Assembly (NCBI RefSeq): GCF_006345805.1
Contig: NC_043018.1
Location: 29,450,001 to 29,514,000 of the forward strand
DNA length: 64,000 nucleotides
Direction: 5' to 3'
From: Octopus sinensis
Lineage: Eukaryota
Part shown: positions 1-64,000 of the stretch, piece after piece
How the letters are laid out: the number at the start of each line of letters is the position of its first letter
Numbering within the stretch: position 1 is the first letter of the stretch
The notes under the pieces: model-generated
The model's input: the letters and a program-made list of their open reading frames with translations, nothing else
What the model was told of the DNA's origin: nothing
Database searches by the model: none
Position numbers and translations under genes: made by a program

Positions 1-4
1 AGCC

Positions 5-11
5 ATTATTA

Positions 12-68
<57 letters not shown>

Positions 69-88
69 TATTATTATATTTATTACTA
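5..88. repeat. (ATT)n microsatellite
   Basis: Direct reading of the sequence. Confidence 0.95.
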
Positions 89-917
89 TTTACCAGAAAT
101 ATATGTGTTTTTCTCTTTCTCTGCTTATGCATATATATATGTACGTTTGAAACTAAATAAATGCGAATCGAAATCGTAAGAAAAGAGACGTTTTCGAAAT
201 AGATGTGTATAAAATCAGACATTCTAATTTCGATTCACAAGAGAAATATATAAACATACAATAAAATTATATTGCGTCAAAGACAATGTGATACCAAGTA
301 TTATGTAAAGTTGCTACCATTGCTACTATCACTAAGATAACAGCATGTGATTATTGCATTGTCTTAAGTCGTATATAAATGAATAGATATTAATTGTTGT
401 ACTGTTAGTTTTCGATCATTTTCTTCTGAACCAATTGGTAGCCATACGTTATTTTGAATGATATATGCTTATTTAATTGCCTAAATGATCTCGCTACTTG
501 ACAGAATTTGTCTACGATGGTAACTATCTTTATTGAAACATTACTATAATATTATAGCATTAACGATTAAAATCAGACATAATGATGCTATTGTGTACTA
601 TATCCTCAATGAAATTGATAATCTATGTTATATTGGATTTTTGTGAACAATAATATCTCATTGGTTCTCAGTCACCAATTATGCATCTCTCGTTGGTTTA
701 CAGCAACTGGTATGGCAGCTACGATACTACGAGTGATTATTTGTTTAATGCGGTGCTAATGGGGATTACGATTGAAAATAGGAAGATTTAGGATAGAATT
801 GGAAAAGATAACATATGAGAATTAGGAGCAAATGTAACAGTTAGTGGACATAACTTCTTATCAATTTTATTTAAATTAAAACACAGAAAAAGTAGACATC
901 CTCACTTTCCTCGTCAA

Positions 918-1195
918 ATGATAGAAATATCTTACTCTCAAAATTGGCAAATGTTGGAATCCGTGGAAAACTTCTACACAGGATTGAGCATTTCCTGGCG
1001 AATAGAACACAACATGTTATGGTCGATGGAGTCCACTGAAGCCCAGAAAAAACACCAGTGGTGTCCCTTGGGGGACTGTCTTGGTCCCTCTCCTCTCTTT
1101 GTAATCTACATAAACGACCTTTCCAGTGTCATAGAACATTGCAAAGTAAAAACTATTTTCTGATGGTACTGAGCTCCAGGAAGAAGACCTAACTC
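918..1195 (+). mobile_element. Degenerate CR1/L2-type LINE reverse transcriptase fragment
   Basis: Frameshifted manual translation: DRNILLSKLANVGIRGKLLHRIEHFLANRTQHVMVDG..TSGVPWGTVLVPLL / FVIYINDL..CKVKLFSDG, matching the RT GVPQGSVLGPLLF-IYINDL-LFADD motifs. Confidence 0.85.
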
Positions 1196-1199
1196 AACT

Positions 1200-1320
1200 C
1201 CAGTCTGATCTATATTGAAGAAATTGATGAGGACTTGACCGGATAGGAATATGCCTCTGTTCAAATCTTTCAGACAGATCCACACAGTCTCTTTTGCCAC
1301 AGCCACTAAGCAGAGAAATA
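1200..1320 (-). mobile_element. Short remnant of Tx1-like ORF2 C-terminus
   Basis: AVAKETVWICLKDLNRGIFLSGQVLINFF aligns by eye with AMAKECIWWTRLKGLETNTFLSGQSLINFF of the 19215-19832 ORF. Confidence 0.7.
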
Positions 1321-1329
1321 TATGTCTTC

Positions 1330-1530
1330 CTTCTCTACTAAGGGATGGTAATACAGTTCTATATTTAAGAGATGCGGAATTATTTACATTATTTGCATTT
1401 GACGGATATTGTCCTCATCTTGTTTCTTGTTAACACGTTTCGGCTGATATACCCGCCAGCCTACATCAGGTGACTTGGGGAAATTTAGAACCTGGATTCT
1501 CATTCCTAAGGTATTTTTCGAAGTTATTAT
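1330..1530 (-). mobile_element. Penelope-type pseudo-LTR fragment with decayed minimal hammerhead (1431-1474)
   Basis: Minus strand reads cac-CTGATGT-a-GGCTG-gcgggtatat-CAGCC-GAAAC-gtgtt: core with A9 changed to T, perfect 5-bp stem II. Confidence 0.6.
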
Positions 1531-3699
1531 TATATATGCCATGCAACCTGGAAAACGATCAGCATGAATCGAAAAGGTTACTCAATTTATTTTTTTTATT
1601 ATATCTTGGTCGATAACACCAATCCGAGCACTTGACTGTTACTTTATTTTATCGATAACGAAACGATGAAACTGGAAGTTGTCTCAGACTAGATTTGAAC
1701 TTAAAATGTAGAGATACCGTTAAGCCTTTTCTCCAACGTCATAACGATTCTGCGATATTGTCTGTCACCTTAGCTTCATTACTGGAGCATGAGAATTTCA
1801 GATATTAATCAGCTTCACAGAATGATACCCATTCCAAACTGAAAAATTGTTTCTGTTATTCTATATTAATGATGCTTACTTAGGCAATTTTCGCTGCTGT
1901 ATCCATAGTTTTTCAATTAATATATCATGGTGAATATGAAGTTTTAACACGTTGACTCACCTTGAACGTTCTACATGGAGTCATCGAAGTTTTTCTCAGT
2001 TGAAGTTGTGTATTATATATGGAACTTGAAAGAATCCAATATCGAACTTCTAATAAAAGATGTTTCATTAGATTTGTTGCTGAAGCTAAAATTATACAAA
2101 CATCGCAAGGACATCAAAGAATTCTCGAATGATATTAAAGAAACTTGAAATATCCAAAGATTATGATCGATACGAAATTATCTCTTCTTTAATAATGTAA
2201 GATAAATGATGCGTAACATATTGTTACTTGTAGAGTAACTACTGGCGTTCTTGTTGATGCTTAACTCTAAGCCAACCTTCACTGTACAGAGCTATGAACA
2301 ATGACATTCCAACCGTGACCATCCTCTTTTAATGTGCGATGTACGACTACATTATCGTAGATGTCCGTTTCTGATTGGAAAATATAAGATATAAATCTAG
2401 GAAAATTTGGCTGCTATTTCAAGCAAGTATGGTAACTATCTTTACGTATGTTAAATTACACTTTGGGTAGATGTGATGTTGTGTCTTCATGCCTTTTCTG
2501 AAAGTGTTATATGCGCTATATCAACGAAAATACAAGACAAATTGCAGCCTAGTTTTATGAGGTGTTCATTAATCGCAAGTAGCGCATAATCAAGCATACC
2601 TATCATTGGAGACGTTCCAGCCGTGACCATCCATTTTTCGTCCTAATTACTGTGTATATAGAGTCCATGGTTTAATGAATCTAAGACTGGTACTTATGTT
2701 ATCGACCCCCAAAATCTGAAGACGCAGTAGACTTCAGTGAGTTTCGAGCGCACAACATCAAGGAGCATTATTACAGATTAAAAAGTGTAAGTGGAAATAT
2801 GTGTTGCTGCCAGCCGATTACGATTCGAAAACAGAAAATTACTGGTACCATATAAACTCTCAATATTCACTGACTAAATTTACAGATGACTAAAAATATT
2901 TGAATCTGTTTCAAGAAAGAAACTAAGTTATGCAATCTATTTTATTCGACATAACGGACGAAATCTGCCAACTTTTATCTTCTTTCAAGTATTCTAGAGT
3001 TAGAAACATCAACAGAGTTTTACATAAAAATAACGCAGTAAATAGATATTTATACTGACCAAAATTCCGCCAGATTTGGCATTGCATTTCATTCTCTTGG
3101 AATCGATAAAACACACACACATTGTATATATATGTGTATATATATAATCGAATTACATCTCAAAAAATGTTGGCCTCGTGCCAAAATTTGAAACACTTAT
3201 TTAACTGATCAACCAACCGCATCAATCAATCAATCTCGAGCGAATATGAGTTGATTGCATATACCATGTTGTCGCTAATTGTCTTAGGTGCCTATTTATT
3301 CGCAAATAGATATGGATATTTTCATGGCGTCCCCACAGTTGAGCTAGTTGTAGAACATCGAGGTTGTGACAGCTTCATGGAGAGGAATGTTATCACCAAC
3401 TGGGCAATGTAGAGTGAAAATAGAGAAATTGCTACGTACAAACCGGTGCAGGAATTAGATCCACCATTTTATGTTAAGGAAGATTTAAACTAAGGAAGTG
3501 AATGTACGTATTAGCAATGCAAATTATTTAATCAAATGATTTACTGATCTTTCTACCGTCTTTTATGTAATACATTAATTAAATCGATATGAATGAAGCT
3601 AAAACTTTAATTAATTGCTTGTAATTATTCATTCGTAAAACTGGAGACACTACGTTATGATCGTCGCGAAATAAGGCAAAATTTGAACTAAGAACATGC

Positions 3700-3870
3700 A
3701 GGGTCGGTTGAAAGGTTCACACAGCCCAGGATACTCTCATGGAATGTGACCAAATAAGGTTTATTTTTCAACATAGTCCCCCAAATCACATGGGATCCAC
3801 ACACTTTTCCCATTGGTGTTGCTGTGCTTGAGTCCCATTAATGAAACTTTCCTCCTGTGTCCAAACGTTC
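3700..3870 (-). mobile_element. Mariner 3' end remnant
   Basis: Minus translation QAQQHQWEKCVD..GDYVEK* resembles the mariner transposase C-terminus; a TIR-like cagggtcggttgaaa lies at the left end. Confidence 0.65.
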
Positions 3871-4690
3871 ATCAACAGCAAATAAAGGTATCACAAGGAA
3901 TATGAACTACCGATTCCGCCATCCACTCAAATTTATAAAACGTTGATTAAAACGATATCAAGTAAAAAGATTCTTTAATTAACATAGCTTGTTAAATAAC
4001 AGACAGAGAGGCAGACAGGCAACATTTTATTTACCAAAACCAATACATTAATAACTGAGTCAGCAGAAAGTTTCGGATAAAATTTAAAATAGAAGCCATA
4101 TAACCAGAAAGGTATTCTTTAGATGAAATTGGCTTAAAATACTTTAAAAAACGGCGAGATTTTCATCAGTTTACAGTCGCGTTTTAGCTTTTCTTTCCAG
4201 TGTTATGAGCAAACCAAGGAAGATATAGCGAGTAGACTGCTTGATGGTTATCAAAAATGTTATTTATGTATCTGTACGTTTTTCTTTTCAATTGTCAGTT
4301 CAAAAATATCAATCTTCAATTTAATGCTTTTTTTTGCTTTTTGCTTTTTGAATAACAAACCAAACTCTAAATAAAACAACGTGCTTTGAGAACTGTTTTT
4401 GTTTTTTCCTTTTTAAATATTATTTCCAGAACTGCCATCTTGACTTTGGATAATTATAATATCATTTTTTGCTGCTTTTTTGTCGTTTGGTGTGTGTGTG
4501 TATTTTCATGTAATTTGTATACATACAGATGCGTACATATATCATTTCCATGTGAATGCGTGAAGGTGACGTAAAGTCTGATTACGAAGATCAGCAAAAC
4601 TGATCTCGGTAGATGAGCTACCACGAAATGATGTAAGACCTCCGGGTAACGCACACACTCACACATACACACACTCTTACACACACACAC

Positions 4691-4741
<51 letters not shown>

Positions 4742-4793
4742 TCTAGACACACATACACATACCTGTATAGAAATATGCACAAGCATTCATTGG

Positions 4794-4850
<57 letters not shown>

Positions 4851-5202
4851 CAAATGTATGTGTACGTACGTATGTGTATATATGCGCTTGGATAAAAAAT
4901 GATTTAAAAGGAAATGTATAAAAGAAAATCCAAACTAGTATAAGAGATCTAAAGTTCTGTGTAAGTGTAAAGTAATACTCAAATTAGCAATAAATCTGGG
5001 AACATAGCATAAATGGAACATGGTTATTTTAAGTGTCATGAACTGATAAAATCAGTAGAGCATCTGAGAAATTGCCATGCTATATTTAATTCCATCTCTT
5101 TACTTTCTGATTTCAAATCACACGAGCATCAACTTTATTGTTCATCCGTCCGGGACCAAAATAAAATTTAGATGAATAATGTAATACAATACCATTGTTG
5201 TG

Positions 5203-5280
5203 AGGCGGCGAGCTGGCAGAAACGTTAGCACGCCGGGCGAAATGCGTAGCCGTATTTCGTCAGCCGTTACGTTCTGATTC
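5203..5280 (+). mobile_element. tRNA-derived SINE family A, head only
   Basis: ggcggcgagctggcagaaacgttagcacgccgggcgaaatgc matches the heads of full copies at 41163 and 42598. Confidence 0.85.
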
Positions 5281-5616
5281 TGTGTGTATGTGTATGTATA
5301 TATGTATACACCCATTATGTCCTGCTAAATTACATTGTCGTGACACTGTCGAAATACTATGTAACACTATCATGCATCTTGTCACCATAATATACAGCAT
5401 GTTATATTAATATCCGGGCTTCTACACTGGCACACATTATCTCAACCCAGAATACATCAAGGTATACTCACACACAAATATACATATTGACATTGGTACT
5501 ACGGTTAAGTACCTATAAACAGAAATTGAACTGAACATTAGTCACATCCGCATAGAGTTTTCCAGTTTGAGTAGAACTACAAGTTGTGATAATATTGTCC
5601 CTCCTTTTGTATATAT

Positions 5617-5845
5617 ATTTCTTTACTACCCACAAGGGGCTAAACACAGAGGGGACAAAAAAGAACGGACAAACGGATTAAGTCGATTACATCGACCCAG
5701 TGCGTAACTGGTACTTAATTTATCGACCCCGAAAGGATGAAAGGCAAAGTCGACCTCGGCGAAATTTGAACTCAGAACGTAGCGGCAGACGAAATACAGC
5801 TACGCACTCCGCCCGGCGTGCTAACGTTTCTGCCAGCTCGTCGCC
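5617..5845 (-). mobile_element. tRNA-derived SINE family A, full monomer with TSD
   Basis: A-box and B-box like head (gagttcaaatt), central cctttcatcctttcggggtcgataaa block, tail ccccttgtgggtagtaaagaaa; flanked by gtcc(c)tccttttgtatata at 5597-5615 and 5846-5863. Confidence 0.92.
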
Positions 5846-5984
5846 GTCCTCCTTTTGTATATAATTAATATACAGACATAGAAATAATCAAGAGTTTTCC
5901 TGGCACCACACACTCGTAAGACTAGTTTTCTGGAGCTTGTGATGTACATGTGTCACACCCGTCCCCCGCTAGACATAACGACAG

Positions 5985-6140
5985 TCCGTAGTAGATTAAC
6001 CAATTTTTGACAGCTGAGTGGACTAGAGCATGGTGGAATGATGTATTTTGCTCAAGAACACAACACATCACCCGGTTAAGGAATCGAAACCACAATCTTA
6101 CGATCATTAATCCACCCCCTAATAACTGATCCACGCGCCT
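5985..6140 (-). mobile_element. tRNA-derived SINE family B (gtgttgtgttcttgagcaa central domain)
   Basis: tRNA-like head (ggtttcgattcc) followed by the same central block as the copies at 8983, 17035, 22989 and 47400. Confidence 0.75.
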
Positions 6141-6559
6141 CCACTATGCATCTAAGGGATCAAGAAAACATTTCCCCTGGACAGGGCGCTATTCCTTTGT
6201 AAGATTACTCACTCTTTCACAGCTTACTGGACTACAGAAACGTAAAACAACCACTACACCCCAATCACTACACAACGAGCCTCCACATAATACAGACATA
6301 AGTTGATTACATTGTCTAATTAATATGTAAATATATAATTCCAAGTCTTGTCTAATTGCCTTTAATTTAATAATTATTTATTTTATACAAATATACATTA
6401 TCTCGACGTATTAGTTCTACTCAAACTGAAAAGTTGTGTCACCCTTTCAGCATCTAATTAATATATCGTCCTGTAGTTGATTACATTGTGCACTACTTAA
6501 TATGTAAATTAATAATTGAATGTCTTGTCTAATTACCATGAAATTATATAATTGTTGTA

Positions 6560-6952
6560 CGTGAGTGTGTGTGTGTGTGTACACGTGTGGGTGGGTTTGC
6601 GTGTATGTGTGTATGGTATTGTGTATGTCTAGTGTATGGTGCACGTGTATATACACCTTCAGTTATAGCCGTATGTACATAACGGAATGTCCTCGAAGGT
6701 CACACTGCTACTACTACTACTACTACTAGTAGTAGTAGTTATAGTAGTAGAGTAGCAGTAGGGATGGTGTGTGAATATGTATGTGTATATAATTGTTTTT
6801 CATGTATGCTTGTAATTTTGTATATCTCTCTCCCATCTCTCCCTGTATCTCTCCATCTCTCTCTATTGATAGACACATATACATACATACACATACACAT
6901 ACATACACATATATGATATATATATATATATATGTATATATACATTATCTAC

Positions 6953-7020
<68 letters not shown>
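6560..7020. repeat. Compound (TG)/(CTA)/(TA)/(CA) microsatellite region
   Basis: Direct reading. Confidence 0.9.
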
Positions 7021-7022
<2 letters not shown>

Positions 7023-7320
7023 TATCAGCATGCCAACAGTGCGACTCGGAAGGATTGTCTCGTCTAATTACCACTTAATTACATAATTAGTCAAATTGGC
7101 TAATTAAAATTAGTATACATTGTCTCAGCAACACAGTGTTTCTGAAGGACGGTGCTAAAATCACCCCCTTCCCGACCATAACCCTGTTTTAACTAAACTT
7201 ATAAGTGTAAAACTCTACATAATACATTGTCACATAATCGTTGTTTATAATTTACTAACCCGAATATTTAACTGGTACACATTGTATTTTTTTTATATAG
7301 CATTCATATTATAAATTTGT

Positions 7321-7770
7321 CTTGCAAGATAACTGATGTGAAACCGTCTGTTAAAACAGATATTGTTGTATTTCGGGTTGGTCATTGCTATTTTTTAACC
7401 AAATAAACACACGCACTATATATTCGTTCTCCACCCGTTTCCTACTGTTCGTATTCTAACTTGTACATTGCCCAGAAATCTTTCATCACATGTATGTGAG
7501 CTCTTCATTGACACTTTCCGTTGTTTTGAGAGAATAGACTAAGCGGAGCAAGAGCACACACATAGAGGGAAAGTGTCGCTGAAGAGGTCATAGGTGTGTG
7601 ACGAAAGATTTCTGGACAATGGACATACATTAGAATAAGAACAATAGTAAACGGGTGAGGAATAAATATATAGTGCGTGTGTTTATTTGGCAAAAAAAAA
7701 ATACATGACCATCCCGAAATACAACAAAATCCATTTCAACACGCGATTTCAGATCAGGTATTTTGCAACA
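7321..7770. mobile_element. Foldback/MITE-like element: ~170-bp imperfect inverted arms, ~105-bp spacer
   Basis: 7321-7490 is the reverse complement of 7597-7770 at roughly three-quarters identity by eye (e.g. ccaaataaacacacgcactatatatt versus tatatagtgcgtgtgtttatttgg). Confidence 0.8.
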
Positions 7771-8044
7771 CACAAAAAAATGTCTATCTCGAAAAACAAT
7801 ATTCATATTATTGTTGTGTTGAATGTTTTATTTACATTGTATATCATAGGGTTCAACGCGATTGTCATGTGATCCGTGGTCCTTAATATAGCTATGAATT
7901 AAGTGTAGTAGAGACTTGAGTATTCTGCCGAACCAGTCCTCTACATAGCGCTGGATGACTTGTTGAAATGCGTCTGTTTTTGTTTCTTTTTCATGTTTTT
8001 GTTTTAATGCTTTGTTGTCTATGTTTAATATTGAGCTCGAATAC

Positions 8045-8270
8045 GGTGGCGAGCTGGCAGAACCGTTAGAACGCTGGGCAAGATGCTTATCAACGTCTCG
8101 TTCGTATTTAAGTTCAGAGTTCAAACTGTGCCGGGGCCGACTTTGCAATTTATCTTTTCCAGGTGGATAAAATAAATACCAGTTGAGCACACTGACGTCC
8201 ATGTAATCGTCTTATCCGCTTCTACCGAAATTGCTGGCCTTGTACCAAACTTTCAAACTAATATTGGGCT
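8045..8270 (+). mobile_element. SINE family A, diverged copy
   Basis: ggtggcgagctggcagaaccgttag head, gagttcaaa B box, central block. Confidence 0.8.
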
Positions 8271-8982
8271 TCTGCCTTCACTGATATGTTATAGCTGCAG
8301 TAGGATTTGATCCAGAAACGGTGACTGACAACTTTAAAATATCTTTTATTTACTTGCACGCTTTTCTCTTCACTTGACTCCATTTTTCAGGAAATTAAAC
8401 AGTTTAGGTTATTCAGAAATTTGCGAAGAGAAACATCTCAGAATGGCCAATGGCACTTTTAATAGAATAGACAAATACAAGTATACCAAATATCATACAT
8501 ACATCATAATATCTTAATTTATCTCATGAATCTAAAATTCTCCAAATTTAATATGCCATTAAGGAGAAGAACGAGCTTATCCTCCGAAGATAATAGGACA
8601 GTCGCGGACACGGGTGTCTGTTTCAATAGCCGCCATTAGTACACTGTTATATGGTATGTGATATACCTGTATTTCCAATGTTGTGCAAATACATGCCCCC
8701 GTCCACTTCGAGCTTTTGTCTTTATGTCATTTTCGTTTGAATAATGTGTTCACCTCTTTTTAGTATTGGGCTAAGTCCTTTGGCTTTCGTATGCGGAGTC
8801 GGAAACGTGTCATGTTGTTGTTGGTTCTGACTCAGAAACACGTGAACGCTTATCTTCAGACAAAAGGTTGTTTTTTTCTTATACGACATGTCAATTTTGG
8901 AGGAATTCTTCAACTTTGAAATAATTTCCCTTTCTCAAATGTAACTAGTCTAAATTATCATTTGGTAATTATACTATATAAA

Positions 8983-9303
8983 GGTGCGTGGCTTAGCGGT
9001 TAGGGTAATCGGCTCACGGTCTTAAGGTCGTGAGTTCGATTCCGGCAGCGCGTTGTGTCCTTGAGCAACACATTTTATTTCACCTTTCTCCAGTCTACTC
9101 AGCTGGCAAAAATGAGTTGTACTTATAATTCAAAGGGCCAGACTTGGCACATTCATATTCACGTTGAGTCTCCCCGAGAACTATGTTAAGGGTACATGTG
9201 TCTGTGGATTACTCAGCCATTTGCACGTTAATTTCACGAGTAGACATTTCCGTTGATCGGATCAACTGGAACCATCGTCGTCGTAACCGACGGAGCACCA
9301 GTA
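8983..9303 (+). mobile_element. SINE family B, near full length
   Basis: gtggcttagcggttagg A box, gagttcgattcc B box, then gttgtgtccttgagcaa..ctccagtctactcagctgg (resembles the Meta/CORE-type conserved SINE domains; not verified). Confidence 0.8.
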
Positions 9304-9317
9304 CAAATCATGCTTTC

Positions 9318-9690
9318 AAAAGTCGTTAGAACCTCAGACAAAACGCTTTGCTGTATTTCTTCCAAATCAACATTTCGCGTTCAAATTTCCCCACGTATGA
9401 CTATTTCTTTATTACGCACAAGGGGAAATATGGGACGCTTACTGCACCTAGGTTTCCCAAGCGGTCACCCATCTAAGTACTAACTAGGCTCGACGTTGCT
9501 TAACTTCGATGATCGGAAGAGAACCGGTGCTTTCAACATGATATGGCCGTAAACTCTTCCACGTATGGACTTTACCTTTCATCTTTTCGAGATGTCGATA
9601 AAATATGTACCAGTTGAGCACAGGAGCCGATGTACTTGACTTAACTTCTTCCCTTACAATTACTGGCTGTGTGCCAAAACTGGAAAGAAT
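9318..9690 (+). mobile_element. Old SINE family A copy interrupted by a 152-bp insertion (9403-9554)
   Basis: Head at 9318-9402, body resumes at 9555; ccacgtatg(g)act is duplicated at both junctions. Confidence 0.7.
9436..9554 (-). rRNA. 5S rRNA: 5S rRNA, dispersed near full-length copy (probably a retroposed pseudogene)
   Basis: Minus strand GTTTACGGCCATATCATGTTGAAAGCACCGGTTCTCTTCCGATCATCGAAGTTAAGCAACGTCGAGCCTAGTTAGTACTTAGATGGGTGACCGCTTGGGAAACCTAGGTGCAGTAAGC; 119 nt, terminal helix pairs; no T-run terminator and no tandem array. Confidence 0.93.
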
Positions 9691-10437
9691 TACGATATAT
9701 CTTCTAAAGGCGGAGATAACTTTTATAAATCAATCATTTATGTCGTATGGTTTGTAATATACTTGTATTTGTTTAAGTTACTCAGGTCAACTCTCAGATG
9801 TTTATGGCACTCCCCCACCACCGTTCTCACTACGATTATAATACAAATTACTTCTTTTTAGCAAGTTTTCAATATGTTTTTTAATTTATTTGTGTATTTA
9901 TATAGCGTCTGGCAAGTATTTATTACCTATCGTTTTTTCTGGTGATTTGTTTCATTTTTTTATTGTTCTTTATTTTGTTATGTCTCATTGTAAAGTTTAG
10001 CATTCTGGTGTATTTATATTTATATTTTATTTTTATATTTGCTTTGTTTTGTTTTGTTATTGAGATAAAATCTTGGGCATTTTTGATTTCATGATTTATC
10101 GGCATATATTTTTATGAACTAAAAACAAAAACTCAGACACAGAAGAAAAACAGAAACAGAGAGAAACAAACAGAGAGAGAGGGGGGGGAGAAAGACGGAA
10201 ATGGAGGGAGAGAAAGAAATAAAGGTAGAGAGGGAGAGACAATGAAGAGAGCTTTTATTTTTTTTACAATGTCATTAGAGGTCTTTGTGAAGTGAAAAAA
10301 CATATTTCAACCATGTACTGAAATCGCGCGCATCGTCGAGGCTTCTCATTCCGCTTCGTAACACTCTCTCGCATAACACTATTAGTAGGTATAATGTGTG
10401 GAAGGTTCTATACACGAGCAAGATTAAAACAGTTTCT

Positions 10438-10853
10438 GGATCATTTCTGTTTGAACGGCAGTTTTTCTAGCGGTGTCATATGAAATTGTCACCCATAATT
10501 ATGACCCTAGTACCGATCTATTGCATTTCAATCTGTTTTAGTCTTAGGGTTAGGAGTGGGGGGAGGGTATCTTCTTTTCTTCATAAATGTAAATAAACCC
10601 AATCTGTTTCTTAAACGAGGGACATATTCATACGACACAGAATGTTTTTTTTACCTCAATAGACGTAATTGATAGGTTGAAATTGCAGAAATTGAAGAAA
10701 AAAACAACAAATATCTTACAAACTATAGAATTTTCTCAATAAAGCCAAGGGACAAAGATGTGTTATAAATACATTCTACCAGTATACGAAGTTTAAAATT
10801 TTTTGGTTACCTAGAAATTATGTTAAAAACTGCCGTTCAAACCGAAAAGATCC
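10438..10853. mobile_element. MITE copy 1 (GGATC TIRs ~29 bp, 8-bp TSD; Merlin-like)
   Basis: TIR ggatc(a)tttc(t)gtttgaacggcagttttt / aaaaactgccgttcaaaccgaaaagatcc; TSD cagtttct / tagtttct. Confidence 0.9.
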
Positions 10854-11134
10854 TAGTTTCTGGTTGTTAATTATCAGAAGCCCATTCAATATATTCGAGA
10901 ATGGAATGAATGACAACTCTAACTTACCATAGTAATATGTCCTTTAAATTTATTCGTATTTATATGAATTCGATATCATTTGCTAGGCATATGGCTTTAG
11001 GACCGAAAGCTCTTCACAGTACTGAGGGTCTTTTTGTAATAACTATGCTTCTTCCGAAAAACCTTAGCGGCAAACTGAATTGAAACTCCTACAAACATCT
11101 ACAATTGATCTCGTAACTTAGAAGAGTCTCTTAC

Positions 11135-11191
11135 AAGGTCCATCGTACAATTGAATGGTTGTTACAGCAAGTAGGTAAAGGACGGCAACTT
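11135..11191 (-). CDS. Possible 57-nt internal exon of an unidentified host gene
   Basis: Strong acceptor ttttttgctttttcactgttcag and donor gtaaga; open phase-1 reading VAVLYLLAVTTIQLYDGP; no protein recognised. Confidence 0.2.
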
Positions 11192-11299
11192 CTGAACAGT
11201 GAAAAAGCAAAAAATCATCCATTGTGACCAAATTTTAAGAAGCAGAAGCATGGAAAATATTATGATGAAAAGAATAGTAGAGAATAGTAGATCAAGAAA

Positions 11300-11730
11300 G
11301 GTGGCGAGCTGGTGGAAACGTTAGCACGCCGGACGAAATGCTTTGCGGTATTTCGTCTGCCGTTATGTTCTGAGTTCAAATTCCGCCGAGGTTGACTTTG
11401 CCCTTCATCCTTTCGGGGATGATGAATTAAGTACCAGTTACGCACTGGGGGTCGATGTAATCGATTTAATCCCCTTATATGTCCTTGTTTGTCCCCTCTA
11501 TGTTTAGCCCCTTGTGGGCAATAAAGAAATAAGAAACGTTAGCACACCCGGCGAAATGCTTACTGGTATTTCGTCTGTCTTTATGTTCTATGTTCAAATT
11601 CCGCTGAGGTTGACTTTGCCTTTCAGAATTTCGGTGTCGATAAGTTAAGTACCAGTTGTGTATTGGAATCGATCTAATTGACTGGAACCCTACCCCAAAA
11701 TTTCGAGCGTTGTGCCTAGAGTAGAAAAGA
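11300..11730 (+). mobile_element. SINE family A dimer
   Basis: Full monomer with long tail to ~11533, then a second unit starting at gaaacgttagcac and ending gtgcctagagtagaaaaga. Confidence 0.88.
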
Positions 11731-11879
11731 ATAGTAGGCAGGCAAAAAACGCAATGGCCGGACAATATCAAAAGCTGGTTGGACAAGAGTAGCAAGGCAG
11801 CTGGAGAACTCGCGCTTAATCGGAGACATCCGTTGTCGCGTCATCAATGCAATGCACCCGTACGACATACAACAATGAC

Positions 11880-12720
11880 GACTACCCAGGCATGTAAACC
11901 TTCGACAGCACAATGCTGGTTGTCGAAACACGTTACTATCAAGTGTTCGTGACAAAAACCAGTAACCATCAGCAATACAGTGACTGTAGGTAAGACATGT
12001 AACCATCGACAGTATAGCGTCCCTAGTCACGATATGCAAACATGAAAGTTAAGACATGTTTCCATGAATATTTATTTATTGCCCACAGGGGCTAAACATA
12101 GAGGGGACAAACAAGGACAAACAAATGGATCAAGTCGATTACATCAATCCCAGTGCGTAACTAGTACTTATTTAATCGATCCCGAAAGGATGAAAGAGAA
12201 AGCCGACCTCGGCGGAATTTGAACTCAGAACGTAACGTCAGACGAAAGCATTTCACCCGACGTGCTAACGATTCTGCCAGCACGCCCCCCTTAAAAATAT
12301 ATTCTTTTCTGCCCTAGGCATAAGGCCAGAAATTTTTGGGGAGGGGGCCAGTCGATTAGATCGACTCCCGCACGCAACTGGAACTCAATTTATCGACCCC
12401 AAAAGATGAAAGGCAAAATCGACCTCGGCAGAATTTGAACACAGAACGTAAAGACAGACGAAATACTACTAAGCATTTCGCTGGGCGTGCCAAACTTTCT
12501 GCAGCTCGCTGCCTTATGTTACCATCATTATTGTAGTATCTCTGGTCAAGACATGTAACCATCAAAATTTGAGTCTGTTGTCAAGACGTGTAACATTTAA
12601 CAGTAGTCTCGGAGCCATGTCAATCAACCTCAAACGCTGCACTGTCTATAATCAAACAATCTTAACTCCGACTGTCAATACACGTAACCACCAAGGGTAC
12701 AGTCTAATTGTCGTCGACAA
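11880..12720. repeat. Degenerate ~33-35 bp minisatellite (gtcaagacatgtaaccatcaacagtatagtct-like) split by SINEs
   Basis: Recurring aagacatgtaaccatc-like units at ~11990, 12050, 12548, 12585 and 12675. Confidence 0.6.
12070..12510 (-). mobile_element. Two adjacent SINE family A units
   Basis: Reverse-complement matches to the family A head, body and both tail types. Confidence 0.88.
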
Positions 12721-13429
12721 TTTTCTATAACTGTAATAAATTACCAACATTTCATTATATGGCATTAATCACCGTTAATCAGAGTACAACGTATAGTGTA
12801 ATGCCAATGGTTTTAGGCCATGACATAAATTAACAATACGGCTCTATCAATTGTTTAGTGTCAATCTCCTCAGATACTTGGGAAAACAGACACCGGATAT
12901 TTAAACGTAATGAAATACAAGGTAAAGACTAGTGTTCCACGAGACGATTCTAGGTGTGCCACTGTATAACCTGAATAATTTTCCCCTATACTTTTAGTTA
13001 TGTTTTTAGTTCAGATGTTCTGCTGAATTTTGAAATGAATATGTGTACCGCAAGTGATAAATGGTTGCGGAGCACTGCTTCAACTCGACTTACAATTCAT
13101 CGTAGGTTATATCAGACACTCTTATAATTCCTGTTCAGAATTATACTAAATATATAGAAATTGTACACGAAATTATTCTTTCTGCTTGTATTAGACAACT
13201 AGCAGGCAGAATCGGCAGCAGGCCGGACAAAAATGCATAGCGGAACGGCATTTTTTCCGGATACATTACGATTCCAGTTTATATTTCGCTGAAGATGACT
13301 TTACCGTTCATCGCTTCTGAGTCGATAAAATTAAAACCCTTGGATCATCGTAATCGATTCTTACACCTGTCCCCACATTTTAGGCCTTATACCTAGAGGA
13401 GAAAGAAATATCGTTAGTGTCTCGAAATG

Positions 13430-13650
13430 AGGCGGTGAGCTGGTAGAATAGTTAGCACTCCGGGCAAAATATTTTGCGGTGTTTCGTCTATCTCCACGTT
13501 CTGGGTTCAAGATCCATCGAAGTTGACTTTGGTTTTTATCCTCTCGGGGGTTGATAAATTAAGTACCAGTTATACACTGGGGTTGATGTAATCGACTAGA
13601 AATTCTTCCCCAAAATTCCTAACCTTCGTCAAACTTTGAAACCATTATCA
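13430..13650 (+). mobile_element. SINE family A, diverged
   Basis: gaggcggtgagctggtagaatagttagcac head and central block. Confidence 0.8.
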
Positions 13651-14140
13651 GCTTCTGTACATAATTTTGATTACGGAATCTCAAATACTATACTGTCACT
13701 GTTATCCCAGGTTAGAGATGGTTGATCAGACAGACTTATGATTCAATGGACTTTAGATATAACCATTCTGTTATTCCCATGGCCGAAGGGTGTTTGGCTA
13801 TATGCTGAAGAATGTGAACGAATTTTGAAGGTGATTTGTGGAAATATGAGGAAGGTGTGCTAGTTGCATTTAACAGGGTAAACAGACGCGTTGTTGTTCC
13901 ATTTCGCTGGTTTGGAAAAACATAATCGTTGACTGTACTATGACTGTTTCTTGGGTTTAAAAAATGGTAAGGAAAATCCCAACTTCTAAACAAGTGGACT
14001 CCATTCACCGGGCCACAGGTCAGTACCGGGCTACACAGAAAGAATAAGTTTTAAAAAATTATATTCCTATTTCATTGAATATCGCACACTGCAAGTTTAT
14101 TTTTTTTTGCATTATATTTGAATGATATATGTATTATATA

Positions 14141-14437
14141 TCACCGTGACCGAGTAGGCTATCAGATGTTGCTACACATCGCTAATCACAATGCGCTTTG
14201 CATTGTTTTAGCCTGAAAGTGACGCCACCCCGCTGGCTAAGCGAGCAGGCCAACAGAAGAAAGAGTGAGAGAAAGTTGTGGTGAAAGAGTACAGCAGGGA
14301 TCGCCACCCACCCCTGCCGGAGATCGTGGCGCTTTTAGGTGTTTTCGGTCAATAAACAGTCACAACGCCCGGTCTGGGAATTGAAACTACGATCCTACAA
14401 ACACGAGTCCGCTGCCCTAACCACTGGACTATTGCGC
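14141..14437 (-). mobile_element. tRNA-derived SINE family C
   Basis: Minus strand starts gcgcaatagtccagtggttagggcagcggactc..gtttcaattccc (tRNA-like); a similar copy lies at 62903-63204. Confidence 0.85.
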
Positions 14438-14656
14438 TTACACGTATTACATATGTAATATTTAAATTGTATATCATGCATCATATTTTGTTATGCGAGT
14501 ATTTAACCGATCCGAAGAAAATTGTCTTGCATGAAACCTGTCTGTGTTGCCCCCCGGCCCCAAAAGGTTTGGTGACCAGCTCTAAACCTTCTTCATGGAT
14601 TTTATGCCACAACAAAAGGAAACGTTATTAAATACCTTTGTTGTTTTAAAAGTATG

Positions 14657-15082
14657 GGATCTTTTCAGTTTGAACGGCAGTTTGTAACATAATTTCTAGG
14701 TAACTAAAACATTTTAAACTTCGTATACTGGTAGAATGTGTTTATAAAACATCTTTTTCTCTTGGCTTTATTTAAAAAATTCTATAGTTTGTAAGATATT
14801 TGTTGTTTTTTTTCTTCATTTTCTGCAATTTCAACCAATCAATGACGTGTATTGAGGTTATAAACATTCCGTGCCGTATGAATATGTCCCTCGTTTAAGA
14901 AACAGATTGGGTTTATTTACATTTGTGAAGAAAAAAAGATATCCTTCCCCCCACCCCTAACCCTAACCCTAACTAACCCTAAAACAGATTGAAATGCAAT
15001 AGATCGATACTAGGGTCATAATTATGGGTGACAATTTCATTTGACAGCGCTAGAAAAAACTGCTGTTCAAGCCGAAAGATCT
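14657..15082. mobile_element. MITE copy 2 with (CCCTAA)n tract
   Basis: Same TIRs; TSD aaagtatg / gaagtatg; ccctaaccctaaccctaactaacccta at ~14955-14982. Confidence 0.9.
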
Positions 15083-15699
15083 GAAGTATGTAGCATTGAA
15101 TGTGTCATTTATTCAGTCGTGTACTTATGACGTATTCCAACAAATTTTCTTAAAGAAATTTTCTAAAGTTTTCCTGAATCACACTGCAGCAGGTCCATAC
15201 ATAGCAAATTCATCACCATATAGCTTCAAGAAAAGACAAATTCAGCAAACATCTGAGGTTTTTTTTTTTTTTAAACTAAAGTAAAAAGAAATAAAATATA
15301 TAAAAACAAAGTTAAAATAAATATTTTACTGATTCCACTCACATCTTATTCAAATTCCAAGATTATATTATTTTTGCTCAGAGGCACTTATAGGGAAATT
15401 TACAGATGTTATTACCAAGAGTGTAGTACAAGATAATTAAGAAATCTTGTCTTCAGAGGACGAGACATCGATAATCATAAAGATTTTATCTTGCCCCGGG
15501 CTAGTTCTTTCATTTGATGTTCTTCCCTTTCTGCTCTTCCAATATCTTTTTTCAATAATTATAATTACTTTTTCTCTCATTAGAAAATACATCAAACGTC
15601 ACAATTAGTTAAACTTGATGATATTATGTCATTTGGTCACGTTCTTCACATGTTAAGTTCCTATATGTCCGCTGTTGACTGAACCTTTTAGCTTTTACG

Positions 15700-16220
15700 T
15701 ACCGATGAAATCAGAAGCTATCAAATTGGAAGTTCGAATAAATATATTTATTACATTTCTGTTTGAGCTCCGATTTTGAGCCTGAGCCTATTTGACACAA
15801 GCCTCCACATTTTGTAAGTGGGGCGAGTGTTTTAAATCGACCCTGATGTAAGAAACAAAAGCGGTGTGTCGACAGAATCGTTATACCCATGAAATGAGAA
15901 GTAGTCAGATTGAAGGTTTAGATAAATATATTTATTACGTATCAGTTTGATTTCTTGTTTCGAGCCCGTTTCTTAAATTGGCAACGAGCCTACATATTTT
16001 GTAAGTGGGATCGAATCTTTTAAACAGACCCTAGTTTAATAGACAAAAGTGGCGTGACGACTTATACCGGCGAAATCGGAAGTAATAAATTGAATGTATG
16101 AATAAATATATTTATTAGGCCTCCGTTTGATCTCTAGTTTTGAGCCTATTACTTATATTGACACAAGCCTCCATATTTTTTGTGTGGGGTTGAGTCTCTT
16201 AAACAAACCTTAGTATAAGA
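15700..16220. repeat. Three diverged tandem units of ~183 bp
   Basis: gaaatc(a/g)gaag..aataaatatattt anchors at 15707, 15891 and 16072; ttgacacaagcctcca recurs in units 1 and 3. Confidence 0.8.
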
Positions 16221-17034
16221 AGGCGAGTTGGCAGAATCGTTAGAACATCGTATAAAATGCTAAGCGACATTTCTTCTGGATCTTTATGTTCTGAGATCAA
16301 AACACGCCAACGGCAACATTTTATTTACGTGGAATCGAGGTTGATAAAATAAATATAGTGCTCGTCATCTACTGGGGATGATGTGATTAACTTATCCCTC
16401 CCCTCAAAAATTACTGGTTCCGAACTCTACAATGCACCAGTGTCCGGTTCACTAATATGCCATTGAAGCCGGATAGTAGTCCTTGTGAGTCCGAGAGCGC
16501 AAGCAAACGAAAATTACTTAAAACAACAACCGGTATTTTAACAGGCAGCCTATCATAAATTGATTGGGCTCCCCATGCTGTCTAGAACATTATCTCCAGC
16601 AGGACTATGAAAATATAAGAACAAAAAGCTATAACACTAAATTATGTCAGGTACTTTTAATTCAACGCCCCACCGTTTCAGTCATCCACCAACCTAATTT
16701 CACTAATAAAACTTCTTACGTTTGATACAATCATAATTTATGAGGAAGTGGTAAAGAGTCGTCATATATACGGTCATATACCCTAATATGATAGGAACTT
16801 ATCCTATAATGTCCTGGGTATTGCTTTAAAGTGCATTTGGTAGGAGGGCCCTGACTCCGGAGTTTCAGGGATCTTCGAGGAATGTCGGACAACCACTTAG
16901 CTACTGTTATTCTCAAGTCTACTCTGACCCTGAGCAATAGCGCCTACCAGGAGCCCAGATCTGAATTAGTACGTCATGCTATAGAATTGCCTCGAAGTTC
17001 ACCCACAGCTACCCCAGCCGATCACCTAAGGACC

Positions 17035-17356
17035 CCCTTTGGTCACGAACGACTATGGGATTGCACCTAGCAAGCTTCCCTCCGAGGTACAAGTCCGGGC
17101 AAAGTTGTTTATGGAAGACCAGCAATCAGCCATGCATACCAGACTCCCCTCTCCACATCACCGATGTTATCCAAGGGAAAGGTAAAGACCGATACGGCTT
17201 GGTACCCGTAACGTCGCAACTTATTTCTACAGCTGAGTGAACTGGAGTAACGTGAAATAAAGTGTCTTCCTCAAGAACACGACACACAACCCGGTCCGGA
17301 AATCGAACTCACTACATCATGATTGTGAACCCAACGCTCTAACTACTGAGCCATGC
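17035..17356 (-). mobile_element. SINE family B with longer 3' part
   Basis: tRNA head and central domain, then a 3' segment ending aggtgcaatcccatagtcgttcgtgacc; a similar copy lies at 47400-47715. Confidence 0.8.
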
Positions 17357-17889
17357 TCACCCAAGAGAAGGCAACTCCTCTATACAAATCCTCCATTCTG
17401 ATGACTGGAATTGTGGCTTTTATAGTACCAAACCATTACAAGTTTGAAGGACGAGAACGTTCAACTGGCTCAGCACAAACCATGCTCACTATACAGAAAT
17501 GCCCATTGTGGGGTTTGCTCAGCTTTCTTTCGTAAACCCTCAATCGCTGCAGCGACGAAAAAGTCGTCATCACTTATTCTCTAATATTCCGGTAAGATTT
17601 GAAACCATAATCTAGGTTTTAACAACATACAATTTACAAATCCACAAATTCTGCTAAACTGCGCTTCTACATTTTGTTACGCATTTAAATTGTAAAAAAA
17701 AAGTATATTGGAAAATAACAAAACTAATAACAAGACTAATAAAAAAATTCATCACAATCTGAATATTTTCGTTGTACTTTAGTTTTTCTTTCTTTCCTTC
17801 TTTCCCCCTCTCTCTACCAACTGTCCTTCACTCTCTCCCCCTTTCCCTCACTTTCACTTTTCTTTTATCTCCCCCTCACTCATACACTA

Positions 17890-18299
17890 CATATATGTAC
17901 GTGTTTGTGTTCGTACATATGCATGTATGTATGTATGTATGTATGTATGTATGTATGTATGTATCTATGTACGTATGTATGCGTGTATGAATGTGTGTGT
18001 GTATGTATGTATGTACGTATGTATGCCTGTATGTATGTGTGTGTGTATGTATGTATGTATGTATGTGTGTGTATGTATGTATGCATGTATGTATGTATGT
18101 ATGCATGTATGTATGCGTGTATGTATGTATGTATGTATGTATGTATGCATGTATGTATGTATGTATGTATGTATGTATGTATGTATGTATGCATGTATGT
18201 ATGTGTGTGTATGTATGCATGTATGTATGTATGTATGTAAGTATGTATGTATGCATGTATGTATGTGTGTGTGTATGTATGTATGTATGTATGTATGTA

Positions 18300-18332
<33 letters not shown>

Positions 18333-18559
18333 ATGCATGTATGTGTGTGTGTATGTATGTATGTATGTATGCATGTATGCATGTATGTATGTATGTATGT
18401 GTGTGTATGTATGTATGCATGTATGTATGTATGTATATGTATGTATGTATGCATGTATGTATGTGTGTGTATGTATGCATGTATGTATGTATGTATGTAA
18501 GTATGTATGTATGCATGTATGTATGTGTGTGTGTATGTATGTATGTATGTATGTATGTA

Positions 18560-18592
<33 letters not shown>

Positions 18593-18885
18593 ATGCATGT
18601 ATGTGTGTGTGTATGTATGTATGTATGTATGCATGTATGCATGTATGTATGTATGTATGTGTGTGTATGTATGTATGCATGTATGTATGTATGTATATGT
18701 ATGTATGTATGCATGTATGTATGTGTGTATGTATGTATGTATGTATGTATGTGTGTATGTGTGTGTGTGTATGTATGCATGCATGTATGTATGTGTATAT
18801 GTATGTATGTATGTATGTATGTGTGTGTATGTATGTATGCATGCATGTATGTATGCATGTATGTATGTGTGTGTGTGTGTATGTG
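17890..18885. repeat. ~1-kb (TATG)n/(TG)n array with an internal 260-bp duplication
   Basis: Rare variant gtaagtatg at ~18238 and ~18498; ORF-track peptides starting at 18247 and 18507 begin identically. Confidence 0.92.
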
Positions 18886-19059
18886 GCAGAAGATTTAAGA
18901 AATTGCTTCGCATCGGTAGTTTCTTGATGTGAACCCATCTGATGAAACGTTTCAATTGTAAGCGCCATTCTGCCAATAAAAATGTACTATAGTTCACTCA
19001 CTATTATTAACTTTCATTCCCGCTTTCTATATCGACCCATCCATTCATCCATCCAAAAC

Positions 19060-19079
19060 CTATCTACCTATCTATCTAC

Positions 19080-19155
<76 letters not shown>

Positions 19156-19206
19156 ATGTCCATCTGTCTATTTATCTATCTATCTATCTACCTATCTATC
19201 TATCTA
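19060..19206. repeat. (TATC)n microsatellite, left of the Tx1 insertion
   Basis: Direct reading. Confidence 0.95.
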
Positions 19207-20044
19207 GGGGTTTAGTGGAGGGGAGGTACGACGACGAGCTAGGGGCGAACCTGGACGTCGACGAGGAGTACCTGACCCGCCTGTTCGGGACGACTTTCGG
19301 GCCAGGGCCCATGGACAACTTCCAGAGATCCCTGGCCTGGCAGTGCTACCGAGAAGCGCTACCCGTTCGGGATAAGCTCTACAGACACGGCTCGAGAAAC
19401 ACGGGGCCGACCTGCCCGAGATGCGGTCAGAGCGACGAAACCGTTCTGCACGCACTCGTTCAGTGTCCAACAATTTCCGACCTGTGGGCTTATGTCGAAC
19501 AACTGCTGTCACGTGTGGGACGAGTCGGTTTATCAGCTGAGTCTATCGTCAATATTGTCACGCCTCCTTCCTTCAAACGGGAAGGAAGAGCTATTTTCAT
19601 CATCCTTGTGGCTATGGCGAAAGAATGTATCTGGTGGACGCGTCTGAAAGGATTGGAGACAAACACTTTCCTCTCTGGTCAATCTCTCATCAACTTCTTC
19701 AAGTACCACTTGAAAAGGAAAGTGAGAGTAGAGAGGCAAGTTTTGTCTAGCGAATGTTTTAAAAAAAGATGGGTGAATGTAGCAAGAATGGCACGTATGA
19801 ATGACGAAGCCACCTTGAGCATAGTCCTATGAACCCAGAAATCGAAAACAGAGAGTTGCTTATTTGCAAAAAAAAAAAAAAAAAAAAAAAAAAGAAATAT
19901 AAAATGTGACTTCATTGACCGAGGTTACCGTGGTCTTTTCTGCAGGCTTTTCTTTCCACGGGTAAACCTCACCTGTCCTCCCCTTTACACTTCATATTGA
20001 CATTTCTGTGATAACGATCCCTATTGATCATTTTTTTTTCCTCT

Positions 20045-20076
<32 letters not shown>

Positions 20077-20138
20077 CCCCCCTTATTTTTGTCCTCTTTC
20101 TCTCCTTTTACGATCCCTTTTGATCGAACCTCCCCCTT

Positions 20139-20177
<39 letters not shown>

Positions 20178-20247
20178 CCTTCAAAAGAAAAGCTCTACCT
20201 TGTAATTTGTTCTATCTGTGTGCAGCCCTGTGTGGCTAATAAAGAAA
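19207..20247 (+). mobile_element. 5'-truncated Tx1/L1-clade non-LTR retrotransposon, young copy
   Basis: Stop-free ORF2 C-terminus, ~415-bp 3' UTR with A and T tracts, aataaa at 20238; the same interrupted TATC sequence occurs at both junctions. Confidence 0.88.
19215..19832 (+). CDS. ORF2 C-terminal fragment with zf-RVT zinc-binding motif
   Basis: LAWQCYREALPVRDKLYRHG..CPRCGQSDETVLHALVQC (CxxC..H..C) is typical of L1/Tx1 ORF2; the frame is open from the 5' junction. Confidence 0.88.
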   Translation: MEGRYDDELGANLDVDEEYLTRLFGTTFGPGPMDNFQRSLAWQCYREALPVRDKLYRHGSRNTGPTCPRCGQSDETVLHALVQCPTISDLWAYVEQLLSRVGRVGLSAESIVNIVTPPSFKREGRAIFIILVAMAKECIWWTRLKGLETNTFLSGQSLINFFKYHLKRKVRVERQVLSSECFKKRWVNVARMARMNDEATLSIVL

Positions 20248-20249
20248 CA

Positions 20250-20329
20250 TATCTATCTATCTATATGTCCATCTGTCTATTTATCTATCTATCTATCTAT
20301 TTATCTACCTATCTATCTATCTATTTATC

Positions 20330-20400
<71 letters not shown>

Positions 20401-20401
20401 A

Positions 20402-20452
<51 letters not shown>

Positions 20453-20467
20453 ATATATATATATATC

Positions 20468-20498
<31 letters not shown>

Positions 20499-20512
20499 CC
20501 ATCTATCTATTA
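20250..20512. repeat. (TATC)n microsatellite, right of the Tx1 insertion
   Basis: Direct reading. Confidence 0.95.
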
Positions 20513-20710
20513 TCTGTGTACGAATATATGTGTGTTTGTATATGTGTGTGCATCTGTGTGGGCGCGTGGGCACGCGTATGAATGTGATCGCTCCTGTGTG
20601 TGCACACCCGTGCGTATGTGCGCGTGTGTCAGTTGTAGGGGTTCGAAGGAGTAGAAGGAAGCCAGTGTCTGCTGCACAGTGGAATGCTGTCAGAGTAAAG
20701 AGAACTAAAA

Positions 20711-20747
<37 letters not shown>

Positions 20748-21497
20748 TTCTTGCCCTCTACTTTCCTTTCTCTCTTATACACACACACATTCACGCATTT
20801 ACAAAATACCACCTCGTTAAGAAAAACACAGCCAAAACAACTAAACAAAAGGCATAAATGTCAGTTAAAACCCACAATTAAATCAACAATGAAAAGCAAA
20901 CGGAAAAACACTCAGAGAACAAGTGTGCAAAAATATCAAAAGAAACTGGAAAATCAACAACTACAAGAAACGGAAAAACGACATTAGAAAAAAAACAACA
21001 ACAAAAACACCATCACCACCAGCAACAACAACAACAATAACAACAATGGCATCAACATTTACATAAAACCTCATTTTATAAACTTCACGTTTTTAAGCAA
21101 AAACAACGTTGAGGTTGATAATGTTCCTAACGAAATAAAACAGAACATACTAATAGGAAGCTTTTGAAGCATCAGAAAATAAACTTCTGTTCAAAATGTC
21201 GCTAGAAGTCTATTTTATCCTTACAAAAGGTTTTCCTTCGGGCAGAGAATTTTTCCTGTGATGAAGCAGAGAAGAACTTTTTGTAGGGCTTCATTCTAGG
21301 AAGCCCTTCCTGTTAATAAGAACAGGTTCTGTTTTATCTCAATTGCTGGACCTGGTCCATCGAAGCTGTCTACGTTCAACCCTGAGCATCTCTTTACCAG
21401 AACAGAATGGGAAATGTAGAAGTTACGAGAAGACAATGCATGGGAAGTTTGTAGGATATGGTGAAGACGCGGTGGATATGATTTGCTAGTCGCGTGC

Positions 21498-22053
21498 TTC
21501 GATTACTGCAAGGGAGACAGGGTACCATCGCGATCGAGTGGACTCCGGAAGGAGGAAAGGGATCGGGTGGTAAACCAGGGAAGACATGACACAGCTCTTT
21601 CTGAGGGATATTATAGCGTTGATAGCCTGAGTGGAGCTAGGAGGAAGATGAGCAAATGGGCTGTCTGGAGAAGGCTTCCTGCCCCATGTGCTGACAGCGC
21701 TGGAGGGTTTAAGAGCTAAGAGAGTATATTCTTCAATGCTTCTGAACAGAGTTGTACAACGCTTCTGAACCACTTCGATTACTGCACGGGAGACAGGACA
21801 CCATCGCGATCGAGTGGACTCCGGGAGGAGGAAAGTGATCGGATGGTAAACCAGGGAAGACGTGACACAGCTCTTTCTGAGGGATATTATAGCGTTGATA
21901 GTTGGCCTGATTGGAGCTAGGAGGAAGATGAGCAAATGGGCTGTCTGGAGAAGGCTTCCTGCCCCATGTGCTGACAGCGCTGGAGGGTTTAAGAGCTAAG
22001 AGAGTATATTCTTCAATGCTTCTGAACAGAGTTGTACAACGTTTTTGAACCAC
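21498..22053. repeat. Tandem duplication of ~278 bp of unique-looking sequence
   Basis: ttcgattactgca..ctgaaccac at 21498-21773 and 21774-22053, with a few substitutions and a 4-bp indel. Confidence 0.93.
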
Positions 22054-22190
22054 TTCATAATTCTCGACCATATTATACAGCATATCTCGACAAGGATGTA
22101 CAACGTTTCTCAATCAAATTATAGATTTCTCGACAAGATTATGCAACAATTTTTGACCAGGTTATACAACCCTTCTTGGCCAGGTTATAC
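22030..22190. repeat. Degenerate ~22-bp minisatellite (gttgtacaacgtttctcgacca-like)
   Basis: Recurring tacaac..tcgac/tgacca units. Confidence 0.6.
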
Positions 22191-22479
22191 AAAGTGATAC
22201 TCTAAGTTTCTCAACCCAACATAGTTGTACTCGCATTTCGTTTTACAGCCGTAGGTGCTTTGAGTCATCTTACTTCTCAAATCGCGTGTTTAGCGGCAGG
22301 CATTTTTTTCCTGCGTGGTTACATACGCTTTCCAGACGACCACAAACTGTGTGTATACTTAGCTGTTTCATGAGGATTGCAGTCCTTGTTCAAGGGAAGA
22401 TCAAAATTTAGAGCGTGTAAACTGTTTCCACCTGCAATATCAGGCGCTCAAGAATTCTAACAGTCGGAAAATGGAGCCG

Positions 22480-22600
22480 GTATACCATTCTAAAGAGGAT
22501 CTATTATGGTACATTCTAAAGGGATCTATGGTACATTCCAAAGAGCGTCTATTATGGTACAATTTAAAGAGGATTTATGTTATATTCTTAAGAGGACCAG
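22480..22600. repeat. ~26-bp minisatellite (tatggtacattctaaagaggatctat), about 5 units
   Basis: Direct reading. Confidence 0.8.
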
Positions 22601-22988
22601 TGTGAAAGAACCACAATGATCTCGGAAGGATAGTGAACATCATATAAGTGTAACGGACCATATCACCCAGGAGGATTTTAAATTTATAATTTAACCATTT
22701 TATCTCTCACTTGATTCAGTAACTTGTCTGCGCCATGCTGGGGCACCACTGAGAAGGGTTTAGCCGAGCTAATCAGCAGCCCCATTTTTTCAGTCTAGTA
22801 CGTAAATTATCTTTTGCCGACCCACAAAATTACGTGGACGTGCACAAACCAACACTGGTTGCCAAGCGATGGTGAGGGATAAACAAACAAAAACACCAAA
22901 CACAACGAAGTACATATAAATATACATGCACATCTATATACATATATACACACTCGTATACACATACGCACATACACATTTGTAAATA

Positions 22989-23220
22989 CAGAGGCGCGTG
23001 GCGTCGTAGTTAGGGACGTTGCTCTCATAGTCGTAAGACTGAGGTTTCGATTCCAGGACTGAGTGATTCATTTTTGCTGTTGAACAAAACCAATTCGTTT
23101 TATCTTGCTTCAGTTCACTCAGCAGACAGAAATGAATATTCCGGCGACAGACCGCCAATGGGGAGTATATATACCACAAATTCGGCAAACCGGTCTTGTG
23201 AGCCTTTGGTTCAAGGGAGA
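22989..23220 (+). mobile_element. SINE family B-like, diverged
   Basis: gaggcgcgtggcgtcgtagttagg head, ggtttcgattcc B box, cttcagttcactcagc block. Confidence 0.65.
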
Positions 23221-23354
23221 CATTCGATATATATATGGATATACATACAGGCGCATACAAATATATACAAATATATACATATGGGTGTGTATGTGTGTGT
23301 GTGTATGTGTGTACATGTGTATGTTGGTATGTACGTAAGCATGTATATATCTTT

Positions 23355-23925
23355 TATGTCAGGTCACTTTCGAGTGCTACCGGTAACATGTAATCCAGTA
23401 CAACCTGTTGCATGGTCGGGTCGTCGGCGACTAAACCGGCGACCCCACCAAGCTTGCTTGGTGAGGAGTGTGTTTACTGGACACCCTGCGGGATGAAAAA
23501 CAAAGCCCGTCAAAGGGCGGAGGAACTCTTGAGAGTTAACGGCCATCTAATAAATGTCTTAAGGTTGTATCATGCGCGGGGACATAGAAATAATCGGACT
23601 GAATACCCGATCGCGCGGTTAAACCATTGGGAGTGAAGGACTCCTAGCCTTTGTTAGGAAATCCTTCTAGGAGAAGGTAACTCAGGTAACTGGGATAAGT
23701 CCGACATAAAACCAGCGGCTCAGTGGTTACCGATGATGTTGACCTGTTCTTCTTTTCGGATTATGGCTGCTGTTGCTTAGTGAGTGGGATTGACTCAGTG
23801 CACAGCTTTTCCTCACTTTAAAAAAGTATTCTTGCATAGGCATTGCACAATAACAACATTGATTAAGCTTCGTGCAATGGCCATACTCGATAACGAGGGG
23901 GCAGCCACCATATATCTTTTATATA
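23355..23925 (+). mobile_element. Structured GC-richer non-coding segment, possibly a LINE (RTE-like) 5' UTR
   Basis: Consecutive hairpins ggtcgtcgg/ccggcgacc, caccaagc/gcttggtg and gccc/gggc; the family assignment is from memory only. Confidence 0.35.
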
Positions 23926-24639
23926 GCTGAATCATTTGACCGCGACCATGATGAATCATCACCTTCAGTATCACATACCAATATCGTTGTCCATCGGGCT
24001 TTTCCTTTCTTAAACCATTGTACTTACCCTACTTTGTTTTAGAAGTATATCTTAGCAATGCGTCGGCCTTTTTGGCAAATCAAAGAAACACTTTTCATCT
24101 GTTTAATAAAATGTGATTTATTAATATTATTATTATTATCATCATTATTATTTTCATTAATATTATTATTATTATTTTCTAATAATTTCTTTGCACTACT
24201 CTTGATATTTATATTCAATTTATTGCTACTGAAATTTGCAACAATATTTTACTAAAACGTATTTAAAATATGGGCAATATTAATGATGATGATGATGATA
24301 ATACAAAGAACAAAATTGAAACAACAACAACAGCAACAACAATACAGAAGGCACATCAAAAAGTACTTTTATGTGTAATAATGCGATGAACCAATATATT
24401 ATAATGTTTGTCTTTATTTCGGCTGAAGTTTTCTTTTAAGGTGAATCATCACCGCCTCGCCCATCCCCACCTGATGCACATCTATTGAAGAATTTGCTGA
24501 ATTTGTTGATCAATAGATTTGAAGAGAGAAAGAGAGAGGAAAGGAGAGAGCAAAAGGCAGACAGACGGACAAAGAGTTGTAGAGGTTTAATGAGAAGCAG
24601 CAAATAGTCGTAGAAATGGAGAAAGGCATTGTAATGGAT

Positions 24640-24690
24640 ATGGATATATATATATATATATATCTACGTGTGTATATGTAAATATGTATA

Positions 24691-24723
<33 letters not shown>

Positions 24724-24739
24724 GTATGCATATATATGC

Positions 24740-24772
<33 letters not shown>

Positions 24773-25022
24773 CATATAAACACGTATATATATATATACG
24801 TGTTTATATGTAAATATATACATATATGTATGCATATATATGCATATATATGTATACATATATATGCATATATATATATATATGTGTGTGTGTGAGTATG
24901 TGTATGTATGTAGGAATATGTGTCGGTGTGTGTGCATGTGTGAATAAATATATGTATGTATATATATGCATGTATATGTATATACATACAGATATATATA
25001 TATATATATACATGCATTTGCG

Positions 25023-25080
<58 letters not shown>

Positions 25081-25085
25081 CAAAG
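24640..25085. repeat. Compound (TA)/(TATG)/(TG) microsatellite
   Basis: Direct reading. Confidence 0.92.
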
Positions 25086-25789
25086 GAAGAGAAATACGGT
25101 GAGAGGGAGATGTGCGTAGGTTTAATGAGCATTAGAGGCGCGAAATAAATGTATCAATGTTGAAAGGTTTTATAAGCAAATGATTTGGTATGTAAATGTA
25201 TGCACATGTATTTATGAATATATATAAGGCGTATACCTCTGTACCTATATGTAAAAACACACACACAACAATGTTTATATATATATATATATATTCTTGC
25301 GTATTTAGAAAGAGAGAGTGTAAGTGAGAAAGACAACACAGAGCGTCATTAAAACTGTTTGAATAGCTTTATTGTGACAACAAAATATGTTTGTTGAAAG
25401 GCCACCAAACCAAACACGCACATACTTACCTACACATATGTAAATACCTCTGAGCATGTATATATATATATATATATATATATACTCTATATGCAATAAA
25501 ACACGCGTACTCATATAAGTGACTTTATTTATGTACAATCACATACAAACATGTTTCGTGTAGTATAAATCATATTTTGTTTGCGAAATCGATTTCCATA
25601 TCAATTTATCTACCTGTACTATCTGTATTATATGCAGAGCTATCACAATACGTATAGATATAATATTGGCTCAATATATGCATATACAGTCGATATATTG
25701 TTTCTAGCGCAATATTTCCTACAATGGAATATGAGGACAACAATAGCAACATTTTTTAAAATTATTATTATTATTATTATTTTTTTTTT

Positions 25790-26512
25790 TCTTATACACA
25801 TTTCATAGTATACAATATGGTAAGGTTAATTGAAGGTATTGTGTCTACCGGGGTTTTATACTGTTTGTCAAATCATATGAAGGACCTCAGACAGACAGTA
25901 CTTTTACGCAATATTCGTGCAGTTCCAAGTAATGCCGTCTTTTGCAATACACCTAGATTGTAGGGTATTTCTAAAGTTAAGGGTATTTTTCAGACTGAGT
26001 GGTATTGAACCCAGGTTCTCCGATGGTAATTACGATAACGTTTATATTTAACTCTCTCAATTCTCAGGTTTCCATATTTATCAACCTTTTGTCTGTCTTT
26101 CATCATATGTTGATCTCCTGGCACTGACACATCAATTATTCGACACTCTTGTTTGTCTCTTCCGAAGGTAAGCATATCCGGCTTTCGGCGCTCTAATACC
26201 TTGTCTGTATGGAAGTCAAAATCCCAGAGGATTTTTGCCCACCTCTTTTCGTCCATTACCTTTTCCGGTGTATGTTGATACCAAGCACCCGTAACCGCAT
26301 ATCCATACTTACAGGAGTAGCCAGTGAAGGTTTTGTACTACCCTATCGTGTCTACACTTGTACTCTTTCTGCGCAAGACTTTCCCAAGCAGTAAAATCTG
26401 AATCACGCTTTCGACCCTCTTCCCGCATATTCTGCAGAGGTCTTTGCACCTGTGTGGTAAATATTTTTTCACTGAGTTAGTATTCAATGCCTGGTCCTGG
26501 GCAGCAATATTT
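25790..26512 (-). mobile_element. R4/Dong-like RLE retrotransposon 3' fragment, degenerate
   Basis: IAAQDQALNTNSVKK..CRICGKRVE..RHDRV..LHW..WYQHTPEKV..KILWDFDFHTDKVLERRKPD..IIDVSVPGD..KY..LQKTALLGTARILRK (CCHC region plus PD-(D/E)xK nuclease); an A run and (TAA)n follow at 25762-25790. Confidence 0.88.
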
Positions 26513-26618
26513 GCTGTAGCTCATCGTTTATACCAAGACAAAACAATGCACATCATAACACTTCCAATCAGTTAAGATCAGAAGTCATGAAAGCCATTGC
26601 TTGGTACTGCATCAAGGC
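26506..26618. mobile_element. Element X, terminal 113 bp only
   Basis: Matches the right end of 26798-27351. Confidence 0.85.
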
Positions 26619-26797
26619 TACGTTCTGAGTTCAAATTCCGCCGACGTCGACTGTCTTTCATCATTTTGGTATCGATAAAATAAATAGCAGTTGAGTACTG
26701 GGGTCGATGCAGTCGACTTACCCCATCCCCCAAATTGCTATCCTTATGCGAAAGTTTGAAATTATGATTATTATTATTATTATTTATTATTATTATT

Positions 26798-27351
26798 GAG
26801 TGAGAGAGCAGTGCATGCCATCAAAGTGACACTGGGGTAAAATATACGAAGCCCAGTATACCCATCATGACTACCCGTCTGATAAGGGTACACTAGGCAC
26901 ATGCATCACAACCATATGTGCGCGACATGGTGATCTCATATCAAAATAAACAGCACATGACCTTGCAGGTGGGGCCCAGTTAGAATTTTCTTCATGTCGA
27001 GTAACCCATCCCAATCGAAAGGTCCCTGAATAAGGCTTGTTTAAGGATGTTGAACGAAACACCCATGTTTCCAGAGGTGAATTATTCAAACCCCAAAGAA
27101 TCCCTCTCAACACATGACTATGATGCTCCCCCACTACTTCTGCTCGTGATCAGAGATGCACATATCGTCAGCCACTAAGGGACATGCTCAAATGGTTAAA
27201 GTCAAACAACTGACAAGCAAATCTGTGGTATTGAGCAGAATATTTGCTGTAGCCCATCTTTTATACCAAGACAAAACAATGTACATGATAACACTTCCAA
27301 TCAGTTAAGATCAGAAGCCATGAGAGCCACTGCCTGGTACTGCATCAGGGC
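26798..27351. mobile_element. Element X copy 1: 554-bp ORF-less repeat bounded by (ATT)n
   Basis: Highly similar to 30813-31362 with the same boundaries. Confidence 0.88.
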
Positions 27352-27387
<36 letters not shown>

Positions 27388-27409
27388 CATTATTATTATT
27401 ATTATTATA

Positions 27410-27457
<48 letters not shown>

Positions 27458-27460
<3 letters not shown>

Positions 27461-29052
27461 TAGTTTAATTTTTATCTCGTGCTTTCACTGTACTACCGAG
27501 CGCAGCACTCTGTGCTTTGAGTACGTGCTGTGGTTTGATTTGGTGTAATTTTCACTGTATTGAAAGTGCTTTACGTAGGATGTGCGCGGTGCCTAAATAG
27601 TGCTATTTTCTGTATGTTATATATACTTTCTGTATGTTATATATACTTGTAAGTCCGGAATGTTTTCTTTTATCACACCAAATGCACCCACTATAATTGG
27701 AACTTTCTTTTTTAGGGTCCACATTCGAGTTACCTCTATTTCCAGATCTTTGTATTTTGAAGGTTACTCTGTTTCTTTTAGAAGAACGTTGGTATTGATA
27801 TATCGATTAGAAAGCACTTTTTCTTGGTGATCTCTGACAACTATATCCGGCTTATTAGCCTCCATTTCTCTGCGTGTATTGGCATATCTCAGAGAATAGT
27901 TGCTTCCTCATTTACTGTGACCTTTTCTTGGGTGTGTCTTTACCATCTTTTTTTCTGTTGTCATTCCTAGTGTTGGCATAGCTTACACTGTTATAGATTC
28001 CAACTCTGCCTTGTTGGAATATATTCCTTCTTAGATAGGGCTGGGAAGTCAGAAAAAATATTATTTATTGTTTATTGTCCCTCACTACATATTCTGCAAT
28101 TACTTGTATTTCTTTTCATTACATGATTTTAGTGATTTCTGGTGGGAAGGCTTTGATCTTGTGCTGTCGTTAGAAATCCTTCAGGCTCTACTTTGAGTCC
28201 TGAGCTTCTCAGCCATTGTTGGGATTTTGCTTTATTTCTTTTCTGTTTAGTTTTATCCAATATTTGATATGAAGGGGCTTTTCTGCTATTATTTTATCAA
28301 TCTGTTGCTGTTCCAGTTTTTGGTTTGAATTTCATTTGTTTTACAGATTTTCTTCTTTTTTTTTCTTTTCCGTCATAGTCGTTAGGTTCTATGATTTCCT
28401 TTTTTGCATTTGTCAGCTTCCTTAAAGACTAAAAACAGTTTGTTTTGTTCGTGTTTTGTGACTATCCGTATTAGTTTTCTTTGCTTCTGAAGTAAGTATA
28501 ACTCTAATCCTATGGTGATTATTTTGTAATAGTTTTCTAGCTGTATCAAACCTATACCACTATCAATACGTTAAATGTAAATCATTCTATGTCAGATTTT
28601 GGGTTGTGCTTCCTGAATTGTCATTATATTTTTTGCCTTCCTATCTATTTTGATTAGTTCATTTAGATTCAAGTTAAGAATATTGTAGCTGTAACTTATA
28701 ACTGGGATTGTTAGTGTTGATACCTATTATCTTGTTTTTAGCATTGAGCTTTGTTTTCAGTATTAATCTAACTCGTCTACAGTATACCTTTCTTATCTTC
28801 TTTCATTTTGGAGTTTTGTATCTAGTTCATTGATTCCTAAGTATTTGTATGTCTGATTTTGGTCTATTTTTTCTTATCTAGTGTGGTGTTGTTACTCTTA
28901 ACTAGTTTTCCTCTTTGACACATTTTCTAAGCCAAATTTCATGCTTATTTCTTTAGTAAATGTACTGCCTGTAGTAATGTTTCCAGCAGTTTTTTTATCA
29001 TTTATCATTTGCAGCATACAGTTTTAAATCAAACATATACAAGACACAGTTG
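27458..29052 (-). mobile_element. R4/Dong-like element, 5'-truncated at the RT active-site region, copy a
   Basis: LYMFDLKLYAAND (YMDD region), MKFGL, YKYLGINE, RVRLILKTKLNAKNKIIGIN, IKIDRKA, EANKPDIVVRD, IIVGAFG, QKIAL..GTAHILRKALSIQ*; many stops and frameshifts; (TAA)n on both sides. Confidence 0.9.
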
Positions 29053-29071
29053 ATTATTATTATTATTATTA

Positions 29072-29106
<35 letters not shown>

Positions 29107-29128
29107 CATTATTATTATTATTATTATA

Positions 29129-29176
<48 letters not shown>

Positions 29177-29179
<3 letters not shown>

Positions 29180-30773
29180 TAGTTTAATTTTTATCTCGTG
29201 CTTTCACTGTACTACCGAGCGCAGCACTCTGTGCTTTGAGTACGTGCTGTGGTTTGATTTGGTGTAATTTTCACTGTATTGAAAGTGCTTTACGTAGGAT
29301 GTGCGCGGTGCCTAAATAGTGCTATTTTCTGTATGTTATATATACTTTCTGTATGTTATATATACTTGTAAGTCCGGAATGTTTTCTTTTATCACACCAA
29401 ATGCACCCACTATAATTGGAACTTTCTTTTTTAGGGTCCACATTCGAGTTACCTCTATTTCCAGATCTTTGTATTTTGAAGGTTACTCTGTTTCTTTTAG
29501 AAGAACGTTGGTATTGATATATCGATTAGAAAGCACTTTTTCTTGGTGATCTCTGACAACTATATCCGGCTTATTAGCCTCCATTTCTCTGCGTGTATTG
29601 GCATATCTCAGAGAATAGTTGCTTCCTCATTTACTGTGACCTTTTCTTGGGTGTGTCTTTACCATCTTTTTTTCTGTTGTCATTCCATAGTGTTGGCATA
29701 GCTTACACTGTTTATAGATTCCAACTCTGCCTTGTTGGAATATATTCCTTCTTAGATAGGGCTGGGAAGTCAGAAAAAATATTATTTATTGTTTATTGTC
29801 CCTCACTACATATTCTGCAATTACTTGTATTTCTTTTCATTACATGATTTTAGTGATTTCTGGTGGGAAGGCTTTGATCTTGTGCTGTCGTTAGAAATCC
29901 TTCAGGCTCTACTTTGAGTCCTGAGCTTCTCAGCCATTGTTGGGATTTTGCTTTATTTCTTTTCTGTTTAGTTTTATCCAATATTTGATATGAAGGGGCT
30001 TTTCTGCTATTATTTTATCAATCTGTTGCTGTTCCAGTTTTTGGTTTGAATTTCATTTGTTTTACAGATTTTCTTCTTTTTTTTTCTTTTCCGTCATAGT
30101 CGTTAGGTTCTATGATTTCCTTTTTTGCATTTGTCAGCTTCCTTAAAGACTAAAAACAGTTTGTTTTGTTCGTGTTTTGTGACTATCCGTATTAGTTTTC
30201 TTTGCTTCTGAAGTAAGTATAACTCTAATCCTATGGTGATTATTTTGTAATAGTTTTCTAGCTGTATCAAACCTATACCACTATCAATACGTTAAATGTA
30301 AATCATTCTATGTCAGATTTTGGGTTGTGCTTCCTGAATTGTCATTATATTTTTTGCCTTCCTATCTATTTTGATTAGTTCATTTAGATTCAAGTTAAGA
30401 ATATTGTAGCTGTAACTTATAACTGGGATTGTTAGTGTTGATACCTATTATCTTGTTTTTAGCATTGAGCTTTGTTTTCAGTATTAATCTAACTCGTCTA
30501 CAGTATACCTTTCTTATCTTCTTTCATTTTGGAGTTTTGTATCTAGTTCATTGATTCCTAAGTATTTGTATGTCTGATTTTGGTCTATTTTTTCTTATCT
30601 AGTGTGGTGTTGTTACTCTTAACTAGTTTTCCTCTTTGACACATTTTCTAAGCCAAATTTCATGCTTATTTCTTTAGTAAATGTACTGCCTGTAGTAATG
30701 TTTCCAGCAGTTTTTTTATCATTTATCATTTGCAGCATACAGTTTTAAATCAAACATATACAAGACACAGTTG
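29177..30773 (-). mobile_element. R4/Dong-like element, copy a' (near-identical tandem duplicate of 27458-29052)
   Basis: Offset 1719-1721 bp; the only differences I found are two 1-bp indels (near 27967 and 27991). Confidence 0.92.
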
Positions 30774-30812
<39 letters not shown>

Positions 30813-31362
30813 GAGTGAGCGAGCAGAGCATGCCATCGAAGTGACACTGGGGTAAAATATACGAAGCCCAGTATACCCATCATGACTACCCGTCTGATAA
30901 GGGTACACCAGGCACATGCATCACAACCATATGTGCGCGACATGGTGATCTCATATCAAGATAAACAGCACATGACCTTGCAGGTGGAGCCCAGTTAGAA
31001 TTTTCTTCAGATCGAGTAACCCATCCCGCTCAAAAGGTCCCTGAATAAGGCTTGTTTAAGGATGTTGAACGAAACACCCATGTTTCCAGAGGTGAATTAT
31101 TCAAACCCCAAAGAATCCCTCTCAACACATAACTATGATGCTCCCCCACTACTTCTGCTCGTGATCAGAGATGCACATATCGTCAGCCACTAAGGGACAT
31201 GCTCAACTGGTTAAGGTCAAACAACTGACAAGCAAATCTGTGGTATTGAGCAGAATATTTGATGTAGCCCATCTTTTATACCAAGACAAAACAATGTACA
31301 TGATAACACTTCCAATCAGTTAAGATCAGAAGCCATGAGAGCCACTGCCTGGTACTGCATCA
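30813..31362. mobile_element. Element X copy 2
   Basis: As copy 1; (ATT)n on both sides. Confidence 0.88.
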
Positions 31363-31395
<33 letters not shown>

Positions 31396-31398
<3 letters not shown>

Positions 31399-31580
31399 TA
31401 GTTTTATTTTTATAGCGTGCTTTCACTTTTTATAGCGTGTTTTCACTTCACTACCGAGCTCTGTGTGCCTTGGGTATGTGCTGTGATTTGTTGTGATGCT
31501 CTGATGGTTATTGTATGGAAAGTGCTCTGCGTAGGATGTGTGCAGTGCCTAGTAGTGCAATTTTCTGTATGATATATGTT
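31396..31580 (-). mobile_element. R4/Dong-like extreme 3' end, independent copy b
   Basis: YIIQKIALLGTAHILRRALSIQ* plus a 3' UTR ending aaaactactg-(aat)n, diverged from copy a. Confidence 0.88.
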
Positions 31581-31611
31581 ATTATCATTATTATTATTAT
31601 CATTATTATTA

Positions 31612-31662
<51 letters not shown>

Positions 31663-31776
31663 GTATTATTATTATCATTATCATCATTATTATTATTATT
31701 ATTATTATCATCATCATTATTATTATTATTATTAGTAGTAGTAGTAGTAGTAGTATTAGTATTATTATTATCATCA

Positions 31777-31816
<40 letters not shown>

Positions 31817-31946
31817 CATTATTATTATTATTATTATTATTATCATTATTATTATTATTATTGTTATTATTATTATTATTATTATTAATATTAATATAAT
31901 TATTATTATTATCATTATTATTATTATCATTATTATTATTATTATA
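31581..31946. repeat. ~365-bp (ATT)n microsatellite
   Basis: Direct reading. Confidence 0.95.
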
Positions 31947-31949
31947 TGA

Positions 31950-32870
31950 GAACTCACAGCTTATTATGCTGAGTATGATGGAAAGTGTCAGCTGTCCACA
32001 GCCAGCAGACTAAGGTGACACTTGTTTACTGGTCATGCTTCATGAAACCTGCGAATAATTCTTGCAGTTCGAAACAATGCTGATTTACTTTTGTCGGTGT
32101 GCTATCTTCACCCTTGCGCCGATTATTTTCAACCATGTTGGTAGTTGTGTGCTGATACTTCCAAGTGCACAAATAACTATTGGTATCCCGTCTACTCTCT
32201 TCATTGTCCACAACCTTCATATTTCCCACTTTAAATCGTCGTAGTTGTTTATTTTTTCTTCTTTCATATTGATCCTGCTATCACCGGAGCATGCTATGTC
32301 GATTATCATACATGTTCTTTCCTTTTTTTTACCACAACAATGTCAGCTTACCTATTTCTGGTCAGGTGATTACACTGGATTTTGCAGTTCTCATTTTCGG
32401 TGACTCCTTCTGAGGCTTGTTCATACCACGTCTTTGCTTTTTTGTGGGCCGCGATTTCCGCAGAGATCCCAATGGATTCTTCTTGCCACGTTGTCATAGC
32501 GTTGTTTGTACTCGCGCTTGCCAATTTCGGGCATTCGATAACGATGTGCCATACCTTTTCACCCCTCTCCCCACACCTTCTGCATTACTGTAATCCTATG
32601 GTGATTATTTTGAAATAGTTTTCTAGCCGTATCAGGCCTCTCTACCACCTTTAATATACTGTATATATAACCTTTTGATGACATATTTTGTGTGGTGCAT
32701 CCTGAATCCTGTCATTATTTTCCTTGCTCTCCTATCTATTTTGATTAGTAGTTTGCTATTGGTAGTGTTGTCAATAGTGCACTTCATATAATTAGTCCTT
32801 AAAGCTTGTTCCTTAGCTGCGCATATGAGTGCTTCTGTCCATTTCAGGTCACTCCTTCTCATCCATAGCT
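31950..32870 (-). mobile_element. Second R4-type RLE fragment containing a misplaced RT-thumb segment
   Basis: RRSDLK..EALICAA.EQALRTNY..DNTTNS [insert] CRRCGERGEKVWHIVIECPKLA..DIVVV..IIDIAC..YDDLKWEI..IPIVICALG. Confidence 0.82.
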
Positions 32871-32905
32871 ACTGGTCCTCAGAATGAAATGACAAGATAT
32901 ATAAC

Positions 32906-32959
<54 letters not shown>

Positions 32960-33129
32960 TACAGATATATATACATATATACACACATATATATGTGTGT
33001 GTATGTATATATGTATGTATATATATGTGTATATATATATATACACATATATATATATAAAGTATACACAGTATACAATATAACAAAGAAAAGAATTATA
33101 CATAGTATACAACAGCAAAGCGAAGGAAA

Positions 33130-34660
33130 GGACAAAAATGCTGGGGTGGTACGTGTGGGCTCCTAAGGATAATCGAGATCTCTCTGAATACCAAAGGCAA
33201 ATGCTTTCAAATTCCTGTTATCTGACTCATTGTTCAGTACTTAGAACGGTACCATTCACTGTTACCATTTTTGTGACTTTCATCCACCTTTCAGTAAACT
33301 CACTCGCGGACGGCATTTCCCTCTCCATTCGTACTTCGTTTTTCAAGTGAAATTTGAAAATGTCGATGATGGTTATACCAAAGATGAACGCCTGTGTACT
33401 CATGCTTTTGAATCTCGTCCACCGGACAATCTTTTTCTTCGCGACCGAACGACGCCATCTTCCTGTCCAAGTGCTCAGCCGCAAACCCACCGACTTGTCG
33501 GCGTAGATTTTTGGACCCTGCAACCGACTTATATAGTTTTAGAATTTTGCTGTCTCCAACTAGGAAGCATTTGACGTGAATTCGTCTGTGTAGGCCGACA
33601 CTGCCTTCTATGTGCCAGTTCGAAAGTTAGGCCCCTCGAGTGTTCCGTCGTATGCAGCAGTCGATCCAGAGTGAGTAGGTATAGAAGAGGCGAGAGAAGG
33701 CAACTCTGCTGACCGAGAATGCGATGTGAAACGGTTCCGATAGGTGGCCGTTAACTTTAAGCACCGATGGCTGACGCTATCCAATGCTTTGGATTGATCC
33801 AAATTGATCAGAGCCCCACTGAAACAAGCTTTAGTCCCATCTCTCTATGATGTATCGTATAATGTGGCGTTTCTCGTGTATAGACCTATTCGGAATTGTA
33901 CAAATTTGCGCTTCACCAACCAGACTACTGACGTGAAGTGCCAACCTTTTCACTAACAGTGGCTAAAACCTTACACTATGTTTAGGAAAGTTATGGGCCG
34001 AAAATTTCCTATCACGTCCCCTCTGTCCTTTCACAGCAGCGTCACTACACCCCTATTAAGAGCATGAGAAATTCTCCTGTTGTGCTACCAGTGGCAGAAG
34101 ATATTTGTCAAGCGGCCGCCAAACAAATCTATAGAATTCATAGGTCAGACTATCGAAACCAGGCAATTTTCGACTTGCGCAATCACTCATCGCTCTCTGT
34201 ATCTTAATTGTCGTTAAAGGCTTTTTCACAACTTCACGTCTGCTACTAAGAGCCGCAGCAGACCGCCCTGCTACGAAATGAGGTCGCCTACCATCGTCAC
34301 CCTTTCAGAAAAGCCGTGCAAAATTCTGCTAGAAAGCCGCATGCATCTGTTCGGAACTGAGGAGCATGTGCCTGCCCCGATCCATTCAAAACCTGTTTCG
34401 TGGATTTGCTGTCACATCGCCTCTCTACCATTCGTGCTTTTGTTATTTCGTGTTTGAACGCACATACCCTAGCTCTGACAAAGCAGCCTTCGGGTTTCGC
34501 CTAAAAAAGAAAAAAAATGGCCAAAGGCCATTTTCGCTGCTAGCACGTCCGTCACAATGATTTTTCTAATCGCCTCTTTTAGTTTGCTAATAATAACTGT
34601 TGAAATATAGCCAGTTTCAGCAATGTCGTCGAAATCACTAATAGTTACCCTCACGATTAA
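33130..34660 (-). mobile_element. Old, internally deleted Tx1/L1-clade element
   Basis: PGFDSLTYEFY, NFRPITFLN, PNRSI, LDQSKALDSVSH, QQSCLLSPLLY, SAYTD, then a jump near 33455 to a C-terminus homologous to the 19215 ORF (FKFHLKNEVRMER..ERW). Confidence 0.85.
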
Positions 34661-35269
34661 TTATCATAATTAGTAAGCAGTCATCTGTCATCGACGTCAT
34701 CATCATTATTATTAATGATCATCGTCATCACCATTATTATCGTCATTAATATTTTCAGTACAACCATTGTCTCATCATGACTAAATTGAATCAACTTCAG
34801 CACCAAAAGCTGAAGTGGTAACAACAGCTCTTCCGCTATCAATAACAACATCAACCACGACAACAGCATGAACAACAATAACAGGAAATAATAACAGAAA
34901 AAATTTAAATTTTTCAAAGTGTTCAAAAACAGTTTTTAAACTATAATTATAAAGAACAAGTGCACGACCCGTTGTTTTATGCGAGAACAAAGTATATATT
35001 CGTTTTTATCTGCATTTGTTCCTATATACATTGTTCAAGACAAATCACAGACAGGAAATTTTGGCAATCAAACAATATCTGAGTTTACATTTTTTTTTTT
35101 GTGAATTTGACATTTTCAGAATGGGGATGGCTATGAGGTTCTTTTGTACCCGTTCTTCATTCATAGCAAAATCTTATAAAATTTATTTTTAAATATCTGT
35201 GGGAAAATAATAATTCAAGTATGGTCAGTGACTGTGAGTTGACAAGGTTACATGTGTATTGGGTGAGAG

Positions 35270-35490
35270 ATCGAGCTAATAGCGATAGAGCGATAGATAC
35301 ATAGAGCAATAAATAGATAGAGCATTAAATAGATAGAGTGATAGATAGATCGATAGATAGATAGAGTGATAGATAGATAGATCGATCGATAGATAGACGG
35401 AAAGAGGTGATGTATCGATGGATAGATGGATACACAGGCAGATAGTTTGATAAATAAATGGTTATATAGATACCTTGATAGATAGATACA
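35270..35490. repeat. Degenerate (GATA)n microsatellite
   Basis: Direct reading. Confidence 0.9.
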
Positions 35491-35847
35491 TAGCACTTCT
35501 TATGGTAAAAATTGCAACATATTACAATTTATCAGAGAAAAAAAATATTTATTCGAAAGTTCTATTATGAGAAATATAAAGAACTAAGATTCATCAATTT
35601 TTCCCCTCTCGTTACAAATTTACATGACGTAGATTGCAGAAAAGAAAAGCGAGGTGAGAGGTCACAGTAAAAAAAGTAAAGCAGTGACAGAACGCTGCAC
35701 CTGCGCCGATGATTTTTCATTGTCTTATTACACGTTCTTTGGAAGCTGAAGTGGGCAGTGCCAGCGAGTCGTCTAAGCAACATACACACATACATACATA
35801 CATACATACATACATGCATACATACATACATACATACATACATACAT

Positions 35848-36428
35848 GTGATTAGTAGCTACCTTAAAATGTCACGGTGCTACCTCCCTATGCAGCACGA
35901 TGTTGTTGCTAAAACAATTTACAATGCCATCCACAAAAATGACACCAGAATTGAATACAAAATCCCTATGTTATTGAATACATTCATAAAAACCAAACCA
36001 AGGAGTACTGATGGATTATTCCCATCAAATCCACTCTTAGATATAAACGTAGCACACCGGATATTGTTTGAGATGTAAATGTCTCTTTGAAAATCAAAGA
36101 AAAACGGGATATCTATAGACAACTGCTTTGAAACCTCCAGCTTCTTTATCCAGACTATGAATTCATATCAATAATAATTGGAGCACTAGGTTATGTATGT
36201 AAATGATTAAAGGAGAACCTGGATAAACTGGTAAGGGATTATCAGAAAGAGAAATCGACCGGCTGATTCGTACATTACAATTGCAATCTATGGAACAGTA
36301 AAAAATATGCAAGAGTTTTCTCAAGTTCCAAATGTGAATTTGTCTGTGTTAAGATGGAGCTTTGTATCTTTGTTGGAAACCGGCTCCTTCCTCAGTGGAT
36401 GATTTATAGTAATTAAAAAACAGAAGAC
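35848..36428 (+). mobile_element. RLE-type non-LTR retrotransposon 3' fragment in (ATAC)n, copy 1
   Basis: HVISS..KMS..YLPMQHDVVAK..DVNVSLKIKEKRDIYRQLL.NLQLLYPDYEFISIIIGALG..LQLQS..GTVKICKSFLKF; ATAC repeats at 35781-35847 and from 36429. Confidence 0.85.
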
Positions 36429-36612
36429 ATACACATACGCACATACATACATGCATACACATTTAGATATACATATAAGGAGGTAGAAGAGAGGATGTCG
36501 CGAATCAAATCAGAAGCTGTGTTAGAGAGAAAGATTTCAATAAATTATACTAATGATTGTAATTGCTTTTAAGAGAATTTTGTGGACGCTTTTATATTTT
36601 GTCATCTTATCG

Positions 36613-36830
36613 AAGAAGAGGAAGAAGAAGAACAAGAAGAACAAGAAAAAGAAGAAAAAGAAAAAGACGAAAAGAAGAAGAAGAAGAAGAAGAAGAAAAG
36701 AAGAAGAAGAAGAAGAAGAAGAAGAAGAAGAAGAAGAAGAAGACGAAGAAGAAGAAGAAGAAGAAGAAGAAGAAAAGAAGAAGAAGAAGAAGAAGAGCAA
36801 CAACAACATGAACAGCAGCAACAACAAAGC
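36613..36830. repeat. (GAA)n then (CAA)n microsatellite
   Basis: Direct reading. Confidence 0.93.
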
Positions 36831-37259
36831 AACAACAGCAAATGTCGGACAGAATAACGAGTGTTTTTTGTTTCTTTTTTGTAAGAAACGATTTCTGGAA
36901 ATAATGTTTCTAAGAAATGTTCTATCAGATAAAACATAACAACAACATAAGTCATATATGAAATACCAGACATGAATGATGATGATGAAAACGATGATGG
37001 TGATGATGAGAATGAGGATGGAATTGGTGGTATGGACAGCAGTGAATATGATCGTTGTGATGGCGTTACTGACGACGCAATAGTGACAGTGGTAGTGATC
37101 GTAATGTTGTTTGATGATAGTACGTAAAGCTAACAATAATGATGGTGGTGGTGGTGGTACAGTTATTAATGGTGATGGTGATCATGTTGCATGCTGATAA
37201 ATTTTATATATATATATAAATACCAGTTTATTTGTTATAAGTATACACAGACAACTCAA

Positions 37260-37306
<47 letters not shown>

Positions 37307-37333
37307 GACTAAACAATATATAATAAATAAAAA

Positions 37334-37434
37334 GACTACGTACGTTTCGTGGCTATAAATTGAATTCGAATTACAATTAAATTTAGATTTAATCAAAAAA
37401 CAATTTAATTGAAAGTAGAGTGACTCCTCAGGTC
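37334..37434 (-). ncRNA. Type I hammerhead-ribozyme-like motif with intact core
   Basis: Minus strand gac-CTGAGGA-gt..(long AT-rich stem II)..ac-GAAAC-gtac-GTA-gtc. Confidence 0.6.
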
Positions 37435-37538
37435 AACAATAATAACAATGATAGTTAAATAAATAATCAAATAGAATTAAACAATATTTCTTAAAGAAAT
37501 ATGATTATTATATATATACCTAATCCTATACCTAATCC

Positions 37539-37612
<74 letters not shown>

Positions 37613-37944
37613 AACGTGTGTGTGTATACAAAATGATAATTATTGTTATAAGATTGGATGAACAGGTTTTAATCTAACATTCCTAACAATTGTTGCTGTG
37701 CATTGTCATCACCTGATAATTGCCGTAATTTTCACATACTATACATATATTATGATCCAGCAATAGCCGTATCCCGGCACATCAGTAGGTGAGTGGCACT
37801 GAGAGCGCATCTGAATCACCTACAGTTGATTGTTTTATATCGATATGGTATTTTTAGCATTCCATTGACTACGAGCAACACGGAAATTCAAAGAGATGCA
37901 ATTGGTAAAACCCACCAAAATAAATTATTCGAAATATACATAGG

Positions 37945-38440
37945 CGTGGTTGTGTCGTAAGAAGTTTGCTTCCCAATCAAATGGTTTTGGGTTCTGTCCC
38001 ACTGCATGGCACATTTGGCTAGTGTCTATTACTTATAGACTCAGGCAGTCCAAAGACTTGCGAATGGATTCAGTAGATGGTAACTAAAAAGAAATCCGGC
38101 GTATATTTGTATGTATAGGCGTAGGAGTGGCTGTGTGGTAAGTAGCTTGTTTACTAACCACATGGTTCCGGGTTTAGCCCCACTGCGTGGAACCTTGGAC
38201 AAGTGTCTTCTACTATAGCCTCGGCCCGACTAAAGCCTTGTGAGTGGATTTGGTAGACGGAAACTGAAAGAAGCCCGTCGTATATATATGTATGTGTGCG
38301 TAACTGTCTGTGTTTGTTCCAGCATGGCCACAGTCAAATGACTGAAACAAATAAAAGAAAAAAGGGTGTACACACGCAGACACACACACACACACACACA
38401 CATACATACATATATATATATATATAATATATATATATAT

Positions 38441-38486
<46 letters not shown>

Positions 38487-38527
38487 GTATATATATATAA
38501 TATATATGTATTATATATATATATATG

Positions 38528-38603
<76 letters not shown>

Positions 38604-38870
38604 TATATATATATCGATATATGTATGTATTTATGTATGTTATGTATGTTTGTATCTGTGTGTGCTTGTCCCCCATCACCGCTTGACAACCGGTTTTGGT
38701 GCGTTTACGTCTCCATAACTTTTAGCGGTTTGGCAAAAGAGCCGATAGTATAAGTAATAGGTTCCAAAAAATAAGTACTGGGGGTGATTTTTTCAACAAA
38801 AACTCTTGGGGGCGATGCCCCAGCATGGTCGTAGTCAATTGACTGAAACAAGTGAAAGAACCAGAAAATA
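37945..38870 (+). mobile_element. Composite SINE family D: tRNA head(s), internal microsatellite, 3' module
   Basis: Heads at ~37945 and 38118 (gtggctgtgtggtaag..ggttccgggtt..cttggacaagtgtcttctactatagc); 3' module 38650-38870 ending ccagcatggtcgtagtcaattgactgaaacaagt. Confidence 0.75.
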
Positions 38871-39047
38871 TAAGGAAAAGACAACATAAATTAACAAAAC
38901 TCCTTATTCAGCTCGTTTTTAGCAACAACATATCTGGCCTTTTATGAAGATATATGAACACTTGAGATTATAATGTTGCAAATACATAACCTAGATGAAT
39001 TTCTCATCTTCTGACTCCGAATGTAGTAATTCGCGCGTGGTCAATCT

Positions 39048-39625
39048 TGTTACGATAGCTGGATATCAACTTGTCTGCCATAAGCTTAATTTTAGTCACG
39101 TCTTACCATAGCGGGACACCAACTTGTCTGTCATAAACTTTATTTACTTGTTAGCATAGTAGGATACCAACTTCTCTGACAAACTTTATTCTAATCACTT
39201 GTTACCATAGCGGGATATCAACATAATTAACTTCCATTAACTTAATTTTAGTCACGTCTTGCCATAGTGGGATGATACCTAATTGTCTGCTATGAACTTA
39301 ATTTATGAACTTGTTACCATAGCACAATAACAACTTGTCTGACACAAACTTCATTTTAGTCACTCATTACAATAGCAGGATACGAACGCGTTTGCCATAA
39401 ACTTAATTCTAGACACTTGCCACAATAGCATGATAGCAACTTGTCTGACAAACTTAATTTTAGTCACTTGTTATCATAGCGGGATACCAACTTATCCACT
39501 CATACTTAATTTTAATCACCTGTTACCATTAGGGGATACGAACATGTTTGCTATAAACTTAATTTTACTCGCTTGTTACCATAGGGGTATACCCCCTTGT
39601 CTGCTCATAAACTTAATTTTAGTCC
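39048..39625. repeat. Diverged ~53-bp minisatellite, about 11 units
   Basis: Consensus by eye: gttaccatagcgggataccaacttgtctgccataaacttaattttagtcactt. Confidence 0.9.
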
Positions 39626-39679
39626 CTTTTAAGGATGTCCCTACAGATATTTTATCGAAGTTATAGCCAGCTCTGATTC

Positions 39680-39847
39680 ACTGGGCTAAACACAGAGGGG
39701 ACAAACAAGGACAGACAAACGGATTAAGTCGATTACATCGACCCCAGTGAACTGGTACTTAATTTATTGACCCCGAAAGGTAACGGCAGACGAAATACGG
39801 CTACGCATTTCGCCCGGCGTGCTAACGTTTCTGCCAGATCGCCGCCT
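39680..39847 (-). mobile_element. SINE family A with internal deletion
   Basis: Tail, body and head in reverse complement; the B-box region is missing. Confidence 0.85.
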
Positions 39848-41162
39848 TTTAATGACTACGAAGTAAATAATAATCTTTGTGCTCTCCCGTGCGTATGTAC
39901 GGATGTGAATTTAAATATACTTTGAGACGAAACCTAATCCATATCAGGCTGGCAACATAACTATCATTTTATCTAACGTCCAAACGACAAAATCTAAATA
40001 GATTCATAACATATTTCAATATATAAGCAAACACATATTTAAAATGACAATATCGGTTATTGTTTGCACTATCGAGCATTTCCGATGAAAAATTTATGTT
40101 TCGGTATTTGCAACATTCACAATAATGTGATAGAATTATGAAGGCTTTACTTGTGTTTGTCATTATGTGTGTGTCAGTTCGTGATATTTTCTCTAAAACT
40201 GTATATATATAAGTATATGTATATATATAATTATATACGTATTATGTAAGCATTGTGTATATATCAATATTCCTGTGAAATTCCTAAGCTTTCATATGTA
40301 TGTATATATATATAGATATATATATATATATAACATTGTGCGTAATTATTACTGTTTCATAAATATATTCCTTAATGATTATCGGAACTCAAGTGTTTCT
40401 TCTATTTTCCTGAGGAATTCGTAGACTAATCAAAAACTATACAATCGTGTAAAGAATAAATGATCATCATATAACATCGGTACTGTCTCTGAATAAAGCT
40501 TTCACTGTATATATACATAAATATGTACACACAAATATATACACACTTTAATATTGAACACACGTTATGTGTGTCTGTGTGCGTGTATTTACCTGCTTGC
40601 TTACCTACCTATACTTACCAATATATATATGTATATATTTACATATATATACACATGTATATATACACACAGTGAGACATATAGATATTTGTGTATAAAT
40701 AAAGGTGTATATTTACCAATATGTGTATATTTACACATACGTATATGTATCTATGTATATATATGTATGTGTCTGTATATACGTATACAATCTGTTTCCT
40801 GTTATCTCTTCAAGTCTGGTTATTTTTGTAAGCAGAAATTTGATTTTAAAAAAAGCAAAAAAAATATGAGAAAACTTTAAAAGTTCACTTCCGGCAAAAA
40901 GAGTTACGCAGAGTTGATCTCCATGCTGATCGTCGAAAACCGGAAGTTGACTAATAGACTATATTTGCTGCTTTGAAACAGAAGGGTGTCCACGTGTCTA
41001 TCTTTTTCTCTGTATACTTGTTTGTTGCTCGTGTGTATGTACGTATGTAGGTGTGAACAATATTGAAGTATACCTTCCATGTGTTCGTAGGTCTGCTATT
41101 GTCGAGCGTTTAGGTGTGAATGCATATTTATGCATCCGGATGTGTCTACTATATTTAAATGG

Positions 41163-41385
41163 ACGAGCTGGCAGAAACGTTAGCACGCCGGGCGAGACGC
41201 GTAGCCGTATTTCGTCTGCCGTTACGTTCTGAGTTCAAATTCCACCGAGGTCGACTTTGCCTTTCATTCTTTCGGGGTTGATAAATTAAATACCAGTTTC
41301 GCACTGGAGACGATGTAATCAACTTAATCCCTTTGTCCTTGTTTGTCCCCTCTATGTTTAGCCCTTTGTGCGCAATAAAGAAATA
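41163..41385 (+). mobile_element. SINE family A, full monomer
   Basis: Complete head, body and tail; tatttaaatgga appears on both sides (TSD-like). Confidence 0.92.
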
Positions 41386-42597
41386 TATATTTAAATGGAT
41401 GTGTGTGCGCCAGTGCGGACGTAGAGATGTTTTTGTGTGTCGTGTAGCACTGTGACTGACTTGGTCCAGTGTTTATGTGTATTTGTGCGCTGTCTGACTT
41501 TTGACTAATGGAAGTTGAATGATTTCGTAATCGACGGTGGTTTCTTCGTCTCTGTGGTCAGATACTACGGATGCAAAGCGGGACGCAACGAAGAGAGAAA
41601 AGATGCCCTCCTAATAACCGCTTATCTGTTTCGTCGAGCATCTATCGTCGTCAGGTTTTACTTTTTACAGCGAGCTGGATGATACTAGAGACTTAGGAAT
41701 ATGTAATGTGATTGATACGTACGACCAAAACATCCAAGTGGTGCTGCAGCATGGTCACAGTTCAATGACTGAAGCAAGTCAAAGAAATAATAGATGACAA
41801 TATAAAGGTACATACCAACACTTTTTCTACGTTTCTAGGTACGTATATAGTAATATATTAGTATATTTGGTTACATACATAATCTGCCAGTACGTGTTAC
41901 AGGTATGAAGTGGAAAGCCCTACTGACGATTGATTATTCAGCTTTGGAGACGGACAGATCAGGTAGCATATTATGAACGGAGTGTAGTAAGCGTGGGCTA
42001 AATATGTTGTGAGGTTCTGACTTGTGGGTTGGGTGAAAAGACGGCATGGGTGTGATGTGATGGTGTGGGGATAGTGGTAGGAAAGGTATTTGTTGGGGGA
42101 AGCGCAGCATGGCTAGCTGTGGGATGGGATGGAGTAGAAGCAGGGAGTAAGGGTGTGTATTTTTTCTTCTCTTTTTTGCTAACAAAAGAGGATCGCTGGT
42201 GGAGTTGAATAAGGGGAACGAAGCTTTAGGTGTGCCACAGATCTTGTAGATGTCCGATCAGTGTCCTATGTAATATATAATTGTTGATATTGAAAACCCC
42301 GACTATATTTTTCAAATTAGCAAATTCTAAGGCATATGAGCAGGCAGGATCGGTAGCGCATCAGACAAAATACTTAGCGACATTTCTTCCGACATTTTCC
42401 CAAGTTTAAATCCTGTCGAGGGCAAATTTGCATTTCATTCCCCTTCGAGTTCGATGACATGAAGTATCAGTCAAATACTGGATCGATGTTATCGACTTTA
42501 TCCTTCCTCTTCAATATTACCGGGCTAGAATCTTGCAATGGGCCACCGTCCTTTTCAGAGACAATATTATGATCTTAGTTGTGTTTATACCAAGGAG

Positions 42598-42990
42598 AAG
42601 GCGGCGAGCTGGCAGAAACGTTAGCATGCCGGGCGAAATGCGTAGCCGTATTTCATCTGCAGTTACGTTCAAATTCCGCCAAGGTCGACATGCCTTTCAT
42701 CCTTTCGGGGTTGATGTATTAAGTACCAGTTACGCACTGGCGTCGATATAATCGACTTAATCCGTTTGTCTGTCCTTGTTTGTCCTTTCCGTGTTTAGCT
42801 CCTTGTGGGTAGTAAAGAAATAGGTATTTCGTGTGTCTTTAGGTTCCGTGTCCAAATGCTACCGAGGTCGGCATTCTTTCATCCTTTTGGGGTCGATAAA
42901 ATAATTACCAGTTGTGGATTAGGATCAATGCAATCGGTTTACACACTCCGACCCACGACATTTCAGGTCCTGTGCCTATATTAGAAAACA
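42598..42990 (+). mobile_element. SINE family A dimer
   Basis: Full monomer, then a headless second unit starting ggtatttcg and ending gtgcctatattagaaaa. Confidence 0.85.
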
Positions 42991-43623
42991 TATGCCATGG
43001 GAATCGGTAACCGGCTTTATGATAATTAAGTCTCAAGGAAAAAGGTTTTCTCGTTATTTAGCCTTAAATAGGAATCGCTGTAAAATACGTTTCCTTGACA
43101 TCATACAAATAACCGTACACAACTCACACACAAAAGCACAAACTCGTATATGAAGGAGCAAAAAATACGAAATCGCTGGCTACAAGACAAATATTACAAT
43201 CGAAAATAAAACCATTTAACAGAATCAAAACAAATAAAAACGCTATTTTCTAATTATATTTGAAGAATTAAAATAACTATACATATTAACAACCTGGAGA
43301 TAACAGCATTACGTGAACCGCACAATTCTGTGTCTGGACACCGTATTACCATATGCATAATACAGATACGGAACTTTATTTCAAGAGATATAGAGACTGG
43401 TAACAAAAGAATAAGGAAAACGAGGAAATTTAGCAATAAATTTTGGCAAAGATTTATGGTCTGGAATCATGTTTTTGGCAAGGTCAGTCTTGGTCTCTGC
43501 ATCAGCTCTATGAATAATCAATGTGGTTTCTCGTTAGTGAAAATTTTCCGCCTTTTGTTGTTATTTTCATATATATGTATATATATATATATTGTGTGTG
43601 TGTAAATATATATATATAATATA

Positions 43624-43699
<76 letters not shown>

Positions 43700-43886
43700 G
43701 ATATATATGCATGTGTGTATATATGTATTTATATAGGTATGTATATGCAGAAATAGGATAAAATTGTATTTATTCAGAAAAATAGATTCATCACACATGC
43801 ATGAATACGTATATACATATTTACATACACGCACACACACGCACACACACACACACACACACACAACACACACACACACACACATA

Positions 43887-43917
<31 letters not shown>

Positions 43918-44049
43918 CATATATATCTATATATGTATACATATGTATATGAATATATATGAGTCTGTGTGAATATACATCTGTTTATATACATCTGTTT
44001 TTATATACATATAAATATATATATATATACTCACACACGCACGCAACAC

Positions 44050-44560
44050 ACAGGGTGCGGTGAATAAACTGTCGTCTAAATTAGGCAACACTGAAAATAG
44101 CACTTGGTAGTTTGGTGGCCAGATGTTAAGGTGGCTGTGGTCGCAGAAATTGTCTGATAACCATGAGTGAGCTCTCATTATTGTGAGACATGATGCAGTG
44201 TCCTGTTGCCAGACAGAGTCTTCCAGCAACCACCCTCTTCGCCCAGGGCAGCAGTACCTTCTCCTGGCACTTGATGTAGGCCTCCATGTTGAGCCTGAGA
44301 CCGTGTGGGAAGACGAATAGAGGCATAACGTCGCCATCACTTGTTTGATATTCATCAGTCTCGGCACATGTCCTCAGATTGCACTCTCCTCAGATTGACA
44401 CCCAAATACTCTGAAATGTTCGGATTAGAACTTCCAGCGCGAATGCCAAAGAGAACAGCATGTCGTTTCCCAAAAAGGTTGACTATTGAAAAGTTTGCAA
44501 GACGGAACGAACATTTTAGAAAATTTTACCGGTGAGTGGAAATTTTACCGGTGAGTGTGT
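44050..44560 (-). mobile_element. Internally deleted Tc1/mariner-superfamily element (maT/DD37D-like)
   Basis: N-terminal RHAVLFGIRAGSSNPNISEYLGVNLR and C-terminal MPLFVFPHGLRLN..LLPW..VWQQDTA..WLSDNF..IWPPN; cagggtg at the left end. Confidence 0.75.
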
Positions 44561-44685
44561 TAAATTGTAAGGCACTAAAAGAGAATGACTCTCCCCAGAC
44601 ACAGCAGAATATGCTTCAACACACGAACTCACATAAAGAATCTCACAAACCAAATCCAGAAATTATATATATACATATATATATA

Positions 44686-44889
44686 GTTAATCCAAACAAG
44701 AAAGCACAAAAAAACACAACAACGCGAGGACGTGGAACAAATATAGTATTATTGGACGCTCAGGAAAGGAGGAAAGAAGGAGGGTTTAACGTTTCGAGCG
44801 GAGCTCTTCGTCGGAAACATAGGAGAAGGAAAGATCCAGAGAAGGGAAGACAGAGGAAAAAAATTGCCAACGGTACACACGAGGTCACA
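44686..44889 (-). mobile_element. 204-bp Penelope-type solo pLTR/retrozyme-like unit between (TA)n tracts
   Basis: Contains a minimal hammerhead at 44784-44818; TA repeats on both sides. Confidence 0.65.
44784..44818 (-). ncRNA. Minimal type I hammerhead motif (U4C variant)
   Basis: gttt-CCGACGA-a-gagc-tcc-gctc-GAAAC-GTT-aaac; stems I and II pair fully, and stem III is the palindrome AACGTT. Confidence 0.7.
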
Positions 44890-45599
44890 TTTATATATAT
44901 ATATATATATAAATATAATTAATATAACTCTTTTTTTATTTATTTCACCCCCATAGTCAAAAATTTCTTTTATACTTTCAAAGAACTACTACCCAATCCA
45001 GTGAGGTATGTGTTACCTTTGTCCCTATACCTCGCCCTCCTCTTTCTCTCTCTTTCCCTCTATCTATAGTAAGCACAATCAAACACACAGACACAAACCG
45101 TTCACCTCACCACTGTCTGTTTTCTGACATCCACCCATCCACAAAGCCAATCACGCACACACATATATACACACACACACACACTTTAATGAGGTTATAT
45201 ACAGTCACACACACAGACACTCATTCACAAAAGAAAATTCACCATTCATTTGAACTACACCCTTTCACCTTCCTATTCTTATGCCTCTCTTCTCCTACTT
45301 CGTTTGAACTCTTGAACCTTTAGAACCTTCTAGAATTTTCTACATCCAACCATTTTGACGTCATTCCTTATAAAGGAATTTTTTAAAGAGACACTCATTA
45401 TCGCTATGGGCTCCATGTGAGCAGTCATCTAAAAATTTTTTGTGCATCTTGATGTTGACATAAGTTCCTTGCTTTTTCCTGACGAGAAAGCGGCATAATA
45501 TACTCCTTATTCCTTCGCAATTAGGAATATGCAGCCTTCGAAACATATGTCGAAGATAAAGGAATTTTGTTAATTCGTCGTTCAACTCCATTCTTTCAT

Positions 45600-45660
<61 letters not shown>

Positions 45661-45730
45661 GCGGGGACAAACACAGACACACAAACATACATACACACAC
45701 ACACACACACTCATATATATATATATACAT

Positions 45731-45849
45731 ATATAGGGTCATATCACGTTGAAAGCGCCGGTTCTCATCTGATCACCGATGTCAAACAACATCGAGCCTA
45801 GTTAGTGCTTAGACGGATGAACGCTTAGTAAATCTCGGTGCTGTAAGCA
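45731..45849 (+). pseudogene. 5S rRNA: Degenerate 5S rRNA pseudogene
   Basis: ggtcatatcacgttgaaagcgccggttctcatctgatcaccgatgtcaaacaacatcgagcctagttagtgcttagacggatg..ggtgctgtaagc, with many substitutions. Confidence 0.88.
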
Positions 45850-46054
45850 TTCCGTTTAATAATTATATATATACAGTCTTATTGAGTGCTTGTCTCTTTA
45901 GGACATCTATGCAGGGAAAGCACTAATGTATACATACAAAAACAAACGTATAAAATGACATCTGCATTTTCACTCGAGGATTCACAGTCTAATTGTTTGG
46001 GTACATACATAATTTCTGAGGAATTCTATGCCAAATCTTACACACAAACACATA

Positions 46055-46066
46055 TCTATCCATCTG

Positions 46067-46157
<91 letters not shown>

Positions 46158-46208
46158 GTCTATCTATCTATCTATCTTTCTATCTATCTATCTACCTATC
46201 TACCTATC

Positions 46209-46260
<52 letters not shown>
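46055..46260. repeat. (TATC)n plus (TA)n microsatellite
   Basis: Direct reading. Confidence 0.93.
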
Positions 46261-46264
<4 letters not shown>

Positions 46265-47160
46265 CATTTCATGAAATCAAGAAAGATAGTTTAGTGGACT
46301 TGCCAAAAGAGCTGGCAAAATCTTCAGACAGGGAATAGTAAGCAGGAAAGAAATTAATGAAAGACAACAGGATTTCATATTCACTATATTTGATAACTGC
46401 AGTTTCTCAATAATTTTTGCCTTGTCAAGGTTTTCGTTAAGAAATGCTCCGTCCGTAACGTTGGATTTTCCACCCTTCACGGCAAGATCTCTATTCATTT
46501 TATCGATTTTTCTAAATAATATAAGTCATTCTGACAGGCCAAATCTTATAACTTTTTGGGCGTCTGTTTGATATATACATGTATGTGTTGGTGTGTGTAT
46601 GTGTGTGAGTGTGTGTGATTCTGGATGTGTGTGTGTCGATTTAATACAAAATTACGAAAGAGCTATTAATAGTTTCATGTTTTATGATACATTAAATTCT
46701 GCGATTCATAAAACACACCATGCATCTTCAATCTTTCAAGTTCTGTTCATGTATTTTAGAAACCAGGACGCTAGAGTATGAGAAAATAAGAAAAAAAAAA
46801 CGATTAAAAAAAAAACAGCGAAGAAGATTGGTGCAAAATGTGTAACTAGAAGAAACAAACAACAACAAAAAAACGTTAGAAAGCAGGTATATTCTATCAC
46901 TTTCATTGTAGAAATCATAATGTATCTGTTATATTCTTTAGCACCAGCTACATTATTCGATCTATTGACCGTTTGATTAAGCAGAACTATGAACGCAGCT
47001 CTATACCAGAAACTGCTGAAAGTAAAAATGCACAAATAATAAAATATGTAAAGCACATTATTTATGCATATGTATGCATGTATGTATATATTATGAAGGC
47101 AAGTAAGTATGCATATATACATGTATGTATTGACATATATATGCTTATATGTGCGTGAAT

Positions 47161-47196
<36 letters not shown>

Positions 47197-47227
47197 CATA
47201 TGCTTATATATGTATATAAACACACAT

Positions 47228-47300
<73 letters not shown>

Positions 47301-47399
47301 CAGAGATACACATACGCACATTTAAATATACATATGTGTGTGTGTGAATATTTATACATATGAGTGTTGTCTGTATGTAAGTATATAGATACATACAGG

Positions 47400-47715
47400 A
47401 GACTCCTTCGGTCACGAATGACCGTGCGATTGCACCTAGAATTCCCACTCCCCGAGGCACAAGTCCATGCAATGCTGTTGGTGGAAGGCCAGCAGTGTCC
47501 CATGCATACCAGCCTCCCCTCTCCACGCCACCGATGTTATCTAAGGGAAAGGCAAAGGCCGATACAGCTTGGCACCAGTGACATTGCAACTCATTTCTAC
47601 AACTAAGTTAACTGAAGCAACATGAAATAAATTGTCTTGGTCAAGAACACAACACGCAGCCCGGACCGGGAAAAGAACTCACAAACTCACGATCATAAGC
47701 TTGACGCTCTAACAT
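47400..47715 (-). mobile_element. SINE family B with longer 3' part
   Basis: Homologous to 17035-17356. Confidence 0.8.
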
Positions 47716-48083
47716 ACACACACATTAGCATATATATTAGTGTATTGCTGCTGCTACGATATAGCTCGGAGAGAAACATTTGAAGACCAAGATTTTGATA
47801 TCACAATAAACTGAAATACGGCCATCCAGCAGAATTCCTGTCCAAGACGCAATAGGGTAAGCAAGCGAAACTTAGATTACATTTATGTGTCTGGACACTA
47901 CTGAAGTCCTAAATGAATCAAGGGGTAGATCAATTCAGTAACATTTGGTTAAAATGTATCGACTTTCTCGAAAAACAAGATAGTTGCCACGAAGTTATAA
48001 TCAACCGAATGTTCAGCTCTTATTTGCTGACTCACAGACACACGCAGGCATCATGACGTATATATTCCTGCCTCATATATATA

Positions 48084-49358
48084 CGAGGGGCGTTCAATAT
48101 GTAATGCCCCTGACCCACTTCCCATAGCAGTAGAGCAACGAAACTTGACACAGTTATTAGTCTTTTTCTACATAGGAACCACCCAGACTTATGTATTTCT
48201 CCCATCGTTTGATGCAGCTCTGGAGACCGTTTTTGTAGAAGACCCAAGCTTGGTCCTCCAACCACGACGTGACTTCAGAAATCAAGGCTGCATCATCTGG
48301 GAAACGCTTTCCTTTCAAAAACAACTTCATGGCTGGGAAGAGGTGAAAATCAGAGGGTGCAGGTCAGGAGAGTAGGGGGAATGGGAGAGGAGTTCATAGC
48401 CACACGCTTGTGCTTCTGATCTGGCGACACGCGAGTTGTGGATCGGAGCGTTGTCCTGCAGGAGGAGGATGCCTTTGCTGATCTTGCCCCGCCTCTTGAT
48501 TTTGATAGCTTCTCTTAATTTCCTCAAAAGTAAAGCATAATAGACTCCTGTAATTGTGGCACCCTTTGCCAGGAAATATGTCATCACTATTCCGTCCTGG
48601 TCCCAGAAGACTGTGAGCATGACCTTGCCAGCGGAGGGCTGCACCCTTGCCTTCTTTGGAGGAGGTGAGTCACGGTGCTTCTACTGCATTGACTGGGCTT
48701 TGGTCTCTGGATCGTAGTGATTGACACAGGTTTCATCTTGTGTAATCAGTCTTTTGAAAAATTTGACTCATCTTCTTGGCACATCTTCAAATTCATCCTC
48801 GCGCAATCGACGCGTTCTTGCTTCTGGAAAGGTGTGAGCAACCTGGGAATCCATCTGGCAGACACCTTTTGCATATGCAAATGGTCATAAAGTATAGTTT
48901 CCACGGACCCGGTACTAATCTTGACCTCATGGGATATTTGGCGAATAGTTATGCGTCGATCTTCCAAAATGGCAGCCTCAACTTGACGGACAGATGCCTC
49001 ATCAATGGCAGAAGGGGGCGACCAGATTTGGGAGCTGTTTCCACAAAGTTCCGACCATGTTTGAATTCACGATGCCAGCGTTTTACAAGGTCATATGATG
49101 GGGCATCATCACCATAAGTTACTTTTATTTCATCAAAAGTCTCCCGTGGTGTGCGTCCTTTCAAATACAAAAAACGCATCACTGCTCGACACTCAACAGG
49201 CTCAGTTTCACACTTGACTCAGTTCAAACACCTGTACATCAGAAACCACATAATTTGCCACGTAATCTATAGAGATATAAATAATTGCACATGCAAAATT
49301 TCAGCTAGATCAAAGAAAGGCAAGTGGGTCAGGGGCATTACTTATTGAACGCCCCTCG
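48084..49358 (-). mobile_element. Full-length mariner (DD34D) transposon, 1275 bp
   Basis: ~34-bp TIRs cgaggggcgttcaata(t/a)gtaatgcccctgaccca with 1 mismatch; TA duplication at 48082-48083 and 49359-49360. Confidence 0.96.
48157..49206 (-). pseudogene. Mariner transposase, frameshifted
   Basis: HTH N-terminus (..RWHREFKHGR..SGRP), WIPRLL, ITQDET, LLQDNAP, YSPDL, C-terminus GSYVEKD*; split over at least three frames with an internal stop. Confidence 0.93.
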
Positions 49359-49558
49359 TATATGTGTGTGTGTGCGTGCGTGCGTGTGTGTGTGTGTGTA
49401 TGTGTGTGTGTGTGTGTGTGTGTTATAGGAAGTTCGCTTCGCAACCACATGGTTCCAGATTCACCTTAGTCAAGGGTCTTCTATTATAGCTTCTGGCTGA
49501 ATAAAGCCTTGTGAGCGAATTTAGAAGACAAAAACTGAAAGACGTCTGTCATACATAA

Positions 49559-49606
<48 letters not shown>

Positions 49607-49849
49607 TATGTATATATATATGCATACGTATACACACACATATATATACATATATATATTTACACATATATATATACGTATATACCGGTTAATAATCTGA
49701 ATGGAGGCAACACAAGTAGAAACTAGACACTACAACTCCAGTCTGTATTTTATTAGCATTAGCGATCTCATAAAGTAGTTTATCATATATATATATATGT
49801 GTACATACCTACATCTATATGTATATATACATGCATATATGGGTACAGG

Positions 49850-50565
49850 ATATCACAAATAAATGTAGAACACAACGAGAAACGAAAACATAAAAACAAA
49901 ACATGGAAACGGACTTTTTTTAACAACGAAAAACAGACTACAAGATATACAACACAAGGAACATTCCTCTTCTTCAGCTGCCCCTGTTTCGACTCAATGC
50001 CTGTTTCGAAGGTAAGGGCAGGACACGACCCCGCCGAAACAGTCCTTTCCGCAAAGCAAACCAAACAAAATTTGGGATTTTTTTGCGGAGGGGTAAAAAA
50101 GTGACAAGACCAAGACAGTAAAAGCAATAGAAATAAAGATAAAAACAGTAAAAGACAGGGCAATGAGAAACAAACGATAAGGGTTTTTTAAGCCAAGACG
50201 GTGGAAGAATTCATTCGAACGCATAGAGAGAACGGCTTACGAAGACAGGAGAAGCCGTTGTTGACTTTTTGAAGGCAGTAGTCAGAAAGTTAGTAGCCCT
50301 CTGGTCAGGAGGAGGAGTGAGGGAGAGAGGGAACGGAGAAAGGGAGAGGAGAAGAAACCAGAAAGGATGAAAAATAAGAGAGGGAGAGAGACAGGTAGAG
50401 AGGAAGACAGACAAGCAGGGAGGAAAGGTCAAGTAAAGAGTTAAGAGTGCGGGCTTGATGTTTCGAGCTTACGCTCTTAAACAGGAATGACCGAGAGGGG
50501 AAAAAGTTGAGAGTAGGAAAAGAAGGAGAGAGAAAACAGTGTTTAGGAAGTGACGATTCAACATG
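49850..50565 (-). mobile_element. Probable Penelope-derived fragment with decayed hammerhead (50454-50487)
   Basis: Minus strand ctgttta-a-gagc-gtaa-gctc-GAAAC-atc; pyrimidine-rich body; TA-rich repeats on both sides. Confidence 0.45.
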
Positions 50566-50578
50566 ATGAATATATATA

Positions 50579-50663
<85 letters not shown>

Positions 50664-50699
50664 ACACATATGTGTCTATACATATAACATACTGGACCG

Positions 50700-50860
50700 T
50701 TGAATGGTCCAAGTATTGTTCTATTCTTTTCTCTTAGTCCTTTCTGTTGAAGAGTATAAGCTCGAAACGTAACTCATTTTTCCTGACCGTCAAAATAATA
50801 CATTTACTCGCTGTTCCTACACCTGCCTTTGTCTTTTGTTTTACTATGAATTCCAACTAC
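50700..50860 (+). mobile_element. Short Penelope-type unit with variant hammerhead (50740-50772)
   Basis: cttt-CTGTTGA-a-gagt-ataa-gctc-GAAAC-GTA; lies between microsatellites. Confidence 0.5.
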
Positions 50861-50914
50861 ACACACACATACACACACACACACCACAGACACACATGTA
50901 TCTCTCTCTCATTA

Positions 50915-50951
<37 letters not shown>

Positions 50952-50953
50952 TA

Positions 50954-51007
<54 letters not shown>

Positions 51008-51403
51008 CACTATGCGTCTTATTCAGCGGAGAAAAGGTAATTAGCAAGTGCTCTGAAAGACTAATAAGATGCAAGCATAAAGTGAGGTGTATATTTTCAC
51101 AACTGGTATAATTAAATAATTATGTATTGTCAATAGTGATAGCCCGCTAGTTAAAGCTGCTCTCCGGTTGACATACACTAATACAGGTGTTAATTATACG
51201 TATTATATCTTTATTTTCAGAATCGACCATGTAGCATGTTCTCCAATTTGTACCTAATTGTATGCAAATTTCCATATACTTGTGCCTGTCACGAGCGAAG
51301 AACAGGTAGGGAATAGGTACTTCGAAAGACTTGATAGGCAAAATTAGATTGAAGACTAAATTTTAGTGATAAGGGTAATTAACTGGATAATCAATGAATG
51401 CAT

Positions 51404-51740
51404 ATACACCGTCTCGACTTACGACCGAGTTACGTTCCAACTTATGGGGGTCGTAAGTCGATCTGGTCGTATGTCGGATTTGTATTTTTTAACACTATTT
51501 TCATTGAAAGTCATCTGATGCTTGAAAGCGACTGTGTGAGAGTTGAGGCAAGCAGCGGATGCCTGGGTCTGGTGGGGGAGACCAACCTTGCTAGATGCTG
51601 CCATAGTTATTGTACGCGTAGCTGCCCAACGTCTGAAAATCGATTTTCTTATTTATAAATTTCATTTTATTTAATTTTTGTGGTCTTAAGGCGGATGGTC
51701 GTAAGCCGCATAGGCCGTAAGTCGAGAAGAATGTGTCTAT
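51404..51740. mobile_element. Pogo/Tigger-like non-autonomous element
   Basis: Inverted ends ctcgacttacgacc / ggccgtaagtcgag with internal repeats of gtcgtaag; the termini are degraded. Confidence 0.5.
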
Positions 51741-51898
51741 GGAGTATGTATTTATCGTCTGAATCCACTGTATAGTGTGATATTGAAATCGTATCTTTTG
51801 GAAGAATATTTCCTTGTATTTGTGCATATCACCATAAGAAAATACTGATATGTTACTCGTTGCCTGAAAGACTATTTGTGGACACGTACAGGTTTTGC

Positions 51899-51996
51899 GA
51901 TATTTGTACGTATGCAAGTGAATAGACGTGTTGTGACATTTGTACGTATGCAAGTGGATAGACGTGTGATATTTGTACGTATGCAAGTGGATACAC
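51899..51996. repeat. Three tandem ~33-36 bp units (gatatttgtacgtatgcaagtggatagacgtgt)
   Basis: Direct reading. Confidence 0.9.
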
Positions 51997-53424
51997 AAGC
52001 GAAAGTGAAGCCAGTACAACCATCCGTCTACGTAAATGAACCGATATGAAGACAAACTATCTGCCTGTGTTTGGACCGATATGAGCATAAACTATTAAAC
52101 AGGGTGGGACAGAGAGGACGGACATTTTTTGAAATGACTATTACTCAGTCCCAAGGGAGGGACACGTGTCCGACAGGTACCATTCGGTCCGTGGTATCTT
52201 AGCATATTTTTTCTCTTCAAGGGAAGCCATGGTACTTTGGACGATAGAGCATCGCGTGTTTGCCTATAACATTTACGTAGAAGATAGCTAATCTGTTACA
52301 GGTGTTCAGTGCGAGTTTTGGCGCCACTTCAACATTCACCGAAATCAGGTTGTTCCCACCCATGACAATCCTACCTAGTTTTGAAATTTTAATAATGAAG
52401 TGTATATAAGCGAATATGAATTTTTAGGCATATATCTATGCATGGGTATCTATATAAATGTAAAGATAAAATGGAAAGATCGCTCAGAGTATGTTTGAAT
52501 GTCCGATTACGTTTTGTGTTTCGATTTTCGCTCTATCTATGGTTGCTTTATGGTTTTTATTTGGCGGTTTTCATTATCAGTGTAAAGCATATTTGATTAA
52601 GTACTCTATTTTGATTACTATTTTATCTTATTTTTTGATTCTGTGTAAGTGTTCTTTTATCATCCAAGTTTCTCATGTATATGAGTAGCAGACGATAACT
52701 AGTAAAATGTATTCTAATGGAAATAAGCGAAACCGGTTAAAAAATTGCGATAACTTTTTCCAAGTGACCAACGAGATATCTCGGCACCTATGATGCACTG
52801 TAAATGTTTGTACATCACCTCATGCACGAGGCGCCTGATGCATGGTGGGTGGAAACGATCGTAGTGGATAATAGTCTCGTCAATTCCATTCTCTTCCTCT
52901 CATACTTTATATAATTATATAAAATTATATGTACATATATTTATGCACACACCCACCCAAAAATATATATATATATATATGTACACTCGTGTGTGCCAGC
53001 ATTTGTGTGCAATGGTGTGTATAGTTCTCTTCACAATGAACTAACGATCTGGCATCAGAAACATCGCCGTCACACGATACAAATTTCTATAACCAAAGCA
53101 GCACGACTTTGCTGATTGAATGGAGAGCTCTGTTGATAGCAAGACAACTTTATAAACTAATTGCTTTCATTTCAATTGTAATGACTTTAACTACCGACTT
53201 AGATCGCTTCATGAATATTAATTAACCATTGATACATGATTACAGATGCTCTCTACTCCCAATAGATACTGACATAGTTTAGCCTCACTTTATAAGAGCA
53301 ATAGCATTTCTTAATTGAAATATTAATGGCGCTTTTAAATATTCACCTTGTTAAGCCAGTAGCTTATTATTCTAGTGAATGTAATACTAACTATTGTTGC
53401 TATAACTGTTTTTATTATCATAAA

Positions 53425-54945
53425 GGCGCCGAACATGCAAAGTCGTTAGTACACCGGGCAAAACGCTTGCGATCTTTCGTCCGTCCTTAAGTTCTCAGTT
53501 CAAATTCCGTTGGGGTCGTCTTTACTTTTCCACCCTTTGGGGGTCGATAAAAGAAGTACCGTTTGAGCACTGCGGTTGATGTAATCGACTATCGCCCTCC
53601 CCTAAAACAAATTCCAACCTTGTGCCTATTGTAGGAAAGAGTATTTAGGCGCGGAGCAGGCAAAGAGTCGTTAGAGCGCCGGAGGAAATGCTTAGTGGCG
53701 TTTCTTCGATGTTACGTTTTCAGTTCCAATACCGCCTCGTTTGAGTTTACCTTTCATCACTTCTGGGTCGATGAAATATATACCAGTTAAGTACTGGGGA
53801 TCAATGTACTCAACTTATCTCCTACCTTGAATAGACTGAACTTGTGCTAAAATTTAAGCCGTTTTATTGATGCAACGAGCTGGCAGAATCGGTAGCGCAC
53901 CGGGCAAAATTCTTAGCGGCATTGCCTCTGTCTTTACACTGTGTTCAAATTCTGCTGATATCTATTTTGCCTTTCATTCTTTCGAGGTCGATAAAAAAGT
54001 ATACCAGTTGTGTAGTGGGGTCAATATAATCGACTAGCATCTTCGCTGAAAATGTCAGGCCTTCATTAGAATGGGTTGCTAATATTAGTGAGGCAGCGAT
54101 CAGGCAGAATCGTTAGTACAAAAGGCAAATGCATTCCTGCCAGTTTTATGCTTTGAGTTCAAACATCACCTTGATCAAATGGGATCTTTTCGGTTTGAAC
54201 GGCAGTTTTTTTTTAATAATTTCCACGTAACTAAACACTTTTAAACTTCGTATATTGGTAGAATGTCTTTATAAAACATCATTTTCTCTTGGCTTTATTG
54301 AGAAAATTCTATAGTTTGTAAGATATTTGTTGTTGTTTTTTCTTCACTTTCTGCAATTTCAACCAAACAATGACATCTATTGAGGTGGAAACATTCTGTG
54401 CCGTATGAACATGTCCCCCGTTTAAGAAACAGATTGGATATATTTACATTTCTGAAGAAAAAAAGGATACCCTTCCCCCCACCTCTAACCCTAACCCTAA
54501 AACAGATTGAAATGCAATAGATCGATACTACGATCATAATTATGGGTGACAATTTCATATGACACCGCTAGAAAAAACTGCCGTTCAAACCGAATAGATC
54601 CATCAAATGTACCTTTCAACTCCTCGGGGTCGATAAAATAATTACTTATTTTGCCCTGGGAGCGATCTATTTGACTTAGCCTCATCCCTCAAAGTTCCTG
54701 GCATTATATCAAAATGTGAAATAATTCTTTTTAAGGGGTTCTGACAGAACAGTTAGTACGTCGACAGAAATATTTAGTAACATTTCTTCCAGTGTAACGG
54801 TCTCAGTTCAAATCCGGCCAAGTCCCATTTTGACTTTCATCCTTTCGGGTCAATGAAGTAAATGGCTGTTGAGCCCTGGCGTCAGTGTAATCGCTCAGCC
54901 GCCTCCCATGAAATTTTAGGCCGTGCGCTTATAGTAAAAATATTG
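53425..54945 (+). mobile_element. Five head-to-tail diverged SINE family A units
   Basis: Heads at ~53425, 53647, 53874, 54090 and 54735; the fourth unit is split by MITE copy 3. Confidence 0.8.
54182..54601. mobile_element. MITE copy 3
   Basis: Same TIRs; perfect TSD atcaaatg at 54174-54181 and 54602-54609. Confidence 0.93.
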
Positions 54946-55471
54946 TTATTGCTGTTATATTAGTAGTGCTGGATCTCAGTCGACATCATAAAGTCATATA
55001 ACTAAGCTGCATACGATACTTTTAATTATTCTGTCTTAGAATATATCCGGTGTCTATAAAATAACAATGATATCTGTCAGAGAGTAAATATTTACAGAGT
55101 ATGATAGGTGTAAATAGAAAGACTTGATGGTTAAAAATAATTAATGCATATATATATATTTAATTTTAATGGCTTGATCAACGGAAGGAGGATGGTGCTC
55201 ATAACAATTTCGAATCCTCTATAACTGATGGCGAAAAGAGAGACATTTTTCGTCAGATCATGGAGTTATCCTAAAAACTCACCACAAAGTGGGCCAGAGA
55301 CCTGCTACTCATTCGGTTTAAAGTGGCTGATGGATTGATTTGTCACTCATCAAAATAAATGATTTCTCCGCACGGCTTACATTCAGTTTCCTATTACTAA
55401 ATTTCTCTGAGACATTGGTCAACCTTAGATTACGTAAATAAAACGAAACTGCACAAAGTATCTCACTATGA

Positions 55472-55945
55472 CTTACTAGTACTTGTACTTGTGACGGCGT
55501 TAATCCAGGGCGGATTGAGCTGGCTTCTTCTCTGGTCCTCACGACATCACGAACCATGGCAGCCCAGGCTCGACGGTCCTGCACGAGGTCACTGGAGATA
55601 TCGAGCCATTCGCGGTTCCATCTGCGCAGACCGACCACCTGCGGACCTGATAGTTCGGAGAGGTCCTCCTTTATCGTCGTTGCCCAGGTCTTTATATGCC
55701 AGTCCCTGCGTTTCCGCCAGTTGGGAAGTGGAAGTGGGAGGAGGACATCGCGAATCAGCTCACCCTCTGGACGCCGGGCCGCATGACCGAACCACCTTAA
55801 GCGCCGTTGTAGAAGCACCGAAGGGAGGGGCTGGAGATTCAGGCGACGATTCGGCAGCGAAGAATGAGGTGGAGATAGGTATTGACGAACAGCTCTAGCC
55901 TTCCCTGTTCGACTACCCTCATAGGCCATGTTTCACAACCATGTT
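55472..55945 (-). mobile_element. 5'-truncated RTE-clade LINE inserted in a SINE family D copy
   Basis: HGCETWPM, RRLRWFGHAARR, WATTIKEDL, DRRAW; caagtacaagta tail; TSD tcactatga at 55463-55471 and 55946-55954. Confidence 0.9.
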
Positions 55946-57075
55946 TCACTATGAGATCGAACTGGAAACCACAGATTAGCAAATCAACCTTCCAACCACA
56001 CAGCCATACTACATTAAATATCAAAGTGGCCGCGTGGAGCTTAGTTGTTTCGCTCATAAACACACACATCGTCCGGTCTGAGATTCGAATCCGCGATCAC
56101 TCAACTGCGAGTCCGCTGCTCTAACCACTAGGCCATGTGCCTCCACGTGAAATGAAATAGTTTACTAAAAATATTCAACACACCACTCGCTCCGGGAATC
56201 GAAACCGTATTCTTGTGAGTACAACACACTAAAGACGAGAACAAGAGTCTTCACAGATACACGCCAGTTATCAACATGAACGATTTCTCCCGCAGAACTT
56301 CCACGAAGTTTCTATCTACCAAATTTCTCTAAAGAGACATTGATAAACGTGAGATAACCTTAAATGAAAATACACAAAGCAACTCACAGTGAGATCGAAC
56401 TCAAAACCACGGCTTAGCCAAACAAACTTCCAACCACACAGCCATGCTACATTAAATATCAAAGTCCAGTTACAATTATTTTCTCATTTCCAATGTTTTA
56501 ATATTTCTCTTACATACAACTAATATTGGCGTTCTAACATTAAAAGTTTCTGGTGTTTGATGTAATTTCTTCAATTAATATATTTATTCAATATTACATA
56601 ATAATTACCAAAGGGAAAATAGAAAAATACGTTTTTTTAATAACGTCTATGTTTATCAAGGCAAATATAATATTAAGCAGCATTTTGTTTTATCTTTCGA
56701 ATCATTGGTTTCAGAATTACAAATAAAAAACATCTGGCTCTGTTAGTAAATTTCAAACGATCCATCCATTTGTAATTCTAATATTTCTCGTACTAAATAC
56801 CCACCGCCACCACCACTGTACAGTAAGAGATACACTAAATCATGTGACTCGCTCTGCTTATTCTTCACAAATGAAGAGAATATGTACTCGTGTTCAGTGA
56901 ATGTAACGTCACATTTGTTTGTAGAGAGTGTGTATATTTATATGTCGTCTGTTGAGCTCAATCTAATGTCTCTCTACTTCTGTCATTATTTAAAACCTGA
57001 TTTCAAATATTTGATAATAAGTTTCCTAATCCTTCCCCAACTTCTCATTCTCCTGTTGCAAATAATAAATGACGG

Positions 57076-57512
57076 GGATCTTTTCGGTTGAACGGCAGTT
57101 TTTTTCTAGCGGTGTCATATGAAATTGTCACCCATAATTATGATCCTATTATCGATCTTTTGCATTTCAATCTGTTTTAGGGTTAGGGTTAGTTAGGGTT
57201 AGGGTTATGGTTAGGTGTGGGGTGAAGGGTATCTTTTTTTCTTCACAAATGTAAATAAACCCAATCTGTTTCTTAAACGAGGGACATATTCATACGGCAC
57301 ATAATGTTTTTACCTCAATAGACGCATTTGATTGGTTGAAATTGCAAAAATTGAAGAAAAAAACAACTAATATCTTACAAACTATAGAATTTTCTCAATA
57401 AAGCCAAGAGAAAAAGATGTTTTATAAACACATTCTACCAGTATACGAAGTTTAAAATTTTTTAGTTACGTGGAAATTATGTTAAAAACTGCCGTTCAAA
57501 CCAAACAGATCC
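57076..57512. mobile_element. MITE copy 4 with longest (TTAGGG)n tract
   Basis: Same TIRs; perfect TSD aatgacgg at 57068-57075 and 57513-57520; ttagggttagggttagttagggttaggg at ~57177-57205. Confidence 0.93.
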
Positions 57513-58639
57513 AATGACGGTTCCGCAGATTCTTGCTTAACAACATGCTCAGGTGATTTGCTAAAAGTGATCAAAAGTTTGCGTTGTCCATTAGCTCACT
57601 CCCTTCATTGAATCAACGCTATCTGTACAGGTGAGCGGTGTACCACACGTCACCGTATTGAAGTCAACGTAGAACAACGAGAGACGTCAGGTCTGAGAAT
57701 CGAAATAACGATCATGCGATCGGGCGCGCAACACCCTGACCACCGAAATAAAATTAGAAAACCACAAATATTTGTTTTCATTGATAACGCTTTCTTACTC
57801 TTGTTATTGTTTAACCTTATAAACCTCATGGAGTAGACATAGAACATTAATCTTACTTTCAGATGTACATATATATATATATAAGCAACAAGGATAGCCA
57901 GAGGTAATGCAGTACGATCGTTTCATGCAACTCCATTTAATTGAACAATGCAATCATTACATCAATTTAAAATGTAGAGCAATCTTCAGTTGCACAAAGA
58001 CATAGAATTTAATTAAATTAGAACAGATGGACACATCAATATAATTATACCTACAATTTCCAAGGGGTTAAAGAGATAGATAAAGATGGTGTCTCTACTT
58101 CAGCATAGAAGTTACTAAAATTATCAAGAAGACTCTGCCTGCCACTGAGTTTTTGTCTTTATGGGGTCAGTTTTAATTTATAGACTAGTTTATCGAATCC
58201 CTTGTATATCTAAGGCTGAGAGAACAGAGGGCAGTATATGTTATGGGTAGGGCTGAGTGGAGTAGACAGACATTCTAGTTGGTATTGCCATAAAGATTCA
58301 TCGTAAGCTGCCAGATAAGTGTATTATTTTGAGAAAATAACACTATTATTTCTACCAGATCTAAAAACCGTATAGAAATTCCCTCGCCGATAACGTATTC
58401 TTGACACGAGGATTCTTCACTAAGAAAATCAAAATCTTATTTATAAAATGTTATACGATGCAGTTTTCGGTTTACAAAATTCTATTTATTGTGTTTTCAT
58501 ATGTTTATACATTTTAGTTGGATTAGCAGTAATCCACAGAATTTACTCGTTTGGAGCAATTTACTAGAATATATAAAACGGGCTGAAGTATGCACCGATA
58601 ATCTGTAGGATTTATGTTTAAATTATTTTTTATCGTTTA

Positions 58640-59190
58640 CTTGTTTCAATAATTGGACTGCAGCCACGCTGGGAATGGATCCTCACACTTAACTTTTTGT
58701 TAAGGTTTTTACTTATATCATCGGGGTCTTTTGCTGAAGTGCTAAGTTACGACGACGTAACTTGTCAAACCTTGGTGGGGGACAGACTCAAAGATACAAA
58801 CACAGACGTGTATTCGTGTGTGTGTGGGTGCATGTGCCTGTGTATGTATATGTATATATGTACATGTGTGTGTGTGTGCGTGTGTGAGTGTCCTCGGCAT
58901 TTCTTATTTCTTTATTGCCCACAAGGGGCTAAACATAGAGGGGACAAACAAGAATAGACAAAGGTATTAAGTCGATTACATCGATCCCAGTGTGTAACTG
59001 GTACTGAATTTATCGACCCCGAATGGATGAAAGGCAAAGTCGACCTCGGCTCAACATTTCAGCCTACCAAATTACCACACAAAGATTTGGTTGACCCGGG
59101 GATATAGCAGGTTACACTTGCCCAACATTCTACAAAGTGGGACTGAACCCGGACTCGTATGGCTGGGAAGCAAACGTCTTGCCAGACAGA
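58640..59190 (-). mobile_element. Composite SINE family D with a nested family A piece (58905-59050)
   Basis: Head at 59060-59190, microsatellite, 3' module at 58640-58810. Confidence 0.7.
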
Positions 59191-59699
59191 ACACTTGCGT
59201 CTTTATCATGTCTATATTTTCCGATAGATTTTGTCTGCTTAGCCGTGTTATACGTAATCAGCTGTATTATCTCTACACATTCAGTAGGATTATCAATAAT
59301 CGGCTAGATTATATGTATATTATCAACTGTAATAAGTTGGTTCATGTGAATTATGTGTTTAAGTGCAAACGGATTAAATGTATTAATCTTGAGAATGTGT
59401 GATGAACTGGATTATGTCTACATTTTTGGTGAGTTATATGTAATCTGATGGATTAGAGGTAATCAACTTGATTAGAAATGTCTTTGTGAGTAATACAATC
59501 GCTTTGTACCTATGTCGTTCTGTGTTGTCTCACTGCATAGAACCTTCGGTAACTTGCTTCTGTCGTAGCACCAAACTGAAAAATGCTTTGTGAGTGAATT
59601 TTGTAAACAGATGTCTGTAGTACATACATACATACATACATACATACATACATACATACATACATACATACATACATAATATGTACATAATATATACAT

Positions 59700-60270
59700 A
59701 AACATGATAGAACTGACACGATGATTTAGGAGAGAAGCGGAATTATTTACAGTTGTGGAAATCAGCTGCTTAGCGGATGTTAAGATAAAGCTAAAGATCC
59801 GCGAAAAAGAAAATACCTATGCTCAACTAATGAGAAACCTACAGTTACTCAACCCATATTACAAGTTCAGGTTCATACCTGTAATTATTAGGGCACTGGG
59901 ATATGCAATGCACTTTCTAAGGGCCAATCATAGGAAATTAGGTTTCTTAAAACCAGAAAGGAGAAGGCTAATTCGAAGACTACAGATCTAATTCATAACT
60001 GGAACAGTAAAAATCTGTAAAACTTGCCAGAAAGTTGTCATTTAACTATATATGCGCGTGACTGGACATACAACTATATGCATGAGAAAACATACGTAAA
60101 ACAATATATTCAAACATGCACATGTACTGACACAAAATACTGCACATATACACATATTAAAAAAACCATGTTGATGGTTTTGAAATTCTAATGAAGGAGC
60201 CTTGGGTCTAATTTAGAAATCTGCTCTTTCTTCATTGGTAAGAAATTTTGAAATAAAACTGAATAACGAC
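59700..60270 (+). mobile_element. RLE-type non-LTR retrotransposon 3' fragment in (ATAC)n, copy 2
   Basis: TVVEISCLADVKIKLKIREKENTYAQLMRNLQLLNPYYKFRFIPVIIRALG..LIRRLQI..GTVKICK; ATAC tracts at 59622-59678 and from 60271. Confidence 0.85.
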
Positions 60271-60355
60271 ATACATACATACATACATACATACATACAT
60301 ACATACATACATACATACATACATACATACATACATACATACGTACATTATGTAT

Positions 60356-60454
60356 GTCATTTTTCAGTTTTATTTTAAGATTTCTTGTCAATAGAGAAAG
60401 CCGGTATCTAATCTAGATCCAAGGCTTCTTCATTGAAATTTCAACATCAACAAC
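60356..60454 (-). mobile_element. Same RLE family, terminal ~100 bp, inverted copy 3
   Basis: Reverse complement of the 60170-60270 end; ATAC repeats on both sides when read on the minus strand. Confidence 0.82.
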
Positions 60455-61264
60455 TATGTATGCATATATGTATGTATGTATGTATGTACGTACGTACGTA
60501 CGTATGTATGTACGTACGTACGTACGTATGTATGTACGTATGTATGTATGTATGTATGTATGTATGTATGTATGTATGTATGCATGTATGTGTGTCTGTG
60601 TTTCATTGTGTGTTTGTGTACCCCTCCCACCGCTTGACAATTTATCCGGCTTTTTTTTACGTCGTCGTTCCTTAACACTTTGATAAAAGAGATGGATAGA
60701 ACATTTTAGCCCTGGTGTCTATTGATCCGATCAAAACTCTCAAGGCGGTGCCCCAGCTTGACTGCAACCTAATAACTTAAACATGTTAAAAACTAAAACA
60801 TAAAGGGCAATGATATGAATCATTGCCTACATTTTCAATTCTATTGTATATAATCAGCTACATATTTATCGTAATTAGCTTTAACTGTCAACAAACAATA
60901 GGCTTATTGACTTGAAATAGAAATGAAAAGAGAATTGAACTGATTCTGCCTGCCCTAAGGATATCAAAGACTGAAAAGTAAATAATTCGATTCAAGGTGC
61001 ACGAAAATAGGAATGGTTAATTCGATTCGCAGAAGGCTGTATCACTTTGCCATTCTCCTTACTGTACCATACTCACCTCTCATTAATTCATGAACTCATT
61101 TCTGAGTCGGAACTAAACTATATAAAATATATGGACAGGTGTAAAACAGAATGAGACAATAGAAATAAGTTCGCGTGTAATTTAGAAATCGGTAATTGAT
61201 ACTGCTTCCGGAAATTTTCTGACGTAGAGTGATATGCGTTTTTCAAAATATCTCTTATCTCTAT

Positions 61265-61680
61265 TCTTTTAATTGTTTCAGCTATTTGGACTGCGGCCAT
61301 ACTGGGGCACTGCATTGAAAGGCTTTTACTTCCACTTCGACCCCAGTATTTAGTTTTTGAAATCTAATAATTTTTTGATCAGTTCTATTTCGTCTAACTG
61401 CAAGGTTACAAGGACATAAACGTCCAACACTGGGTCTTAAGTGGTGGATGAAGAGGAAAACACACACACACACAAACGGACACGGACACGGACACGGACA
61501 CACATACTCACATATACGACGGGCTTCCAGATAATTTTCGTCTACCAAATTAACTCAGAAGGCATTGCTCGACTCAGAGCTATAGTAGCAAATACTTGCC
61601 TAAGGTACAGCACAGAAGAACAGAACCCGACATCACATGTTTCCAGAATATTCTTTTTAGCCACACATCCATGCGCTTAG
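61265..61680 (-). mobile_element. Composite SINE family D, complete, with a short internal repeat
   Basis: Head, (gtccgt)n(gt)n, then the 3' module ending ccagtatggccgcagtccaaatagctgaaacaattaaaaga. Confidence 0.75.
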
Positions 61681-61999
61681 ATTAATCTTATTGAAGCCAG
61701 TGAAAGTTTGTCTTAGGCGGGAATCAATGAGAGGTGAGTATGGTACAGTAAAGAGAGTGGTGAAGTGATATAGCTTTCTGTGAATCTAATTAACTATTCC
61801 CATTTTAGTGTACCTTGAATCGAATTATCTACTTTTAAGTCTTTAATATCATTAGGGCAGGCAGTATTGGTTCCATTCTCGTTTCATTCCTATTTCAAGT
61901 CAATAAACCTAATTAGAACATGAAGCTAAAAAAGATGTAGAGGCTTGTAAAAGAAATGAAGCTGCCATATTTGGAACAAATATATTAGAGAAAACGATA

Positions 62000-62830
62000 A
62001 ACAAGCGACCCCAGTAGAGTTGTTAGCAGCTGGGAAAAGTGCTTTTACAGTATTTCGTCCGTTTTTATGTTCTGAATTCAACTACTGCCGACGTCGACTT
62101 TGCCTTTCATTATTTCGGGGTTGATACAAAAAGGGTACCAGTTCAGCGCTGGCGACGATGTAATCGGCTTAACCCTCCGCAGTAGTTGCTGGCCTTATGC
62201 CAAACTTTGAAACCTATATAAACTAGTTGTACGTCGGTATAGGAAGAATATGTACAGCCTAGGTTAAATATTATCGATGAAAACAGCGGGACCACCATAA
62301 GTATTGACGAGTGTTTCACAGTTAGAGTAAATCAGATTTAGAATTTCTTAATGTTTTATGTAATTATAATTATTATTCCACACAGAAGGGAATATGATTT
62401 TAAAAACCTGAACTAAAAATCAAATACTTTCTTTCAATATAGGCACAGGGGCTGAATTTTGGAGGGAGGGGACTAGTCAGGGGACTATCGATTTCCGTCC
62501 TCAACTGGAATTCATTTGATCGACTCTGCAATGCTGAAAAGCAAAGCCGGTCTCCATGGAATTTGAGATCAAAACTTTAAAACGGACGAAATGCCGCTAA
62601 ACATTTCGTCCGGGTGGATAACGATTCATGAATCACCGATAATAATCCTTACAATAGGCAGAAAGCCTGAAATTTTGGGGGAGGGGGCAATTCGATCACA
62701 TCAACCCCAGTGTTTAGTGGTATTTAATTTATCGGCCCGAAAGAATGAAAGTAAAATTTGACCACGGCGGAATTTGAACTCAGATCAAAGCGGTTAAAAA
62801 TTTCTCCCAGCCTGCTAACGATTCAGCCAG
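62000..62830. mobile_element. Cluster of diverged SINE family A copies (one plus, two minus)
   Basis: Central-block and tail matches at 62000-62220, 62440-62640 and 62650-62830. Confidence 0.7.
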
Positions 62831-62902
62831 TTCTGCAACTATGACAAGCATACTTGTGTGGAGAAGAAGCTCGATGTGGTAACCACGTTGTGTTGAGTAG
62901 AT

Positions 62903-63204
62903 CACCGTGACCGACCAGGCTATCAGATGTTGCTACACATCGCTGGTCACAATGCGTTTCGCATTGTTTTAGCCTTTAAATGATGCCACCCCGCTGGCTA
63001 AGCGAGCAGACCAACAGAAGAAAGAGTGAGAGAAAGTTGCGGCGAAAGAGTACAGCAGGGATCGCCACCACCCCCTGCCGGAGCCTCGTGGAGCTTTAGG
63101 TGTTTTAGCTCAATAAACACCCACAATGCTTAGTCTAGGAATCGAAACCATGATCCTATGTCCGCGAGTCCGCTGCCCTAACCACTGGGCCATTGCGCCT
63201 CCAC
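62903..63204 (-). mobile_element. SINE family C with TSD
   Basis: Homologous to 14141-14437; TSD gttgagtagat at 62892-62902 and 63205-63215. Confidence 0.9.
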
Positions 63205-63764
63205 GTTGAGTAGATAAGTTTCGTAAACTGAGTAAAAAACTTGTTCTCTTTCTCTTCGTCATCAACTAATAACACTGATACAGTACCATGCCTAACAAGA
63301 AAGATAAATCCACAGACCTAAAGATGGTGTCGCATCATGGCCGCAGTTGTTCACATCCTTTCGTCTCGGAGAGAATAAAGTTGCGCATAAAATCAGATTT
63401 GCGCAGGCCTGCGCTAGATGTATGAAAATCCAGGGTAGCCCAATCGTCAGGATTCCTCTCTTGACCTTGGTGACGTAGTCCAAAGGAGTGCAGAGCATTA
63501 CGCTTGGCACCAGCTTCGTCGCAGGAGCTGCCGGAAGAGCGTCGAGTCGAACACTAAACCACCTACGGGGCTCCACTACGGATTTCTTTGAAGGTTGTCT
63601 CCTTTCCGTAACCCTGGATAGGGGCCCATACCGGGTACTGTCAGCCGGAGCCAGCTGAGCCCGGGACTCGTGTCAGGCAGGGTTGTCACTCCCTGAAGTA
63701 GTGAAGAAAAATCACAGCCCACTAACTTTCCGCAGTACAGTGACTAAAATAAGTAACAAGACGA

Positions 63765-64000
63765 TAATGAACGATGAAAAAAATATTCACGATGCCAGAA
63801 AGTTAATGAGCAGCAAATTCAAAGATGAAAGACGATGATAAATGATGACAAATATTCACGATGCTAGAAAGATACGAAGTAGATTTAAAGAAGATAGAAG
63901 AGGATAATAAATTATGAAAAAAATGTTCATGATAGAAGAAAGGCATTGAGTAGTAAATTTAAAGAAGATGAAAGACGGTAATAAATGATATTAAAATGTT
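63765..64000. repeat. Degenerate ~70-bp purine-rich tandem repeat running off the window
   Basis: aaatattcacgatg-like anchors at ~63781, 63851 and 63920. Confidence 0.75.

Follow-up and report, generated by a model that had tools for sequence, protein, structure and literature searches.

Truncated RLE-type LINE copies inserted in (ATAC)n microsatellites of an octopus genome

Three dead retrotransposon copies within ATAC repeats

The window (the whole 64,000 nt stretch of Octopus sinensis DNA analysed here) holds three dead, 5'-truncated copies of an RLE LINE, each of them within an (ATAC)n microsatellite (Table 1). An earlier note on this DNA had claimed three such copies and all were found at the places it gave, with c3 extending over 60356-60456; the remnant peptides it quoted were likewise recovered upon translation. 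What remains of the coding sequence is the end of an RT-RLE protein that carries the CCHC motif and the PD-(D/E)xK endonuclease, the truncations lying 3' of the RT. In c1 the remnant covers the RLE and C-terminus in three frames with stops, keeps ..YLPMQHD.. and TPDIV and ends at ~36337, where the 3' tail directly follows; it is 54.5% identical over 55 aa to P0149 and 64% identical to P0024. The c2 remnant (59725-60045) is open for 88 aa, followed by one stop and then GTVKICK, keeps VVEISC..REKE and shows 58% identity to P0107, 67% to P0001 from O. vulgaris and 51% to P0148. An ACAT-rich 3' UTR stretch (~60046-60150) separates it from the conserved tail (60151-60270). A Pfam search with the window peptides returned no match; there were 106 homologues of the 88-aa piece of c2, and the closest matches of the window remnants come from O. 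vulgaris and O. bimaculoides.

Table 1 Copies, flanking arrays and 3' UTR hairpins located in the window
Feature	Position	Strand	Basis
(ACAT)17 array, 5' flank of c1	35780..35847	+	TRF, sequence
Copy c1, 5' truncation within the CCHC motif	35848..36428	+	translation and tblastn to c2
3' UTR hairpin of c1, outer stem GGAGCT..GGCTCC	36355..36388	+	comparison, MFE fold
Degenerate ATAC/ACAC array, 3' flank of c1	36429..36466	+	sequence
(TACA)n array with degenerate 3' end, 5' flank of c2	59621..59699	+	TRF, sequence
Copy c2, 5' truncation at about the HNRPD motif	59700..60270	+	translation, tblastn
3' UTR hairpin of c2	60195..60228	+	comparison, recovered by MFE fold
(ATAC)20, 3' flank of c2	60271..60347	+	TRF, sequence
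ATACATAA, short 3' flank of c3, array polarity switches here	60348..60355	-	sequence
Copy c3, tail only, 101 nt	60356..60456	-	
3' UTR hairpin of c3	60396..60429	-	comparison, MFE fold
(TATG)n on +, which is (ATAC)n on -, 5' flank of c3	60457..60599	-	TRF, sequence

At the protein level c1 and c2 are 53% identical over 55 aa (tblastn E 2e-5) and the c2 tail is 78% identical to c3 over 101 nt. As c1 and c2 can be aligned as DNA in the tail only, they represent two old subfamilies. They also differ between stop codon and tail, where 130-190 nt of degenerate ACAT-rich sequence are found in c2-type copies and are missing from c1-type ones.

All three copies end at GAC|ATAC as the earlier note had described. 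The 3' junction of c1 reads ..acagaaGAC|ATACACATACGC.., that of c2 ..aataacGAC|(ATAC)20 and that of c3, on the minus strand, ..aaaaatGAC|ATACATAA, the ATAC run downstream of c3 comprising just 8 nt (60348-60355) before the polarity flips into the array behind c2. The repeats it had noticed upstream are also there, with (ATAC)n lying directly 5' of each copy on the copy's own strand. Insertion into repeats masks the precise position of the nick as well as a target-site duplication, should there be one, and the constancy of the junction phase does not by itself locate the nuclease cut.

Such an arrangement could reflect chance, passive accumulation in a microsatellite-rich genome, or copies that are not independent owing to segmental duplication. 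The window is indeed full of simple repeats (55 TRF rows) and c2 and c3 sit in one array cluster. However, perfect ACAT-type runs make up only ~1.7% of the window, counting both strands, yet every copy lies in one and in the same orientation, and chance is therefore excluded; c1 and c2 are 24 kb apart with unrelated flanks and have diverged beyond DNA alignability outside the tail, and the same flanks are seen again, always in sense, in other species and on metagenome contigs that are unrelated. Taken together we consider this explanation extremely improbable.

Flanking repeats of copies and relatives outside the window

Eight further cephalopod copies were found, mostly with the same ATAC flanks. 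These include a copy with arrays on both sides (L005), a c1-type copy nested together with one of c2 type in a single array (L008) and two tandem copies with an ACAY array behind each (L009); the L009 arrays and the array adjacent to c1 are ATAC/ACAC mixtures. The earlier note had proposed a homologue search for full-length copies and this yielded four full-length relatives on metagenome contigs (L010, L011, L013, L014), each flanked on either side by (ATAC)n that reads in the direction of the ORF. As these intact relatives have the same repeat on both sides, we are dealing with a real microsatellite-targeting retrotransposon lineage.

In a sample of ~15 copies, which is not a genome census, sense ATAC/ACAY arrays form 12/12 of the informative 5' flanks and 11/13 of the informative 3' flanks, the four full-length copies with arrays on both sides included, and the association with ATAC that had been claimed from the window thus extends well beyond it. 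Two copies with damaged tails (L007, L008b) were set aside as uninformative. The start of P0029, 'MYVCMY', was considered as an antisense 5' flank and rejected, being a (TATG)n expansion within the L006 ORF. A LINE has been regarded as target-specific where one sequence type occupies >20% of its flanks (Kojima 2015, PMC4494074) and the family lies above this value in our small sample. The O. vulgaris copy L001 has a 3' junction without ATAC (GAC|TGACATATATATTT) and L006, whose boundary is uncertain, also seems to lack ATAC downstream. The specificity for ATAC is strong, not absolute, and the insertion preference of the family and of the wider clade is for (ATAC)n/ACAY microsatellites with ATAC on the coding strand.

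The (ATAC)n could also be the element's own 3' tail, which would seed microsatellites at random sites and not seek them out. Repeat tails of this kind have parallels in the I factor with its (TAA)n and in the repeats of CR1/L2-type LINEs, the constant junction phase is as expected of a templated tail, and L001 and L006 have little or no downstream array. However, arrays adjoin the 5' ends at many truncation points (c1, c2, c3, L005, L008a/b, L009b) as well as the true 5' ends of the four full-length copies, and a search with nhmmer beyond these arrays found neither the tail nor the hairpin of another copy upstream. We therefore consider a tail that merely seeds repeats improbable. An own tail and targeting are compatible, and an RNA repeat tail is probably part of the matching to the target.

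The family encodes an RT-RLE protein without an AP-endonuclease

Homologues of the remnants are 1083-1161 aa long and contain RVT_1, an invariant C..C..H..C motif and RPD..E..K. In six full-length proteins (P0148, P0149, P0115, P0109, P0145, P0150) RVT_1 lies in a single long ORF (E 1e-22 to 2e-27), and the same six gave no Exo_endo_phos match, as would be expected of an AP-endonuclease, at E up to 1. Residues C60, C63, H72, C77, D150, E165 and K181 are invariant in alignment A1. In addition the C-terminal profile of the family could be aligned with R2 proteins of solved structure over their CCHC-RLE end (E 2e-4) and the RT region matches R2 structures with low similarity (E 1e-21 to 5e-12). 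The assignment to the RLE type, which the earlier note had made from short peptides, is well founded on these domains, on the lack of an AP-endonuclease and on the R2 profile alignment, and with RT, CCHC plus C-terminal nuclease and no APE the family belongs to the RLE-encoding non-LTR retrotransposons (the R2 group in the broad sense).

The single ORF of the family comprises an N-terminal three-helix domain, RT, a CCHC knuckle and a C-terminal PD-(D/E)xK RLE. An AF2 model of the N-terminal domain has three helices (pLDDT 78) and Foldseek ranked HTH domains highest for it, with E values of 0.4 or more and thus no significant fold match; N-terminal zinc fingers were not seen in the family proteins.

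A conserved stem-loop in the 3' tail

The copies have in common a 3' tail of ~100 nt with a hairpin. The shared hairpin of the earlier note is present in all three copies, its size being larger than was described: an outer stem is followed by a small internal loop and this by an inner stem of 6-7 bp. The hairpin lies ~40-55 nt from the 3' end and is recovered by single-sequence MFE folds. It is conserved in the ATAC and in the TTAC clades (see below) with compensatory changes. Pairing was observed in 72% of cells versus 30-51% with the partner slid by 1-3 columns, and 27 cells were changed on both sides versus 2-14 in the slid controls, a contrast inflated by the model having been drawn by eye from the same sequences. 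None of 500 shuffles reached the observed value, and the pairs 5/31, 14/24, 15/23 and 16/22 each have changes on both sides in 3-5 sequences. The structure appeared only upon anchoring on the CCTTG..CCGG motif, and with a wider MAFFT alignment of whole tails RNAalifold predicted no structure. Rfam searches of the full-length loci returned microsatellite artefacts only and no HDV-like ribozyme. LINEs with stringent-type 3' end recognition are characterized by a conserved stem-loop close to the 3' end that shows compensatory changes, and at the sequence level the tail has this feature.

Flank type follows phylogeny

In the full-length tree ATAC-flanked and TTAC-flanked elements form separate clades with 99% SH-aLRT each. 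The sister clade is flanked by (TTAC)n (L003, L016, L017, L018, L020, L022) and a lepidopteran relative (L012) has (AATAT)n on both sides, and flank type therefore follows phylogeny. In a second tree the window copies c1 and c2 cluster with other cephalopod copies (94% support), and the cephalopod group and the ATAC-flanked clade fall together to the exclusion of the TTAC clade (95%). The Argonauta protein P0244, in which the last 215 aa of the C-terminus are non-homologous and which has a very long branch in this second tree, was placed by the full-length tree.

The nearest outgroup in our searches includes the B. mori protein P0251 (36% identity, RT to C-terminus) and also the group to which the TAA-associated Dong-like remnants of the window have their best match. 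The distinction that had been drawn between these remnants and the ATAC-flanked copies was borne out, as the former best match another subgroup. By these searches and trees the family is related to Dong-like elements. It may belong to R4/Dong or else to HERO, for which the specificity for ATAC may already be on record.

Proposed mode of insertion

The copies in the window very probably are dead-on-arrival copies from two subfamilies of a cephalopod RLE LINE family that inserts preferentially in (ATAC)n/ACAY in a single orientation. Insertion most likely proceeds by target-primed reverse transcription into ACAY-type repeats. The conserved stem-loop in the 3' UTR would be the site at which the protein binds its own RNA. 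The RLE would nick the GTAT strand of the array, upon which the freed 3' end could pair with a few AUAC repeats that terminate the transcript, and this pairing would fix the junction as ..GAY|ATAC. Reverse transcription would follow, and the variable 5' truncations would arise where it stops early, as it often would, or where the cDNA is joined by its 5' end to upstream repeats. For c2-type elements the internal ACAT-rich 3' UTR stretch may provide microhomology and so generate the recurrent ~100 nt tail-only copies c3 and L009b. From the sequence comparisons described above we infer the cleavage specificity, the pairing of the RNA tail and the roles of the hairpin and N-terminal domain.

These tail-only copies share their starting point in the 3' UTR and contain nothing but the tail, and could instead mean that the ~100 nt tail is a short non-autonomous element in its own right, mobilised in trans. 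However, in c1, c2, L001, L009a and all full-length relatives the tail forms one continuous unit with the ORF, no separate head or promoter-like part is present, and the shared start, of which there are two examples only, would be explained by microhomology of the ACAT-rich 3' UTR stretch with the target. We hold mobilisation of such an element to be quite improbable and favour truncation of a c2-type LINE.

Novelty and wider meaning

Microsatellite-targeting LINEs are a known kind, with Dong, Waldo, Mino, Kibi, Koshi and Togen as members. In the searchable literature, which did not include Repbase Reports, we found no RLE element that targets ATAC, ACAT or ACAY, and the (ATAC)n target is new within the microsatellite-targeting RLE LINEs, Repbase/Dfam records aside. 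The family adds one further target to the RLE group and reveals no new mechanism. It shows that close RLE relatives occupy different tetranucleotide repeats, yet have the same protein architecture and 3' RNA hairpin, and so lends itself, as a compact set for comparison, to the question of how an RLE LINE reads its target, which is topical for R2-based gene insertion. Part of the structure of cephalopod ACAY arrays is also explained, as interruptions by nested, tandem or tail-to-tail copies.

A broader reading, which we offer tentatively and regard as somewhat doubtful, is that these elements represent an undescribed and widespread animal RLE LINE clade with >1000 public proteins, the sublineages of which may have switched among (ATAC)n, (TTAC)n and, more distantly, (AATAT)n with one 3' UTR stem-loop being kept, the ATAC lineage having converged with the APE-type Waldo. 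If the N-terminal three-helix domain and the last RNA bases were to encode the switch, the clade would constitute a natural series of re-targeted TPRT machines.

Comparison with known target-specific LINEs

Dong is an RLE LINE of the R4 clade from Bombyx mori and others that inserts in (TAA)n. As in our family a single ORF encodes RT, CCHC and a C-terminal RLE, and insertion is specific for a microsatellite, found at either side of the element in one orientation. The targets differ however, the family occupying (ATAC)n/ACAY and not the (TAA)n that characterizes Dong proper, a long and fully supported branch lies between the family and the Dong-like group, and the Dong-like RLE remnant of the window is only 34% identical to the family over 50 aa.

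Waldo, an APE LINE of the R1 clade, is described in PMC3812793 (citing Kojima and Fujiwara 2003) as inserting in ACAY repeats, and so shares the target class of the family. Waldo has an N-terminal AP endonuclease and belongs to R1 whereas the family has a C-terminal RLE and no APE, which places it apart from Waldo, and the shared ACAY target is therefore convergent.

Specificity for microsatellites is reported for leech families of the HERO clade (Kapitonov and Jurka 2014, Repbase Reports 14:311, as cited in PMC4640811) and Hero families have been annotated in O. vulgaris (PMC13282606). Like the family described here, HERO elements are RLE LINEs from marine and freshwater invertebrates, and part of them are specific for microsatellites. 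Togen, found in fish and near NeSL/HERO, is an RLE LINE with a (TG)n target (PMC4640811); it resembles the family in having a microsatellite target but differs in its dinucleotide repeat, its vertebrate hosts and its lineage.

The 28S rDNA-specific R2 (structures 9nl3, 9dou, 8gh6) has RT, CCHC and RLE in the same order as the family. It differs in possessing a zinc-finger and Myb N-terminus, of which no counterpart was recognised in the family, and in targeting rDNA as opposed to a simple repeat. Recognition of the 3' UTR RNA and target-primed reverse transcription are established in R2, and it is on this model that we infer both for the ATAC-targeting family.

Three truncated copies and their ATAC flanks

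The AT-rich animal DNA of the window (GC ~36%) is dense in simple repeats and holds three 5'-truncated copies (c1, c2 and c3), each directly abutted at its 5' end by an array in ATAC phase on the copy's own strand. All were found where the earlier note had placed them, with the gac ends of its GAC|ATAC junction and with the ATAC repeats it described upstream on the coding strand. Beyond the short 3' flank of c3 lies an array of reverse polarity, the one adjoining the 3' end of c2; these two copies stand tail to tail, and the polarity switch may reflect an inversion or else abutting arrays that each took an insertion. In a blastn self-comparison of the window the c2 tail (the ~100-nt 3' end) matched c3 at 78% over 101 nt and no c1-c2 DNA match was returned, the two sharing 53% identity over 55 aa as protein. 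Searched with a profile built on four of the tails, neither the window nor 20 kb of O. vulgaris sequence yielded another copy. As perfect ACAT-type runs make up ~1.7% of the window (both strands counted), three matches in one orientation, or two independent loci, are not chance; an ATAC association by chance or passive accumulation is excluded, being contradicted by both array density and orientation.

Features of the window and related copies at loci outside it
Feature	Position	Strand	Description
c1	35848-36428	+	5' array 35780-35847; 3' end ..acagaagac, then atacacatacgcacatacatacatgcatacacat
c2	59700-60270	+	5' array 59621-59699; 3' end ..aataacgac, then (ATAC)20
c3	60356-60456	-	5' array 60457-60599; 3' end ..aaaaatgac, then ATACATAA
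c2/c3 tail-to-tail region	60271-60599		(ATAC)n to (GTAT)n switch at ~60348
Dong-like RLE remnant	27458-27900	-	ends in (TAA)n
Dong-like RLE remnant	~29177-29620	-	ends in (TAA)n
Dong-like RLE remnant	31948-32620	-	ends in (TAA)n
Dong-like RLE remnant	31480-31578	-	ends in (TAA)n
LINE fragment	19060-20515	+	GC-rich, 5'-truncated, between two (CTAT)n arrays; zf-RVT C-terminus (ORF 19215-19832), A-rich/T-rich 3' region
Tandem duplicate	21497-22056		280-bp unit, 95% identity
RTE-like C-terminal ORF	55318-55929	-	..LRWFGHAARRPEGE..
Interstitial TTAGGG run	57177-57207		short, ~2.5 units, 100% identity
L001	O. vulgaris chromosome OX597824.1		c2-type; upstream (CCAT)n(ACAT)3; downstream GAC|TGACATATATATTT
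L005	917-bp contig		c1-type; starts (ACAT)5; ends ..aagagat|gcatacatacatacatacata
L006			c2-type; no ATAC in 21 nt past apparent end, boundary uncertain
(TATG)n in L006	215-262		expanded within c2-type ORF
L008			c1-type; ACAT repeats upstream; GAT|ACATACATATATATAA downstream, then directly a 5'-truncated c2-type copy
L009			c2-type copy, then 28 nt ATAC/ACAC, tail-only copy (L009b), long ACAY array
L010 (P0148)			full-length ORF; (CATA)n to ..gagaagtgat|(ATAC)n
L011 (P0149)			full-length ORF; (ACAT)n to ..aaagagac|c(ATAC)n
L013			family of L010, another sample, different 5' junction; (CATA)n to ..gagaagtgat|(ATAC)n
L014			full-length ORF; (ATAC)n to ..gagaacgaac|(ATAC)n
5' UTR motif GGACGTGTGGATTAYCGCTCT	L004 1-60; L010 80-140; L013 100-160; L014 115-160		just inside 5' junction

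The window also contains a LINE fragment whose two flanking (CTAT)n arrays share the variant stretch ctatatgtccatctgtctatttatc. This resembles a long target-site duplication within a (TATC)n array, and the fragment may be a second microsatellite-associated LINE, of APE type.

Protein type of the coding remnant

The 88-aa open piece of c2 retrieved 106 proteins at E <=1e-3 among 1.8 billion representatives. The closest proteins carry Octopus vulgaris and O. bimaculoides annotations, which marks the window as octopod DNA. The long homologues, together with cluster mates P0115, P0109 and P0114 (1130-1161 aa), have one layout common to all, in which an N-terminal region without zinc fingers is followed by RVT_1, an invariant C-x2-C-x8-H-x4-C motif with R(Y/F)YLPLRHD, and a C-terminal part reading HNRPD..(I/V)E(V/F)SCP.D.N...K..EK..(I/K)Y and then (I/V)GA.G..GTVKI.KTF. 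The truncation of c1 falls inside the CCHC motif and that of c2 at ~HNRPD, and c3 is 3' UTR only. Pfam reported RVT_1 and a weak zf-RVT in full-length relatives and no AP endonuclease. The RT region matches solved R2 proteins (E 1e-21) and a C-terminal 260-aa profile found its match (E 2e-4) in bird R2, over the CCHC-RLE end and with agreement at CRHC..H..C, RH, KPDL, VVDVT, EK..KY and G..G. The RLE type proposed in the earlier note is borne out. Among the repeats annotated for O. vulgaris in the literature are five Dong-R4 families with recent activity and two Hero families, whose targets are not mentioned (PMC13282606).

Flanks of further copies

The contigs with full-length ORFs carry more weight than the cephalopod fragments: in L010, L011, L013 and L014 the coding strand reads ATAC, the same as in the window copies. 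Over the alignable parts, identity is 51% between c2 and P0148 and 54.5% between c1 and P0149. Scoring both sides of all copies, we found an ATAC-type 5' flank in 12/12 informative copies and an ATAC-type 3' flank in 11/13, with last bases of GAC, GAT, AAC or GGC. These fractions lie above a working criterion for LINE target preference of one type in >20% of flanks (PMC4494074), by which the family is target-specific. L001 and L005-L009 are copies from cephalopods; of these, L007 and the second L008 copy were left unscored because their tails are damaged. L001, which has no downstream ATAC, is either a counter-example or an insertion at an array edge. That the element's self-made tail seeds the arrays does not explain these flanks, since arrays sit at varied 5' truncation points and also at true 5' ends.

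The expanded (TATG)n of L006 grew out of the sequence ..aacatttatgg.., as present in the relative L002. The GGACGTGTGGATTAYCGCTCT motif is conserved across four full-length elements, ATAC-type or related, and has no Rfam match; a role in 5' processing, as in R2, is possible.

Related clades have other targets

A query with P0148 (RT to C-terminus) returned at least 1196 proteins at E <=1e-10 among 8000 candidates evaluated, nearly all of the matches listed coming from metagenome or read assemblies without annotation. Among the named hits are Argonauta hians (55% identity) and, at 33-36%, Bombyx mori, Euphydryas editha and Diaphorina citri. Flanks of (TTAC)n were seen at L003, L016, L017, L018 (3' side), L020 and L022 (5' side), the junction always being ..a(t/a)acc|ttac, and the lepidopteran relative L012 (E. 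editha CAKOGL010000022.1) is flanked by (AATAT)n upstream (67 units) and downstream. In the L012 gene model the array is treated as an intron.

In a 36-protein tree three ATAC-flanked elements and Argonauta form one clade (99% SH-aLRT) and four TTAC-flanked elements a separate one (99%), with the insect group past a long branch. A second tree, built on the C-terminal part, clusters the window copies with other cephalopod fragments (94%), and this group and the ATAC-flanked clade fall in one set with the TTAC clade outside (95%). The Dong-like remnants of the window (KPDIVV.., IIDIA.., PIV(I/V)GA(L/F)G), the first two of which are a segmental duplicate ~1.7 kb apart, best match a distant subgroup (P0254-P0269) and not the ATAC clade, which confirms the distinction drawn in the earlier note.

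A covarying 3' hairpin and a proposed mechanism

The shared 3' hairpin noticed earlier is real and forms the outer stem of a larger element. All tails have CCTTG..N13-17..(A/G)CCGG ~40-55 nt before the 3' end, and on an alignment anchored on this motif the outer stem is NCC/GGN (longer in cephalopods, GGAGCC/GGCTCC), followed by a small TT/C internal loop and a 6-7 bp inner stem, in which the families differ in sequence with complementarity kept (CTATA/TATAG, CTGTA/TACAG, ATTTC/GAAAT, CTTCT/AGAAG, ATCTA/TAGAT). Across 13 sequences, the same from which the structure was drawn, 72% of cells are paired vs 30-51% with the partner slid 1-3 columns, 27 are changed on both sides vs 2-14, and the covariation score is 0.40 vs <=0.14, with 0/500 shuffles as high. 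Independent MFE folds give the hairpin in c2, c3, L011, L014, L003 and L016; RNAalifold on a looser alignment found no structure.

Recognition of a stem-loop in the element's own RNA is established for R2 and stringent-type LINEs, and by analogy this one is likely a handle by which the RT chooses its own RNA. A transcript ending in a few AUAC units would pair with the nicked GTAT strand, which best explains the constant ..GAY|ATAC junction; as such pairing would set the junction phase, phase alone is no guide to the nuclease cut site. The N-terminal 75 aa are predicted to form three helices (pLDDT 78), with lineage-specific third-helix residues (..HLNEQAKRI in the ATAC type, ..NLRDQASR(I/V) in the TTAC type), and a fold search with this model gave HTH-like matches alone, all insignificant. 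The cDNA may be joined to upstream repeats guided by microhomology. The c2-type 3' UTR has an internal ACAT-rich stretch, and the tail-only copies c3 and L009b share one start point exactly at its 3' edge, which is consistent with such joining; possibly the two are instead a separate tail-only non-autonomous element.

Comparison with known systems

Microsatellite-dwelling RLE LINEs are well known, examples being Dong, which sits in (TAA)n, Togen, which sits in (TG)n, and some leech HERO families (PMC3812793, PMC4640811). ACAY targeting has been described for Waldo elements, which are of APE type, whereas the present family is RLE-type with an ATAC target; our full-text literature searches, which did not extend to Repbase, Repbase Reports or Dfam, turned up no RLE element reported to target it. 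The family belongs to the known kind of RLE LINEs in microsatellites, to which it adds a target that varies between sister clades and a covarying 3' hairpin common to them.
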